Positions 1-64,000 of a stretch of 64,000 bases of DNA are shown here, one piece after another. This stretch comes from Candidatus Bathyarchaeota archaeon. GTDB taxonomy: Archaea > Thermoproteota > Bathyarchaeia > Bathyarchaeales > Bathycorpusculaceae. The stretch covers positions 1,504,001 to 1,568,000 of the forward strand of contig OY970176.1 of the NCBI GenBank assembly GCA_963707955.1. The letters run 5' to 3'. The translations under genes were made by a program, and so were the position numbers. The notes below the pieces were generated by a model. That model was not told the DNA's origin. It ran no database searches and saw only the letters and a program-made list of their open reading frames with translations. The stretch's first letter is position 1. Every line of letters begins with the position of its first letter.

Positions 1-4
1 GGAC

Positions 5-769
5 ATGAGAATCTCCAGGTTCGTCGAAAAACCGGCGCCTAAGGACGCTCCCTCAGACCTCGCCAACACGGGTCTGTACATGGTTTCTCCTGAGATAAGG
101 AAAATATTCAAGGAGAAAGGGGTCAAGCAGTTAATCAAGGAGACGCATCGTCTCGACTTTGGCTACGACTTTATCCCCTACCTGATCAGCACCGGGCGGC
201 CAGTTTACGGTTACACACTGGAAGGAAACTGGTACGACGTTGGCACTCCCAAACGCTACCTCGAAGCGATGAAGGACATGCTTGACGGAAAGTTTGCTTC
301 GCTAACCGACTTCGGCGGAAGACTAAGCGAGGAGAAGAGGATATGGGTTCAGGGGGAAAGCGTCGAATCGATGAGAAGAAGGCAGGAAATAATCAAGAAG
401 ATCAAAAAGGGCAAGATCGAGGTTGAAGGCTCTGTCCTCATAGGCAGACACTGCAAGATCAACAACGGCGTCAGAATAGTGAATTCGTGCATCGACAACT
501 ACACACAGATAGGCAAAGACGTTGAGATAGAGGACTCTGCAGTCATGGACCGAGTCATAATCGGGGACAAGACGACTATAAAGGACAGCATCGTGGGGCG
601 GCATGTGACAGTTTCTTCAAGCCCTCGAAAACCGACAAAGATACAATCTGTCTCCGTCATAGCTGACGACGTAATAGTTGACCAGGGTTGCACATTGACT
701 GCAACGAAGATCTACCCGCACCAATACGTCAGAGGGCAATTCGAAAACCAAACGTTGATGACAGGCTGA
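5..769 (+). CDS. NDP-sugar pyrophosphorylase (mannose-1-P guanylyltransferase-like), probably 5'-truncated by the window edge
   Basis: FVEKP, ANTGLY and WYDVGTP motifs followed by a hexapeptide-repeat (LbH) C-terminus. Confidence 0.85.
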   Translation: MRISRFVEKPAPKDAPSDLANTGLYMVSPEIRKIFKEKGVKQLIKETHRLDFGYDFIPYLISTGRPVYGYTLEGNWYDVGTPKRYLEAMKDMLDGKFASLTDFGGRLSEEKRIWVQGESVESMRRRQEIIKKIKKGKIEVEGSVLIGRHCKINNGVRIVNSCIDNYTQIGKDVEIEDSAVMDRVIIGDKTTIKDSIVGRHVTVSSSPRKPTKIQSVSVIADDVIVDQGCTLTATKIYPHQYVRGQFENQTLMTG

Positions 770-874
770 AAACCGCGCTTCCTAAACATTCTACGAAATA
801 ACGCTTGAAAACCGTTCAAAAGCAGCGGCAGCTCTATTTATTGGAAATTGCCTGTAGAATTATAGGACCGAAGA

Positions 875-1345
875 ATGAACTTTGACCTATCAGAGATCAG
901 AAAGAAGACGATTTCCGTAGGTCAGTATATCGATAGCATGGAGCAGCCGTTTAAGGAGAAGTTCTTAAAGAGAAAACAAGCGTACGAGCTGCAGCCAGAA
1001 GTAGTTGATCAACTGAGAAACTCGGCGGAAAAGTACGTTGCCATCGTCTTTTCAGCCGCATGGTGCAAGGACTGCGCGGAAAACATCCCTGTATTATCCT
1101 TATTATCCGAAGCCACAGGATTGGAAGTCAGAGTGTTCGGAGGGCTAATGAAAGATCCGCTCAGCCAGGTTTGTAAGTGGAGGATTCCACCTTCTCCACC
1201 TGAAGTCATAACGTTTGAAGTTGACAAGATTCCTCTGATGATAATAGTTGACCTTTGTGGTAGGGAAATAGGCAGAGTAGTTGAGTCTCCTAAGAGATGG
1301 CCCACTCTAGAACAGGAGCTTTACGAAATCATCAAATCCCACTAA
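875..1345 (+). CDS. Thioredoxin-family protein
   Basis: AAWCKDC CxxC motif; KIP cis-Pro region; EIGR. Confidence 0.8.
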   Translation: MNFDLSEIRKKTISVGQYIDSMEQPFKEKFLKRKQAYELQPEVVDQLRNSAEKYVAIVFSAAWCKDCAENIPVLSLLSEATGLEVRVFGGLMKDPLSQVCKWRIPPSPPEVITFEVDKIPLMIIVDLCGREIGRVVESPKRWPTLEQELYEIIKSH

Positions 1346-1693
1346 ACTTCGCTTCTCGCAACACAGCGGGATGCATAACGCTCGAATTCTTGGCACATAC
1401 TGGGGAAAAATCTTGTTTCCTATTTCATCCTTGCCTTGCATCATGTTAAGCTCAGCTCGCTGAAGGTGCGAGTCAATTCACTTACAAATCATCTTTGTCC
1501 ATTTGGAAATGCTCTCTTAATTCTACGTGCATACTACCCATAAGAAATAAGGACGCGCGGGAGAAATCACCACATGTCGTATGATAGTGCACGTTGCTTG
1601 GTTTCTCAACCAGATTTTGACTCGTGCATTTTTGTTACCGGAACGTCAGCTTAGCTTGCCTGTTGTTTTTAACGGTTTTATAGGATGGCTTTT

Positions 1694-2011
1694 TTACATT
1701 TCCGATTTGACGGTTATTGTTTCATTCAAATCGACTTGGTTCTTTTCCCTAATACAACCACAGGGTCTATAAATCAATAATAGTTCCTCGCATTCTCTGC
1801 CTTTAGCCTTGCCCAATTCTGTGCACCCTCTACTTTTTGCCTCATTATCCGGCACTGTGCACTCTCTTACTTTGGCTTCTTCCAATCTTAGCAATGTATT
1901 GTCGTTTTTTGCAATATACTTTTTAACTTTAACCTCGCCAATTTTCTTCTCTACTTGTTGCACAGCAAATTGCCTCCTGTAAGCACGGGCTAACTTAACC
2001 TTCGGGTACAC
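1694..2011 (-). CDS. Hypothetical Lys/Cys-rich protein with three AKxRxC repeats
   Basis: 105-aa ORF in an AT-rich gap; no recognisable family. Confidence 0.35.
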   Translation of the reverse strand: MYPKVKLARAYRRQFAVQQVEKKIGEVKVKKYIAKNDNTLLRLEEAKVRECTVPDNEAKSRGCTELGKAKGRECEELLLIYRPCGCIREKNQVDLNETITVKSEM

Positions 2012-2174
2012 TACACTATGCTCTTAAGTATGATGATTAGAGAATAAATCGTTTTTCATGTTTTTTATTCTGCTTGCTTGCCTCAGCGGAAAAATTTTTA
2101 CGTAAACTTGCGCGCGCGTCAATTCCATAGCAGAGTCACCTTAGCAAATGTGTTCTATTAAGAAAAATTGGTTC

Positions 2175-2732
2175 TTACGCTTTGAACCATTTGAATATCA
2201 AGTATCTTGTCTTTGCTTTCTCTGAGTCGGGAACTGCGATTATGAACCTTTTTCTGACGGTGGTCGCGAGTCTTCCGGCCTTGACTATTTCAGTGGCTGT
2301 CATCTCGGATTTGGCTTTTTTGACTGAGACCATGTAGGGGGCGTGTTCGACTCCTGGGCCGTGTTTGTAAACGGCGAAGTCGCAGCCAAACTTTATGCCT
2401 GGTGTGACGATTAGCTCGCTGTCTCTTAGGTCGCGGTAGACGGTGTATTTGTCGTCAAACTCTTCGTACAGTCGCTTGGCCACCTGGCGGAGCTTTCTTG
2501 GGCCTACTTTGACTTTTTTAGGGCCTTCGTACACCGTTATGATGCCTTCTTCAACCAGGTAGAGGCCTTCCATCAGGTCCAGAATGAGTGGAACGTTGAA
2601 TTCTGGGATCTTGGGTTTGGCGATTCCGAGGGGTTTGCCGTAGAACCCTTTCCTGTAGAGTTCTGAGCCGTCTGTGGGGTTCCAAACTACTAAGAAGTTC
2701 TCAATCAGTTCTACGCTTATTTTCTTGGGCAT
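2175..2732 (-). CDS. endA: tRNA-splicing endonuclease, catalytic subunit
   Basis: GIKFGCDFAVY...HAPY...RK catalytic Y/H/K residues; YGKPLGIAKPK resembles the crenarchaeal-specific loop. Confidence 0.92.
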   Translation of the reverse strand: MPKKISVELIENFLVVWNPTDGSELYRKGFYGKPLGIAKPKIPEFNVPLILDLMEGLYLVEEGIITVYEGPKKVKVGPRKLRQVAKRLYEEFDDKYTVYRDLRDSELIVTPGIKFGCDFAVYKHGPGVEHAPYMVSVKKAKSEMTATEIVKAGRLATTVRKRFIIAVPDSEKAKTRYLIFKWFKA

Positions 2733-2746
2733 CAGCTTGTTCGCCT

Positions 2747-3406
2747 TTACATCATGAAGGAAAGGATTCGCACAGCGTCAGCCGCATCTTCTGCTTTGTC
2801 TGCAGAATCCTCAAGAAGCTGCAGTACGTCTCTTAACAGTATTAAGGCCGGGAAGTCCATTTTGCTGCTGAGGAGTCGTATCTCGAGTTCGCGGTAGATC
2901 TCATCGACCTTGCGTTCGGCGACCTCAACGTCGTTGGCTTTCTCCATCGTTTTGCTTGGACCGTAGTTTAGAACCATCACTGTTTCTTTGAGCTTCACAA
3001 CTGCCTCCAAAACGGCTTCTGAGAGCGTCAGCAGTTCCTTCTTTATGTCCGTGGGGACCTTCCAGTTATGGTTCGTGATTTCGTTCAGTCGGAAGGCTAT
3101 GCCCTCGGAGAAATCTGCGATTTCGCTCGTTAGGTTCGTGAACCTCAAGAAATCTTCTCTGCTGAATAGGATGGCTCCTATTTCAGCCAGCTCCTGTGAG
3201 ACGAGTCTTCTAGCCTTGTCAACGTCGTCTTCGCCGCTTCTAATTTCGCTGAAAAGTTGTCTTGCTCCGTCCTTGTCGTTCTTGTTGAAACAGTCTATCA
3301 TCTGGGGAACCTTTCTGGTAACGTCTACGACTTTGCGCAGATGGTCTTGACAGACGTTGAGCGCTCTGCGTTTTACTCTTTCTTCGGTTTCTGCTGGAAG
3401 GACCAA
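2747..3406 (-). CDS. DUF47 / PhoU-like protein
   Basis: Two helical repeats (EDDVD..RR, ERKVDEIYR, ADKAEDAAD); probable TTG start at 3406. Confidence 0.8.
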   Translation of the reverse strand: MVLPAETEERVKRRALNVCQDHLRKVVDVTRKVPQMIDCFNKNDKDGARQLFSEIRSGEDDVDKARRLVSQELAEIGAILFSREDFLRFTNLTSEIADFSEGIAFRLNEITNHNWKVPTDIKKELLTLSEAVLEAVVKLKETVMVLNYGPSKTMEKANDVEVAERKVDEIYRELEIRLLSSKMDFPALILLRDVLQLLEDSADKAEDAADAVRILSFMM

Positions 3407-3490
3407 GTTTTTTCCCGCCCGCAAAATAGGGCACTTTCTTCTAACCTTAGATGTGCTGAAGTCTTAAAATAGTTAGCGAAACAAGAGTTT

Positions 3491-5245
3491 TCAAACAGGT
3501 TTGCCTAGCTGCTCAAATTCGATCATTCCCCTGAAATATTCGTGCAGAAACGTTTTCAGGTCCGAAATACATGTTCTAACCTGTTTCCACGAGTCACGGT
3601 CGCGGATCGTAACAGCGTCATCGCTCAGCGTGTCGTAATCCACTGTGATGCCCAGTTGCGCTCCAACTTCGTCTGCGCGGGCGTATCGTCTACCAATAGA
3701 GCCTGCCTCATCATACTCCGCTATAAAGCCTTCATCAATCAGCATCTTCTGCACTTCCAAAGCCTTCTGGGGCAGTTTGTCCTTGCTTATGAGAGGGTAG
3801 ACCCCGACCTGAATAGGCGCAATGTCACGCGGGAAACTCAGCATCGCCCTGCCATCCTTCACCCGATAAGCGTACTCAAGAGCTACGTACAGAAACCTGT
3901 CTGAGCCAAAACTAGGCTCAACGACGTGAGGAATGAAATGTCTTCCACGCTCTACGGTTTTTTCGCGTTGAACGTCGACGTGTTCGGGCAGGATCTTGTA
4001 TTTTCCAAGCATGCAGTGACCGTTCTTCTTCAAGGATGCTTCGAGCTTTTGTGGATCGACTTTTGACAGCTCTTCCGCAACTCTTGCAGCTTCTCCTTTG
4101 AAACTTGGCCCAAGTTTAGCCATGATGGGTTTTAATGTAAGGCGTTCCCTCTCAACTGGCTTTTCGTATTCCTTGAAAACCTGCATGTCCTGACCGCTGT
4201 GCTCCATGTGACTTCTGAGGTCGTAGTCCGTTCTGTCAGCGTGCCCAGAGACTTCAACCCAGCCCCATCGTTCAACCAGAACCTGCTGGTCGAAGGTTTG
4301 GCGCGCATAATGGGCTTTTTCCCACGGCAGCTTTTCGATGAACCTTTGTTTCTCCGCTGGAACACCAAGCTCGACCAAGAGTCTCTTGGCATATGCCATG
4401 AAGGTTGCATGCCATTCCGACTTGATAATTCCTCTTTTCACGACATCTCCCACCGTGGCTTCTGTGATGTCTTCTGAACCTTTCTGTCTTGTCTCTGCTA
4501 AAAGAATCCGAAGCTTTTCGTCTTCAACATCTTTCAAGAGATAACAGTTGGGTTCTTCAGGGTCGAAGAAAAATTCCAAGTCTGCTATAGTGAATTCTCT
4601 CACCCTTATCAGGCCCTGTCTGGGTGAGATTTCGTTTCTCAAAGCGTGCCCAATCTGGAGGACGCCGAATGGAAGCTTTTCTCGTGCCATTCCGTACAGG
4701 CGATTGAATTCTACAAAGATGCCCTGCGCGGTTTCCGGTCTTCCGTAACCCACAGCTTTTGAATATGGGCCTATGGTGGTTTTGAACATCGTTAGGAAAG
4801 TCTCTGATTTGCCGAAGACGCCGCCGCAGTCTGGACACTTAATCTTGTTCTTCTTGATCGCTTCGTCGATCTCGGTTAAACTTAGTTTTTCAGCATCTGT
4901 CTCAGTCATCTTCGCAGATTCCTCGAGCAAGTGGTCTGCGCGGAATCTTTTGCCACATTTTGTGCATTCGACGAGGGGTTCTTTGAAGTGGGTAATGTGG
5001 CCTGAGGCTTCGAAAACCTCTGCTGGAGCGATCACAGGTGATTCGATCTCCAAGACTCCGAGTTTGTTCACGAAAAGCTCTCGCAGTTTCTTCTCGATGT
5101 TTTGTTTCAGCCTTGTACCTAATGGACCGTAGGTTACGAAACCGCTTACGCCGCCGTAGATCTCGTATGATTGCCAGAAGAAGCCGCGCCGCCGTGCAAG
5201 TTCGTTAATGATCGTGAACTTGTCTGGGTTTTTTTCATCTTTCAT
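3491..5245 (-). CDS. glyS: Glycine--tRNA ligase (alpha2 type)
   Basis: RRGFFW..YEIYGG, RPETAQGIF, RNEISPRQGLIRVREFT, PHVVEPSFG, GSIGRRYARADE. Confidence 0.97.
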   Translation of the reverse strand: MKDEKNPDKFTIINELARRRGFFWQSYEIYGGVSGFVTYGPLGTRLKQNIEKKLRELFVNKLGVLEIESPVIAPAEVFEASGHITHFKEPLVECTKCGKRFRADHLLEESAKMTETDAEKLSLTEIDEAIKKNKIKCPDCGGVFGKSETFLTMFKTTIGPYSKAVGYGRPETAQGIFVEFNRLYGMAREKLPFGVLQIGHALRNEISPRQGLIRVREFTIADLEFFFDPEEPNCYLLKDVEDEKLRILLAETRQKGSEDITEATVGDVVKRGIIKSEWHATFMAYAKRLLVELGVPAEKQRFIEKLPWEKAHYARQTFDQQVLVERWGWVEVSGHADRTDYDLRSHMEHSGQDMQVFKEYEKPVERERLTLKPIMAKLGPSFKGEAARVAEELSKVDPQKLEASLKKNGHCMLGKYKILPEHVDVQREKTVERGRHFIPHVVEPSFGSDRFLYVALEYAYRVKDGRAMLSFPRDIAPIQVGVYPLISKDKLPQKALEVQKMLIDEGFIAEYDEAGSIGRRYARADEVGAQLGITVDYDTLSDDAVTIRDRDSWKQVRTCISDLKTFLHEYFRGMIEFEQLGKPV

Positions 5246-5364
5246 TTCATCAGCCTCCTTTAGAGTAAACATCTCAGAAACTTTAACCTTACTAACCTGC
5301 ATATTCTAGAAAACGGGAATTGTGGGGGCAAAACTTAACTTCGCTGATGACGTGAAAAAGACGA

Positions 5365-6420
5365 TTGGTGAATCACGTGCCTGCAGAGGTTAAGCTTCTC
5401 GAAAAATTATCAAATGCCTTCGGGCCTTCTGGAAACGAGGAAGATGTGGCTGAGATTCTGAAGAAAGAGCTCAAAGGATACGCTGATGAAACCCATATCG
5501 ATAAGCTTGGAAACGCACTTTTCTACCACCACGGAAAAAAGGGCTATCCTAAGATCATGCTTTCAGCTCACATGGACGAGGTCGGCTTCATAGTCACGTT
5601 CATTGAGGAAAACGGCTTTCTACGCTTTGACATACTCGGAGGCATAACCAACAACATCATGCCTGGACAGAGGATACTCTTCAGGGGAGACAAAGGCTAC
5701 CTTAAGGGAATCGTAGGGACTAAGCCTCCTCACATCATGACGCCTGAAGAACAGAACAAGATAGTACCCAAAGAAGATCTTTTCATCGACATAGGCGCTG
5801 AGAGTCTTTCTCAGGCGCAGGGAAAGGGCGCAGAAGTTGGAACCTTGGGCGTCTTCGACGTAGAGTTCACAGACTTGGGAGATGGATACTTCAGGGGCAA
5901 GGCGCTTGATGACAGAGCTGGGTGCACCGTCCTTGCAGAAGTGTTCAAGTCTTTGAAAGACTCCCCTTACAACGTTGTTGCTGTGGGATCGGTCCAGGAA
6001 GAACTAGGGATAAGAGGGGCAAGAACTGCGGCTTGGCAGGTGGACCCTGACTATGGGCTCGCTCTGGAGGGGACCTTCGTGGCAGACGTTCCGGGCACTA
6101 GACCAGATAGAGTTTCATCGAAGATCAAGGGCGGCCCTGTTGTAACAATAATGGACAGATCAGTCTTCACGCATCCTCATGTTCTCAAGACATTGATCAA
6201 GGCCGCAAAGCAGAAGTCAATACCCTTCCAGTTCAAGAAGGTGCCGGTGGGCGGAACAGATGCGGGTGCGATCCATCTCACGCGGGCAGGTGTGCCGAGC
6301 GGAACCGTGGCCGTGCCCTGCAGGTATATTCATGGACCTGCCTCAATCATCCACGCTGACGATCTGCGGAACACCATAAGACTGGTAACAGAGTTTGTGA
6401 AAACAATATCCGTAAGATAA
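5365..6420 (+). CDS. M42 family (TET-like) aminopeptidase
   Basis: SAHMDEVG, KALDDRAG, VQEELG, GGTDAG, RYIH metal-binding motifs. Confidence 0.93.
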   Translation: MVNHVPAEVKLLEKLSNAFGPSGNEEDVAEILKKELKGYADETHIDKLGNALFYHHGKKGYPKIMLSAHMDEVGFIVTFIEENGFLRFDILGGITNNIMPGQRILFRGDKGYLKGIVGTKPPHIMTPEEQNKIVPKEDLFIDIGAESLSQAQGKGAEVGTLGVFDVEFTDLGDGYFRGKALDDRAGCTVLAEVFKSLKDSPYNVVAVGSVQEELGIRGARTAAWQVDPDYGLALEGTFVADVPGTRPDRVSSKIKGGPVVTIMDRSVFTHPHVLKTLIKAAKQKSIPFQFKKVPVGGTDAGAIHLTRAGVPSGTVAVPCRYIHGPASIIHADDLRNTIRLVTEFVKTISVR

Positions 6421-6522
6421 GCCGGTGGAGTTTCTAGATAGAACATCTGCAATATGCGGAAGGGATAGCGTAGGCTTTTTTAAGAAAGTCCATATAAAAG
6501 CTTTCCAGTAAGGTGCTAGGGT

Positions 6523-7584
6523 TTGTCAAAGATAAGAGTGGCCATAGTCGGCGTCGGCAACTGCGCGTCAGCCTTGATGCAAGGGTTGCAATACTACGGC
6601 AACTGCGTCAAAGAGGCAGAATGTATTGGCTTGCGAAACGCTGTTTTGGGCGGTTTTCGCCCGAATGATGTTGAAATCGTTGCCGCTTTCGACATTAACG
6701 ACCGAAAAGTCGGGAAAGACCTGTCTGAGGCTGTTTTTGCTCAGCCTAACAATGTTCCGAAGCTGGCTGATGTGCCACCTTCTAACGTCATCGTCCACAA
6801 AGGGCCAGTTATGGACGGTGTGGGGGAGTACACGAGACGTGTTGTTCAGGTGAGCGGCCACGATGACGCGAACGTTGCATTGGTTCTAAAGGAAAGTGAA
6901 GCAGAAATCGTGCTGAACTTGCTTCCGTCTGGCGCGGTGAAGGCTTCTCAATGGTATGCTGAGCAATCACTGTTATCGAGTTGCGCGTTGGTTAACGTGA
7001 CGCCCAATTTCATCGCTAGCGATGCTGCATGGGCTGAGAGGTTTGAAACGGTTGGGCTTCCACTAGTGGGTGATGACCTGGTGGACCAAGTGGGCGCGAC
7101 CACTCTGCACAAGACTTTGCTCAACCTTCTTTCGATGAACGGCGTCCGAATCACCCAAACGTACCAGCTTGACGTCGGCGGAGGCACGGAATCTTTGGAC
7201 ACGTTGGAGCGAACAAAAGATGTCAAACGCGTTGTCAAGACAAAGTCTGTTGAGGCTGCATTGTCTTACTCCGCGGCGGTTGTAGCCGGGTCCACAGACT
7301 ACGTTGACTTCCTGCAGAACAAGCGAGACAGCTACTTTTGGATCAAGGGGTTGTACTTCTGCAACGTGCCAATGCAGATGGATTTGAAGCTCTCAACGGT
7401 CGACGCGCCGAACGCCGGCTCGGTCCTGCTGGACGTGATAAGAGCTGTCAAGGTGGCCGAAGAAAGAAAACTGAAAGGCTCAATACTGCCAATCTGTGCG
7501 TACGCCTTCAAGCATCCGCCTCAACTCTTGTCCCTTGAAGCTGCCGAGAAGTTGTTTGCCGACTTCATTACGGGCGAGGCCTGA
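6523..7584 (+). CDS. ino1: Myo-inositol-1-phosphate synthase
   Basis: IRVAIVGVGNCASAL, AAFDI..RKVGKDLSEA, GDD, FKHPP. Confidence 0.88.
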   Translation: MSKIRVAIVGVGNCASALMQGLQYYGNCVKEAECIGLRNAVLGGFRPNDVEIVAAFDINDRKVGKDLSEAVFAQPNNVPKLADVPPSNVIVHKGPVMDGVGEYTRRVVQVSGHDDANVALVLKESEAEIVLNLLPSGAVKASQWYAEQSLLSSCALVNVTPNFIASDAAWAERFETVGLPLVGDDLVDQVGATTLHKTLLNLLSMNGVRITQTYQLDVGGGTESLDTLERTKDVKRVVKTKSVEAALSYSAAVVAGSTDYVDFLQNKRDSYFWIKGLYFCNVPMQMDLKLSTVDAPNAGSVLLDVIRAVKVAEERKLKGSILPICAYAFKHPPQLLSLEAAEKLFADFITGEA

Positions 7585-7596
7585 GAGACAAAACCC

Positions 7597-8745
7597 TCAC
7601 TTTTTCGCAAGCTTCTGTAGTTCCTGAAGGATCTTCTCCTTGACTCCAGTTTTCTTCAACCTTTCTTTCAGCGATATTATCGTTCTAACAGGCGTCGGGT
7701 CTATGCCGCGTAGCACAGCAAGGTACACGCTTGTGAAGTCTCCGACGCATATGACAGACGACATTCTGGCCAGGTTGCTCTTGCCGCTGCTCCACACTTC
7801 GAACAGTTTAACTGCTTCCTTGCCGATTATTTCCTTGGTGACTTCAATTCTCTGCCTTATCTCCTTCGGCTCCTCAGCGTCGCGGATGAAGATTATGGAA
7901 AAGAGCTTTGCGAATTCCCTCGCTGCCTCCCAGCCTACGATCTCGTTGTGGTTGAGTTCTGGAAAAGATTCCCACTTCGCCGGGTTCTTGCTGTTTTCAT
8001 TGAACTGTGTCTTGAGGCGTTGGGCAACAGCTCGGTAGAATCCAAAACCGTAAACTGTCGGAACCGTTCCGTTGACGTTTGACGCCAGCCTCTTAGACAA
8101 GTTGCCGCTCAACGGTCTTTCAGGAGAATTCTCTGAGCTGATCCGATTCAGCACTCTCACAGTCTCAGAGAACTCAGCGTTCACGCTTGGTGCTAGCCCC
8201 ATTTTCTCCAAGATCCCGAGTAAAGGCATAAACAGGTACGGTAGAGTTGCGCGTGGAGCCATTCCGCTGGGTACAAGCAGATGAGGGATGCTGAGTCTTT
8301 CGGCGAACTCTATCAGTACTCCACCTGAGCTTATGCAGATTATCATGCATTTCCTCTTCAAAGCTTCCAGAAACACGCTTAAGGTCTCTTCAGTTTCTCC
8401 TGAGTAGCTCGTGGCAAACACCAGCGTGTTCTTGTTCGCATAAGCAGGCAAATGATACTCTCTGCACACGTCAACCGGTACGGCCAATCTGTCTCGAGCC
8501 CAGTCTTTCAGAAGCTCTCCGCCGATGGCTGATCCGCCCATGCCGGCCACGATTATTGCTTCAGGTTTCGGATAGCCGATTTTGAATTGACTAACTAGTC
8601 TAGCAGCGTTTCCATAGTGCTTGGGCGCTTCAACGCAGAAAGAGAGCATGTTACTCTTGTCAATTTGCTTAATTTCATCCACACTATCCAAAACCGTTAG
8701 CTTTGGCAACTGCTCACTACCGCTCTGATACGCCGTCAAGACCAT
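7597..8745 (-). CDS. Bifunctional phosphoglucose/phosphomannose isomerase
   Basis: GMGGSAIGG, SYSGETEET, QFNENSK, PELNHNEI; true start may be slightly downstream. Confidence 0.92.
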   Translation of the reverse strand: MVLTAYQSGSEQLPKLTVLDSVDEIKQIDKSNMLSFCVEAPKHYGNAARLVSQFKIGYPKPEAIIVAGMGGSAIGGELLKDWARDRLAVPVDVCREYHLPAYANKNTLVFATSYSGETEETLSVFLEALKRKCMIICISSGGVLIEFAERLSIPHLLVPSGMAPRATLPYLFMPLLGILEKMGLAPSVNAEFSETVRVLNRISSENSPERPLSGNLSKRLASNVNGTVPTVYGFGFYRAVAQRLKTQFNENSKNPAKWESFPELNHNEIVGWEAAREFAKLFSIIFIRDAEEPKEIRQRIEVTKEIIGKEAVKLFEVWSSGKSNLARMSSVICVGDFTSVYLAVLRGIDPTPVRTIISLKERLKKTGVKEKILQELQKLAKK

Positions 8746-8823
8746 ATCACACGTTCAGCTTTTAAACCAAATGCACAATAACACCCTTTCAATGCGCATG
8801 GCCAGTGGAGAGCTTGGCTGAAC

Positions 8824-9678
8824 ATGAAAAAGCTGTCTATAGCTATCCCCGCTTCGGTTGTCTCGGACACTCCGCATCTGCGTGAGAAGACGTCCAAGAT
8901 AGGTCTCATTGGAAGAGCAGCCGCCATTTTCAGAGTGAATGAAATCATAATCTATCCCGATTGTCTGGGAGTCGATCAGAGGAACGACGTGGACTTGGTT
9001 GCGACTTTGCTCGCTTACATGGAGACGCCGCAGTATCTTCGGAAAACGTTGTTCAAGCTTAAGCCAATTCTCCAGTATGCGGGAATACTCCCGCCGTTGC
9101 GCACCTTGCATCATCCACTTAACCGCAGAAGCAAGAATCTGAAGGTCGGCGAATACCGGGAAGGAGCAGCCCTGTCCAAAACAAGAGAAGGCACCCTCGT
9201 AGACATCGGTGTTGAGTCGCCTGTGCTGGTGATGACCTCGCAGCTGGCTGCTGGTAGACGCGTCACGGTGAGAATTGTGAAGACTGGCAAACCTTTGAAG
9301 GCTGAACTGGTGAATCGTGATGAGGTGCCAACTTATTGGGGGTACTCGGTCACCGTGGAAAAACATTTCTTTGGGGAAATTGTCAAGAGCCGAAGCTTCG
9401 ACTTGACGATAGCCACGTCGAAGTACGGTTTGCCGTTTGCTCAGGTTGCAGCGCAGATCGTTGAAGAATGGGTCCGAGCGAGCAGCGTTCTCTTGGCTTT
9501 CGGTGCTCCAGCTGTGGGGTTGAATGAGATAGTTGCACGTCAAGGGCTTCGTTTAAAAGACATCGTCGATTTTGTGGTTAACGCTATTCCATCGCAGGGA
9601 ACTGAAACCGTAAGGACCGAGGAAGCACTCATTGCTTCTTTGGCAGTTTTCAACATTGCTTTAGCAGCTAGGATGTGA
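8824..9678 (+). CDS. SPOUT RNA methyltransferase (MTH1/DUF171 family)
   Basis: IGRAAAIFRV.EI, Y.ETPQYLRK, PSQGTETVRTEEA. Confidence 0.88.
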   Translation: MKKLSIAIPASVVSDTPHLREKTSKIGLIGRAAAIFRVNEIIIYPDCLGVDQRNDVDLVATLLAYMETPQYLRKTLFKLKPILQYAGILPPLRTLHHPLNRRSKNLKVGEYREGAALSKTREGTLVDIGVESPVLVMTSQLAAGRRVTVRIVKTGKPLKAELVNRDEVPTYWGYSVTVEKHFFGEIVKSRSFDLTIATSKYGLPFAQVAAQIVEEWVRASSVLLAFGAPAVGLNEIVARQGLRLKDIVDFVVNAIPSQGTETVRTEEALIASLAVFNIALAARM

Positions 9679-9764
9679 CTTCAAAACAGCTCCAAACTGA
9701 CTGCGGCAGAAAAGCGGGTTGCTGGGACAAAGGGATAAATGTTCGTTCTCCTAATGTTGGGTGC

Positions 9765-10622
9765 ATGTATTTCGACATCGCAATGCCTTTGACACTCTTC
9801 GCGGTTACCCTTGTGTCATTGTTTATGAATCCGAAGACTGAGGGCAAACTGAAAGAGAATCTGCAGGAGAGACCGATGGGTGTTAGAGACGCAGCTTTGC
9901 TGGTCGGTTTGATGACCGTTATGATTTTCCTGATCGTCTTCGTCAGAGACATCAATTATGTCTTGATGGCGTTGTATCTGTTCGCTTATTCAATGCTTCT
10001 TTTCACTTTTACGTACCTCTTTTCAAAGAGTCATTGGTACTTGGGCATTTTGCCTCCGGCCGGCTTCATTCTCTTATACGTTGTTTTTGGCGTTCTTCTA
10101 GACGATCCATTGTGGACCTATTATTTAGCTAACATTTTTGGCTTGATCTTTGCGGTGCTCATAACGCTTTATTTGGCGGGTCTGTTCACATGGAGAACCA
10201 CGGCAATTTTTGGCGTTCTACTAACCGGCATGGACGTGATTCTGGTCTTGGTCACGCGAACTATGGTCGAAGCTGCCAAGGTTGCTCTAAGTCTTAAACT
10301 TCCTATTTTGGTTTCGCTTCCGTTGATTCCACCGGCGTCAGCGTTGGGGTCGACGATAAGCTTGGGTTTGGGCGACTTCTTCTTCGCCGGTCTGTTGGGC
10401 ATACAGACGTTGAAGAAATACGGTAAACGATTCGCAATCGTGTGTGCCGGGGCTATGACCACTTCTTTCTTTATTTTCGAAGTAGCCTTGCTGAACTATT
10501 GGCGAATCCCGTTTGCTGGCACGTTGATGATAATTTGCGGATGGGCGCCTCTGGTGATTTGGAAACAGTTGAGTGTGAGAAAATATCGTGTGTTAGAGCA
10601 AGTAACTCCCGTTTTGAAGTAA
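9765..10622 (+). CDS. Presenilin/signal-peptide-peptidase-like GxGD intramembrane protease
   Basis: Multiple TM segments; TGMDVILV and LGLGDFF carry the two catalytic Asp residues. Confidence 0.75.
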   Translation: MYFDIAMPLTLFAVTLVSLFMNPKTEGKLKENLQERPMGVRDAALLVGLMTVMIFLIVFVRDINYVLMALYLFAYSMLLFTFTYLFSKSHWYLGILPPAGFILLYVVFGVLLDDPLWTYYLANIFGLIFAVLITLYLAGLFTWRTTAIFGVLLTGMDVILVLVTRTMVEAAKVALSLKLPILVSLPLIPPASALGSTISLGLGDFFFAGLLGIQTLKKYGKRFAIVCAGAMTTSFFIFEVALLNYWRIPFAGTLMIICGWAPLVIWKQLSVRKYRVLEQVTPVLK

Positions 10623-10682
10623 GAAACCAGTGTTTAGATCTGCGGTTTCAGACAACAATGTTGGAAAGTTAGGAGGATGTGC

Positions 10683-11006
10683 TTAACCGAAGAGGGCGCC
10701 TAGGCCTTCGAGCGCTGCTTCTTCTTTCTGTTTTTCTTCGTCTTTCTTCTTCTTCTCGTCTTCCTTCGGCTTCACTTCTGCTGCTGGCGCAGCTGCGGCT
10801 GCCGTTGCTGCGACTGGTGCTGCCATCATCGTTGGAGCAGATTTGATCGCTTCATCTATCTTCACTTCAGCCAGAGAAGCCACTAAGGCTTTGACGCGAA
10901 CTGTGTCGGCGTTTATTCCCGCGGCTGTTAAAACCTGTGTCAGGTTTGCCTCGTTTATCTCCTTTCCTGCCTTGTGGAGAAGCATTGCAGCGTAGATATA
11001 TTCCAT
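10683..11006 (-). CDS. rpl12: Ribosomal stalk protein P1/L12
   Basis: [11 protein letters not shown], Ala-rich hinge, EGLGALFG C-terminus. Confidence 0.97.
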
Positions 11007-11595
11007 ACCCTTTCACCTCTCACATCGACTATTTTAAGTTTTTTCAGTTGGCTCGGCCCTTTCCTTAACGTCGTGATCCTAATACTTTGTTCAATCCTAT
11101 TAGTTAGGCTACTGTGCCTTACTGCTACGCACTGCCTAGCTTGAGCAGTCTTTCTTCACATACAAAACCCCGTAATTTAAACTTTCTGTGCATAGAAAAC
11201 TGTGGAAGCTGGTATTTCGAGGGAAAGCTTCAGTGGATGATGGCGCATTTTCTGTTTTCGAAGTCACAAACACTGATGACTCGAAAGAGAATAATATTTT
11301 TGGTAATTTCTGTTCTAAGGTGATTGGCCTAAAAGTCTTCTTCTCGTTCCATCGTGCTGTATGCTTTGTCTTCTTCTATGATCTTCTCTGTATCAGTCTG
11401 CGTTTCTTTTCTTTGCTTCTTTCTCTTCTTATCCATCTTTCTTCCAGCATGCTTCCGATCCAGACTGCAGTGATCGTTGTTGATAATTGCCAACAAAATA
11501 AAGATTGTCATTCTGGATAGATCTATGACCGCAAATCAATGTTGAAGCGCGCGCTGGAGAATCGTCGATTGAAAAGCGCATGATGTAGGTCCTGA

Positions 11596-12447
11596 CTAGT
11601 GAGTTACCTTACTGTTTAGGCTTAGCATTTGAGCGTTTGCCTTTCTGAGCAGATCTTCTATTGTTTCTTTCGTCGGTATTGCCGCGCCGACTGAGAGAGC
11701 GTAGGTTTCTCTGTGAGCGAGTTGTACCAGTGCGACCATGTTTTCCTTGGTGGGATAGCTGATGCTCAGCGACAGGGCAAAGGATTCGGCGTAGGCACTT
11801 TCGACCTCGTGTTTGGTTCCGTCTATATCAAGCTTGAGCTGTTCCTGTGTCACTATTAGGCCGTTGTCGAACGCTACGGTTAGCGCGAGTCCTGCTTCAA
11901 CGGGTTTTATTCCGAGCTTTGACAGTATGCTGGCTAGTCTTTCGTTGATTTGTTCTCCCTTTCTGGCTACCAGCGTGTCCTTGTTTATCCAGACGCTTCC
12001 CGACTCGATTCGTGTTGGCAGGCCTGCTGCGTTTAGTTGGCTGATTATGGGGCCTGGAGGTTGTCCAGTGTTTCCCGCTGGGACTACAACGTCGAAGGCT
12101 GCTACGTCGCCTGACTTGGCGGTCGTCTTGACTTTTCCTCTTGCAAGGATCAGTGACAGCTTGAACGGGTTCAGGTTCGTGAACATGAAAACGTTTGACC
12201 CTTTCACGTGTTCTTCGAGTTTCTTCAGGTCGGGTCTTTCCTTGCAGTTCTCGATGGCCAGCTTAATCAGAGTGTTCTTCAAAACTCGCATGTACACCTT
12301 GTCCGCCAGGTTTCTCTTGAACTCCTGCAGTTGAGCAGCTCTGACTTTCTGTAGGCTGGCGATTCCGATGATACTGTAACCTTTGATGAGGTTGGTTATC
12401 TCTTCGACTTCCTTGGTCTTCTGTTGCAGAGCTTGTTTGGACGGCAT
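11596..12447 (-). CDS. rpl10: Ribosomal protein L10/P0
   Basis: KNTLIKLA, VPAGNTG.PPGP; operon position. Confidence 0.96.
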   Translation of the reverse strand: MPSKQALQQKTKEVEEITNLIKGYSIIGIASLQKVRAAQLQEFKRNLADKVYMRVLKNTLIKLAIENCKERPDLKKLEEHVKGSNVFMFTNLNPFKLSLILARGKVKTTAKSGDVAAFDVVVPAGNTGQPPGPIISQLNAAGLPTRIESGSVWINKDTLVARKGEQINERLASILSKLGIKPVEAGLALTVAFDNGLIVTQEQLKLDIDGTKHEVESAYAESFALSLSISYPTKENMVALVQLAHRETYALSVGAAIPTKETIEDLLRKANAQMLSLNSKVTH

Positions 12448-12458
12448 CGGTTTTCCTT

Positions 12459-13109
12459 CTATGGTTTGATCTTCACGGGCGCGCCCATGGCTGTTTTTAT
12501 GTAGACAGACTTGATGTTTTTCATTCCTTTCTTGAGTTTTCCCTCTAACACCCTTAGAACCGCTTGGATGTTCTCGGATATTTCCTCTTCCTTCATGTTT
12601 TCCATTCCGACGCGGTTTTGCAGGATGGGTTGGTTGCGCATTCTAACAATGATGGTCTTGCGGTGTTTAGCCAACAGGCTTACAATGTCTGCTGACGGCG
12701 GGACGGGTATGGGCATCTTGCCCCTCGGACCTAGAACGGAGCCTAATGTTCTGCCTACCAGTGGCATCAGCGGCGCTTCGGCGATGAAAAAGTCGTACGT
12801 GTTGGCTATCTTTCGCATCTCTTGTTTTTTTCCGGCCATGGCTTCAAGGTCGCTCTTTTCGACGACGCGGTCTGCGTTTGCATTTCTCGCCTTCATCGCT
12901 AGTTCGCCGGAGGCGATGACGCAGATCGCGTTGGGTTTTTCGAGTGCGTACGGGAGTTCCACAACCTCTTGGATCTTGCTTTCAGGTGCTTTCATATCGA
13001 TGTCTTGCAGCTTCAGGATGAGCTCTACTGATTGGTTGAATTTTCTCTTCTGAGACTTTTCTTTTGCCTCTTTTACTGCAGCGAGGATCGTTTTTTGGTC
13101 TAAAGGCAT
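12459..13109 (-). CDS. rpl1: Ribosomal protein L1
   Basis: RKFNQSVEL, LGPRGKMP, KTAMG. Confidence 0.97.
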   Translation of the reverse strand: MPLDQKTILAAVKEAKEKSQKRKFNQSVELILKLQDIDMKAPESKIQEVVELPYALEKPNAICVIASGELAMKARNANADRVVEKSDLEAMAGKKQEMRKIANTYDFFIAEAPLMPLVGRTLGSVLGPRGKMPIPVPPSADIVSLLAKHRKTIIVRMRNQPILQNRVGMENMKEEEISENIQAVLRVLEGKLKKGMKNIKSVYIKTAMGAPVKIKP

Positions 13110-13161
13110 CTGGAGGCCTCGTGCCATTGAGGGAATGATACGCGGTTATAAAAGTATTCTC

Positions 13162-13656
13162 TTATGCTTGGCTCTTGCTCAGCATTTCGTCGTACTTGCC
13201 TTCGTCGAGGTCTCGTTGGACTTCGCGCGGGTCCTTGCCCTCAGCCGTCACTCCCATGCTGACGCAGACTCCCAGGATCTCCTTGGTTGCTCCTTTCAGG
13301 GTTTTTGACAGCAGTTCTGGACGCTTCATCTTGGCTATTCGAATCACTTGGTCTATGGTGAGGTTTCCAACCTTCAGCGTGCTGGGTGTGCCTGAGCCTT
13401 TCTCGACCTTGAGTTCGCTGACGATCAAGGCGGACGCCGTGGGTGTTCCAACGGTTACTTCAAACTGTTTGGTGTCAGGGTCAACGATGACTTTGACTGG
13501 AACCTTCATTCCAGAATAGTCTTTTGTAAGCTCATTTATCCTGTTCACGATTACCATGACGTTTACGCCCAGCGGTCCGAGCGCTGGTCCCAGCGGGGGT
13601 CCTGCGTTTGCCTGTCCTCCGTTTACGAGCAGCTCTGTGACTTTCTTGTCGGCCAT
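13162..13656 (-). CDS. rpl11: Ribosomal protein L11
   Basis: GGQANAGPPLGPALGP, GVCVSMGV. Confidence 0.97.
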   Translation of the reverse strand: MADKKVTELLVNGGQANAGPPLGPALGPLGVNVMVIVNRINELTKDYSGMKVPVKVIVDPDTKQFEVTVGTPTASALIVSELKVEKGSGTPSTLKVGNLTIDQVIRIAKMKRPELLSKTLKGATKEILGVCVSMGVTAEGKDPREVQRDLDEGKYDEMLSKSQA

Positions 13657-14144
13657 TATGTTTCACTACGAGTAGCGGTCTTTGCTCTCTCCACCAGTTT
13701 AACGTACTCCGAGCTCACTGTTATGGGCAGGGTGAAGGTTGCTTCTAGCAGCTCAAGCGTGACTTCTTCCTTCGTCTTGTCAATCCTGGTTATCTTTGCG
13801 CGCATGCCCTTGAAGGGTCCACCTGTTACTTCCACTATGTCGCTTTCGCTCAACTCTTCTATGATTGGTTTCTTGACTATGTATCTCTCAACTTCAGCAA
13901 AACTGATGATGCCTGGAATCCTTGAGCGCACGTGTTTTATGCCTCCTATGGCTTCCTCGACGAAGTGCGGGCCCTCAGCCTCTAAGAAGACGTATCCCTT
14001 CAGTGTTTCGGGCGCGAGAATGGCCTTTATCGGTATCTTGTTCATGGCAACCTTGGCTGCGATGAGTCTGGCAACGTTTCTCTCCTGACCCGTGGTTGTT
14101 TTCACTGCAAAGATCTTTGTGGTGTACTCCTCGGGTTTTTCCAT
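13656..14144 (-). CDS. spt5: Transcription elongation factor Spt5
   Basis: TTTGQE, LKGYVFLEA, KOW motif GGPFKG; ATG at 14144. Confidence 0.96.
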   Translation of the reverse strand: MEKPEEYTTKIFAVKTTTGQERNVARLIAAKVAMNKIPIKAILAPETLKGYVFLEAEGPHFVEEAIGGIKHVRSRIPGIISFAEVERYIVKKPIIEELSESDIVEVTGGPFKGMRAKITRIDKTKEEVTLELLEATFTLPITVSSEYVKLVERAKTATRSET

Positions 14145-14158
14145 CGAGTTTCTTCCTT

Positions 14159-14338
14159 CTACGTGCCGCTTCCTGGCTGCAGAACAGAGGACAACAGTTT
14201 GATGACAAAGCCGATTACTCCTATCGCTACTATGCCCAAGAAGCATATTTTTATGGATAGCCAAAGCTCGCTTCTTCCAGGTTTAATAGCCAGCTTCAGC
14301 GTTCTTCCGCATTGACTCAGGAAATCTCTTAAGCCCAT
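14159..14338 (-). CDS. secE: Protein translocase subunit SecE/Sec61-gamma (not in the ORF track)
   Basis: Manual translation MGLRDFLSQCGRTLKLAIKPGRSELWLSIKICFLGIVAIGVIGFVIKLLSSVLQPGSGT; canonical position upstream of spt5. Confidence 0.9.
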   Translation of the reverse strand: MGLRDFLSQCGRTLKLAIKPGRSELWLSIKICFLGIVAIGVIGFVIKLLSSVLQPGSGT

Positions 14339-14461
14339 GATTCATCGCACTCTCAGTATTTCAATTTGATATAAGGGTTACTGTAGGCTCTGGTAGATAA
14401 AGACACACATTTCTATTAACCTTTGCCTTCGGCTGACCCTTGCTTAAGAACGTGTTCAGTG

Positions 14462-15286
14462 CTAGGACTTCACGAACGGCGTGCCCGTTTCGTTCAGCAT
14501 CTTGACCAATGGCGGTTTGTCTTCTCCTCTTATTCCCTTCCAGTCGAGAATAACAGTTTCGACCTTTTCCATAGTTCTTTCGACACATTGTCTAAGGATG
14601 TTCGAATCGACCTTTGAAACCGCATACTTTGGAATAATGTGTCCAAAAGCAAATTCTTTCTCCAACGCCATTCGAGTGAACCTGCTATTGTAGTGTGGTC
14701 CGCCTATGCCCACGACTGCTTTGACTGAATGTTGGCCGAATCTTTGAACCGTTTCCATCGTTGCATGTGCGACAGCTTCAGCGGCTCTCATGTCACTCCA
14801 CTGTTTAGGTGAGCTGCCTAGCTCGGCGAACATCGTTGGAACGTCCAAGCAGGGTCCGTGATGCGTGCACTCGTAGGATACTTCATAGTCGAGCTGCATC
14901 TCTTCTTCAAGTTTCATCATTGTCTTCAAGGTTTCTCTCATCGGGTTCGCAGGGGACACAGACAATTTTCTCGGGATTCCGCCTAGCTCTGCTTCGGTTA
15001 AGTTGCCCGGCGTATGCACCGACAGTGTGGGGGTTCCGCTGACGCTGCTGTGTCTTGAGACAAAGATAATGAGTTCCAGTCTGTTGAACGCGTCTGGCAG
15101 GGTTTGTGCGCGGACCGATTCCTCGTTCAACGTTATGAGTTCCACATTCTTGTCATCAATTGTAGCCTCGTACGTTGGGTTTGCCTGAAATCTTCGAGTT
15201 GTTTCTCTGAAATCGTAATGAGTCAAGATCTGTTTTTGGATGTTTAGACTTGCGATGTCCTTGGTTGAGGCGACGACCAGAATCAT
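14462..15286 (-). CDS. dtdA: D-aminoacyl-tRNA deacylase (DTD2)
   Basis: FVSRHSS..G.PTLSVHTPGN, ECTHHGP, ELGS, GGPHY, GHIIPKY. Confidence 0.93.
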   Translation of the reverse strand: MILVVASTKDIASLNIQKQILTHYDFRETTRRFQANPTYEATIDDKNVELITLNEESVRAQTLPDAFNRLELIIFVSRHSSVSGTPTLSVHTPGNLTEAELGGIPRKLSVSPANPMRETLKTMMKLEEEMQLDYEVSYECTHHGPCLDVPTMFAELGSSPKQWSDMRAAEAVAHATMETVQRFGQHSVKAVVGIGGPHYNSRFTRMALEKEFAFGHIIPKYAVSKVDSNILRQCVERTMEKVETVILDWKGIRGEDKPPLVKMLNETGTPFVKS

Positions 15287-15394
15287 GCGTTGCGCTTCCG
15301 GAAATCGATACGAGTTTCTAGAGATATGGTTTCCATAAAGCTTATAATCGTTGCAGGTGGTTCAACGCTTAAAAGTCTGGAAACGGGTGGAAAC

Positions 15395-16309
15395 GTGCAT
15401 TTGCTTAATTTCAAAGAATTGACTGGTCAACAGCTGGCAGAGATGATAGACAAGGGTATTGAGGTTAAACACGCCTCAGAAGATTATCGAAAGGCCTTGG
15501 AAGGCAAGTCGTCAGCCTTGATTTTTCAGAAAACCTCGACCAGAACTCGAGTTTCTTTCGAGGTGGCCATGACCCAGCTTGGCGGTCACGCACTCTTCAT
15601 CGATTGGAGAACGACGAACTTCGCCCTGGCGGACCTGAGTGATGAGACTCAGTATCTGAGTCGAAACGTTGACTGCATCATGGCTAGGCTGATGAGAAAC
15701 GTGGACTTGCAGACCATGGCCAAGGCTTCCCAGGTTCCGGTGATTAACGGTTGTGACGAGAAGTACCATCCAAGCCAAGCGATAGCCGACTTGATCACCG
15801 TGAAGGAAAAGAAGGGAACGTTCAAGGGCGTCAAGCTTGTTTACGTGGGAATCCACAACAACGTTTGCAATTCACTCATCGAAGGGTGCACAAAGACCGG
15901 TGTCAACATAACCACTGTAACGCCCGTGTTCAATGAGCCAAGCAGGGACGATGAGTTTCTGGAGAACGCTAGGAAGACAAGGCTTTGGGAAACCGCAACG
16001 GATGTGAAGAACGCTGTTAGAGACGCGGACTTCGTTTACACTGACACCTGGGTTGACATGGAATTTTTCACAGACCCGAAGTTTGCGGCAGAGAGAGAGA
16101 AACGCGTCAAACTGATGATGCCCTGCCAGATCAACAAGGAGTTGCTGAAGAACAGTAGCGCCTACGTGATGCATGACATGCCTATTCACAGAGGATATGA
16201 AATAACCGGGGATGTTGTTGAAAGCTCAAAATCGGTGATATACCAGCAGAGCGAGAACAGGCTGTACTCTGCGAAAACCATCCTGTTGAAACTGTTGGGG
16301 AAATACTAG
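15395..16309 (+). CDS. argF: Ornithine carbamoyltransferase family protein (HDMP variant)
   Basis: KTSTRTRVSFE, HPSQAIAD, QSENR; probable GTG start at 15395. Confidence 0.82.
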   Translation: MHLLNFKELTGQQLAEMIDKGIEVKHASEDYRKALEGKSSALIFQKTSTRTRVSFEVAMTQLGGHALFIDWRTTNFALADLSDETQYLSRNVDCIMARLMRNVDLQTMAKASQVPVINGCDEKYHPSQAIADLITVKEKKGTFKGVKLVYVGIHNNVCNSLIEGCTKTGVNITTVTPVFNEPSRDDEFLENARKTRLWETATDVKNAVRDADFVYTDTWVDMEFFTDPKFAAEREKRVKLMMPCQINKELLKNSSAYVMHDMPIHRGYEITGDVVESSKSVIYQQSENRLYSAKTILLKLLGKY

Positions 16310-16345
16310 CTTTTCAATGATTCGCACGTGGCGAACCTGTCTTCT

Positions 16346-17254
16346 CTATTGTCTCAGAATCATCTGCACGAAGGTTTCCGGCTTAAACTCTTCCAAGTCG
16401 TCATATTTTTGTCCAGTTCCGATGAACAGTATTGGCTTTTGAGTGACGTACGTGACGCTTAAGGCTGAGCCGCCTTTAACGTCGGCATCCACCTTGGTCA
16501 GTATGGTGCCGTCTATTCCGACGCATTTCTGAAACTCTTCTGCCTGCGTGACGGCGTCGTTTCCGATAAGCGAATCCACGGTTAGTATTGTTAGGTCTGG
16601 CTTCACGACGCGCTTGATCTTTGCAAGTTCATTCATCAGGTTCTGATTTGTCTGCATTCTTCCCGCCGTGTCGATTAGGACGACGTTTATCCCGTAGGCC
16701 TTGGCGTGGTTAATCGTGTCGTAGGCCACGGCTGCGGGGTCCGCGCCGTACGCGTGTTTTATCATCCTTACGCCGAGCCTCTTTGCGTGTTCTTCTAGCT
16801 GTTCGATCGAGCCAGCTCGGTACGTGTCGCTGCAGGCTATGACGGCTGAATACTTGTTTTTGTTGAGGAAGCGGCAGACTTTGGCGATGGTTGTGGTTTT
16901 TCCAGTGCCGTTTATCCCGACGAAAACTATGACGAATGGTTCTGCTTTCTTGCGTTTATCCTCGATTGCCTTCAACAAGTCGATCTTGTTGTTTGTCTGC
17001 ATGGTCTCCAGGAGCACCTCTCGAAGGTTTTTCTCCACGATCTTCTTTCGGTCTTCTATCCTTTTGACTTGAACGTTGTTCAGTCGTTGCTCCATCTCAC
17101 TGCATATTCGTTCGGCCACGGGAAAAGCCACGTCGTTCTCCACGAGGTTCATTTTGAAATCAGCAAGTATCGGGCGCACGTTTTCGGGTTTCAGCTCAGT
17201 TGTGGTTACTTTGGTTACAAGTCCCTTCAGCCCGGACTTGAGTTTTTCAAACAT
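16346..17254 (-). CDS. ftsY: SRP receptor FtsY
   Basis: GINGTGKTTT, DTAGR, TKVDADVKGG. Confidence 0.97.
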   Translation of the reverse strand: MFEKLKSGLKGLVTKVTTTELKPENVRPILADFKMNLVENDVAFPVAERICSEMEQRLNNVQVKRIEDRKKIVEKNLREVLLETMQTNNKIDLLKAIEDKRKKAEPFVIVFVGINGTGKTTTIAKVCRFLNKNKYSAVIACSDTYRAGSIEQLEEHAKRLGVRMIKHAYGADPAAVAYDTINHAKAYGINVVLIDTAGRMQTNQNLMNELAKIKRVVKPDLTILTVDSLIGNDAVTQAEEFQKCVGIDGTILTKVDADVKGGSALSVTYVTQKPILFIGTGQKYDDLEEFKPETFVQMILRQ

Positions 17255-17255
17255 T

Positions 17256-17714
17256 TTACTGAGGTTTCCCTTCTCTCATCGTTGCAACCAGTGCATCGGC
17301 TTTTTCTCTGTCCAGGTTGATCTTTTCTGCGACTTGAGCGAACTGCTGCTGTATTGAGGCTCTGGTTTTTTCCAGGTCTTCTAGACGCTTCTTGATGATT
17401 TCTTTTGTTTCTTCCCTTGTTTTTTCAACCGAGACTCCTGCGCCCATCCCCACGATTATCTTGTCCGGGTTTTCGAGTCTTGCCCTGACGTAGGACGTGC
17501 CGCCTATCGGCACGAGAAGCTCTGATTTTTCACTCTCTTTTTCGAGTCCTTCAAGCGTCATACGGGCGTAGGACAGGTCGGTCGTGACGGCGTTTATCAT
17601 GTTTGCTCTTGACTGCAATGCTTCGGCCGTCTGTTCAAGAAGTCGTATTTCCACGGTGAGTCTTCGAAGCTCTTCTTCACTATTGCTGGCCAACTTCTTC
17701 TTCTCCCGTGACAA
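17256..17714 (-). CDS. pfdA: Prefoldin alpha subunit
   Basis: LLVPIGG..YV, IIVGMGAGV..EK, flanking coiled coils. Confidence 0.93.
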   Translation of the reverse strand: MSREKKKLASNSEEELRRLTVEIRLLEQTAEALQSRANMINAVTTDLSYARMTLEGLEKESEKSELLVPIGGTSYVRARLENPDKIIVGMGAGVSVEKTREETKEIIKKRLEDLEKTRASIQQQFAQVAEKINLDREKADALVATMREGKPQ

Positions 17715-17934
17715 ACTTCTTCAACAGTGGGTTCTCAATGTTCTCAGGCGAAACCTCTTCGACGCTTGTTATCTTTATGTGAAAACGCTTCACTCGGTGT
17801 TTGCTGCCCAACTCTGCGTAGACTTTTTCCTTGGCGTGCTCGGGCTTCTCAGCTAATATTTCTTTTCTGAACGAGCTCTTCAGGTTGGGCTTCAGAATTT
17901 CACCGGTGACTCTGTAGACTTTCAACCTGATCAT
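17680..17934 (-). CDS. rpl18a: Ribosomal protein L18Ae/LX
   Basis: EKVYAELGSKHRVKR..IKI. Confidence 0.92.
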   Translation of the reverse strand: MIRLKVYRVTGEILKPNLKSSFRKEILAEKPEHAKEKVYAELGSKHRVKRFHIKITSVEEVSPENIENPLLKKFVTGEEEVGQQ

Positions 17935-18607
17935 CCTCTTTTACAACATCCAGTGCATTGCCTATTATAAATATCTCGGGTCCGGTTGTGAGTAACCCTG
18001 CGATGGCCGCGTGTCGGTTGCAGATCAAACCTGTGCCGACGTACGGGATGCCGCAGTTGACGGTGCCCACGTCGACTGGGACTTTCAGCAAGTCTTCAAG
18101 AAACTTGCGCTCCGAGTCTTTCAACAACGGATGCGCTAGAACTCCCTTGTTCGTTGCAACGGCCAGCGAACCTACGTAAGGCAGGCCTGCGATCTCGCCT
18201 CGTGCAACTTCGACGCCCAGAGTTTCGGAAATCTCCTGTATTTCTGGGCTTTTGAACTGGGGGTCCACTATGGCCCCATGGTCGTTGGCAAGGACAAGGT
18301 TTCCGTACGCGGTTTTCTTCGTGTCCATCACGGTTATGTTTCCTTCAAAACATCGTCGTATGACCGTGAGTTCTTCTTCTCTCATGAGGCTTGGGAGCAG
18401 GATGCCGTTGGAGTTTGCGCACGCGAGTGCTCCGGGGAGGATTGATCCCCCGATTGACGTGTGCACCAGCTCTGTTTTCAACCATTGACTTAGCCTTTCG
18501 GCTTTCTCAAGCGGCACTGAGCCTGGAGCTATGAAGATTCTGTCGGTGACGAGGGAGTAAACGCCTATGCTTGCGCTTCCAACAAGACTTGACAGGTAAA
18601 TGGCCAA
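17900..18607 (-). CDS. eif6: Translation initiation factor 6
   Basis: ANSNG, GNLVLAND, GTVNCG...VG. Confidence 0.95.
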   Translation of the reverse strand: MAIYLSSLVGSASIGVYSLVTDRIFIAPGSVPLEKAERLSQWLKTELVHTSIGGSILPGALACANSNGILLPSLMREEELTVIRRCFEGNITVMDTKKTAYGNLVLANDHGAIVDPQFKSPEIQEISETLGVEVARGEIAGLPYVGSLAVATNKGVLAHPLLKDSERKFLEDLLKVPVDVGTVNCGIPYVGTGLICNRHAAIAGLLTTGPEIFIIGNALDVVKEDDQVESLQSHR

Positions 18608-18610
18608 GGA

Positions 18611-19147
18611 CTAGTCTCCTTCAGCCAAATAAACCGTCACATTTCCTTCTTTGTCCTTTGCAGCTCGAACCCGGATTTTTCTCGGAGGTTTCTCTATCCC
18701 CCTCCTCCACATCCTCTCGTTAACTTCATTGCTTATGATGAGCTTCTTGGGCTCTTCCTCTTCCGCCTCTCCTTCCTTGCGTGCCTCCAGCTTCATGTGC
18801 TTGATTATGAAGCTCCTGACCATCCGCACTGCCCTCGAGGTCCTCTTGTTAGGAGGCACAATCCAAGCTTTGCCCAGCGGAACCGTGTATATTCGCTCCT
18901 CAACTATTTCTTCTTCAGCCTTCTCTTTTTCAGCGGGCGGCTTTGCTTCCTCTTTTTCTACTTCTTCGACAGGTGCAGGCACTTCTTCTTTTGCTTCGGC
19001 GCCAACTTCTTCCGGTGGAACCGGCTGCTCCTCTTCCTCAGGAGCTTCTTCTGCCTCTTCCTCCAGCTCTTGCTCCTCGACGGCTTCGGCAGGCTCCTCT
19101 TGCTTCTCCTCGGTCTTCAAGGTTTGTTTTTCGTTCTCTTTCTCCAT
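18611..19147 (-). CDS. rpl31e: Ribosomal protein L31e with a long acidic N-terminal extension
   Basis: ERIYTVPL, NEVNERMWRRGIEKPPRKIRV. Confidence 0.93.
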   Translation of the reverse strand: MEKENEKQTLKTEEKQEEPAEAVEEQELEEEAEEAPEEEEQPVPPEEVGAEAKEEVPAPVEEVEKEEAKPPAEKEKAEEEIVEERIYTVPLGKAWIVPPNKRTSRAVRMVRSFIIKHMKLEARKEGEAEEEEPKKLIISNEVNERMWRRGIEKPPRKIRVRAAKDKEGNVTVYLAEGD

Positions 19148-19158
19148 GAAGCATTCTC

Positions 19159-19314
19159 CTACGCCCTTATTTTCCTCGTTCGCCACTGCCTCCTCTTCGG
19201 GTGGACTCTGAACTTTCCAGCTGTGCAGGCTATGACCCATGAGGGAACGGGTTTCTTCTGCTTTCCCGCTTTGGCAAGCCTGCGTTTTTTTGCTGTCGGT
19301 TTGTTTCGGGTCAT
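19159..19314 (-). CDS. rpl39e: Ribosomal protein L39e (not in the ORF track)
   Basis: Manual translation [51 protein letters not shown]. Confidence 0.93.
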
Positions 19315-19316
19315 CT

Positions 19317-19645
19317 TCATCTTCTCGTTATCGTAGTCTCACGCTTGCGAGCTTGGAGTTGAATGAGTATCTTCTTCAGCTGCTCATCCGTTAGGGGTAT
19401 CGGCACCTTTCTTTGCTGCGCCAACTGGATCAGTTGTAGCTCCAGCTGTGCAGTGAAATCAGGCCTGACCATCTTCAGGTTCGCCAGTCTCTGTCTGGCT
19501 TCAGGTGTCAGTATGCTTCTCAGCAGCGCTTGCTTCTGTTGTTCCACTTGCTGTTCAGCCTGCATGCCCCGCTGTTCTTCACCCATCTGCTTCTGCAGGG
19601 CTGAAAGTCTTCTTCTGCGAAGTCCTCCAGCTCTTCCTCTGACAA
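19317..19645 (-). CDS. PDCD5-family DNA-binding protein, with an apparent 1-nt deletion near 19622
   Basis: [21 protein letters not shown]; adding one base restores the N-terminus [19 protein letters not shown]. Confidence 0.88.
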
Positions 19646-19646
19646 C

Positions 19647-20114
19647 TCACTCACCTTTCAGGTACTTCTGGAGTTCTGGAAGCTCCTTCACCATTTCTCT
19701 GCCGATTTCTTCAGTCAATTCCTTCAAAAGTTTCGATCCAGCAGGCGTGACTTTTCTGCCGCGCGGTCTCACCGTTTCAACGTAGCCTGCAGCTTCAAGC
19801 TGCTGCAGTGCTTTTCTTATTATCGAACCGCCTGCCTTTGCTGCACGCCCAGGTTTGACACCTCTGCTCTTTCTCCCACCATAATTAGCCCTCAGTTCTT
19901 GGATGCCCACCGGGCCGTGAACGTAGAGCTTTCGCAGTATCGAGGCGCACCTAACGTACCACCAGTCTGGGTTCTGAGGCTGATGTTGCACGTGAACACC
20001 CGTCTTCACGATGGTCGCCCATGCTGGCGGCGTTACAGCGTCCACGTTTTCCTTTAAGTACTTGGCTACTCTTTCGATTAGCTTGGATGCTGGGACGTCA
20101 TTAGGGGTGACCAA
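19647..20114 (-). CDS. rps19e: Ribosomal protein S19e
   Basis: VKTG, DWWYVRCASILRK, GSIIRKALQQLE. Confidence 0.96.
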   Translation of the reverse strand: MVTPNDVPASKLIERVAKYLKENVDAVTPPAWATIVKTGVHVQHQPQNPDWWYVRCASILRKLYVHGPVGIQELRANYGGRKSRGVKPGRAAKAGGSIIRKALQQLEAAGYVETVRPRGRKVTPAGSKLLKELTEEIGREMVKELPELQKYLKGE

Positions 20115-20266
20115 TGCTTCTTGCCCTCTTGAGGTTTCCTTCAGTAAAATCATGACGCCGAATATAAATATTGTCTGGTCGACGACTTACGTCGCTTGGC
20201 TATCTTCACAACTCCTCTTTTCACATCCGTTTTTTGATGATAGGCAGTCAGTGATAGGCCTCAGTT

Positions 20267-20343
20267 AGCCTTCGTTGATGATGAAGGCTCGTGTGAGAGG
20301 TGGGATGAACTCCGATGGGGCGAGCGGTGAAGGAGCCTACCCT
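20267..20343 (+). ncRNA. Candidate structured small RNA with K-turn/C-box-like motifs
   Basis: Hairpin agccttc/gaaggct with a UGAUGA-containing loop; second stem ggtggg/cctacc enclosing ctcc/ggag; G-rich, with no convincing ORF. Confidence 0.35.
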
Positions 20344-20639
20344 GCTTGTGTCAGATGGTAACGTTCTGTGATTGTTTCATGTTTTCTCGGCATGCGCGTC
20401 GACGTTTAAGGAGACCCCATGTTACTCATTGTGTGAGACGAAAAAAGATGCCGAAAAAATATAAGAGAAAAAAGTTGGATGATTGCCTACGAGAAGCGGG
20501 TTCGCATTTTACCAGCGTAAACAACTTCTTTTTTTCCATTTGGATCATAATGTCCGCCACCTGACCTCTTCATTGAAAATCTGACACAACTCGTGTTTCA
20601 AAAGCAAGCACTGTTTCTGGAATAAAAGATATTGCGAGG

Positions 20640-20918
20640 TTGGGAAGAACCGCTTTTATTCGGAATCGCGTCATCAACACGAAGGAGAAGGAGAAGGCGA
20701 ACGAGACGATGAGCGAGGATAAGGCGAGAGACTTAGACCAACAGGTTCTTGGGACTTTTGTAAAATCGTTCCATAGGCGTTACGAACGGTGGAAGAGGCA
20801 AGACCTTCTTTTAGTGGCGCTTCAAACGTTTCCTAAACAAGTCAAAAAGGAGAAGGTGATCGACAACCTGGCAAGCTTGAAAGCTGAATTCGAGAAGAAG
20901 CTCTTCGATGAAGGCTAG
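20640..20918 (+). CDS. Hypothetical protein
   Basis: Protein-like charged helical ORF; real start may be the ATG near 20709. Confidence 0.5.
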   Translation: MGRTAFIRNRVINTKEKEKANETMSEDKARDLDQQVLGTFVKSFHRRYERWKRQDLLLVALQTFPKQVKKEKVIDNLASLKAEFEKKLFDEG

Positions 20919-20944
20919 TTTCGCAAGAGCCGATAGACCAAATA

Positions 20945-21289
20945 CTAGGGCTTTTCCTTGTCGCGCGATCTGTAAAGTGTGAACGTGTGGCCCCTGGCCT
21001 CTACAAGCGATGCTCCCGTATGGTCAGCTATTCTTGAGGCAACCTGCTTACCTTCATGTTCAGACAGGGCGCTCTTCAAGATACTTGCCTTTACAGTCTC
21101 CTTTTTCGATAGTTGTTTGTCGATTTCCTTAAGCAACTCTGCTGAGGCTCCTCCCTTGCCAACCCACACTGTGGGTTTTTCCTCGCTGAGCTTCCTTTTT
21201 ATTAAACGCTTCTTCGCAGCAGCCGGCTTGCCCGCGTTTTCAGCTTCTCCTTTCTCTTCGCTAGCGGTATTCTTGTCTGTCCGCCGCAT
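20945..21289 (-). CDS. YhbY/CRM RNA-binding protein
   Basis: KPTVWVGKGG, EIDKQL...ETVK, RGHTFTLYR; start uncertain. Confidence 0.85.
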   Translation of the reverse strand: MRRTDKNTASEEKGEAENAGKPAAAKKRLIKRKLSEEKPTVWVGKGGASAELLKEIDKQLSKKETVKASILKSALSEHEGKQVASRIADHTGASLVEARGHTFTLYRSRDKEKP

Positions 21290-21555
21290 CTTAGGCACGT
21301 GATCACCACGTGGGGTTCCCGCCTCTGTTTCAGTCGCACACGACAGCTTACACCCGGCAGCATAAAGCCTTTGCAATGCTTGCAGACTTGGTGTCTGTAC
21401 CCGTTCGGTAGGCGAATCTTAGCGGCCATGGCTATCTTTCTGGCCATGTCCACGTAACGTTGGGCTAGGGCAGGGTCTTCGTGAACGATTTTCCTTGCTA
21501 GGTTGAAGAGCGTCTGAATCCGCTGTCTTGCTATTTGCCTTGTTTCTGTATTCAA
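21202..21555 (-). CDS. rnp4: RNase P protein component 4 (Rpp21)
   Basis: IARQRIQTLF, RYV..AR, CKHC...CLRCG zinc ribbon. Confidence 0.93.
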   Translation of the reverse strand: MNTETRQIARQRIQTLFNLARKIVHEDPALAQRYVDMARKIAMAAKIRLPNGYRHQVCKHCKGFMLPGVSCRVRLKQRREPHVVITCLRCGGQTRIPLAKRKEKLKTRASRLLRRSV

Positions 21556-21693
21556 TCTGCCCTCTTACCCCATAAGCCTGTGATTATCCGCTTGTGGAAT
21601 TGGTTTTTCCCAACGTAAAGCTTCTCCTCTTGACTAGTCGCGATTCTAGGTCCAATTGCGGTGGCAGCTGTTGCGTCCAGAGTTTGCTGCACA

Positions 21694-22680
21694 TTAATTT
21701 GAACTCTGCGTTGAAACACGCGTGGCAAGATCTAGCTTGAATCTGTTTGACAAGTTGGTCAGATCGTGAAGCACGTAAATGAACACGTAGCCTCTCCACT
21801 GGCCCCACCTGTCTTCAGCCATCTTCTTGAGCTTCGGAATCACGTTGCGTGGCGATTCCGCTTGTTCGCCGAGGATAAGCAAGCTGAATATTCTTGCGCT
21901 CCAAACGTCCAGCGCGAATCCCGGGTGGGGAGAGACAATGTCCGCGGAGTATTCGCCTATCCCCTTGAGTTCCATAAGCTTGGCTTTTGCCTCTTGATCC
22001 GTCATCTCTTCAAGTTCTCGAGGCGACGGGAAACCCTCTCTTATGGCCTCTGCTATGCCTCTGAGAAATTTCGCCCTGTAGCCGAGCTTGCACTTTTTCT
22101 CAAGCTCTCTAACCGCGGTGTTGGCTATCCTCTCCGGAGAGGGCCAGTAAAGGACCTCTTGTCCATCGAACCTTACTCTTTCGCCGTATTCCCTGATCAA
22201 CAAGTCCATCATCTGGTTGCTCCTCAATATCGGCGCCATCTGCAGAGTCAAGGCTAGGATGAGTCGCGGGAAGATGTCAGGCTGTCTCGTGTTTCTCATT
22301 CCGTACAGGTCTTTCACCAACGCTTTAACCAGTGAGTCATGCTGGGCAAGCGCGTAAAACTGGCTGATGTCTTCGCTGAGGTTCAGCGTCCACGCTGCGG
22401 TTTCCGACAGCTCTATTTTTTCGTTCGATTCAAGCTTTCTGCGAGAGTAGGTTTCGCAGGATATCTCTGGCTTCTCAACGGTGCCGAGGGACCTTAGTTT
22501 CAGTCCGACCACCTTTCCAGAAGGCATTCTCATAGCGGTCCACAGCATGCCTTTCTCGAAAATTTCAAAAGGCGTCAGCAACGACCATCCAGCCGGCTTG
22601 TGGACCGTGAGGGCAAAGTCGTACGGGGGAACCGGTTTGAACCTCAGGATCGTTGAACAGGTCAGATCTTCCATCGACAT
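21694..22680 (-). CDS. HhH-GPD DNA glycosylase (AlkA/Ogg-like)
   Basis: LGYRAKFL, LMELKGIGEYSA (HhH), DVW catalytic Asp. Confidence 0.85.
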   Translation of the reverse strand: MSMEDLTCSTILRFKPVPPYDFALTVHKPAGWSLLTPFEIFEKGMLWTAMRMPSGKVVGLKLRSLGTVEKPEISCETYSRRKLESNEKIELSETAAWTLNLSEDISQFYALAQHDSLVKALVKDLYGMRNTRQPDIFPRLILALTLQMAPILRSNQMMDLLIREYGERVRFDGQEVLYWPSPERIANTAVRELEKKCKLGYRAKFLRGIAEAIREGFPSPRELEEMTDQEAKAKLMELKGIGEYSADIVSPHPGFALDVWSARIFSLLILGEQAESPRNVIPKLKKMAEDRWGQWRGYVFIYVLHDLTNLSNRFKLDLATRVSTQSSN

Positions 22681-22863
22681 CGTATTCCCATTATTTCTCT
22701 TGCTTTTCTTAACTATCGAGATGGTACTGTTAAGTCTGTTGTGGTGGTAATACTCCACTAGCGCGCGCGAGTATGTCTGCGACTACGAAGATCACAGAAT
22801 CTTCAAAACAAGAGTCTTTTAAAACGGCCTTCTGGACAAACCCTCCGCTGTTTTTTCCATAGG

Positions 22864-22977
22864 TGGTGCGGGGGGTGGGATTCGAACCCACGGAGGCCTT
22901 CGCCAGAGGATCTTAAGTCCTCCCCCTTGTCTTAGGTTTCTGGCCTGCCTATTTAGACCTGGCTCGGGTACCCCCGC
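22864..22977 (-). tRNA. tRNA-Leu(UAA) with a 26-nt non-canonical intron (22927-22952) and encoded CCA
   Basis: Acceptor GCGGGGG/CCCCCGC; anticodon arm GAGGA-CTTAAGA-TCCTC; long variable arm; GGTTCGAATCC; BHB-like intron boundaries. Confidence 0.93.
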
Positions 22978-23083
22978 AGCGGCGATAAAGGTTGATATTT
23001 GTGTGCAGTTAAACTTTTTTGCAGAGGCTGGCACTAGGTTAAAATCTGCATTGCAGCAGATTACTCTTAGCTTATGAAGTGTT

Positions 23084-23158
23084 GGGCGGGTAGCTCAGTA
23101 CGGATAGAGCACCAGCCTCCTAAGTTGGTGGTCGTGGGTTCAAATCCCACCCCGCCCG
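23084..23158 (+). tRNA. tRNA-Arg(CCU)
   Basis: GGGCGGG/CCCGCCC acceptor, TAGCTCAG, CCAGC-CTCCTAA-GTTGG anticodon arm, GGTTCAAATCC. Confidence 0.95.
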
Positions 23159-23301
23159 CTACGGACGAACCCAGCCCGGTCTTATGAAATTTCTTTTAAG
23201 GGTTCACTTCCGTTTTCTAAAGACTTTGTTAGCGCGCGCTCATAGTGAAATAATACGTGGAGGACAAATTTTAAAAATCGTTTTCAACTACATGTTGATT
23301 C

Positions 23302-24126
23302 ATGAACTATAAGGAAAGACAGGAAATAATCGCTAAATCGCCGATTTCCTTTTCATATCTGAAGCGTTTCAATGCCGCTGCCGGTGTTCTACATCTCATC
23401 CAAGGAATTCTAATGTTGACTTTAGGTATAATCCTGACCTGGCCAATACACGTTCACACATCCTATCTGAACATAGCAGGCCCTAATCCATCATTATGGT
23501 TGTCAGGCGTCCAAACTCTTTTCACATTCAATAATCTGGGACTGATTCTCGCATCTTTTCCTCTGATCTCCGCGATAGCGCACTTCACGATTGCTTATCC
23601 GAAGAACAAAAGCTACAATGAGAACCTGAAGAAGGGTATGAATCCCTACCGATGGTACGAGTATGCCTTGTCAAGCTCCATAATGATAGTCCTAATATCA
23701 ACGTTCGTGGGCATCTTGGATTTCTGGGCGCTCGCAATGATTTTCGTGTTGAACGCGATGATGATAATGTTCGGGTACGTCATGGAATTGGTGAACCAAA
23801 AAACCGAAAAGACAAACTGGTCCCCCTTCAACTTGGGCTGCGTCTCCGGCGGCCTTCCATGGGTCGTGATTTTCGCCTATTTAACAGGCGCCGTCACGTC
23901 CGCAAGCACAGTTGCAGGCGCACGCGTACCAACCTTCGTGTACTTCATACTCTTCACTTACTTCGTCCTCTTCATGGTCTTCGCAGTTAATATGGTTCTA
24001 CAGTACAAAGGCATTGGTCGCTGGAAAGACTACCTGTACGGCGAAAGAACGTACATAGTGTTAAGTTTCGTGGCGAAAACACTTCTGGCTTGGCTAGTGT
24101 TCTCCGGGGTATTCATGCCCCACTAA
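23302..24126 (+). CDS. heR: Heliorhodopsin
   Basis: FN..AGVLHLIQG, NPYRWYEYALSS, YGERTYIVLSFVAKTLLAW (SxxxK retinal lysine); about 7 TM segments. Confidence 0.93.
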   Translation: MNYKERQEIIAKSPISFSYLKRFNAAAGVLHLIQGILMLTLGIILTWPIHVHTSYLNIAGPNPSLWLSGVQTLFTFNNLGLILASFPLISAIAHFTIAYPKNKSYNENLKKGMNPYRWYEYALSSSIMIVLISTFVGILDFWALAMIFVLNAMMIMFGYVMELVNQKTEKTNWSPFNLGCVSGGLPWVVIFAYLTGAVTSASTVAGARVPTFVYFILFTYFVLFMVFAVNMVLQYKGIGRWKDYLYGERTYIVLSFVAKTLLAWLVFSGVFMPH

Positions 24127-24257
24127 ACACGCAAAAAACAACTCCCCTTTTCTGTGAGCGCGCGCTACCCCACACAATTTCAATCATTATTCGTGCTTCA
24201 CAAGACGTATAGCGCTTTCATCTACATATCATCTGCCCGACGTCGGACTGAACCAGC

Positions 24258-24641
24258 ATGATTAGGGATTCGGAAGAGTTTGAAGTCATCTTACTGAAGA
24301 CTATAGACGAGGTGCTTGTTGACGTGTTGGGAGAGAGGAATAAACAAGTTATCTATGATTATTTTGAAAAAAAGTCATGTCCTATGCCGCAAATCTATGG
24401 TAGGCTGGACGTGTTCTCTGAGGAGTTGAGAAATTTGTTGGGTTTTGGAAGAGGTGGAATTCTCGGTTCTGCTCCGATTCTAGAAGAAACGATCCTAAGG
24501 GTATTGTGCCGCAAAATAGGGGTAACATACGATTCGACGAAGCCCTTTTTGAGCTATGTCAAGGAGCTGAAAGAAAAGTTCAACCAAAGAAAATCAGGAG
24601 TTTCGGTTCACAAAATCGAAACGGAGGTGAATATACCGTGA
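24258..24641 (+). CDS. Small archaeal signalling-associated protein (NitrOD5/DUF3227-like)
   Basis: IDE.L..VLG....VIY.Y...F.EEL..LLG.G...LE pattern; overlaps the downstream receiver gene. Confidence 0.55.
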   Translation: MIRDSEEFEVILLKTIDEVLVDVLGERNKQVIYDYFEKKSCPMPQIYGRLDVFSEELRNLLGFGRGGILGSAPILEETILRVLCRKIGVTYDSTKPFLSYVKELKEKFNQRKSGVSVHKIETEVNIP

Positions 24642-25093
24642 TCAAAAAGGTTCCGAGAATTCTAGTTGTTGATGACGACGTCAACATATGTGGAACGCTC
24701 AGTCTGATACTAAAAAAGAGAGGGTGGAATGTTGAGGTTGCCAACAGCGGAAAAGAGGCGATTAACAAATCAAGGGAACAACTGTTCAATGTGGCTTTGC
24801 TGGACATCAAGCTTCCTGACATTGAAGGTACACAACTCTTGAAAATGCTGTATGAAACTGAGCCCAAAATGATGAAGATCATGGTGACGGGCCACCCCGA
24901 AGTCACAAATGCCGTTGAAGCATTGAACAAAGGCGCCGATGCTTACCTGATAAAACCCCTTTGTCCAGAGGATCTTCTTAGGACAATAAAGGAGAAACTT
25001 GATGAACAAGAGCAGGCAGAGGAGATGACCGAAGACAAAATCGCGAGTTTCCTTGAAACCCGTTCGAAGAAACTTCTCGAAGGATTATCCTGA
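24638..25093 (+). CDS. Stand-alone response regulator (receiver domain)
   Basis: ILVVDDD, LLDIKLPD (phospho-Asp), VTG, GADAYLIKP; GGAGGTGA SD before the GTG at 24638. Confidence 0.92.
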   Translation: MIKKVPRILVVDDDVNICGTLSLILKKRGWNVEVANSGKEAINKSREQLFNVALLDIKLPDIEGTQLLKMLYETEPKMMKIMVTGHPEVTNAVEALNKGADAYLIKPLCPEDLLRTIKEKLDEQEQAEEMTEDKIASFLETRSKKLLEGLS

Positions 25094-25411
25094 CCCAGAT
25101 TTTTTTCGAAGTGCCATCACAAACTTTTCTCGCCTGGAGTCTTCAAGCGGATTCTCTAGTATCGCTAAACTTGGCTCCAGCAGATCTACACAAAATTGAC
25201 TTTCTTTTTGCTGCGCGCGCTGCTAGCTTCGCCAAGATCCCCATCTCGATATATTTGCCATCATAATTCTTCTTAAAACCATCAAGTCTTGTCTGCATGT
25301 GAGAAGTACATTCTGGACCAAACCTGCCAATATCAATCGATATTCCATCAAAGCGTCAGCGCGCATTAACGTGCATAGTAAAAAAGGTAGAGGTTGCGAG
25401 TGATATCTCAC

Positions 25412-25447
25412 TTGGTGGCGGGTTCAAATTCCACCCCGCCCGCCACG
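25412..25447 (+). repeat. Degenerate copy of the tRNA-Arg 3' end (att-like)
   Basis: ttggtggcgggttcaaattccaccccgcccgccacg versus the tRNA ttggtggtcgtgggttcaaatcccaccccgcccgctacg. Confidence 0.85.
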
Positions 25448-25879
25448 AAGTGTAGGTTGCCCTGCAGTTAGTCTCATGCCTAGACTGACTACATCATCTT
25501 CTTTGAAACCAATATGTTTGTAGAAGTCGATGACCTTAACATTGCTTCTGCGGATCTGCAGGTTTACCTTCTGGCAACCCATCTTCTTTAGGTCATCTAT
25601 GGCTTTTTGAACCAGTTTTCTGCCGTAGCCGTGTCCCTGATCTTCAGGAGTGATTGCAAGGTAGTTTATCCAGCCTCTGTGACCTTCGTAACCAACCATG
25701 ATGGAACCTTGGACCTTCCCATCCAATAGGCCTATAAGGAAAAGATTCGGTTGGAAACGCATCTTTTTCTCTATGTCTTCCACCGGGTCATTCTGGGGAA
25801 CGACTAGGTTACATGTTCGCCACAGCTCGATGACGGCATCTCTATATTCAGTTCTATATCTCACTATTCTGTACGTCAA
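25424..25879 (-). CDS. GNAT acetyltransferase (YpeA-like)
   Basis: MVGYEGHRGWINYLA, QGHGYG, KVNLQIR.SN..VIDFY. Confidence 0.9.
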   Translation of the reverse strand: MTYRIVRYRTEYRDAVIELWRTCNLVVPQNDPVEDIEKKMRFQPNLFLIGLLDGKVQGSIMVGYEGHRGWINYLAITPEDQGHGYGRKLVQKAIDDLKKMGCQKVNLQIRRSNVKVIDFYKHIGFKEDDVVSLGMRLTAGQPTLRGGRGGI

Positions 25880-26115
25880 TCAGCATCTCCCTGGAGACGA
25901 ACGACGTCATTCCCAAATAAGTTTTTTTTCCAAAACCTTCAAGCCTCTTTGCAAATACACTCTCTCTGAAGACCCCATATTTTTGAAACTGCCATGCTTC
26001 GCAGACCTTCGTTCTCCCCAACTTTGTTTACTCGTGATTAAGGTCTGATAGCTTGAAATAGGCTTAATAAAATAGAAAAAGTAGGAGTTGCCTGCGTTTT
26101 CACCACCTAGTTGCA

Positions 26116-26162
26116 GATTCAAATCTCACCCTCCACTGCAGCCGAGCCTCGCTGGTCTTATG
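26116..26162 (+). repeat. Second, more decayed copy of the tRNA-Arg 3' end and flank
   Basis: gattcaaatctcaccctcc...ggtcttatg versus ggttcaaatcccaccccgcc...ggtcttatg at 23137-23186. Confidence 0.55.
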
Positions 26163-26370
26163 CTTCGTTTATGAGTTGGCTCGCGTTTTCAGAAGACTTG
26201 TTGCCGGCGTAGTGGCAGACGAAAGACAGGGCAACTGTCATTAGCCACATAATCATAGAAAAGAAAATATGTCCCTTCTTCATCTTCACGACAAAGCAGA
26301 AAAAACTGAAAGTTTTTTAGCATCAGATCAGTGTATTGGACAGGTATCGCCGAAGGCAGGAGAATGATTC

Positions 26371-26892
26371 TTGAAGGACGTTGAGTTGAGGCTTGTTGCT
26401 GAGCTTCTGAAGAACAGTCACAGGAGTGACAGGGAATTGGCAAAGGCGATCGGAGTTTCTCAGCCTACAGTCAGCAGACTGATTGGCAAATTGATGAAAG
26501 CTGGCTTCATTAGAGAATACACGATTATTCCTGATTTCAACAAGATCGGATACCACATTTGCGCCTTGACTTTCGCAAATTTTGAAACGCCGAAGGACTT
26601 GCAAGCTATGAGGAAGCTTATTGAAGAACAGGGAAAAAGATTGTTGGAAATTCCTCAAGCTGTGATGATTGAGAGAGGCATAGGCGAAGGAGCTAACGGA
26701 GTGGTGATTTCTCTTCATCAGAGCTATTCTGACTTTGTAGAGTTCCAACAGTGGCTGAAGCAGTTCGGTTCTTTAAGCAAGTATGGCCTTCATCATTTCA
26801 TCATAGATCTTGATGACAAAGTCCACTACCGCTACCTAACCTTCTCAACCCTCGCCAAACACCTGCTGGAAATGAAGGAAAAGAAGGAATAA
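26371..26892 (+). CDS. Lrp/AsnC-family transcriptional regulator
   Basis: L..ELLKNS.RSDRELAK.IGVSQPTVSR, G.IREYTIIPD. Confidence 0.88.
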   Translation: MKDVELRLVAELLKNSHRSDRELAKAIGVSQPTVSRLIGKLMKAGFIREYTIIPDFNKIGYHICALTFANFETPKDLQAMRKLIEEQGKRLLEIPQAVMIERGIGEGANGVVISLHQSYSDFVEFQQWLKQFGSLSKYGLHHFIIDLDDKVHYRYLTFSTLAKHLLEMKEKKE

Positions 26893-27128
26893 GCTGCCTC
26901 CACTCTAACCTTGATCTGTCCATTTTTCAGAAATATCGTGTTGACAAACGCCTTTAACTTTCAAACTCAAGTCTTCATTTTGGATGACGAATCTTACTTT
27001 CACCCGCCGAAACCGAAAGGTTCGCACGCGCTGTATCGTAGTAGCAATCATTTGTTCCTAGGTTTGTTGCTGCGAAGTGGCAGTCGCGAAACTTTAAGAG
27101 AAATATCAGCCATATCATCTCGGATAAG

Positions 27129-27272
27129 GTGGTGAGAACTATTCCAAGTGAAATGGATACGATTCGAAAAAGGCTAGGCGAGTTAGAAGAAAGGATAAGT
27201 AAGATTGATAGACTCGACAAGTTGGAAGCGCGCGTGAGATCTCTGGAAGAGAAATTACAGAAGAAACAATAG
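27129..27272 (+). CDS. Small coiled-coil protein (not in the ORF track)
   Basis: Manual translation ...MDTIRKRLGELEERISKIDRLDKLEARVRSLEEKLQKKQ with a clear heptad pattern. Confidence 0.5.
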   Translation: MVRTIPSEMDTIRKRLGELEERISKIDRLDKLEARVRSLEEKLQKKQ

Positions 27273-27534
27273 ATGCGCTGAAAGGTTGATCTGGGCAGAA
27301 AACAGAATTCATGAAGTTCGCTAGTACTCTGCGACCCACATCAGAAGTTTGTAGGAAACCTGACCATTCGGCCCGGCTTTAATGTTTTTTAGGAGGTCAT
27401 CTGCATTTCCGGAAGACCTTGCAGGATTTGCTGGCCAACTCTTTACGGGAGGCTCTCTGGAAGTATGTTCCCATCGGGTTGCAGTCACAACGTTTTAAAA
27501 CTCGGGCGCATCGCGCTATCATCGGTGTTCTGTT

Positions 27535-28410
27535 ATGTCACCCGGTGAAGGAATAGGGAAGATTACGAGCAACCCGTTTACGACAGATGGGAAAGTCCTT
27601 CTAAGCAAAGTTGCGGCGACTGGAAACCTGAAGGAGGTCATCCTTAAAGCTGTTGATTTGATTGGCGGTTTCAACAAGGCCATTGACAAGGGCGACCAAG
27701 TCCTGCTGAAACCCAATTTTAACAGCACCGATTCTCCGCCCGCTTCAAGCGACCCGCAATTTCTCAAGGCGATAGTTGAGTTGCTATTTGAGCATGGTGC
27801 TGGGAGAGTTATGGTTGGAGAATCTTCTTGGCAAGCACTGTCCACGAGAAAGGCGCTGGAACGAACTGGGACACTTGCCACGCTTAAAAACTCAGGTGCA
27901 GAGATAGCGTTTTTCGATGAAGAAAAATACGTCAAAGTCAACGTCGGCGGAGAATACTTGAAAAGCGTCAGCTTATCAGAGAAGGCCATGCGGGTTGACA
28001 AGATAGTTTATTCCTGCTGCATGAAGACACATTTCCGCGCTGACTTCTCCTTAAGCTTGAAATTGGCCTTCGGGTTCACAAAGAAGAGCGAAAGGAACGG
28101 ATTTCACATCAGGCATCTGAAAGAGAAACTTATCGATCTAAACCTAGTCGTGCATCCGAACCTGATAATCATGGACGGAAGAAAATGTTTCATAACCGGA
28201 GGACCATTCAGCGGCGAGGTGCGGAACCCAAACGTTATTCTTGCTTCCGGAGACCGAGTAGCCATAGACGTTGAATCCATCAAAGTTCTTGAAAGTTTCG
28301 AAGGTTCCAAACTGAAAAACAACCCTTGGAGCTATACTCAGATCCGCCGCGCAACCGCCCTCGGACTTGGAGTAAAAAACGAAGATGAATACACGGTTGT
28401 TTCCAACTGA
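27535..28410 (+). CDS. DUF362 family protein
   Basis: VLLKPN, VGES, MKTH....SLSLK, P.L.IMDG, DRVAID. Confidence 0.85.
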   Translation: MSPGEGIGKITSNPFTTDGKVLLSKVAATGNLKEVILKAVDLIGGFNKAIDKGDQVLLKPNFNSTDSPPASSDPQFLKAIVELLFEHGAGRVMVGESSWQALSTRKALERTGTLATLKNSGAEIAFFDEEKYVKVNVGGEYLKSVSLSEKAMRVDKIVYSCCMKTHFRADFSLSLKLAFGFTKKSERNGFHIRHLKEKLIDLNLVVHPNLIIMDGRKCFITGGPFSGEVRNPNVILASGDRVAIDVESIKVLESFEGSKLKNNPWSYTQIRRATALGLGVKNEDEYTVVSN

Positions 28411-28432
28411 CATCAAATCAAAAGTGCACGCA

Positions 28433-28789
28433 TCATCTCGCCTCTGATTTTCTAATTTCTTTTATCGCATGCTGTACCGTGTGTACCGCTACTGCAATTA
28501 CAAAACCTAATGAACCTCCTAATGCGAAGTTCAAGAACACTGTTTCCAGAACAAAGGATACACATATGAAAATAGCGAACAGCAAGGAGACAGTTGACCA
28601 TAAGAAAACCCACATTTTCTGTGAAACCCATTTTCCTCGAGTAATGCCAACCAGAAACAGACAACCAAAGACAACGCAGAACCCGATCAAAAAATCGGCG
28701 AGGTTTAACATCCTCAGGCAATCACTCACACACGTTCTTATGTCTTGCTGGTCTGGTTGATGCGTGCCTATTTGTTTCTGTAGTGACAC
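28433..28789 (-). CDS. Small membrane protein, hypothetical
   Basis: Three hydrophobic segments; start uncertain. Confidence 0.5.
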   Translation of the reverse strand: MSLQKQIGTHQPDQQDIRTCVSDCLRMLNLADFLIGFCVVFGCLFLVGITRGKWVSQKMWVFLWSTVSLLFAIFICVSFVLETVFLNFALGGSLGFVIAVAVHTVQHAIKEIRKSEAR

Positions 28790-29208
28790 GTTTTGCAGAT
28801 GCCGTAGATGTCCAATCGTTGCCCCCTATGCGTGAATTCGGCCGTAGCAGTGATTCTTGCAATCATATCCCGCGCGGCAGGATCGTCCAAATCCCTGATG
28901 CTGCCACATCTCAAGCAAACCAGATTTATGTGAGGCTCAACATAGGAATCAAACCTTGCCTGCCCTTCTGGAAAACCTAGTTCCTGTATCAGGCCGAGTT
29001 TCGTCAGCATCTGAAGTGTCTTATAAACCGTCGAAAGGCTGACCGTGGGGTGAAATTCCCTGACTTCATCATAGATTTTCTGCGCAGTTGGGTGATTTCG
29101 ATTGTTGAGTATCAATCGGCAAATGGCTATTCGCTGCGGAGTCGCCTTGAATCCTCGTTTGCGCAGAGCTTCAATTATCGATGTCTCTGATTTCTTGGAG
29201 CAACTCAT
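28768..29208 (-). CDS. Fur-family regulator, PerR-like
   Basis: TPQRIAI, HPTA, SLSTVYKTL, H.NLVCLRCG, GICKTC; divergent from catalase. Confidence 0.9.
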   Translation of the reverse strand: MSCSKKSETSIIEALRKRGFKATPQRIAICRLILNNRNHPTAQKIYDEVREFHPTVSLSTVYKTLQMLTKLGLIQELGFPEGQARFDSYVEPHINLVCLRCGSIRDLDDPAARDMIARITATAEFTHRGQRLDIYGICKTCHYRNK

Positions 29209-29213
29209 AGTTT

Positions 29214-29227
29214 TTATTAGATAATAA
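29214..29227. promoter_or_regulatory. Putative Per/Fur box
   Basis: Inverted repeat TTATTA-GA-TAATAA between the divergent Fur-family and catalase genes. Confidence 0.5.
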
Positions 29228-29301
29228 TAAGTCTTAAATAAACCTTTAAGCCCTTCAGATGCAGAGACGTTACACAACAACAGAAAGGAGGTGTACTTGT
29301 T

Positions 29302-30750
29302 ATGAAAGATAAACATCTTACAACGAATCAGGGTGTTCCCGTTTCCGACAACCAGAATTCACTCACAGCCGGCGAACGCGGACCCGTGCTGCTGCAGGAC
29401 GTGCACTTGATCGAGAAACTCGCACACTTCGACCGTGAACGCATCCCCGAGCGTGTGGTCCACGCGAAGGGTGCTGGTGCCCACGGATATTTCCAAGTTT
29501 ACAAGAGCATGGCAAAATACACCTGCGCAAGATTCCTTCAAGACCCTAAGAAGAAGACGCCTGTCTTCGTCCGTTTCTCAACAGTTGTCGGCTCACGAGG
29601 GTCCGCAGACACAGCACGCGATCCCAGGGGCTTTGCAGTGAAGTTTTACACCGAAGACGGCAACTATGACTTGGTAGGCAATAACTTGCCAGTTTTCTTC
29701 ATACGAGACGCCATCAAATTCCCTGACATGGTGCACTCCTTCAAACCTGACCCTGACACTGGCTACCCCGCAAGCTCGTCAGCAAACAGTCGCTTCTGGG
29801 ATTTCATCTCACTGACTCCTGAATCGACTCACATGATTACCTGGCTCTTTTCAGATCGAGGAACAGTGAAGAGTTACAGGAAGATGGAAGGATTTGGCGT
29901 CAATACGTACAAGTGGGTGAACGCCAAGGGCAAAGCAGTCTACGTTAAGTATCATTGGAAGCCAAAAGCAGGAATAGAGACTATTGACCGCCATGAGGCT
30001 AATCGCTTGGCAGGTGAGGATCCTGACATTGCCACTCGCGACTTGCACGAAACCATTGCCTCAGGGAAGACAGCAGAGTATGAATTGTGCGTTCAGATCA
30101 TGGAGATCGCTGATGAGTTGAAGCAGGACTTCGACCCGCTTGATGCCACAAAAACTTGGCCCGAAGACAAGTTCCCCCTTATGCCCGTAGGCAAGATGGT
30201 GCTGAACCGCAATCCTGAAAACTTCTTTGCTGAAACGGAGCAAGCTGCTTTCTGCCCGGCCTCTATCGTTCCGGGAATCGATTTCTCCGCTGACAAGCTC
30301 TTGCAGGGCAGAATCTTCTCTTACGCAGACACACAGAGGCATCGGTTGGGTGCAAATTATCTGGAACTTCCAATAAATCGGCCTCAGGCACCTGTCAACA
30401 ACAACCAGCGCGACGGAGCGATGCAGTACGCGCCGTACGGTGGAGGAACAGTCAACTATGAACCTAACACGCTGGCGGGCGGAATGCCAAATGAGGCACC
30501 GGCCACCGTCGCGACTCACGACAATCTCAAAGGCAACATCGGACGCCAGAAAATCAGTTTGACCAACGACTTCAAGCAAGCAGGCCAACGCTATCGCTCA
30601 CTCAGCAAACTGGATCAGAACCACTTAATTGATAACATCGTTGATTCGCTGGGAAAGGCAGACAAGCCGATTCAGCAACGTATGGTCAACAATCTTGCGA
30701 AAGCTGATCCTGAGCTTGGCAAACGCGTGGCAGAAGGCCTGAAACTCTAG
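29302..30750 (+). CDS. katA: Monofunctional haem catalase
   Basis: FDRERIPERVVHAKG, RDPRGFAVKFYT, LQGRIFSYADTQRHR. Confidence 0.97.
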   Translation: MKDKHLTTNQGVPVSDNQNSLTAGERGPVLLQDVHLIEKLAHFDRERIPERVVHAKGAGAHGYFQVYKSMAKYTCARFLQDPKKKTPVFVRFSTVVGSRGSADTARDPRGFAVKFYTEDGNYDLVGNNLPVFFIRDAIKFPDMVHSFKPDPDTGYPASSSANSRFWDFISLTPESTHMITWLFSDRGTVKSYRKMEGFGVNTYKWVNAKGKAVYVKYHWKPKAGIETIDRHEANRLAGEDPDIATRDLHETIASGKTAEYELCVQIMEIADELKQDFDPLDATKTWPEDKFPLMPVGKMVLNRNPENFFAETEQAAFCPASIVPGIDFSADKLLQGRIFSYADTQRHRLGANYLELPINRPQAPVNNNQRDGAMQYAPYGGGTVNYEPNTLAGGMPNEAPATVATHDNLKGNIGRQKISLTNDFKQAGQRYRSLSKLDQNHLIDNIVDSLGKADKPIQQRMVNNLAKADPELGKRVAEGLKL

Positions 30751-30931
30751 AACGGGCTCATAGCACCCCTTTTTTCCAAGTTTTGACCTGCTTTGACCGC
30801 ATTCTCTACAACTCTGAAGCGTCCTTTGGCCACTGCTTGTTTGACTGCTTAGCGCGAGCGCGCTAAGCGCGCGCCGAGTACCAAAAGGTATAAATCAACC
30901 GGCGCTCGCTCGGTTGGGAAGATGACCAAGC

Positions 30932-31201
30932 TTGCCAAGACTTCTCGCCTTCATAGACATCTTCGTAGAATCAGCAGAAATGGACAGTGTAGTGGCATCT
31001 CTTTCCAAGCTTGAAAATCTCGAAGAACTTTTCGAAGTTACGGGCGAGTTTGACATTGTGACTCTGTTTTCAGCGTCTGACATTGAGGAGTTCAGGGACA
31101 TTCTCAAGAACAGGGTGATGAAGATCAAAGGTGTTAAGAGCACCGTGAGCTCCATCATTCTTAAGACCCACAAAGGACCTCGCGCCCGGACACGCCAGTA
31201 G
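30932..31201 (+). CDS. Lrp/AsnC ligand-binding (RAM) domain-only protein, copy 1
   Basis: EVTGEFDIV...I.GVKSTVSSI; no HTH. Confidence 0.85.
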   Translation: MPRLLAFIDIFVESAEMDSVVASLSKLENLEELFEVTGEFDIVTLFSASDIEEFRDILKNRVMKIKGVKSTVSSIILKTHKGPRARTRQ

Positions 31202-31257
31202 GCGGGACCGGGCTAAAGTATTTTGGTGGAGGGGGCAAGCCATAGCCGAAAGAGGTT

Positions 31258-31552
31258 TTGCAAAATTTGATCGATGCCATTCAAGTCCTGTGTGTAGATT
31301 TGTTTCTCGACAACGGGACCATGAGTCCTGAGGTACTTGTCCACGCGCAGCAGCTCTGCCTCAAAAGGCGCAGGGCCAGAGGCCTCGAACGCATAACCAT
31401 ACATGCTCTGCTGTCTATAATCGCAATGCTCTTCACAGCGCTTGTAGCGTTAAGGCTGAACAGGCTGGAAAAGGCTAGATGCATCACCATGCTCGCAAGA
31501 TAACGGAAATTGACAGAAAGAAATCGATTTAGCAACAGGCTGGCGCGCGCGC
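31258..31552 (+). mobile_element. IS remnant: 3' end of a DDE transposase (IS1182/IS5-like) plus its right end
   Basis: RRARGLERITIHALLSIIAML C-terminal motif; terminus tttagcaacagg-ctgg-(gc)5 matches the MITE ends at 55 and 56.6 kb. Confidence 0.7.
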
Positions 31553-31626
31553 TAACATTCTTTAACCTCGATCCAGAATTGTGATGTCCCAAAAACTTTT
31601 ATACGATAGTTTATAGTCCTTGTAAA

Positions 31627-32064
31627 ATGATGCCAACTGTAAGAGATTTTATGGCCACGAATGTCATCACAATTGATGTTCAGGGGACCGTGCTTGAGGC
31701 TGCAAAGCTAATGCACCAACAAGATGTAGGTGATCTCGTAGTAATGGAGGGCAATGTCGCAAAGGGAATAGTTACTGAAAGAGACTTAGTTAGAAGGGTA
31801 ATGGCACAGAAAAAACCGCTTGATACTAAAGTCTCTGAGGTAATGTCTGATCCGCTTATAACAATCGAGGAGGAAGCCTCAATCAGAGATGCTGCGAGGA
31901 AAATGGTCAAGTACAAAATAAGGCGGTTTCCCGTTACGAAGAAAGATGTGTTGGTCGGTATAATAGCCACTTCCGATTTTGCTAGGCACCTTAGCAAAAA
32001 AACCTTCAGTGAAGAAATAATCGATGCCATGACCCGATATCCCTTAACCGACGCCAACCGATGA
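31627..32064 (+). CDS. Tandem CBS-domain protein
   Basis: VRDFM, GIVTERDL, VSEVMS.P, IRRFPV. Confidence 0.92.
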   Translation: MMPTVRDFMATNVITIDVQGTVLEAAKLMHQQDVGDLVVMEGNVAKGIVTERDLVRRVMAQKKPLDTKVSEVMSDPLITIEEEASIRDAARKMVKYKIRRFPVTKKDVLVGIIATSDFARHLSKKTFSEEIIDAMTRYPLTDANR

Positions 32065-32089
32065 GCGCGCCGCGCATGCTATTCCGAAA

Positions 32090-32419
32090 TTAGTTCGCGA
32101 AAAATCTGATGCTTCTGGATTTGCTTAATTTGTGCGTGTTGACAGCTGCTTGACCTGTCAGAAGCATCGCAATGACGCAGAGCTGAGAATGAAACGTTAC
32201 CTTGGCTAATCCTCTGAGATTATGCTGCGTAAGACTTGACAAGTTTTTGAGTCTGCTGAAAACTCGCTCTATTACTACCCGTTTCTTGTAAGCTGTTTTG
32301 AATTCTTGAGGACCAGGACTCCTAAACTTCCGATCGACTCTCAGAATGCCCCTGACGCCTTTACTTTGATTTCTTGGACACGGAATAACGGGCAGAGTTC
32401 CGCACTCTGATTTCGGCAT
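32090..32419 (-). mobile_element. DDE transposase C-terminal remnant (IS1182/IS5-like)
   Basis: YKKRVVIERVFSRLK...RGLAKVTFH (YxxRxxxE motif); N-terminus missing. Confidence 0.8.
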
Positions 32420-32616
32420 CTTGCCTAAGAGTTCAGAGATGTCCTACTGAAGAAAATAAAGTTTAAAGGCATAAAAGCACAATAACCGCTATAATCTTGG
32501 AGTTTCACAAGGGATCCAAATGCCAACAGAAAAGCGTGAGTTTCACCGTTAAAATAGGAAGGAGCGGAAAGGAGCCATAGTGAGTCAGCTTGCTGTCTTT
32601 TGGAGTCTCGGAATAG

Positions 32617-34272
32617 ATGATCGATGCAATTCAAGCCATATCAGTCGTCCTCATAGTTGGAACAACCATACTTATAGCGAAACTCATAGCACCTTACCTT
32701 GTCAGAGTTTATAAACGGGCACCAAGCCGTCTAGACAAAGTCCTAAATCCTATTGAGAATTTTATTTACAAAATATGCAGCATAGATCCAGAGCATCCGA
32801 TGGGTTGGAAACAGTACTTTCTTGCTGGCTTACTGCTTAACGTTGCCCAGATGGTTATCGCTTTTCTAATACTGGTCTTTCAGGATAAATTGCCGCTTAA
32901 CCCTCTAGGCAAACCAGGTCTGAGTTGGGACCTAGCCTTCAGCACCGCAATCTCGTTTGCGACAAACACTAACCTTCAACACTACAACGGAGAACAAACA
33001 CTATCCATATTTAGCCAGATGACCGCCATCCAATTCCTACAATGGATCTCAGCAGCAACCGGAATATGCATGGGTGTAGCATTCATTCGGGGATTCATTG
33101 TCGGCTCTAAAAACGTGGGAAACTTCCACGTAGACTTCGTCAGAACCATAACCAGAGTACTGTTGCCACTGTGCCTCATAGCCTCGGTTGTCTTCGTGGC
33201 TATGGGTGTCCCACAGACTCTTAACGCTTCCACCGCAGTAACGACGCTGCAAGGTACAACACAATCAATCCTCGTCGGGCCAGTTGCTTCCCTCGACTCA
33301 ATAATGCAGTTGGGCACGAACGGCGGAGGATTCTTCGGCGCCAACGCTGCTTACCCGTTTATGAACCCGTCGCCTTACTCGAACATATTTATGATATCCT
33401 TGATGCTTCTTCTTCCAACAGCACTCTGCTTCGTTTTCGGAGAATTGCTGGGTAAAAAGAAGGAGACTCGACCCATACTGTGGGGCGCTTACATTCTTAT
33501 CGGAATTAACCTCGCCATAGCTTTTGCCCCAAATATCCCTCTGATCGCTCCAGGCATAGAAACGAGGTTCGGCGGCTTCATGTCCAATTTCTATACCGTA
33601 ATTACGACGGCTGCCACTACCGGCTCCGTTAACTCTGCGCTATCGGGCATGCATCCTCTGGTCATAACTTCCGGCTTTATTGGAATGTTCATTCAGTCGA
33701 TTCCGGGCGGAAAAGGAGTCGGATTGATGTACATGGTCATGTTCGTAATAATCACTGTCTTCATCGTTGGACTAATGTCTGGAAGGACTCCTGAATACTT
33801 AGGAATCAAGATCACTGGCCGCGACGTAAAGCTTGTCATGGTTGCTTTCCTAATCCACCCCATAATAATCCTAATTCCCACGGTAATCGCTTACACTTCG
33901 GGCGCAGCGGCGGCCATCGAGGTAAGTGGAAACTCTGTCGGTTTCACGCAAATCCTGTACGAATTCACATCAGCGGCGGCGAACAACGGTTCCGATTTCT
34001 TAGGCGCCAAAGCAAACACCCCGTTCTTTAACATAGCCACAGGTATCATCATGTTCATAGGACGCTACGCTCCAATTGCAATCTTGCTTGCACTTTCTGG
34101 CTCCATGATCGGGCGAAAACGAGGCGGCACCACAGGCCTCAAAACCGACAGCGCAATATTCACAATAGTTTTAGTCGGCAGCATTATCATACTCGTAGTA
34201 TTGACTTTCTTCCCATTCTTGGCGCTTGGACCAATTTCATCATTCTTCAGGGGGTTAAAGAATGGCTACTGA
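32617..34272 (+). CDS. kdpA: K+-transporting ATPase subunit A
   Basis: SFATNTNLQHY, LGTNGGGFFGAN, GRTPEYLG, SAAANNGS. Confidence 0.96.
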   Translation: MIDAIQAISVVLIVGTTILIAKLIAPYLVRVYKRAPSRLDKVLNPIENFIYKICSIDPEHPMGWKQYFLAGLLLNVAQMVIAFLILVFQDKLPLNPLGKPGLSWDLAFSTAISFATNTNLQHYNGEQTLSIFSQMTAIQFLQWISAATGICMGVAFIRGFIVGSKNVGNFHVDFVRTITRVLLPLCLIASVVFVAMGVPQTLNASTAVTTLQGTTQSILVGPVASLDSIMQLGTNGGGFFGANAAYPFMNPSPYSNIFMISLMLLLPTALCFVFGELLGKKKETRPILWGAYILIGINLAIAFAPNIPLIAPGIETRFGGFMSNFYTVITTAATTGSVNSALSGMHPLVITSGFIGMFIQSIPGGKGVGLMYMVMFVIITVFIVGLMSGRTPEYLGIKITGRDVKLVMVAFLIHPIIILIPTVIAYTSGAAAAIEVSGNSVGFTQILYEFTSAAANNGSDFLGAKANTPFFNIATGIIMFIGRYAPIAILLALSGSMIGRKRGGTTGLKTDSAIFTIVLVGSIIILVVLTFFPFLALGPISSFFRGLKNGY

Positions 34273-36442
34273 TGACAAGAAAACTTTGCCGCCAACAAAA
34301 AGCAAAGAATCAGCCCCTGGAGGATTGAGGTCAGCTTTGTCTAGAAAAGTGCTAGTCGATTCAGTGGTTCGTTTAAGCCCCAAATCACTGCTCAAAAATC
34401 CAGTGATGCTAATCGTTGAAATCACCTTCTTCATTGTTGTAGCAATGGCTATAGTTCCACAGGCTTTCGGACCGGTAGCAAGTTACCCTCGAATCTTCTA
34501 CGTTGAAGTTGCCGCAATTCTGCTCATTACGGTTTGGTTCAGCACACTCTCCGACGCTCTTGCCGAGCAGCAGGCAAAAAGCACGGCTGGCGCCCTACGG
34601 AAATTGGAAACCGAGGTGTCCAGCAAAAAAATTGTAACGGAAGAATGGGCAAGGAAGATAGTAGCAGTGAAATCAACTGAACTCAGAAAAGACGACCGTA
34701 TCCTGATTGAAAAAGGCGACATTGTTCCCTTGGACGCTGATGTGCTCGAGGGGATTGCCATGGTTGACGAGTCGCTTTTCACGGGTGAATCAGCCCCGGT
34801 TCGGAAGGCGCCTGGGGACTCGCTTATCGGTGGATCGCGAGTGGTAAGCGATGCTTTAACGGCGAAGGTCACGACGAACCCTGGAGAGACTTTCATTGAC
34901 CAAATGATAAAGATGGTTGAATCTTCAAAGAGACCAAAGACACCCAACGAAATTGCAATAACTATGGTGTTGATTGGGTTAACCGCCATTTTCACTATCA
35001 TTATAGTCGCTTTGCTAGGCCTGTCGGTGACGCTGGGTCTGGGCGCTGACCTCTCCGTGCTCATCGCGCTCTACGTCTGCCTTCTTCCCACAACCATAGG
35101 CGCCCTGTTGCCTGCAATTGGGCTTTCCGGAATGTCTCGATTGTACAAACGTAGGATAATTGCCAAGTCGGGCAAAGCCATAGAAACCGCAGGTGACGCA
35201 GATGTTGTTCTTCTGGACAAGACGGGTACGATCACTGTTGGCAACAGACAGGCAATAGAGTTTGTACCGTTTGATGGCAGTTCAGAAGAAGACGTAGGGG
35301 AAGCAGCGTTTCTGTCTTCATGGAACGACGATACCCCTGAAGGGCGCAGCATACTAGGCCTAGCATATGAGAAAGGTTTCGTGCCAAAAGAACTGAACTC
35401 TCTTGCACTTTCAGAAACTTACGCGTTCTCAGCCAGCACCCGCACGAGCGGAGTGAAAATAACTCACGTGGGCTTAACTCTTCCTAAAGGTGATAAATCA
35501 GGACGAGGCCGGCTGAGAATCAGAAGAAAATCCTCAGCAGCATCCGAACAAGAAGAAGCCGCAGGAATCGAACCTGAAATTGAAATCTTCAAAGGCGCTC
35601 CAGAAGCCATCAAAAAAACCATAGTTTCCGTTCCTCCAAACTATGACCGCATCGTAGAAGGAATATCTGCAGAGGGCGAAACACCTATTGCCATCGCGAG
35701 AAACCGCGAAGCCATCGGAATAATCAGATTAAAAGACGTCCTTAAAGAAGGCATAAAAGAAAAAATACAAGCTCTTAAAGTCATGGGAATACGCCCAGTA
35801 ATGATAACTGGAGACCAACCACTCACTGCAAAAAGTATTGCATCAGAGGTTGGAATCGAAGAATATGTAGCGCAGGCCAAGCCCGAGGACAAGTTCAACA
35901 TCGCCAAGAAGGAGCAAGCTGAAAGCAGAATTGTCGCAATGATAGGCGATGGAACTAATGATGCCCCAGCACTTTCCGTTGCTGATGTTGGTCTGGCGAT
36001 GAATTCAGGCACCGAGGCTGCTAAGGAAGCGGCGAACATGGTTGACCTTGAATCAAATCCCGCAAAAATAATCGATGTCGTCATGCTTGGCAAACAGTTG
36101 CTCATGACTCGAGGCGCGGTTACTGCTTTCAGCATTGCCAATGATGTCGCCAAATACTTCGCTATCATGCCTGTACTGTTCAGCGCTGCCATACCTCAAC
36201 TGCAAGCCTTGAACATTCTCCACCTTGGCTTGAAAAGTGCAGTCTTGTCAGCTTTAATATTCAACGCTATTATCATACCGCTTTTGATTCCTCTGGCCAT
36301 GCGAGGAATCGCTTTTAAACCTACAAGCACCATGACGCTTTTTCTTAAGAACACCTTAATTTACGGTGTAGGCGGCGTCATTGTGCCATTCGTAGGAATT
36401 AAATTGATAGATCTATTCCTTGTGGGAGTATTTCACGTTTAG
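34262..36442 (+). CDS. kdpB: K+-transporting ATPase subunit B
   Basis: TGESAPV, CLLPTTIG, DKTGTIT, GDGTNDAPA, TRGAVTAFSIANDVAKYF. Confidence 0.96.
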   Translation: MATDDKKTLPPTKSKESAPGGLRSALSRKVLVDSVVRLSPKSLLKNPVMLIVEITFFIVVAMAIVPQAFGPVASYPRIFYVEVAAILLITVWFSTLSDALAEQQAKSTAGALRKLETEVSSKKIVTEEWARKIVAVKSTELRKDDRILIEKGDIVPLDADVLEGIAMVDESLFTGESAPVRKAPGDSLIGGSRVVSDALTAKVTTNPGETFIDQMIKMVESSKRPKTPNEIAITMVLIGLTAIFTIIIVALLGLSVTLGLGADLSVLIALYVCLLPTTIGALLPAIGLSGMSRLYKRRIIAKSGKAIETAGDADVVLLDKTGTITVGNRQAIEFVPFDGSSEEDVGEAAFLSSWNDDTPEGRSILGLAYEKGFVPKELNSLALSETYAFSASTRTSGVKITHVGLTLPKGDKSGRGRLRIRRKSSAASEQEEAAGIEPEIEIFKGAPEAIKKTIVSVPPNYDRIVEGISAEGETPIAIARNREAIGIIRLKDVLKEGIKEKIQALKVMGIRPVMITGDQPLTAKSIASEVGIEEYVAQAKPEDKFNIAKKEQAESRIVAMIGDGTNDAPALSVADVGLAMNSGTEAAKEAANMVDLESNPAKIIDVVMLGKQLLMTRGAVTAFSIANDVAKYFAIMPVLFSAAIPQLQALNILHLGLKSAVLSALIFNAIIIPLLIPLAMRGIAFKPTSTMTLFLKNTLIYGVGGVIVPFVGIKLIDLFLVGVFHV

Positions 36443-36448
36443 GAACGA

Positions 36449-36922
36449 ATGACTATGACAACTGAACAAAAAGAAAAATGGAACCTAAAGAACCTCAAAC
36501 CTATTATAGGATTAGCACTGGTTTCACTGTTGATTTGCGGACTACTTTTCCCACTATTAATCACGGGCTTAGGCCAGATTTTCTTTCCCTACCAAGCGAA
36601 CGGCGAACTAGTCAAGCTCAACGGGCAAGCTGTCGGATCAAATCTTATAGCTCAAAACTTTACCTTGCCCATTTTCTTCCAGACAAGAGACCAGTCACAG
36701 TCAGCGTCGGGCGTGGACCCTGACATTACCCTTCAGCAAGCATATTCACAGATACCCCGAATAAGCAATGCAACCGGGATTGCTGCCGATTCGTTAACAA
36801 ATATAGTGAACCAGAATCAAGAAGGAACGCTTTGGATCTTTGGCAGCCCATACGTAAACGTCTTGCGAATCAATCTGGTGCTCATAAAAGAATATCCTTC
36901 AATCTACAACGGCTTCCCTTGA
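36449..36922 (+). CDS. kdpC: K+-transporting ATPase subunit C (short form)
   Basis: FPYQANG, GSNLIAQ.F, SASGVDPDI, YVNVL.IN. Confidence 0.9.
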   Translation: MTMTTEQKEKWNLKNLKPIIGLALVSLLICGLLFPLLITGLGQIFFPYQANGELVKLNGQAVGSNLIAQNFTLPIFFQTRDQSQSASGVDPDITLQQAYSQIPRISNATGIAADSLTNIVNQNQEGTLWIFGSPYVNVLRINLVLIKEYPSIYNGFP

Positions 36923-37080
36923 ACCAGAAACGCGCATTGAAGCCATAGAGCTCTTTGGCAACATCCTTTTCCAACAGACGCAGATTCCATCTCCACCGAT
37001 AATCAGCGTGCCACCAGTCCTGGTTTACCGAAACGTTTAAAGGGACACAGCGCGTGTCCCTGTGAGAAAGATGACCATAC

Positions 37081-37344
37081 GTGTCCCGCCTACTCGCGTT
37101 CGTCGACATCTTCGTAGAGTCACCAGAAATGGACAACGTAGTAGCGGCACTGTCTAAACTTGACAATCTCGAGGAGCTGTACGAAGTAACGGGCGAGTTT
37201 GACATTGTGACCCTGTTTTCAGCTTCTGACATTGAGGAGTTCAGGGACATTCTCAAGAACAGGGTGATGAAGATCAAAGGTGTCAAGAGCACCGTAAGCT
37301 CCATCGTTGCCCGCGTTGGTCAAAGACGAAAAGTCTCCACTTGA
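37081..37344 (+). CDS. Lrp/AsnC RAM domain-only protein, copy 2 (divergent C-terminus)
   Basis: Paralogue of 30932-31201. Confidence 0.8.
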   Translation: MSRLLAFVDIFVESPEMDNVVAALSKLDNLEELYEVTGEFDIVTLFSASDIEEFRDILKNRVMKIKGVKSTVSSIVARVGQRRKVST

Positions 37345-37584
37345 GGAGAAATCCCCTTTGACACACAACCAATTCTGACAGCGCGCGCTTCTATCAGTCT
37401 TCTTAAGTCAGTTTGACCCGTCTATTCATTAGAAGAAAACGGTCATGTGAAGACGGACTTCCGGAGATATCCGCCTTGGTTGCGGATCCATGCCCACCCG
37501 GCTCCCTAAAGAAAACCCTGAAGATTGCGCTGAGTCTTGACGAGGAAGATGCCTTTATAAAACAAGTCGTTTTAGTCACCTGTC

Positions 37585-38265
37585 ATGAGAGTTGGAGTGC
37601 TTTTCTCAGGGGGAAAAGACTCGTGTTTGGCGTTGCACAAATCGCAGAGTTTTCATGATGCAGTTTGTCTGATAAGCTTGATCTCCGAAAGTGAGGAGAG
37701 CTACATGTTTCATGTTCCCAACATAGAATTGACTGGAAAACAGGCTGAAGCCATCGGGTTGCCACTGGTTCAAAGAAGAACGGAAGGCAAGAAAGAGAAG
37801 GAACTTGAAGATCTGAAAAGAGCCATCCGTACGGCCAAGGCCGATTTCGACTTGGAAGGAATAGTGACGGGCGCCGTAAGATCAATCTATCAGTCAACGC
37901 GCGTACAAAGAATCTGTAAACAGCTCGGTTTGTGGTGCTTCAACCCCTTATGGCTAAAGGATGAGATAGAGCTTCTGAACGAGGTTGTCAAGAGTAAGTA
38001 TGAAGTTATCATATCTGGCGTATTCGCTTTTCCTTTGGACAGAGAATTCTTGGGAAAAAGTTTGGATGACGAACTGATTCAGAAGCTCGCAAGATTGAAG
38101 GAAGAGTATGGTTTAAGCCCTGCTGGAGAAGGTGGGGAAATAGAGACAACCGTGACAGACGCCCCTTTTTTCAAGAAAAGGCTAGAAATCCTAGATTCTG
38201 AAGTCTCTTACAAGGACTACTCAGGCATGTTCAGGATAAAAAATCTGAGGTTAATCGACAAATGA
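37585..38265 (+). CDS. Diphthine--ammonia ligase (Dph6/DUF71 PP-loop ATPase)
   Basis: FSGGKDS, SYMFH.P, YQ..RV, PLW, GEGGEIET.V.DAP.F. Confidence 0.9.
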   Translation: MRVGVLFSGGKDSCLALHKSQSFHDAVCLISLISESEESYMFHVPNIELTGKQAEAIGLPLVQRRTEGKKEKELEDLKRAIRTAKADFDLEGIVTGAVRSIYQSTRVQRICKQLGLWCFNPLWLKDEIELLNEVVKSKYEVIISGVFAFPLDREFLGKSLDDELIQKLARLKEEYGLSPAGEGGEIETTVTDAPFFKKRLEILDSEVSYKDYSGMFRIKNLRLIDK

Positions 38266-38825
38266 TTCTGATAGTAAATGTATGTTCAGACAAGTTCAGC
38301 TATCTGGAGTTTGTCAAACCGGTCGAAGACATTCTGAAAAAGGCTGGAGCAGAATCCTTCACAAGACACTTCCTGAGTTTGAATCATCGTGACATAAGCC
38401 AAGCACAAAAAGTGATCATATGCGGAACAGCCTTGAAGGACTTCAAGTATTTGGACAGCACAAGAAAATTCACATGGATAAATGAATCGCGCAAACCGAT
38501 CCTTGGCATCTGCGCGGGAATGCAGATCCTTGCGAAAGTCTTCAATGGCCACATCGTTGAAAGAACAAAAATCGGCAGATACAAGGTGAAGATTACTCGA
38601 AAAAGCAGTGTTGCATCCAAGGATGAATTCTATTCCTATTTCTTGAATTCTAAGGCGGTGGAACCGACCGAAGACTTTGAGACCCTCGGCGAATCTGGCA
38701 ACTTGAAGTGTATAATCAAACACAAACATAGAAGATTCTACGGATGTTTATTCCATCCAGAAGTCCTGAACCCAGAAATCATAACAAACTTCCTAAACGA
38801 GCCAATGCCAGGGAGTCAGTGCTAG
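38262..38825 (+). CDS. Class I glutamine amidotransferase
   Basis: KPILGICAGMQ and FHPE catalytic triad; ATGA overlap with the upstream gene. Confidence 0.88.
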   Translation: MILIVNVCSDKFSYLEFVKPVEDILKKAGAESFTRHFLSLNHRDISQAQKVIICGTALKDFKYLDSTRKFTWINESRKPILGICAGMQILAKVFNGHIVERTKIGRYKVKITRKSSVASKDEFYSYFLNSKAVEPTEDFETLGESGNLKCIIKHKHRRFYGCLFHPEVLNPEIITNFLNEPMPGSQC

Positions 38826-38956
38826 GGTAACCACGACAGACTCTGAAGACGAATAGAACTTCGAGGCAAGTGCAGGTCTTCAAATTATAAATATGCGCTG
38901 CGCATAATTGCAATCATCGTCTGTTGATATAGCCAAAATAGATGTGAGGTTATCCG

Positions 38957-39637
38957 ATGGCAAAATTAAGTATGGACGATGTCTTTAAAGCCTTGGCGAA
39001 GCCGCTTCCTGACTTCGAAATAAAGCCTGGGAAGACAGCGTTACTCCTGATAGATATTCAAAACCTCGTGAGCTCAAAACCACTGCTTCAAGAAGCCCTG
39101 GCCGCAGGGCTGGCTGAAAGAGAAATGCGAGAAGTTTTGCGAGAATATGATGAAAGGGTCAAAAAAGCGGTGAAAAACGCCCGTAGGATACTGCAAGTCT
39201 GCAGGAAGAAAGGCTACGACATAGTGCACATTAAGCTAGGGGCACAGACCAGCAACCCCAGACATACAGCCAAGATAAACAGAAAAGCTGACTTCATCGT
39301 GCCTATGGACGCGGAAAAAGCTGGATTCTTGGACGAAGTGAAACCAGCAAAAGGAGAGTTGATTTTCCCAAAGACAAACGGGGGAGCGTTTACGGGGACC
39401 AATCTGGACTTCGTTCTGAGGAACATGGACATTGACAGTATCATCGTAACGGGATTCCTAACTGATCAATGCGTTCTCGCAACGGCAATCTCCGGCGGAG
39501 ACATAGGGTACGACGTTCTCTTAGTTGAGGATGCATGCACCGGAACCACAAAAGAGAATCACGATGCGGTAGTGAGACTCGCAAGGGACGTGTTCTTGAA
39601 AGTCAAAACAACTGCGGAACTAATGCGAATTCTCTAA
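38957..39637 (+). CDS. Isochorismatase-family cysteine hydrolase
   Basis: TALLLIDIQN, K...AF.GT.L, TGFLTDQCV, EDAC. Confidence 0.9.
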   Translation: MAKLSMDDVFKALAKPLPDFEIKPGKTALLLIDIQNLVSSKPLLQEALAAGLAEREMREVLREYDERVKKAVKNARRILQVCRKKGYDIVHIKLGAQTSNPRHTAKINRKADFIVPMDAEKAGFLDEVKPAKGELIFPKTNGGAFTGTNLDFVLRNMDIDSIIVTGFLTDQCVLATAISGGDIGYDVLLVEDACTGTTKENHDAVVRLARDVFLKVKTTAELMRIL

Positions 39638-39689
39638 CAAGAAATGTTTCCGGGTTTCTGCACCTGACTCCAGATTAATTGGTGCATCC

Positions 39690-39861
39690 AAAAAGGGGAG
39701 TTGTGCTCGGATGCTTAATGTGGCATGAATACTCCGTCGATCACGAGCCAGGCTAGGAGTGTCTGAGCTATGAAACTGAGGATTGTCTCTTTCGCCGTAC
39801 AGGTAGTCTTCCAGCGTCCGACGCCTTTGTACTGCAGAACCATATTAACTACGAAGACCAT
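39690..39861 (-). pseudogene. Decayed 3' fragment of a second heliorhodopsin gene
   Basis: Minus strand aligns with 23974-24151 (MVF.VNMVLQYKG.GRW, YLYGER, LSFIAQTLLAWLV..GVFMPH* and the downstream caactcccctttt), with indels. Confidence 0.85.
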
Positions 39862-39960
39862 TAAGAGCGCGAGCTATGCTTTTGCTGACCTCTGCCAAGA
39901 AAATGACGGCTGAAAAAAGAAGAGAGGGCTTACGGGAGACATCGCTCCGCTGATGCATTT

Positions 39961-40923
39961 TTAAATCTGGTCCGCTCCGCCGAGGAAACCCGTCGCGCGT
40001 GTGGTTTCCTGAGGCACGTTACTTGGAATATGATCTTTTCTGCTTCCTCTCTCAGTGTACAGCAAGAATGCAACGATTATTCCTAGCAGTATCATGAATG
40101 CTCTCAGACCTAAGCCGACACTCGTAGAAGTTGCCACGCCGACGAATGCTGTCGCATCGTACGCTCCGTGGATCAAAGCAATTGCAAACAGATTACCGCC
40201 TGAGAGATAATACGTTCCCGCCATAGCCATCCCGAAAGTAACAATCTCGGTAAATTGAATCAACGAAGCTGGCCCATACGTAACAGCATAGTAGAGATGC
40301 GCGGCACTGAACAGAAGAGAGGAAACGAAGGCGAGGATCAACCAGTTGCGATTCTTGAAAATGTCCAGTAATCCCCCGAACACAAAACCTCTGAAGATAT
40401 ACTCTTCAGCTGGCCCCGTCACGAGAAGGGAGACGCCCACCATGATCCAGGCAAAATTGGGAGAAACGTTCAGCACAGGATTCGGTTTATTTAGCAGATT
40501 TACGGTGGAAGGGTTAAGCGCAAGCAAGATAACAAGAATCACTACACCCAAAACTATTCCCAAGACTGTGAAAACCCCGAATAGCCCTAAACCCAGCTTT
40601 AACCCTGAATAAGTGTTTTTGAAGAATTTTCTGATTATCCCTGTTCCCCAAAGCAAGGTAATAGCCAGTATCGGCACTCCGTAAACAAGTAGAGTCCCAG
40701 CAATCGCCCCGAGAATCGCTCCGAGATGCACCCCCAAGTATTGAAGCAGATATTGAGAGTACACAGCCACGAACACAATGATGAGCCCGAGAACGTAAGA
40801 CCTTTTTCCCTTAGGCTCACGTTTGCCGTTGCTGCCTATGCTTTCCGAAAGTCGGCTTTGGTCAATTTCGTCTGATGTTTTCATGGGACCATCGGTGTTT
40901 TCTATTTTAGGCATATTCAGCAA
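39961..40923 (-). CDS. CPBP/CAAX (Abi) intramembrane metalloprotease
   Basis: AEEYIFRG, FSAAH, IHGAYD. Confidence 0.9.
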   Translation of the reverse strand: MLNMPKIENTDGPMKTSDEIDQSRLSESIGSNGKREPKGKRSYVLGLIIVFVAVYSQYLLQYLGVHLGAILGAIAGTLLVYGVPILAITLLWGTGIIRKFFKNTYSGLKLGLGLFGVFTVLGIVLGVVILVILLALNPSTVNLLNKPNPVLNVSPNFAWIMVGVSLLVTGPAEEYIFRGFVFGGLLDIFKNRNWLILAFVSSLLFSAAHLYYAVTYGPASLIQFTEIVTFGMAMAGTYYLSGGNLFAIALIHGAYDATAFVGVATSTSVGLGLRAFMILLGIIVAFLLYTERGSRKDHIPSNVPQETTRATGFLGGADQI

Positions 40924-40957
40924 CCCTTGTGCTTGCTGAGATCGGTTTAATCTTGTC

Positions 40958-42256
40958 TTATTCGTACCTTAGGGCTTCTACTGGTTTAAGCTTTGAAGCA
41001 CGCCAAGCCGGGTAAAGCGCAAAGATTGCGCTGACCCCTACGCCGAAGACTAATGCGAGTATAGTTACCGTCAGAGTTAAAAGAGGGGTTATCGTCATTC
41101 CACCCGTGTTCGCAGCTCTATTTCCTCCGAATACGCCGCCTCCTCCGCGAAAGACTAATGCAACCACGTTTGCCAGAACCCAACCTGAGCCTATGCCAAT
41201 CGCTGCGCCGATCAAACCAATTATCACCGATTCGCATAAGAAAATCAAAAGCACCGTCTGACCTCTCATGCCCAACGCTTTCAGTATACCTATCTCTCTC
41301 GTGCGCTCCATCAAAGACACGATCATGATGTTCATTATGCCTATCCCTGCGACTAGAAGCGAGATGGCGGCGATTCCACCTAGGAAGAGTTGTATCACGG
41401 AGAAAACATTAGAAAGAATGCTAAGCACCGCTGTTGCAGAGGTTACCGAGACCTCGTTGCTGAAAGCCGCCTGTATGGCTTGAGTAGCATTGTCAATCGT
41501 TGCCTGATCATCGTTTGTCAATTTCACGATTATCGAATTACATTCCTCGGTTCCAAAGAAGCTTTGAGCTTGAGAAATTGGAATGTAAACATCATAATCA
41601 GAAGGCCCGATGATGCCGAAGCCTCCGATCTCTTTAAGAACAGCCGTGACCTTCCCAGGATAAGTCTCATTTATCGGCGGAATCGTTGTTGCGTTAGTCC
41701 AACTCATTTCAACCGTGTCATTCACAGTGCAGAACAAGGTGTCATTGTTCCAGGGGGCACTTACTCGTTTTCCAACCACGATCATTTCGTTTTCTGGATT
41801 CGTTGGGATGGTTCCATTTTCGGCTACAAAAGTGCTGCTGTATATACTTGCATATTCAGCGAAATCCACACCTACTATGGTAACATTCTGAACTGTTTGA
41901 TTGAACTCAACGACGCCTACCCTTTGAATTATCGCCATTGACGTCTCGACATTTGTTATATTGTCAATAATCTGCGTATAGTTGACTAGCAGTTTGAAGC
42001 CTGAATTCGCGCCCGTCCCGCCTTGGGCCCCGGCACCGAAGTTTCCAACGCCTCCTCCAGTTGAGACAATTAGCGTGTCGGTGGCGAATCCTGTTTTGAG
42101 CTGACCAGTTATAGCGGCCTGCAGACCCTGAGTAATTGAGAGCAGAGCAACGATGGCTGCAATGCCGATGACCACTCCTAAGGTGGTCAAACCAGCTCGA
42201 AGCTTTCTCAGTTTGATCGCGCTGAAAGAATAAGACAACACGTCTTGGGCTTTCAT
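40958..42256 (-). CDS. ABC transporter permease (MacB/FtsX-like)
   Basis: R..LTTLGVVIGIAA, GIMNIM.VS..ERTREIGILKALG, PAWRASKL.PVEALRYE. Confidence 0.93.
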   Translation of the reverse strand: MKAQDVLSYSFSAIKLRKLRAGLTTLGVVIGIAAIVALLSITQGLQAAITGQLKTGFATDTLIVSTGGGVGNFGAGAQGGTGANSGFKLLVNYTQIIDNITNVETSMAIIQRVGVVEFNQTVQNVTIVGVDFAEYASIYSSTFVAENGTIPTNPENEMIVVGKRVSAPWNNDTLFCTVNDTVEMSWTNATTIPPINETYPGKVTAVLKEIGGFGIIGPSDYDVYIPISQAQSFFGTEECNSIIVKLTNDDQATIDNATQAIQAAFSNEVSVTSATAVLSILSNVFSVIQLFLGGIAAISLLVAGIGIMNIMIVSLMERTREIGILKALGMRGQTVLLIFLCESVIIGLIGAAIGIGSGWVLANVVALVFRGGGGVFGGNRAANTGGMTITPLLTLTVTILALVFGVGVSAIFALYPAWRASKLKPVEALRYE

Positions 42257-42257
42257 G

Positions 42258-42968
42258 TCAATTCACGACCTCTTGAACTATCAAGCCATCGAACATCTGC
42301 ACAATTCTCTTCGCTTGGCCTGCCAGACGTTGGTCGTGAGTGACCATTATTATGGTCACGGCTTTCTCTTCGTTGAGTCTCTTGATCAGACTGATTATTT
42401 CGCTGGCAGCTTTTGAATCTATGTTCCCTGTGGGCTCGTCCATCAGAAGAAACTTGGGATTGTTCGACAGAGCCCTGGCGATGGCTACGCGTTGTTGTTC
42501 GCCGCCGCTCAGTTCGGTTGGCCTGTGATTCATTCTTTCCTTGAGTCCAACTGTTTCCAGAAGATCCTCAGCGTGCTTTCTTCTTTCTGCTTTGCCCAGA
42601 CCTGCGATGGCCATTGACAAAGCGACATTTTCTCTTGCTGTGAACCGTGGGATCAAGTTGAAAAACTGAAACACGAAGCCTATTCGGCGTCTAAGATCTG
42701 CTAACTGGCCGTCATTGAGCGTGGAAACGTCCACGCCCTCGATCAGCAATTTGCCTTCTGTTGGTTTGTCCAAGGCTCCGATCAGATTTAGCAGCGTTGA
42801 TTTCCCGCTTCCGGAGGGTCCCAGAACGGCGAGGAAATCGCCGCTCTCAACCTTCAGGTTCACGCCATCCAAGGCGTTGACTGGAACCCTTCCAAGCATG
42901 TAAGTTTTCTTCAGGTTGACTGCTTCAACTATCGTCGTCGCAGGTGTTGTCTCCGTGTCCTCGTCCAT
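42258..42968 (-). CDS. ABC transporter ATP-binding protein (LolD/MacB-like)
   Basis: [24 protein letters not shown]. Confidence 0.95.
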
Positions 42969-42974
42969 CCTTGG

Positions 42975-43946
42975 CTACTTGCTGAGATATTTCCATGATA
43001 GAGCTATGCCTATCGTTGCGACTACGATTGCAAAGATTCCAACGTACAAGAAGTCCAATCCAACTTGCCCGAAGTTAGTTGTGTCGTATATCATAAGCTG
43101 TCTAACTGCATCTGTAGTGTACGTCATCGGGTTGACCGATGCCACTGTTTGAAGCCAAGGAGGCATGATGCTCGTCGGGAAGAAGGCGTTGCTTGCAAAC
43201 ATCAGCGGCAGCGTTATCAGGTTCATGACGGCCATTGGAGTCTCTATTCTTGTTGACCTTATCGTGATCGCGATGAACATTGAAGACAAACCTACGCATA
43301 TTAGGAACAGGATCGCGAACACGCCCAGTATGAACACTGGGTTGAAGCTAGCCCCAAACTCGAGACCGAATGCAAGGGCGATGAGTATTATTATGCCTGC
43401 CTGAAACATTGACCGCAGAGTTGCAGAAAGAACTTTGGAGAACACTATCACCGCTCTGGATACAGGCGTGCTCAGAGCCTTGTTTAAGAAGCCCAAGCGT
43501 CTGTCCCAGACGACGGACATGCCGCTGAACGCCGTCGTAAAGAGCGCTGTGAAGGCAATCATACCTACGGCCATGAAGGAGAAATAGCTAGTCGTATTGA
43601 AAGTGTTGAGCAGAACAGCATTGCCTATTCCTGAAAAAACGCTGCTAATCCCGTTTGAGTTTGCCAGGAAACCTGGAATGTTCGCTGCGGGCATACCGTA
43701 ATATTTCAGAACATTCGCGAAGTTGGTGCCTATACTCGGCTGTGACATTATTGATTGCGTGAACGATGAGCCTCCGAATAACGCGCCAATGTTCATAGCT
43801 TTTCCTAGGAGACCCATCCAGATAATTGGCTGAATTATGGAAAGCGTGAATATTACGGGGGCTTTGTACCATTTCTTGAGTTCTCTGTTGGTTAAGGCCC
43901 AAAGGCCGTGTAATTTGTTTTTGGAATTGCCGTTGTTTTCGCTCAT
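42975..43946 (-). CDS. ABC-2 type permease
   Basis: DRRLGFL, PVSR, F.SNAFFP...MP.WLQ..A..NP.TY. Confidence 0.92.
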   Translation of the reverse strand: MSENNGNSKNKLHGLWALTNRELKKWYKAPVIFTLSIIQPIIWMGLLGKAMNIGALFGGSSFTQSIMSQPSIGTNFANVLKYYGMPAANIPGFLANSNGISSVFSGIGNAVLLNTFNTTSYFSFMAVGMIAFTALFTTAFSGMSVVWDRRLGFLNKALSTPVSRAVIVFSKVLSATLRSMFQAGIIILIALAFGLEFGASFNPVFILGVFAILFLICVGLSSMFIAITIRSTRIETPMAVMNLITLPLMFASNAFFPTSIMPPWLQTVASVNPMTYTTDAVRQLMIYDTTNFGQVGLDFLYVGIFAIVVATIGIALSWKYLSK

Positions 43947-44944
43947 TGCCGGGCCCTCCTCATTGTCATTCTTTGCGCAGCAAAAGCTTCCCGGGACTCC
44001 TCTGCATCACGTAACGATTTCCCTGTGTATTCCAAGTAGACTTCATTCAATGTGGGTTCTGTTAGCGAAAGTTTCGCTACTGTGTACCCTTTCTTCCGTA
44101 GGGTTTCAATAATGGAGGGAGCTGTTACTTCTCCATACTCTGCTTTGATTCGATATGTGCCATTTTCCTTCTTGACATCTTTGACATTCTCAACTTTACT
44201 AATGAGCTCGCTCACGTCAGCATCTTCTTTGATGCCTATGGTTATGATGTCGCCGCCTAGGCTGTGTTTTAGATCTTCAGGCGTGCCGACGACGACTATT
44301 TTTCCATGGTCAATTATTGCGACGCGGTCGCAGAGCGTATCAGCTTCTTCAAGATAGTGTGTAGTCATGAAAAGTGTCATGCCATATTCCTTTTTCAGTT
44401 TTCTGATATAGTTCCAAGTAGCAGTCCTCGTTTGAACATCTAAGCCCAGAGTGGGCTCGTCTAGGAAGAGTATTTTTGGCCTGTTGATTAATCCACATGC
44501 AAGTTCGAGTCTGCGGCGCATTCCACCGGAAAAGGTCTGAACTTGCTTGTCCTTGAAATCGGTTAGCTCAATGAGCTTCAGCAGATCCAACGCGCGCTCC
44601 TTTGCGATTTTCCGTGGAATGCCGTACATGTCAGCGCATAAGAGAATGTTCTCTAGGCCGGTCAGGTCTTCATCTGCCGTGTATTCTTGGGGCACGACGC
44701 CGATCACGTTTCTAACGTCATTGTTTTGCTTTAGAATATCGAAACCCAAGACAGTGGCTTTTCCTTCTGTGGGCTTCAAAATGGTTATCAACATGTTGAT
44801 CGTCGTGGTCTTTCCAGCGCCGTTAGGTCCTAGGAAACCGTATATTTCTCCTCTTTTGATCTCGAAGTTCACGTGGTCAACGGCTACCAGCTGATGATTA
44901 AAGACCTTGGTTAGTCCTTCAGCCTTAATGATGTCTTCACTCAT
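43943..44944 (-). CDS. ABC transporter ATP-binding protein (DrrA-like)
   Basis: GPNGAGKTT, FSGGMRRRL, DEPT.GLD, TTHYLEEAD. Confidence 0.95.
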   Translation of the reverse strand: MSEDIIKAEGLTKVFNHQLVAVDHVNFEIKRGEIYGFLGPNGAGKTTTINMLITILKPTEGKATVLGFDILKQNNDVRNVIGVVPQEYTADEDLTGLENILLCADMYGIPRKIAKERALDLLKLIELTDFKDKQVQTFSGGMRRRLELACGLINRPKILFLDEPTLGLDVQTRTATWNYIRKLKKEYGMTLFMTTHYLEEADTLCDRVAIIDHGKIVVVGTPEDLKHSLGGDIITIGIKEDADVSELISKVENVKDVKKENGTYRIKAEYGEVTAPSIIETLRKKGYTVAKLSLTEPTLNEVYLEYTGKSLRDAEESREAFAAQRMTMRRARQ

Positions 44945-45530
44945 CTCTCTCACCCTTCAATTTCTGATTTATCTCCTCAAGCTTTTCAGCTGTGCTATTT
45001 AAGAGTTTCAACGCTTCATCAAAGGCTTCATTAGACACGTGCTCATCCAAACTGCGTCCCAACTCGAAGAAAGCAGCCACAAGCTTGTGCATCGTCTTTC
45101 TTGCCTCAACTAGCTTTTCCTCAGGCAAACCCGAGAGAAACGCGCCTATGAAAGGGGGGCCGAAGAACCTTTCTCTCCTGAATCCCACGTGGTTCTTGGT
45201 ATACTCTTTCATCTTTTTCCTTTGCTCTGCCATTATCTTCTTCTGCTCCGCAAGCAGAGTCCTGCCGCTTTTAGTCAGCTCGTATCTTTTCATCCCACTC
45301 TGTTCAACGGGCAACTCTTTGACGTGGCCATTATCCTGCAGCCAAGCCAAGAGCGGATAAATTGAGCCTGGGCTTGGCTTCCATCGACCGTTTGTCCTGC
45401 TTTCTATTTCATCTATTATTTCGGAACCAGACATGGGCTTCTCACCTAAAGATTCAAGAACCTGATAACGTATGAAGCCCTTCGGAACCATTGCCGTGTG
45501 TCTCATCCAATGTTTGCGAAATTCATGCAT
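44937..45530 (-). CDS. PadR-family transcriptional regulator
   Basis: WKPSPGSIYPLL, KRYELT..G. Confidence 0.9.
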   Translation of the reverse strand: MHEFRKHWMRHTAMVPKGFIRYQVLESLGEKPMSGSEIIDEIESRTNGRWKPSPGSIYPLLAWLQDNGHVKELPVEQSGMKRYELTKSGRTLLAEQKKIMAEQRKKMKEYTKNHVGFRRERFFGPPFIGAFLSGLPEEKLVEARKTMHKLVAAFFELGRSLDEHVSNEAFDEALKLLNSTAEKLEEINQKLKGERDE

Positions 45531-45533
45531 AGC

Positions 45534-45578
45534 ATATCACCATTGAGCTCACCCGTGATATCAAAAGTGATATTTAAA
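45534..45578. promoter_or_regulatory. Putative PadR operator next to a TATA box
   Basis: ATATCAC-N14-GTGATAT and ATATCA-N4-TGATAT inverted repeats abutting TTTAAA. Confidence 0.5.
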
Positions 45579-45736
45579 CATAATGGGTCAAAACATGGAG
45601 TCTCAAATGATTTGATCTTAAGCCACTCATAATTACACGAACCGGGAACCTGAACTATGCGTATTAATCTTGGTAATTCCTCACACCCGGAAAGTGTAAT
45701 AGGAAAGCGAGAAGTCATTGGCTGTGAGGTCCTCGA

Positions 45737-46189
45737 ATGCCATATGAAGCTGTGTGTTTGGAAAGAAAGCTGGTCATTCCAGAAGCCAAGGTCGACGATG
45801 TGGCTTTGGCCTGCCTAAAAGCCTTCAAAGAAATGGGCTTAAAGGTCATGAATGAAGAAAAAACTAAAGAGGGCAGCACAACCGTGCTGGCCGCGGAAGG
45901 CGCGCTGGTGCCGTTAACACTGAGAACCCTGCTGTATCCGTTCAGTCTGCAACAGTACATCAAAGCGGCGCAGAGATCAGGCGTGCACGTGGTGATCTCG
46001 CCATCAGAAGAAGGGGTCATTATATACTCGTGCGGGCTCGCACTCGACGAACTGACCGGAAAACCAGCTGAATACACCTCTGACGAGGATGTGGAAGAGA
46101 TTACTGACACTATGGAAGCCCTTGACTTTGAAAACAAGTTCATAATGAAAATAAAGGCAACCTTTCCAAAAACAAGAGAGATAGAATAG
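45737..46189 (+). CDS. Hypothetical protein
   Basis: 150-aa ORF filling the gap, protein-like composition. Confidence 0.65.
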   Translation: MPYEAVCLERKLVIPEAKVDDVALACLKAFKEMGLKVMNEEKTKEGSTTVLAAEGALVPLTLRTLLYPFSLQQYIKAAQRSGVHVVISPSEEGVIIYSCGLALDELTGKPAEYTSDEDVEEITDTMEALDFENKFIMKIKATFPKTREIE

Positions 46190-46287
46190 CCAGCGCGCGC
46201 GGAAGAAAACGTAGAATGCTTAGGAACAATTTCGAGACCGAGATGCGGGTTAACAACGTAAGCGCGCGCGATTCTTTATTTCTGCGG

Positions 46288-48704
46288 TTAGCCCTCCGTT
46301 TTCTTCCTTTCTTCCGTGAAATACTGTGGAAATTCTCTGAGTTTTTCGGCCATTTCTCCAAGTCGTTTATCCACTTTGTAGTTAACGGTTCCTTTCTCGA
46401 AGATCCGTCTTCTTGCCTTTGGCCGGTTTTGACCCCTGTTAGAATTTCTATTCCTTCATCAATGGTCTTAACGGGGTATACGTGGAATTTCCCCTGTTGA
46501 GCTGCTTGCACTACTTCCTCTTTCAGCATCAGGTTCTGAACGTTGCTCTCCGGTATCATCACTCCCTGTTTGCCAGTGAATCCTTTGGCCTTGCAGACTT
46601 CGAAGAAGCCTTCGATTTTTTCGTTCACGCCGCCGATGGCTTGAACCTCGCCCTTCTGGTTCACTGAGCCAGTGACAGCAATGTTTTGCTTTATAGGCAA
46701 GTCAGACAGGGCGGACAGGATAGCGTAGAGTTCGGTGCTTGAGGCGCTGTCACCCTCGACTCCTTCATAGTTCTGTTCAAAAACAAGACGGGCTGAGAGA
46801 CTGAGAGGCTTGTCCTGCGCGTATTTCTCATTGAGGTAGCCGCTTAGAATAAGGACCCCTTTTGTGTGGATCGGTCCTCCCATCTTGGCCTCCCTTTCAA
46901 TGTCCATCACGCCTTCTCGACCCAGACCCACGCTGGTCGTTACTCGCGAAGGAGTGCCAAAGTCGAAGTCACCCAACCCAATCACGGAAAGGCCGTTGAC
47001 TTGACCCACATTCTCTGCGTCTGTATCGATGAGGAGGAACCCTCTCTTGATCATCTCTTGAATCTTCTCTTCGATGAGTTTTGAACGGTAAACCTTCTCT
47101 TCGATAGCTTTTTTCACGTGAGTTCCAGTCAAGAAATCCGAGTTATCTTGTGTCGCATAGAAGTTGGCTTCGCGAATGATGTCGGCAACCTCAGCAAACC
47201 TGGTGGAGAGTTTTTGCTGGTCTTCAGCCAGTCTTGAGCTGTGTTCGACCAATTTGGCCAGGGCTGAGCCGTCGAGGTGTTTCAGATTCTCCTTCTGGCA
47301 TAGCGTGCAGACAAAGGCTGCGTATTGCTGTATGTTCTCTTCTGTCCGATCCATCGCCGTATCAAAGTCTGCCTTAACCTTGAAGAGCTGGTTAAACTCC
47401 ATGTCCAAGATGTACAATTCCTGGTAAAGGTAAGGGTCTCCAATGAGAATCACCTTGATATCCAAGGAAATAGGCTCAGGTTTCAAGCTCTTAGTGCTGA
47501 TGAAACCCAGACGCTCTTCCACCTCTTCGATGACAATATGCTCGTTCTTGAGCGCTCTTTTCAAGCCGTCATATGAAAAAGGGTTGCGCAATAACTCTTC
47601 AACTGGAAGAATCAGATAGCCGCCATTGGCCTTGTGTAAAGAACCCCCACGGATCATGGTAAAGTCCGTCACAAGCGCTCCAAACTGAGCCTCCTTTTCC
47701 ACTCGACCAAAAAGGTTCTGATAAGTGGGGTTAGATTCCATGACTACAGGAGCTCCCTTGACATCCGAGTTATCAACGAGAACGTTTACCTCGTACTTTC
47801 TGAATGGAGTCTCTCTCATCCAAGGAACTGGGAAAGGAGTCTGTGGTTGCTCTTCCGGCCCTTTTATGAACCGGGATAGGTTATCGAGGATGTCATTCTG
47901 CACGCTTTCTACATGAGTGACGACATCAGGGAAATCCTTGAATTCTTCTTTCAAATCAGTCACTACGTGCCCGATGGCGAAAAGGGCAACCTCACGATTT
48001 AATTTTTTGAGCTCTGCGTCGGCTTTCCCCTCTAATTCTCTGAGTTGTCTCATAGCATTCAGGAATTGCTCGCTCAGCTGATCTCTCTTCTTCTCGATTC
48101 CATCTCGAGTTTTCTGGTCCAATTTCATGAATTCTTCGTCATTCACAGGTTTTCCTTTGATTACTGGAATCATGAGCCAACCCACAGGTGACGCTTGCAG
48201 AATGAAACCCTCCTCTTGGGCCCGTTTCGTAAGCTGTCCGATGAGTTTCTGCCTTTCCTCCTCAACAGCCTTAACAGTATTCGCTCTTCTTACGCCGTAA
48301 TCCTCGCTTTCAAAGGATTTTGGCAGAACTCTCAATGCTTCATTAATGAAAGTGGCCATATCGTCTCGAAAGTGTCTCCCTTTGCCCGGAGGGAGCCTTA
48401 TGGCTTTAGGCTCGTACGGGTTGCGAAAGTTGTACACGTAACAGCAGTCTGAGGGCACCGGCTTGGTTCGAGCCGTTTCTTCCAAGAAGTTTCTAACAGC
48501 CGTTTTCCTCCCTGTTCCGGGGAAGCCCGCAACATAGATGTTAAATCCGCGTTCCCTGATGCCTAACCCGAACTTTAGCGCTTTGACAGCCCTTTCCTGG
48601 CCAATAATCTCTTGAAGGGGGACTAGCTCCTGCGTGGTCTCACAGTGCAAAAGTTTAGGGTCGCATTCTCTTCTCAGCCTTTCTGCAGACAGCTCGTTTA
48701 CCAT
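46288..48704 (-). CDS. Lon-family (LonC/LonB-like, S16) protease, with an apparent 1-nt deletion near 46400
   Basis: IIGQERA, GSLHKANGGYL, EGDSASS (catalytic Ser), GGVNEKIEGF; a corrected frame gives DG.FEKGTVN...EG* ending at 46288. Confidence 0.92.
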
Positions 48705-48809
48705 ATCATGCATCCTCCTCAGTGTGGAATGATTTTCGTATATTACGGAACGCAATATATCGAAGTAAAATATAAATATTCCGATTACATCCAGTAAGGC
48801 TGAAAGACG

Positions 48810-49418
48810 ATGATTTCAGAAGAAGAAAAAACGGCTGCACATTGGCTTAAGGAAACCCAGAAGGGCTACATCCGAATTGCGGTTCTGATTCTTCTAAGCA
48901 AGAAGCCATATCATGGCTACGAAATAATGAGAGAGATTAAGGAGAGGACTGGGGGCTTCTGGAGACCGACGGCTGGCGGCATCTATCCCATACTTCAAAA
49001 CTTGGAAAAGTGCGGGTACGTAGAGGGAGAATGGGATGTTCAAAAAAAGAGAAGACGAAAAACATACAAGGTCACGGGGACGGGCGAGTTGGTTCTTCAT
49101 CGAGCCCTTGGCAAAGAAAGTCAGATCGCCAACAGCATGAGCGACTTGTTCAGAGAGTTTATGAAGGACGTGTTGGACGTAAGAATGAACCCGATTCCAG
49201 TGCCGAGGATACCGAACTTTTTCTCAGTTTTTCTCGAAGAGAGGAAGAGAAAACCTGAAGATACAACCAGCGTTTTAGAGGGCAAGCGAGCGCAGATTGA
49301 AGATATGATAAAGGAACTGCAAAAAGAGCTTAGGGCAATCAACAGAAGACTGACGCAGCTAAAGGAGCCAAAGAGACCAGAAACATACAGCAAGGCTAGT
49401 CCTGGAAGGAGGCGGTGA
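48810..49418 (+). CDS. PadR-family transcriptional regulator
   Basis: P.HGYEI, WRPTAGGIYPIL, RKTYKVT..G. Confidence 0.9.
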   Translation: MISEEEKTAAHWLKETQKGYIRIAVLILLSKKPYHGYEIMREIKERTGGFWRPTAGGIYPILQNLEKCGYVEGEWDVQKKRRRKTYKVTGTGELVLHRALGKESQIANSMSDLFREFMKDVLDVRMNPIPVPRIPNFFSVFLEERKRKPEDTTSVLEGKRAQIEDMIKELQKELRAINRRLTQLKEPKRPETYSKASPGRRR

Positions 49419-50521
49419 AGGTGTCCTTGCTTCCAGATTCAAGCTTTATCGGCACAATAATGAACATGGCTTTTCTCCTTACATTCTTCATCTTCTGGTT
49501 TTTCTCTCAAAGGATACAAACCGCTCTCATGACGCGCCAGATATCTAGAGCTCTGACCAGGCTGAGGAATTTGAGGGACAAAGCGAAACAAACGGTGATC
49601 TTAGCAATCAACGAAGTGGGCAGACCTGAAAAAGACCCTTTGCCTAGACTGGAATCGCTCCTTCAGTTTTTCACTGTTGAACCCGTCAGCATGGACCCAT
49701 CTGGAGTTGTCCATAGACTCGAACACATACTTGACACAGCAGACATCCGAATCAAAAACGAGGTTAAAGCAATCGCGCCGCACGCTGACGAAGTTCAAAT
49801 CGAGAATCTGCAGAACCTCGTAGAAGCAACACAGGCTTTGAACAACATGTATCGAGTCGTGCGCCATTACTACCTGCTAGGAAAAAGGGAGGGGGCACTC
49901 TATAGCACTGTGCAGATTCAAATGCAGCTGCCGGCAATTATGGAAGAAGCCGAAGCATATGTCTCTTTTCTGGACGCTTTCAAACAGGGCAAACCGGTTG
50001 GCGATGGCATAGGCGCGTTGACAGCATCAAAACTGATGGCTGATCACGAAAAGTTCGAAGTGGCCAAAGACATGATAGCGGCAGAAACAACACTTGACGG
50101 CAGACGAGTCATTGTCACGAAGGCTAAAGGTCCGGGTGGAACCGTCGGAAAGTCAGGAGACGCCGTGAGCAATCTGATTGAAGCTAACAACGAAAAGGTA
50201 TCCCTAGTCGTAATGATTGACGCTGGTCTCAAACTAGAGGGTGAGGACTCAGGGGACATCGCAGAGGGCGTAGGAGCCGCAATAGGCGGGATCGGCGTTG
50301 ACAAGTACAAGATAGAAGAAGTAGCCACCAAGTGCAAGATCCCGGTCTACGCTATAGTCATCAAGGAATCGCTGAAGGAGGTGCTGGCGCCGATCACAGA
50401 GAAAGTCTCTCACGCCGCTGACAGCGTGATTTCGAGACTCGGAAGCATTATCCAAGAACGAACCAGAGAAGGAGACACAGTCATCGTCGTCGGCGTAGGC
50501 AACACAATAGGCATCGCATAA
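49415..50521 (+). CDS. DUF1512 family protein
   Basis: P.GDGIG, KA.GPGGTVG, IDA.LKLEGE.SG..AEG.G.AIGG, GVGNTIGI. Confidence 0.85.
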   Translation: MKVSLLPDSSFIGTIMNMAFLLTFFIFWFFSQRIQTALMTRQISRALTRLRNLRDKAKQTVILAINEVGRPEKDPLPRLESLLQFFTVEPVSMDPSGVVHRLEHILDTADIRIKNEVKAIAPHADEVQIENLQNLVEATQALNNMYRVVRHYYLLGKREGALYSTVQIQMQLPAIMEEAEAYVSFLDAFKQGKPVGDGIGALTASKLMADHEKFEVAKDMIAAETTLDGRRVIVTKAKGPGGTVGKSGDAVSNLIEANNEKVSLVVMIDAGLKLEGEDSGDIAEGVGAAIGGIGVDKYKIEEVATKCKIPVYAIVIKESLKEVLAPITEKVSHAADSVISRLGSIIQERTREGDTVIVVGVGNTIGIA

Positions 50522-50572
50522 TAGTAATGGAGAAGTCTGTATTGGAAATTGCCTACGAATTAAGTCAGGAAG

Positions 50573-51208
50573 GTGGCAACGTCAACCTTGAATGCTGACT
50601 GGCACGACATTACCGAGTCTTCGTTCAGTGAACGAGACGCCGACGTTCTATACTTGATAAGCGAAGAGGACTTGGCTCTGTTTACGTTCGATGGGCTGAA
50701 GAGAAGAATGGGTCTACATCCTGAGACACTTTCCAGAATCCTTAGCAGGCTAGAGCAGGAGGGCATAGTGGAGAAGGGGCATGGAGGTTACAGGGTTACG
50801 TCGAAGATTGATGAATTTCTAGGACCACATCCGACCTGCAGCGATCAGTCTCGTGTTCCTCTGCTTCAGACATTTCTGCCTTCTGATATGTCAGTTCAGA
50901 ATCTGGCCTCACACCTGAGAGGAAGATGGTTCGGTCTGCTTCGTTGGCTAGGCCTCTCAGAGGGAAAAGCACGCGAAGGGGTCACTTTGAAGTGGATCAC
51001 AGAAGATGGCGGCATCCAAGTTGACGCAAACGTATCGGACAGAGCGCTTACGATTGAGGCCAAGTTTTTGCATGATAAGGACTTGAACATGGCTTTGAGG
51101 GCCTCTTATCAACTCGTTACCTACATAGGCAAACTCTGTTCAAGCTCGCGGTTGATCAGACGCGTAGCCTACGTTGGCGATTTCGACGTGCATCTGACGC
51201 CAGCGTAG
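50573..51208 (+). CDS. Winged-HTH domain protein
   Basis: FTFDGLKRR.GLH.ETLSR.L.RLE..GIV. Confidence 0.7.
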   Translation: MATSTLNADWHDITESSFSERDADVLYLISEEDLALFTFDGLKRRMGLHPETLSRILSRLEQEGIVEKGHGGYRVTSKIDEFLGPHPTCSDQSRVPLLQTFLPSDMSVQNLASHLRGRWFGLLRWLGLSEGKAREGVTLKWITEDGGIQVDANVSDRALTIEAKFLHDKDLNMALRASYQLVTYIGKLCSSSRLIRRVAYVGDFDVHLTPA

Positions 51209-51279
51209 TGTGACCGACTTTCTGCTTTCCTTAGTCAACAAATACGACGCCGACTTCTCTTATTTTGAGGTGAAAAAGT

Positions 51280-52209
51280 ATGAGTCAGTCAATTAATCCT
51301 TTGCAAGTGTTGAAGTCGCTCTCTGACGCTACAACTGAACTCGTGCGAAAACTGACACCGTCCTTGGTAAGCGTGAACACAACGATGACAAGAGGCACAG
51401 GCGTCGTCTTCAGTTCAGAGGGCTACATAGTGACGTGCAACCATGTTCTCGGAAGAAGCGCCTCCATCAGAATTGGCTCTGGAGAAAAAATCTTTGAAGC
51501 CAAGACAGTAGGTGTTGACCCCTATTCCGACATAGCACTGCTCAAGGCAGAACAGGCAAACTTCAAACCAATAGAACTCGGCGATTCCGAAACACTGAGC
51601 ACAGGCCAGTTCGTACTGGCCCTGGCGAACCCGTTCAACAGACAACCAAGCGCAACAACCGGAATAATCACAAATGTCGGAAGCACACTCAGAGGATGGC
51701 GAGGAACAGCGATGGAAGATATAATAGCCACCGATGCTAGACTCAATCCAGGCTTTTCAGGCGGACCGCTGGTCGACGTTTCTGGCAAGATGATAGGCCT
51801 CAACACAACCTTCGTCTGGTCTCGTGGCATAGCGATTCCAGTCAACAAGGTGAAAGGCACCGTCGACAGGCTCATGGCCGGAGGCGAGATCAAAAGAGCA
51901 TACTTGGGCATAGTGTCGAACACTGTTTTAATCCCGCAGGAAATCGCGAACCAATCACGCATCAACCAGAACGCAGGAGTCATGGTTTTCTCAGTCGAAC
52001 AGGGTACACCAGCGAAAAAAGCCGGTCTAGCAATGGGCGACGTGATAGTGAAGTTCAACGAAAACCCCGTGACAAGCTTCTACGACCTTCCGAGACTTCT
52101 GACCGAAAATGTAATCGGAAAAAAGACGAAGCTCTCGATCCTTCGCGAAGAGAAACTGATGGAACTCACCGTCATCCCAAGCACTGCTGAGGGTGAAGAA
52201 GATGAGTGA
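51280..52209 (+). CDS. HtrA/DegP-like serine protease with PDZ domain
   Basis: TCNHV, DIALL, NPGFSGGPL catalytic triad; C-terminal PDZ. Confidence 0.92.
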   Translation: MSQSINPLQVLKSLSDATTELVRKLTPSLVSVNTTMTRGTGVVFSSEGYIVTCNHVLGRSASIRIGSGEKIFEAKTVGVDPYSDIALLKAEQANFKPIELGDSETLSTGQFVLALANPFNRQPSATTGIITNVGSTLRGWRGTAMEDIIATDARLNPGFSGGPLVDVSGKMIGLNTTFVWSRGIAIPVNKVKGTVDRLMAGGEIKRAYLGIVSNTVLIPQEIANQSRINQNAGVMVFSVEQGTPAKKAGLAMGDVIVKFNENPVTSFYDLPRLLTENVIGKKTKLSILREEKLMELTVIPSTAEGEEDE

Positions 52210-52434
52210 GAGGTTCTCAATGAATTCGGAGATCGACTTAGAACCCTCACCGCTTCCCCGGCCCAGACCACTCCGTCCTTTTCCCTCGCCTCTTCCACAC
52301 ATTAGCGCCAGCGCGACTTCACAACTTTCCTTTCGCATATTCCTGCGAGAAGACTGGAACTAGTAGAAGGCGAAGCTGAAGGTCTTAGCCCCGATGAATG
52401 GACAGCTCTGAAGTCGAAGATAGGCATTAAGTAG
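52202..52434 (+). CDS. Small Pro-rich protein (~77 aa), with an apparent 1-nt deletion
   Basis: Start overlaps the end of htrA; joining two frames gives MSERF...PRPRPLRPFPSP...QRDFTTFLSHIPARRLELVEGEAEGLSPDEW...K*. Confidence 0.45.
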
Positions 52435-52503
52435 CACCCACATTTCACCGTTACACTCAGGATATTTCATTCATTCAAGAACGGCATTTGTCTTTTGCGT
52501 GTG

Positions 52504-54450
52504 CTAGACATTTACGCGCTTTAGGCGTAAGGTGTTAAGAAGCACTAGCAGGGTTAAACCGTCGTCGCCTGAGGCTACTGCAAACCATAGAGGAGTCAAG
52601 CCGATCAGCCCCAGCGCACCCAAGACCAACTTAACGGCAATGGACGCAGCAATATTCTGTTTTGCGATCTTGACGGTCTTATCGCTTAACTTAATCATGT
52701 ATGGAATCTGGATAAGCTTGTCTTTGACTAGAACAACGTCAGCAGACTCCAGAGCGACATCGACTCCTCTGCCTCCCATTGCAATGCCCACGTCAGAGGC
52801 GGCCAGCGCCGGAGCATCGTTAACTCCGTCGCCCACCATCGCAACCGGTCCATGCTTGTCTCTTATCTGACCTAGAACTGTAAGCTTGTCCTCGGGAAGA
52901 AGCTCCGCGTGGACCTCATTCATGCCCAGTCTCGCAGAGATTTCACTGGCGATCTCAGTCTTGTCTCCGGTCAGCATCGCTGTGTGGATCCCAGCTCTTT
53001 TCAAAGCTTCTACTGTTTCAACAGCATCATTTCGAATTTCATCAGTCACGCAGATGGTTGCCACGGCAGACCTGTCAATCGACACACAGATGAACGTGTG
53101 TTCATCGTTCTCATAAACCTCAGCTATCTGGTCACAGTTGCAAACGTTTTCTTCCATTAGTTCCATGTTTCCAACGGCCACATGAGCGTCATCAACGTAG
53201 CCGATGAGCCCTTTGCCTGGAACCTCCTTCACTTCCCTAACTTCCATTTTACTGAAATCCAAGTTGCGCTCAGCTGCCTTTCTCACGATGGTCTGAGCAA
53301 GAGGGTGATGAGAATACTGTTCTAGGGCAGCAGCGTACATCAGCGCACGCGACCCTGCAGGCTCAACGTCGTTCACGTTGTGCACTGTGGGCTCGCCGAA
53401 CGTCAGTGTTCCAGTCTTGTCGAAAACAACCGACTTGACCTTGGCCAATTTTTCGATGTAGATGCCGCCCTTGACGATCACTCCCTTTCTCGCGGCGATC
53501 GTTACTGCCGTGAAAACGGTTGCTGGAACCGAGATGATGAATGCACTCGGGCATGCGATCACCAGAAGCGTTAAGGATCTGTACAACCAAGTTTCGAATG
53601 GTCCACCAAAAACTCTCGGAAACACCAGCGCCGTCAGGACAGCTAAGGATATGACTATCGGGATGTAGATGCGCGCAAACCTGTCCACTAACTTTTCGAC
53701 GGATGCCTTTCTTTTCCTAGATTCGATGACAAGTCTACCAATCCTTGAAGCCAAAGTGTCTTGAGACCCTGTCTTCACAATGACCTTAAGAAGACCATTC
53801 AAGTTCAACGTGCCCGCGTAAACATAATCATTGACCGCTTTTGTCATAGGAACTGATTCCCCTGTGATGAGGGACTGATCAACAAGAGAGTTACCATCGA
53901 CCACAACCCCGTCGAGAGGGATTCTCTCACCGGGCTTCAGAAGGATAATCATGCCTGGCTGAACTTCCTTCACATCAACGCTCGTCTCAGCGCCACTGAC
54001 TAACACTGTTGCTTTATCCGGCATAAACTGCGAAAGCCTCTCAACCGTTTTCCGAGCCCTGTCTTCGATAAAACCCTCAAAATACTCGGCTAACGCGTAA
54101 AGAAAAAGCACGGTCGCAGCTTCGAAGAGAAAACCCAGATAAGCAGCGCCAAATGCAGCTGCTGACATTAGAAACTCGACTGAGAACCTCTTCTCGGCAA
54201 CCAGCTCTTTTAACGCTAAAAGCCCTACGTATACGCCTGCGCTAATGATTGTCAAATAGTACATTATCCTTGAGACCGTTGCAGGCTCGTTGAGCAAAGG
54301 TAAGCTGAAGCCCAGGGGAATTCCATGAAACAAGAGATCAAGCGCAGTCGTTGCTAGGATAGTGAGGCCCAACGCTGCAGAAAGCAGCATCCACTTCTGT
54401 CTGTTCGTTCCTTTGTAAACCTCTGTCTGCTCTTCGTCCCTGCAAGCCAT
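52504..54450 (-). CDS. Heavy-metal P1B-type ATPase (Zn/Cd-like; CPS motif)
   Basis: TGES, IACPSA, DKTGT, HP, GDGVNDAPALA. Confidence 0.93.
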   Translation of the reverse strand: MACRDEEQTEVYKGTNRQKWMLLSAALGLTILATTALDLLFHGIPLGFSLPLLNEPATVSRIMYYLTIISAGVYVGLLALKELVAEKRFSVEFLMSAAAFGAAYLGFLFEAATVLFLYALAEYFEGFIEDRARKTVERLSQFMPDKATVLVSGAETSVDVKEVQPGMIILLKPGERIPLDGVVVDGNSLVDQSLITGESVPMTKAVNDYVYAGTLNLNGLLKVIVKTGSQDTLASRIGRLVIESRKRKASVEKLVDRFARIYIPIVISLAVLTALVFPRVFGGPFETWLYRSLTLLVIACPSAFIISVPATVFTAVTIAARKGVIVKGGIYIEKLAKVKSVVFDKTGTLTFGEPTVHNVNDVEPAGSRALMYAAALEQYSHHPLAQTIVRKAAERNLDFSKMEVREVKEVPGKGLIGYVDDAHVAVGNMELMEENVCNCDQIAEVYENDEHTFICVSIDRSAVATICVTDEIRNDAVETVEALKRAGIHTAMLTGDKTEIASEISARLGMNEVHAELLPEDKLTVLGQIRDKHGPVAMVGDGVNDAPALAASDVGIAMGGRGVDVALESADVVLVKDKLIQIPYMIKLSDKTVKIAKQNIAASIAVKLVLGALGLIGLTPLWFAVASGDDGLTLLVLLNTLRLKRVNV

Positions 54451-54576
54451 CTGTCGTCAGCCTTAAGTTATGAACGCCTAATTTGCGATATTAATCTAGT
54501 GCTGAGGGATACGAGCAAAATATTAATATGTTAATACTGTCATTGTTCTAAGTTAATATTGCAGGGCGTGAAAAAC

Positions 54577-54975
54577 ATGACCGTGATCAGCATTACGCTT
54601 CCAAATGACCTTCTCGTCAGGTTCGACGACTTCATGAAAGCGCGAGGTTACTACAGTCGGTCAGAAGCCTTTCGAGACGCCGTGAGAAACTTGATTGCTG
54701 AGGCTGACATTGCAAAACTGGAAACTGGCGTCGTCGCTGCAACAATAATGATCACCTCTGACTACGCGAGAAGAGATGTTGACTTGAGGATGAGTGAAGT
54801 CAGACATGAATTTGACGACGTAGTAGTAGAAAACGTCCACAGACACATCGACGACAAATATTGCCTAGAAATCTTCATAGCGCAAGGAAAAAACGAAAGA
54901 ATACTCGACCTAATCGGAAGAGTCAGAGGAATGCGCGGCATTCAACAGGTCAAAGCCATGTTCATGTCCCTATAG
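54577..54975 (+). CDS. nikR: NikR-family ribbon-helix-helix regulator
   Basis: ISITLP..L...FD, SRSEAFRDAVR, H...HxH.....C metal site. Confidence 0.85.
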   Translation: MTVISITLPNDLLVRFDDFMKARGYYSRSEAFRDAVRNLIAEADIAKLETGVVAATIMITSDYARRDVDLRMSEVRHEFDDVVVENVHRHIDDKYCLEIFIAQGKNERILDLIGRVRGMRGIQQVKAMFMSL

Positions 54976-55000
54976 CTATTGCCACAGCGTAGAGCGCGCG

Positions 55001-55162
55001 CTAGCGTGTTGCTAAATTCTGGGATTTGACATGATCTCGTTTGGTTATGCTTTGGCTTGACTGGACGCCCATGATTTGTACGTGGAAGTGTTGGGAGAAT
55101 GCAACTATGCTTTGAAGGTGAGCAGAAATTGACACAAACAATTCGCTTTAGCAGCGCCCTAG
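55001..55162. mobile_element. MITE copy 1 (CTAG-flanked, imperfect TIRs)
   Basis: CTAG-cgtgttgctaaa ... tttagcagcgcc-CTAG; direct repeat of 56591-56753. Confidence 0.8.
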
Positions 55163-55314
55163 CACGCTTCGCTGATGGAAGAAAGTTACTTGTATCTTGT
55201 AGATTCCTCGAAGTGGGGTTTCTAGAGTCTTCTTGTCTTTCTCTTTCTCAATAGGTGAAACACTCTTCACCAAAGAGATAAGTAATCTATCTCTCAATTA
55301 ACCTGTGACTTTGA

Positions 55315-56169
55315 ATGCACAATTGCAATAGTTGGGATTATGCGATTCAAAGGGCAATGTGGCATCCCCTGAACAGAAGAATCATAGAATGTTTGTATGA
55401 TGAGAACTTGTCGTTTACGGAACTGTTGAGTAAGGTTGGTGATGATGGTAATCATGGCAAATTTGGTTATCATCTCAGAACGCTGAGCGAATTCGTTGAA
55501 CTTGAGCCTACAACAAAGAAATATTGCCTAACGGGTAGAGGAAAATTGTTAGCTGACGTGATTTGTGATTTTCGCTTTGTGACTTCAAGAGGAAAGGGAG
55601 CATCGAGATATGCCGAAGACTTGAGAATTGGAGACCATGCTGTTGCCTTGTATGATAATGAAGATTTCAAACGCCGAATATCGTTTCCGTTCCTAAAAGC
55701 TGGACTATCAAGGGGTGAGGCGGTTGTATATATTGTCTCCGAAGATAAACGGGATTCTGAGATTCGAGAAATGCAAAAGTATGGCATAGACTTTGACAGG
55801 CTGCCAAAGGAAGCATTGACAATCATGTCGGCATATGACTGGTATCTAAGAAATGGAAGAGCCAAAACCAAAACAATCGCAACGAATTGGCAGACGCTTA
55901 TTCAAGAGAAGAAGAAAGCCGGATTTGCGGGAGTGCATGCTGCTGGCGAAGTAGCGGTCTTCATCAGCAACGGAAAAAGTGAAGAGTTATTAAGATACGA
56001 GGAATCGTTAGGCAGACAACTTGCTTCTGACGTTTGTGGGCTGTGCCTCTACGATAAGAACATACTTGAAGAAAGATATATCGCCCGAGTCTTCAATTGT
56101 CACGGTCACATAATCTCTAAAGACCTGCTCGGAAAAAGCGCGTGCGCTACAGAAGCTTCAAAACCATAA
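55315..56169 (+). CDS. ArsR-like HTH fused to a MEDS sensory domain
   Basis: HPLNRRII, YHL; GDH...Y, FLKAGL.RGE, LL.YE..L, LCLYD, HGHII. Confidence 0.8.
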   Translation: MHNCNSWDYAIQRAMWHPLNRRIIECLYDENLSFTELLSKVGDDGNHGKFGYHLRTLSEFVELEPTTKKYCLTGRGKLLADVICDFRFVTSRGKGASRYAEDLRIGDHAVALYDNEDFKRRISFPFLKAGLSRGEAVVYIVSEDKRDSEIREMQKYGIDFDRLPKEALTIMSAYDWYLRNGRAKTKTIATNWQTLIQEKKKAGFAGVHAAGEVAVFISNGKSEELLRYEESLGRQLASDVCGLCLYDKNILEERYIARVFNCHGHIISKDLLGKSACATEASKP

Positions 56170-56233
56170 ATTCAATTTGTGACCGAAGAAGACTTGAATT
56201 AACAGACAAAGAAGTGTTGGAGATGTATCTACA

Positions 56234-56557
56234 ATGAAATGCTTGTTGTGCTCGGCTAATCATACTCTTCACGACATCTCGGAACTAGACAATTCTGAAA
56301 GACAGAAATTGAACAAAGATTACCATCATCTCTTTTTCCAGAACTTTGAAGGAGTTCTTCTTGTTCTTTCAGAGGATGGAAAAGAAGTCAAAGAGGTCAA
56401 GGAAATCTATTCTGCATTGAGTCAAGTCGTGCTGACCATAACGAAAACAACAGAAGAACTAAAGAAGATTTGCATGCGTTGTGGCAGTCAAGTATCCGAA
56501 CTCTTTGAAGGAAATCTTTGCTCGGATTGCTTGTCCCATCTCTATGATTGGTATTAG
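56234..56557 (+). CDS. Small Cys-rich (probable Zn-binding) hypothetical protein
   Basis: CLLC...H at the N-terminus; CMRC...CSDC at the C-terminus. Confidence 0.6.
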   Translation: MKCLLCSANHTLHDISELDNSERQKLNKDYHHLFFQNFEGVLLVLSEDGKEVKEVKEIYSALSQVVLTITKTTEELKKICMRCGSQVSELFEGNLCSDCLSHLYDWY

Positions 56558-56590
56558 AGGGTATTGCCTTGTAGACTATCTAATAGCGCG

Positions 56591-56753
56591 CTAGCGTGTT
56601 GCTAAATTCGTGGAGTTGACATGAACTTGTTCGCTCACGCTTGGGCTTGGACAGATACCTATGATCTGGTATGTAGAAGTGTGAGGAGAACACATGTATG
56701 CTTGGGAGGTAAGCAGAAATTGACACAAACAATTCGCTTTAGCAGCGCCCTAG
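56591..56753. mobile_element. MITE copy 2
   Basis: Same ends as copy 1; context gcgcg-CTAG...CTAG-cgcgc. Confidence 0.8.
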
Positions 56754-56818
56754 CGCGCTCAAGATCGAACAACTTATATTTTGATTAAATCAACCAAGCA
56801 TGAAATGGGGTTTCTGTT

Positions 56819-57540
56819 ATGACTTGCATTGTTGGAGCCGTCTGCCAAGACGGGATAGTGATAGTCGGTGACAAGAAGGTGAAAGATGGCGAGATGACTT
56901 ACTATGAGAACAAGATAATCTCGGTTGAAAAATATGAGAACCTAGCGGTGGCCGCTGCCGGGTTCTTGGATATACGTGAGAAGTTTGTCCAAGACATAAG
57001 AAACTTGCATCTCCTAGAGAAAAAGGGGTGGTCAAGAAAGACCCGCCAAGAGGATTCGTTGGGCTGACTGAAGATGTTGCTCACAGAATATACGAGATCT
57101 ATGGTCCTCGCTACAAGGCTGAGGGGTTTGACTACGAGTCTGAGGCTTTTGAAGCGCTTGTATGTCACAAGCCCAAGTTGGCTCTGCCGTTCTTGTATTG
57201 CGTCGATGCAGTGGGAACATCAAGCAAAGTGAACGACTACAAGGTCATAGGAACTGGGGCACAGTATGCCTACGTTTTCATCAAACCATCCTATTCCAAC
57301 AAATCAGTTATGAACGACATGGCAGTTATCGTCACGTTCATCATTCGCCTAATAGACGAGTGTAAAATAGACGATTCGATCGGAGCAGACGAAGAGGGCA
57401 AGGTTCAAATCTGGAAGTTCCCGAACAAGGCTGATCCATACGAGGTCGACGGTTCAGAGCTCCAAAAGCTCTTGGATGATGCTGAAAACCGGTTAAAGAA
57501 GTTCAGTAATTTCTTGATACTTGGAAAAAAAGGCTCCTGA
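56819..57540 (+). CDS. Proteasome-beta-like Ntn hydrolase, split by a frameshift near 57025
   Basis: MTCIVG..CQDGIVIVGDKKV, KI, AAG; second frame Y..IGTGAQYA, DDSIG. Confidence 0.72.
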
Positions 57541-57577
57541 AAAAACTCTGATAAACGTGCGTTGCTTAGAACGTTCC

Positions 57578-58114
57578 CTAGGAAGGAAATGCTTCTTTCA
57601 GGAAACTGTACGTTTTTTCTCTTTTTCTCAACAGTCTAAACAGTCCTCTATTCGTGATTTTTGAAATTATTTCGCCCTCTTTCATGTGATGGTCGCTGAA
57701 CGACAAGACTCTATCTGGCTTCAATACACGGCTCAGTTCTTCCAGCACGCCGTTCGAGTCCACTAAGTCGTGAAAGGTATCATACAGCAGAACCACGTCT
57801 ACGCTCTCATCTGGCAACCCAGTCTTGCGGTCGGAGAGAATCGTTTCCACGTTTTTGAGGCCGCGCTTTTCCGAAATTTTCTTAACGCTCTCAACGGCAA
57901 GCGGCTCAATGTCCAAGGCGTGAACCTTTCCGGACTCTCCAACAATCTCAGAAACAGCTCTCACGTAGCTGCCTGGTCCACAACCATAATCAAGCACGTG
58001 AAAGCCTTCTCTTATCCCTGCTTCCTTCACAATTTCGCTGCGCGGTCTCAAGAAATCCCGTATCCTGAAAGTGAAAGCCATAGCCTTGAAACCAAAGGTG
58101 GACATTAGCCTCAT
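57578..58114 (-). CDS. Class I SAM-dependent methyltransferase
   Basis: VLDYGCGPG, ALDI, LPDESVDVV, RVLKP. Confidence 0.9.
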   Translation of the reverse strand: MRLMSTFGFKAMAFTFRIRDFLRPRSEIVKEAGIREGFHVLDYGCGPGSYVRAVSEIVGESGKVHALDIEPLAVESVKKISEKRGLKNVETILSDRKTGLPDESVDVVLLYDTFHDLVDSNGVLEELSRVLKPDRVLSFSDHHMKEGEIISKITNRGLFRLLRKREKTYSFLKEAFPS

Positions 58115-58368
58115 GACCTTGACAAGTGTCAACGAATATAAGGGTATCAGCAAAGACCCTGTGTATCCGCAAATCGTGGCACCTGCTTCTGGACGTTACG
58201 GCATGCCGAAAACAAGAGAACACTCCTTGTTAGCCTGTTGCTAACTCCTTCGGCTCTTTCCTCTTGGCTCACGCACTGGATTGATACAGGTTTGTTAAAT
58301 CGCCCCTCTTTAAAGGGCACTGCTTAATTAGGAACAGCGCGCAAGTTGTTGCGCGTGGAGGGAACCTG

Positions 58369-59619
58369 TTGAAAGTTGGCTTCTTTGTTTGGGAGTATCC
58401 GCCACAGCTCGTAGGTGGGCTTGGAACTTATGCTGAGTACATCACTAAAGAGTTTGTTGAAATGGGCCATGATGTGGCCGTTTTCACTCTAAACACGGGA
58501 GAATTGAAGACACATGAGGTCATGAAAGGAGTAGAAGTTCATCGCCCCATGATTGCCGACGCAAGCAACGTCTTCCCGATGTTCGTCACGAATGACTTGG
58601 TGAAATGGGGAACCAACATCCGGTTCTTCAGCGACATCTTCATGTACAACGTTCTGAGCGCCACCAAACTCATCAATGGACTGATCAAGAAAGAAGGCAG
58701 CAAATTCGACATCGTCTGCGTTCACGACTGGCTGAGCAGCATCGCCGGCATAATAACCAAGAATGAGACGAAAATCCCCGTGGTCTTTCACGTTCACAGC
58801 ACCGAGTGGGGAAGAAGCGGAGGACAGGGCTCTGAAGTGGTCTCTCATTTTGAGCAGGCAACAGCACAACTGGTCGATCACATAATAACCGTAAGCTACG
58901 CGATGCACGACGACCTTACTCGCCACGGTTGGAACGAACCCAAGATCAGCGTCGTGTGGAACGGTGTCGACACAGAACGCTACGACCCCAAAAACTGCAG
59001 CCAAGAAGCAATCGATGGATTAAGAGAAAAGTATGGAGTTCAAAAGGATTGGAATCTGGTGTTGTTCGTCGGCAGGCTCACCTGGGTTAAAAGCGTCAGG
59101 AACTTGGTGCAGGCTATTCCGATGGTTCTCAGCGAGTATCCGAAAACCAAGCTTGTCATCTTGGGCAGAGGCGAAGAGCAAAAGGATATACTGGAGATGG
59201 CGGCCAGACTTGAAATCGGAGAAAACGTTATCTGCCGCTTCGAATTCGTCCCAGAAGACGAAAGAATTCTGCACTACGCGGCGGCTGACCTCTGCGTTTT
59301 TCCCTCCGTGTACGAACCGTTCGGCATCGTGAGCCTTGAAGCGATGGCCATGGAGAAACCGATAGTGGTCGGCGCCCACGGAGTAGTGGGGTTCAGAGAG
59401 CAGGTCATCCCTTCTGGTCCAAATCAAACCGGAGTTCACGTAAACGGCGAAGACCCAACCGACATAGCCTGGGGAATAAAAGAGATACTGAAGGACCCAC
59501 AGAGGGCAAAAACATGGGGCCAGAACGGACGCAAGAGAGCTCTTGAATTCTTCACTTGGAGAAAAGTTGCAGAACAAACAATTGACATATACAAATCCGT
59601 TATTAGCAACAAGAGCTAG
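58369..59619 (+). CDS. GT4 glycosyltransferase (glycogen-synthase-like)
   Basis: WEYPP..VGGLG, HDW, HSTE.GR, EPFGIVSLEAMA. Confidence 0.93.
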   Translation: MKVGFFVWEYPPQLVGGLGTYAEYITKEFVEMGHDVAVFTLNTGELKTHEVMKGVEVHRPMIADASNVFPMFVTNDLVKWGTNIRFFSDIFMYNVLSATKLINGLIKKEGSKFDIVCVHDWLSSIAGIITKNETKIPVVFHVHSTEWGRSGGQGSEVVSHFEQATAQLVDHIITVSYAMHDDLTRHGWNEPKISVVWNGVDTERYDPKNCSQEAIDGLREKYGVQKDWNLVLFVGRLTWVKSVRNLVQAIPMVLSEYPKTKLVILGRGEEQKDILEMAARLEIGENVICRFEFVPEDERILHYAAADLCVFPSVYEPFGIVSLEAMAMEKPIVVGAHGVVGFREQVIPSGPNQTGVHVNGEDPTDIAWGIKEILKDPQRAKTWGQNGRKRALEFFTWRKVAEQTIDIYKSVISNKS

Positions 59620-60227
59620 ACTAGCTCTTCCTGTGATGCGTGATTCCATAGAGAGGAAAAGCAGTTAGATACGTATCGGTCAGCTGTACAAGTAGGTATG
59701 GTTTCTTGTTTTGCTTGGTTCGTTGAGGACGATGCGTCTTAGTATTCGTTTCTTGGGAAGGCATCTTTCAGCTTTTGTCGGGGCAGAGATGAGCGGCTTT
59801 GGAAAAATACGTGCACCGTTTGGGGTTCGCGGGTCGCTTCTCTTGCTCTGACAGTCCCTACCCCGGGTCAGCGATATGATCCAAATATGTGCGGAGATTT
59901 TCTCCACGTTAGGGTTAGGGTCTTATCACGGAACATCGTGCAAGTCGAAACTTGTGAAGAATGTGTCGAAAGTGTAGAACGGAAAAGCATGTATAAGCTA
60001 TTTTCTTTTATATGAGTTCTGAAGAATTTGTCCCTTTGTATTTTGATTTCCTTTCGACGCAACTCTAACCGTGCATCATCTGAAGCTCTCTTCTTTGCTG
60101 CAGATAATTTCTTCTTCGTTTCCATCTTTCAAGAGAGCGTCATATGGATGGTCGTATAACACCAAGATGGGCATTCATCGTGATTTCCGTTGATACGATG
60201 AAGAGAAAAAAGAAAAGAAATGGAGAC

Positions 60228-60593
60228 TTATGTGGGTCTGTCGTATCGGTAGTGCATTACCTCAAGGGTTCCCCATGCTATGGCTACGAAGAACAGCATA
60301 GCTGCAATGACGCCAAATAACCCGAACTCGATCAGCCAGAACTCTATGGTTGCAAGGAATGGCGCTACTAAAGTCAGCAGCATAAGAAACCCTATGGGTA
60401 TCGTCTCTGGTACGGTATGGCTTGGGTTCTTCTCACGGAAGAAAAAGAACCTTACAGCCTCAGAGTCATACCACTGGACTATAATACCAACAAATATCTG
60501 AATACTGTCTGAAATGTGGTTGCTAACACCATGCAACCTATCGCTGAAACGTACAACAATAGCTTTTTTGGCTTGCTTCCCACTTCCTCCCAT
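60228..60593 (-). CDS. Small membrane protein, hypothetical
   Basis: ATG with an upstream purine-rich SD-like tract; two C-terminal hydrophobic helices. Confidence 0.5.
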   Translation of the reverse strand: MGGSGKQAKKAIVVRFSDRLHGVSNHISDSIQIFVGIIVQWYDSEAVRFFFFREKNPSHTVPETIPIGFLMLLTLVAPFLATIEFWLIEFGLFGVIAAMLFFVAIAWGTLEVMHYRYDRPT

Positions 60594-60885
60594 TCCTTCC
60601 CACCCTCAACTTTCCCTTTTCACCCATTAATTAGGGCAATCTCTTAACCTATTGAATACCTTAGCCTCGGTTATTATTATGCTTAGCTTAGAGTTTCGAT
60701 GCTTAAACATTATGATTTGAAATTGGTATGGTGAGGAAACACTAACGAAAGAAGTCATATTTGCACGGCAACAGAAGATACATCGGATGCTTAACAATGA
60801 AAAAACACAAGTTTGAAAAACCAAAGATTAGAGATACTAGATTGGAAGTATTTTTGTCTTGAATATGAATGCGCGATGAGCGGTG

Positions 60886-63800
60886 TCAGTTTCGTTTTAT
60901 TCGAATTGTTCTGATATCAAAGGGGTGCAGTGACAAGTTCAGTTTGTTTCCTTGGGTTTTTAGGATGGCTAGTTTTTTCTCCATTAGGTCAGCTTCATAT
61001 GCCTCCTTAATGTAGAAGCCAAATAGGATCTGTGCTTTGGCGCCCTCACCAGAAGCGTCATAGATTCTGATGATGTAGTCGTCTGATTTCTCAGCCAGTT
61101 TGACGCATGAAACTACTACGTTGTTCGGTTTGACTTGGATGAAGCTGGCTGTTTCAGGTTCAGATCCGTCTGATCGAGACGGTTTCGTGACCATTACGGC
61201 TTCGAGCGGATGGTTCAATTCGTAGCCTTTCCTGAAAGTCAGGGCTTCCTTCCAGCTGCCTTTGTGCGGGAAAACGGAGTATCTAATCGTTTGCACTCTT
61301 TGGTCAGGCTTCGGGTCTGGGCTGTAGCTGGTCCTGACCAATGTCATCCTTACCGTATTGCCCTTAACATCAAACCCATACTTAGAGTCGTTGAGAAGGC
61401 TCATTCCGTACTCGCCGTCTGAAAGGTCAACCCATCTCAGCGCCGGTGTCTCAGTGCCGTCAGCCACTCTTTCGACGTAGCCAAACGGAATTTCAAACGT
61501 TGCTTTGGAGTCGTCCAATATGGGTGTAAAAGAGACCTTCAGCATAGGAGCTTCCGTCTTGTCATCGGAAACCTCTCTCCAGTCTGTCACTGTTTCGAAG
61601 TCCACTCTGGGAATGCCCTTCAGAAGCGAGATGTACTGCGTGATCTTGGATCTACCGTGTTTATGGACAACTTTGAACGAAGACTCTCACTGGTCCAGAC
61701 TCTACGAGTTCGACTTCAGCGCCTCTTATGAGGTTCTCTGTTCGACTTATCTCACCGATGATCCAGGCAGACATGTCGTGTGGAAGCTCGTACAAGACCT
61801 GCAGTAGGTTACTGAAAACGGGATTAGTAGATTTGAACCTGTCCTTTTTGAAGACAAACCTGTCAGAAGCTTTGTCATAAAGAGACGTTATAGTGCCGGA
61901 GTTCTTCTCGACTTCAAGCCTGAAGAATTCGTTCTCAACCGCGTTTTCACTGGCTGACAGCCCTGCTAAGTCTTCTCCTGCACGACTGCCCTCGACGAGG
62001 TAGTAAACTCTGTAACCTATTGATGGCACTTTAGCCAAGAACAGGACTCCGTCTCCAGCGACTTGCACCAGTGATTTTTCCTGGCCGCCAGCTGAAATGA
62101 CAGTCGGGTTTCGTGGAATCGCGCGCTTGGGAACCTTGATTTTCACAAGGTCTGTTCGATCCCAAGACAATGAGTTGAAGACAACAATTGGGATGCCGTT
62201 CTTGGAGAACTTTATCCTTTCTGCAAGTGCCCTGACAGAACCCTTCAAGATATCGTCAGCGATCCTTAACGCTTCTTCCGCAAGTTTGACAGGAAGAACG
62301 TACCCTTCGGGGGCTCCGCTTCCGTCAAGGATGTCGTGGAACTGGTTGAAAAGCATGTTCAACCAAGCCTTTCGAAGATCATCCCTCGGATACTTGCCCG
62401 AGAGCGCCGCGAACCGTTCAGCGTCTATGAGCAGCCTCTCACAAAGCCTGTTGTAACGCTTGATGTCACTGTGTGTAGTGTAGCAGCCGTCGAATGTGAA
62501 CTGCAGCTCGTCATTAATGACGGGGAGAGCCTTGATGCTTGGTTGTCTTTCAACTTCTTCAAAGAACCTGTGAGTTGAGCTGAAGGCGAGCGCAGGCAAG
62601 ACCTGCTTCCTCTGAATTTCGTGGGCTGCTTCAACATCTTCGATTGTGGCTCCGCCACCGTGGTCGCCAACCCCGTAGACGAACATGCTCGTCTTGAGTC
62701 CGTAGCGACTGTAGAGCTCGATGGCCACGTCAACTATGTTCTTCGGGGTAACGGAATTGTTGAAAACGCTTGTGAAGGCCAGGGCTCTCGTTCCGTCGGG
62801 CGATTGCCACCAGAAGATGGGGTGGCCTTTGCCGCACCTCATGAAGTAGTAGTACTTCAAGCCGGCTTTACTTGCGACTTGAGGAAGCGTCCAAATGTGA
62901 CCGAAGGTGTCGGGCTCCCAACAAACCTTAGGCTCGAACCCGAATTTCTCCTTCACGTATCGTTTGGCTTCTAGGAACTGCCTGACGAGTGCTTCTGTTC
63001 CAACCATGTTTAGGTCAGCTTCGGTCCACATTGAGGCTGTTATGTCCCAGTTGCCCCGCTTCACATGTCTTCTTATCGCTTCGAAGAGCTCAGGATACTC
63101 CTGCTCGACGGCTCTGTACGTGACGGCTTGGCTCTGAGAAAAGCAGAAGTCAGGGTACTTGTCCATCAGTTTGACCATCGTGCTGAAGGTTTCCCTAATG
63201 GTGTTAAGGGTGTCTTCCCATGGCCAAAGCCAATTCATGTCTATGTGGGCGTGAGCAACGAGGTGTACCCTAAATTCCTTAGCTTTCTGAGATAAGATAG
63301 CCAGTTTGGCTCGGGCCTTGTTTATCTCTTCAAGAAGGGCTGAGGGCTTTCCATTGAAAGCCTCCAGTCTGAAGTCTTGGCAGGCCTTTTGGGTCAATTT
63401 CCCGTCAAGGAACTTGGCAAACCTAAGTTCTTGGATGAATAAGTCGATCTCAAACGCTGTCTTCTCGATGAGGCTGTATGATATGCTGAAAGATGGGACC
63501 ACGACGGGTTCGTATTTTGGATGGAAGTGAATGGCGACGACATGGCTTTTGCTGGGTGTCGCCTTTTCATCCAACAATATCTTGTATTCTCCTAGATCCG
63601 CCCAGTAATCTGCGCTGAATACCTTCTCAGAATCCAGGTAGATCTCTATCTTGTCAAGGATTACTGACGAGAACATCTTCGCGAACGAGCCTGAGACCTC
63701 TATCCCTGCGATCTGTTTGGGAATCGCGATTCTGGTTCTGAGCCAAGCGTCTCCTATTCTAGCATCGACAATCTTGGGCAGGCTGACAGTTTCCCATGAT

Positions 63801-63959
63801 GAATCGTCAAGATTCTGTTTGTAAGCTTCAGGGACTTCTCTTTGAATGAATTTCCACAGAATGTTTTGCCTGTATTCTGTTAACTCTTTATGCTTTTCTT
63901 GAAGTTTCGAGACGAGAAGAACGTAAACGTCTTCGGATTTGTCGCTCGCGACTGCTCAC
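60886..63959 (-). CDS. GH38 alpha-mannosidase, split by apparent 1-nt insertions near 61685 and 63920
   Basis: HAHIDMNWLW, W.PDTFG, YGVGDHGGG, NQFHDIL.GS, LLNDSKYG; frames join cleanly; GTG start overlaps the upstream TGA. Confidence 0.9.
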
Positions 63960-64000
63960 TTGGCAATATCTTCTTTTTTAATAGTGTCCTCTGAGAACAT
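63956..64000 (-). CDS. 3' end of an upstream gene (partial)
   Basis: ...FSEDTIKKEDIAK*, GTGA-coupled to the GH38 start. Confidence 0.4.
   Translation of the reverse strand: MFSEDTIKKEDIAK

Follow-up and report, generated by a model that had tools for sequence, protein, structure and literature searches.

The DNA analysed here is a 64,000-nucleotide window of the 2,346,764-bp, single-contig genome of a Candidatus Bathyarchaeota archaeon (G000). A preliminary description of the window had singled out the palindromic octamer GCGCGCGC at 12 loci. All 12 are present (Table 1), and an extra overlapping start at 31545, within a 10-mer, brings the number of overlapping matches to 13. One hundred dinucleotide shuffles of the window gave a mean of 0.81 octamers and a maximum of 4. 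GCGCGC hexamers begin at 30858, 32065, 56586, 56753 and 58337. The last four correspond to related motifs noted before (58337 having been placed at 58338), whereas position 39867, listed with them, has no alternating-GC run of at least 6.

Table 1. Alternating-GC runs and associated features of the window. Octamer starts: 2110, 11547, 22761, 23232, 24158, 25213, 30867, 31543, 37381, 46193, 46262 and 54994. TIR, terminal inverted repeat.
Feature	Position	Strand	Remarks
Alternating-GC run GCGCGCGCG	2110..2118	.	57 nt past the stop of minus-strand ORF 2175..2732
Octamer	11547..11554	.	Downstream of the minus-strand L10 gene (11596..12447), 42 nt beyond its stop
9-mer	22761..22769	.	Abuts the 5′ end of the HhH-GPD ORF
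Heliorhodopsin cassette beside tRNA-Arg	23204..24170	+	Octamers near both ends (23232-23239, 24158-24165)
Octamer in convergent spacer	25213..25220	.	
Triplet GCGCG-A-GCGCGC-TAA-GCGCGCGC	30852..30874	.	Footprint-like doublet within, at 30858-30874
10-mer	31543..31552	.	Preceded by a TIR-like end (GAAATTGACA...TTTAGCA)
GCGCGC, then TIR-like end and IS5-family remnant	32065..32401	+	Upstream of kdpA
Octamer	37381..37388	.	Next to a ~240-bp repeat (37068-37308) that resembles 30920-31160
Two 9-mers, 3′ tail of Lon ORF	46193..46270	.	46193-46201 and 46262-46270
Octamer	54994..55001	.	Left edge of the 1,750-bp insert
TIR-bounded insert, 1,750 bp	55002..56752	+	Ends TAGCGTGTTGCTAAATTC... and ...TTTAGCAGCGCCCTA; lies between GCGCGCGC and GCGCGC

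In G007, a relative about 90% identical to G000, the 11547 site appears as a one-mismatch variant with a 3-bp insertion, the two Lon-tail 9-mers are degenerate (the first with a 22-bp TIR-like insert), and a 920-bp insert, its TIR degenerate, occupies the site of the triplet. At the latter site genome G010 reads GCGCGC-TGAA-CGCGCGC and lacks the 2.4-kb catalase segment that lies to the left of the triplet in G000; the same genome has AAGCGTCCGA at the place homologous to 22761 and an unrelated 68 nt instead of the heliorhodopsin cassette. Contigs of related strains in other samples (runs X2 and X3) break at, or vary in, alternating-GC runs: X3 contigs diverge at 23209 and 37379, an X2 contig diverges at 31546, and X3 differs within the 31543 10-mer by C to T at 31548 and by 2 nt missing at 31551. 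The remnant upstream of kdpA matches DDE_Tnp_1 at 32159-32323, on the minus strand. The 1,750-bp insert carries a MEDS-domain gene (55315..56169), and ends in a 161-bp MITE-like unit (56592-56752) that has copies elsewhere and is flanked by GCGCGC on either side (56586-56591 and 56753-56758). Both G007 and G001 have a single bare octamer, and no insert, at the 54994 site.

The excess seen in the window extends to the whole genome, where GCGCGCGC occurs 464 times against about 28 expected (26-34 from Markov models of order 1 to 3) and has the top z-score among over-represented intergenic 8-mers. The lengths of alternating-GC runs are bimodally distributed, with 510 runs of 6, 186 of 7, 267 of 8, 130 of 9, 56 of 10, two of 11 and none longer. 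The consensus is TA-GCGCGCGC-TA (in full TAGCGCGCGCTA); 61% of copies overall, and 69% of the intergenic 8-mers, have A at -1 and T at +1, and T stands at -2 in 37% of copies. Beyond the 8-10-bp run, the pooled flanks hold information only at -2 and -1 and are otherwise not conserved. The octamer is surrounded by a halo of one-mismatch variants, transitions being the most frequent.

A crude map of ORFs of at least 90 aa, assigned longest-first, places 362 of 455 runs outside ORFs, 81 inside and 12 partially inside; on this map octamer density falls 21-fold, from 0.90/kb outside to 0.043/kb inside ORFs. ORF DNA is nonetheless enriched (83 octamers versus 11 expected, a 7-fold excess), and some octamers are located in coding sequence alignable to G007. 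The original statement that the palindrome is confined to intergenic DNA was therefore overstated. The sites at 46193 and 46262, considered intergenic after correction of a Lon frameshift, fall within the Lon ORF (46140..48755), in its 3′ tail. As the G007 orthologue ends at about window position 46300 (mapped from the alignment), the correction is plausible, the frameshift itself being putative.

The preliminary description had also proposed a terminator-associated site. About 6 of the 12 window loci are indeed 120 nt or less from a 3′ end, a small peak exists within 20 nt of stops genome-wide (27/182), and convergent spacers are mildly richer (1.21/kb versus 0.85/kb). However, copies in tandem spacers across the genome show no preference, 50% being closer to the stop and 50% closer to the start that follows, and divergent spacers carry the same load as tandem ones. 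Genome-wide, the octamer occupies no constant place with respect to starts, stops or promoters. The octamer is accompanied by no T-run and, by sequence logic, could not form a stable hairpin alone. A termination signal at gene 3′ ends is thus a most improbable explanation, and this part of the earlier proposal is not borne out.

What GCGCGCGC does mark are seams where mobile or variable DNA was inserted, copied or lost. Among 100 intergenic octamers of syntenic DNA, only 12 lie inside G000-G007 alignments (56.5 ± 4.8 in 1,000 random controls), and 17 are found no more than 10 bp from where an alignment stops (3.8 ± 1.9 in the controls). A run of at least 6 occurs within 12 bp of a junction in 15 of 41 clean indels, as opposed to 0-3 in six shifted controls, and the corresponding figures for runs of at least 8 are 8 of 41 and 0-2. 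The octamer is found in 25% of spacers adjoining accessory genes versus 6% of core-core spacers. Within the genome, 45 of 649 repeat ends fall within 5 bp of an octamer, sixfold over the 7.2 ± 2.5 obtained with random intergenic positions. The suggestion that octamers sit at junctions of accessory DNA is thus confirmed statistically. In one Cas1 pseudogene copy, AGCGCGCGCG has taken the place of 52 bp, a case of de novo origin.

The octamer is also tied to a transposon family. An IS5-family insertion sequence at G000 389151-390066 encodes DUF772 and DDE_Tnp_1 (PF05598 and PF01609) on two frames. Its ends, like those of about 25 MITEs (non-autonomous derivatives of ~186 bp), read TA-GCGCGC-AT/TA-GCKTGTTCCTRAATTC, with TIRs common to both. 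Copies with a transposase in two further species, G003 and G009, have the same left end; there the transposase matches lie within open frames that run without interruption for 341 and 329 aa, respectively, the domain match covering the N-terminal part. IS5-family elements, relatives of the eukaryotic PIF/Harbinger-Tourist elements, generate short TA or TNA duplications (ISfinder). The elements described here conform to the family in their transposase domains, TIRs, non-autonomous MITE derivatives and TA beside the ends, but depart from it in that their tips (or duplicated target) are the self-complementary GCGCGC and in that the abundant object is an 8-10-bp palindrome free of element sequence. 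Either a 6-bp duplication of GCGCGC or a TA duplication with a GCGCGC tip fits the element ends. Duplication of a pre-existing run accounts for four polymorphic insertions about as well as a tip does, three of the four reading as 6-bp target duplications (8 to 8+6, 6 to 6+6, 5 to 6+5). At three G001 MITE junctions the G000 counterpart lacks any alternating-GC run, as fits GCGCGC arriving with the element; we tentatively take the hexamer as element tip and not as duplicated target.

Some octamers are allelic to insertions of this family, and element-free alleles display 5-9-bp runs or doublets with leftover element bases (CGCGCGC-TAGA-GCGCG; GCGCGC-TAA-GCGCGCGC). The element ends and the footprint-like doublets agree with the initial idea of an insertion target or footprint, but the IS5/MITE family directly explains only a few octamers. 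MITE-like matches adjoin 34 of 237 intergenic hexamers, and only 2 of 361 intergenic runs of at least 8 lie within 15 bp of MITE-like sequence. Octamers are some ten times more numerous than MITEs and also outnumber free hexamers; the elements are flanked almost uniformly by hexamers and not by 8+6 or 7+7. No TIR remnant was found beyond the TA in pooled octamer flanks. G009 has 359 octamers, no TIR-pattern match and one IS; G008 has 254 octamers, one TIR match and no transposase that we could find; and in G024, with 53 octamers, neither TIR-pattern match nor transposase was found.

Each of the 10 genomes of the same genus that were searched is rich in the octamer (29-434 copies), versus 0-14 copies in 8 other genera of the family, which upholds the claim of lineage specificity. 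G024 belongs to another family, and its octamer flanks favour T...A over A...T (26/40); G009 repeats the octamer statistics without repeated flanks. At ~90% identity, 8 of 22 aligned runs of G000 and 8 of 16 of G007 are retained, approximately as predicted from 0.9^8, and selection on individual octamer sites is not supported, retention being close to neutral decay. Among 411 orthologous spacers, the octamer is common to both genomes in 8 and unique in 19 (13 and 6). CpG-type differences occur in clusters at aligned sites, none of which shows an 8- or 10-bp insertion placed cleanly into a bare TA.

The account that we favour, tentatively and at somewhat less than even confidence, is that the octamers are a non-coding by-product of mobile DNA, be it its collapsed ends, its scars or its targets, and not gene-control sites. 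The IS5-family transposon and its MITEs would carry self-complementary GCGCGC at both tips, beside TA, and segments bounded by alternating-GC runs would be inserted, copied and lost. Loss of an element would leave both tips, which would stay a few element bases apart or collapse, perhaps because self-complementary tips anneal while a break is repaired, to a 6-10-bp alternating-GC palindrome. Such palindromes would accumulate where insertions are tolerated, in spacers and accessory islands, and afterwards decay at a nearly neutral rate. Most octamers may have arisen as scars in this manner. Several observations do not sit well with it: in-register collapse of two hexamers should yield hexamers, but 8-mers are the mode; the ORF excess is not predicted by scars alone; G009, G008 and G024 are octamer-rich with little or none of the transposon; and the scarcity of long runs near MITE-like sequence, the clean TIR-free flanks, the lack of clean insertions at bare TA and the T...A flanks of G024 all speak against it. 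The first interpretation of the window is supported in its lineage specificity, accessory breakpoints and transposon connection, and not in its terminator role.

Alternatively, the octamer might be a host cis-element comparable to REP sequences, either a binding site for a putative chromatin or boundary protein or a structure-prone tract, to which transposons would merely home as a safe landing place, duplicating part of it on insertion. This we regard as unlikely. In its favour are the hundreds of intergenic, genus-specific copies, a sharp 8-10 length window, a sharp A...T preference that is strongest for 8-mers, persistence in genomes where no IS was found, the like statistics of G009 without repeated flanks, the three insertions that fit 6-bp target duplications and the bare octamer at 54994 in two relatives. 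REP/BIME sequences, too, are intergenic, exceed 100 copies, vary between relatives and are used by IS elements (IS targeting of REPs is named in PMC2817692 and PMC8450116). They are, however, 20-40-nt stem-loops, imperfect palindromes with a conserved head, the motif here being 8-12 bp, and searches for the RAYT/Y1 transposase (PF01797) gave no match in 31 genomes (a control search matched 6/14). Against a host site also stand the absence of a fixed position relative to starts, stops and promoters, the neutral-like retention, the location of most copies in DNA not shared with the 90%-identical relative, the nearly uniform hexamers around elements although octamers outnumber free hexamers, and the three element junctions with octamer-free counterparts; no candidate protein was found. 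Still less probable, in our estimate, is an att-like site at which a putative enzyme (nuclease plus ligase, recombinase or domesticated transposase) would cut and join, so that gene-sized cassettes bounded by the palindrome would be integrated, excised and shuffled as in integrons. Islands do contain about one run per kb, between genes; one of them is a mosaic whose pieces begin or end at runs; conserved runs are found at the edge of variable DNA; and 11 of 270 self-alignments have runs bounding both ends, about 3 being our estimate if ends were independent. Two loci share, at 100% identity, a 585-bp segment that has a run at each end, and the 8-10-bp palindrome has the size of a type II nuclease site. 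But many junction partners have no run, several filled alleles have one at a single end or at neither, and 26 of 41 clean indels have none. The palindrome is also shorter than any tyrosine or serine recombinase site known to us, and no enzyme with a matching distribution was found, nine tyrosine-integrase matches being no more than candidates. Its 8-12 bp likewise contrast with integron attC, a 60-140-bp imperfect inverted repeat beside IntI. In Neisseria, intergenic mosaics consist of modules bounded by dRS3, a short inverted repeat that is also an integration target; the mosaic arrays here may be comparable, but their modules are often whole genes, the boundary is bare alternating GC and the host is an archaeon.

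The full form of this idea, to which we give equally little credence, is a genus-wide cassette system with the bare 8-bp palindrome as universal joint for a putative cut-and-rejoin enzyme. Excision, copying and reinsertion, in either direction, would then be open to any gene lying between two joints (heliorhodopsin, catalase and TBP/TFB/Alba/SSB paralogues being candidate cassettes), much as in an integron lacking both attC and IntI, with the IS5 element as one passenger or as the source of the enzyme. Quite improbable is a process like that behind HIP1 (GCGATCGC), the lineage-specific, GC-rich octameric palindrome of cyanobacteria, outlined in PMC4390886 and PMC5861425 as tens-fold over-represented, abundant per gene, conserved and methylase-linked. 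Methyltransferase-linked, biased short-patch repair, as Elhai proposed for HIP1, would turn near-matches into the octamer. PMC4390886 links alternate HIPs to cognate methyltransferases. The likeness lies in the hyper-abundance of an octameric GC palindrome in one lineage, its excess in ORF DNA, the one-mismatch halo rich in transitions and the clustered CpG-type differences. In contrast to HIP1, the present octamer is 21-fold depleted in ORFs and retained neutrally, with no hyper-conservation. A PF00145 profile search for C5 methyltransferases gave 0 matches in G000, and such an enzyme is present in only 2 of 10 genus relatives; PF01555 gave 8 matches in G000, candidate N4/N6 methyltransferases. 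Nor would such repair predict octamers that are tied to seams and lie in DNA that does not align.

Little is understood of how genomes change in the abundant, uncultured Bathyarchaeia. Here one short palindrome is touched by about a third of the recent large indels between two species (15/41), and accessory genes are about four times likelier than core genes to adjoin it, making the octamer a cheap marker of the flexible genome, of assembly breaks and of transposon history in the genus. If the scar reading is true, the most over-represented word of a genome would be one without any function, a caution for motif-based searches of regulatory sites. If instead the octamer is a joint or a host site, it would point to a new archaeal DNA-joining or DNA-binding activity.

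The octamer GCGCGCGC was recovered at all 12 window loci where the preliminary description had placed it (13 overlapping matches), and the description's rough expectation of at most one copy per 64 kb was borne out by 100 dinucleotide-preserving shuffles (mean 0.81, maximum 4). Related GC motifs were found as hexamers (GCGCGC) at 30858, 32065, 56586, 56753 and 58337, but the one reported at 39867 contains no run (alternating-GC stretch) of 6 bp or longer. G000, the genome containing the window, is a single contig of 2,346,764 bp with 47.9% G+C; its closest database relatives are MAGs from peat, soil and sediment labelled Bathyarchaeia, and genes in the window include archaeal LonB, L10P and heliorhodopsin. 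Octamers in this genome total 464 (overlapping copies counted), whereas Markov models of orders 1-3 predict 26-34. Run lengths are bimodal (510 runs of 6 bp, 186 of 7, 267 of 8, 130 of 9, 56 of 10 and 2 of 11), with none longer than 11 bp. Among the 455 runs of at least 8 bp, 419 include GCGCGCGC and the remaining 36 hold only CGCGCGCG. Counts per 20 kb are overdispersed (variance/mean 3.1).

Confinement to intergenic DNA, as initially proposed, proved to be a strong bias rather than a rule. On a crude map (ORFs of at least 90 aa picked longest-first, covering 82.5% of the genome), 362 of the 455 runs fall outside ORFs, but 81 lie inside and 12 partly inside. Octamer density is 0.90/kb outside ORFs versus 0.043/kb inside, with 83 octamers observed in ORF DNA versus 11 expected, and the octamer has the top z-score among over-represented intergenic 8-mers. 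Position -1 is A in 61% of cases (69% for intergenic 8-mers) and position -2 is T in 37%, a weakly informative preference beyond which pooled flanks are blank. The resulting consensus, the 12-bp palindrome TAGCGCGCGCTA, is also the commonest 12-mer context (19 copies). One-mismatch variants are likewise enriched in intergenic DNA and are a halo of decayed octamer copies.

The octamer is not tied to gene 3′ ends, contrary to what the window had suggested. Genome-wide, octamers in tandem spacers divide equally between those closer to the stop and those closer to the following start; density is 0.85/kb in both tandem and divergent spacers and 1.21/kb in convergent ones, and a small peak (27/182) lies no further than 20 nt from stops. 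The octamers at 46193 and 46262 had been assigned to DNA outside a corrected Lon gene. As read, both are inside the ORF, but they would lie past the ancestral stop, since the end of the 851-aa Lon ORF of G007, a relative about 90% identical, maps near window 46300 by our reading of the G000-G007 alignment. The runs of G007 at the Lon tail are degenerate, and a 22-bp TIR-like insert (TIR, terminal inverted repeat) is present there as well. The longer Lon ORF of the window (Table) reflects either an extended C terminus or loss of the stop.

Once in place, the octamer appears to evolve neutrally and is no more conserved than expected. At about 90% DNA identity, 8 of 22 G000 runs and 8 of 16 G007 runs are retained, differences at aligned runs being mostly single substitutions, often transitions. 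Across 411 orthologous spacers the octamer is found in 21 from G000 and 14 from G007, and in both at 8, a retention near 0.9^8 by our own arithmetic. We estimate that, at the observed decay, point mutation from near-matches could not sustain some 400 copies per genome, so that a gain process is needed. Duplication of 4 bp, converting AGCGCT to AGCGCGCGCT, was rejected: no aligned 8-mer is paired with a 4-mer, and most differences are single substitutions.

Alignment of a 790-kb G007 contig to G000 (alignments of at least 1 kb average 88% identity) showed octamers to be scarce inside alignments and enriched at their ends. Just 12 of the 100 intergenic octamers of the syntenic span lie inside alignments, versus 56.5 ± 4.8 in 1,000 random intergenic sets; 17 octamers are no more than 10 bp from where an alignment stops versus 3.8 ± 1.9 (maximum 12), which upholds the suspected coincidence with synteny breakpoints. 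The proposed placement at accessory junctions also held, octamers occupying 25% of spacers beside accessory genes (1.1-1.3/kb) versus 6% of core-core spacers (0.44/kb). Species-specific islands carry about one run per kb. Among 41 clean indels (one allele of at most 30 bp, the other of at least 100 bp), 15 have a run of at least 6 bp within 12 bp of a junction versus 0-3 in six shifted controls, and 8 have a run of at least 8 bp there versus 0-2; the other 26 are without a run.

Among the 649 ends of repeats internal to G000, 45 have an octamer at most 5 bp away, versus 7.2 ± 2.5 at random intergenic positions. Self-alignments of G000 number 270; a run bounds 34 of them on one side and 11 on both. 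A 585-bp CRS1/YhbY-encoding segment is present in two identical copies with CGCGCGCG at both ends of each (Table). Mosaic structure is seen in a 13-kb island, whose pieces recur in other islands and in many cases begin or end at runs. Island cargo comprises paralogues of TBP, TFB, Alba, an SSB-like OB protein, Cdc48, GNAT and GT4 enzymes, together with Cas1 fragments; the recurrent Alba/TBP/SSB-like/TFB sets are informational genes carried as cargo. One Cas1 pseudogene copy reads AGCGCGCGCG in place of 52 bp found in a fuller copy, a run that arose at the joint of a deletion. The Cas1-like fragments may derive from casposons or from a CRISPR adaptation module that has since been lost. The heliorhodopsin gene of the window has a counterpart in G007 and G001 that lies elsewhere, is 79-80% identical and is without flanking octamers.

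Coordinates of insertion-sequence, island and other loci in G000 and in the window
Feature	Location	Description
IS5-family insertion sequence (IS)	G000 389074-390170	DUF772 and DDE_Tnp_1 domains in two frames
IS remnant	G000 1671537-1672408	
IS5-family remnant	window 32065-32401 (also given as 32065-32617)	directly upstream of kdpA-kdpB operon
Species-specific island	G000 1414420-1427855	13 runs
CRS1/YhbY-encoding segment	G000 715099-715683; 1421017-1421601	100% identical
Cas1-like fragments (four)	G000 2258379-2259146; 862528-862974; 227778-228074; 2026633-2026785	two with in-frame stops
Alba/TBP/SSB-like OB-fold/TFB paralogue sets	G000 1416094-1417774; 870483-873464; 1663668-1665087; 1680547-1681191	recur in islands
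Tandem duplication	G000 2096997-2108976	5,996 bp, 99.95% identity
Heliorhodopsin gene	window 23302-24126	Pfam E 1.5e-90; species-specific insert adjoining tRNA-Arg
Lon ORF extension	window 46140-46300	~160 nt beyond stop of G007 orthologue

Several octamers are allelic to insertions. At window 55002-56752 a 1,750-bp TIR-bounded insert with a MEDS-domain gene lies between GCGCGCGC and GCGCGC, and both G007 and G001 (another genome of the genus) have a single octamer and no insert. A 184-bp MITE (a non-autonomous derivative of the IS) in G007 occupies the site where G000 reads CGCGCGCGC; a 1,255-bp insert is flanked on each side by GCGCGC, of which G007 has a single copy; a 122-bp MITE occupies a site at which G007 reads CGCGC; and a MITE end in G001 coincides with a 9-mer of G000. 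Leftover element bases separate two runs in an element-free G007 allele (CGCGCGC-TAGA-GCGCG) and at window 30858-30874 (GCGCGC-TAA-GCGCGCGC), where G007 carries 920 bp of inserted DNA bearing a degenerate TIR; both doublets are probably footprints of excision or deletion. Homology between G000 and the flank of a G001 MITE stops, at three junctions, precisely at the hexamer's outer boundary, with no run in G000 at that point; these octamer-free counterparts favour GCGCGC as the putative tip of the element. A 6-bp target duplication would account just as well for the length sums of three of the four polymorphic sites. None of the empty sites for 18 G001 MITEs was clean (2 are common to G000, 1 is allelic to the 9-mer and at least 4 have one informative flank), and a search for a duplicated segment continuing past the transposon end found none.

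About 25 MITEs of some 186 bp share the IS ends, TA and GCGCGC followed by AT or TA and then GCKTGTTCCTRAATTC; an nhmmer profile of them gave 82 matches. Transposase-bearing copies in G003 and G009 have uninterrupted frames of 341 and 329 aa and the left end TA-GCGCGC-AT, the right end in G003 being degenerate (AT-GCGCG). The suggested tie to a transposon family is supported by these ends and by the allelic sites. MITE-like matches lie next to 34 of 237 intergenic hexamers but next to just 2 of the 361 intergenic runs that reach 8 bp or more. TIR-pattern matches number 54 in G000, 72 in G001, 22 in G007, 13 in G003, 5 in G010 and 1 each in G004 and G008, with none in G009, G002, G005, G006 or G024 (a genome from another family of the order). 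A search for the transposase recovered it from 6 of the 11 genus genomes but not from G004, G008, G002, G005, G010 or G024. The IS family was rejected as sole cause: neither measure tracks octamer numbers in G024, G009 (359 octamers) or G008 (254), the latter two being octamer-rich with 0-1 TIR matches. A rank correlation of about 0.8, computed by hand for TIR/transposase against octamers across the 11 non-independent genus genomes, was given no weight because of their kinship and because fragmented assemblies lose both features. Five G001 contigs (C8, C9, C15, C20, C25) start about 100 bp from an IS or MITE end (positions 86-120), so that assembly breaks fall at this element.

The octamer is lineage-specific, as surmised: 29-434 copies occur in all 10 same-genus genomes searched and 0-14 in eight other genera of the family. 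G024 has 53, and the phenomenon may have arisen there independently or been transferred; its loci L226-L245 show the opposite flank preference (T at -1/A at +1 in 26 of 40 flanks) and one 15-mer. A 400-kb sample of G009 again gave bimodal run lengths, 40 of 51 runs outside ORFs and A at -1 in 61%, with no repeated flanks found around its runs. Of the words in a 10-kb stretch, 33-81% recur in contigs from three further samples of one study, evidence that related strains exist; no RNA data set was among the matches listed. Over window 20001-40000, the 10-mer at 31543 varies in one sample (C>T at 31548, 2-nt loss at 31551), and among 24 loose ends shown of 118, contigs diverge at runs (31546, 37379) and at the heliorhodopsin cassette edge (23209); coming from contigs rather than reads and from a single study, this evidence is anecdotal. 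Metagenome loci around the HhH-GPD gene gave no near-identical strain (best match 92% at the protein level) and were set aside.

Literature searches found no report joining GCGCGCGC with intergenic DNA in archaea, nothing relevant on its over-representation in genomes among the matches listed, and, for Bathyarchaeota insertion sequences and MITEs, no listed match from the octamer's genus. We rejected the idea that octamers are embedded in a long repeat or a MITE: just 108 of 455 loci have flanks resembling those of another locus, and pooled flanks are blank past -2. The octamer is therefore not a conventional repeat family. It is unlikely, if still worth entertaining, that the octamer is a REP-like host site targeted by transposons. 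The 6-bp duplication arithmetic would suit such a target, and the octamer-free G001 junctions point to a tip instead; no Y1/RAYT transposase was found in 31 genomes searched. An att-like joint, cut and joined by a putative enzyme, is improbable; tyrosine-integrase matches number 9. We regard as very improbable a HIP1-like, repair-driven palindrome. The octamer is abundant and palindromic, and its retention is near neutral. Elhai 2015 on HIP1 (PMC4390886) makes no mention of GCGCGC, archaea, intergenic DNA or Vsr. A model driven by C5-methylase was discarded, PF00145 not being found in G000; C5 methyltransferase occurs in only 2 of 10 genus relatives, and N4/N6 methyltransferases are present.

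The explanation we tentatively prefer, at somewhat short of even odds, is that octamers are traces of elements or segments with GCGCGC tips that come and go. Elements with self-complementary tips, and segments bounded by such tips, would be gained and lost, and loss would leave the tips in place, either apart or collapsed to 6-10 bp; we infer each of these steps, and the annealing of two ends during break repair that self-complementarity would allow. Such annealing would account both for the motif being a palindrome and for its sharply capped length. The best-supported conclusion is that the palindrome, which evolves neutrally after it has arisen, marks the seams of mobile and variable DNA.
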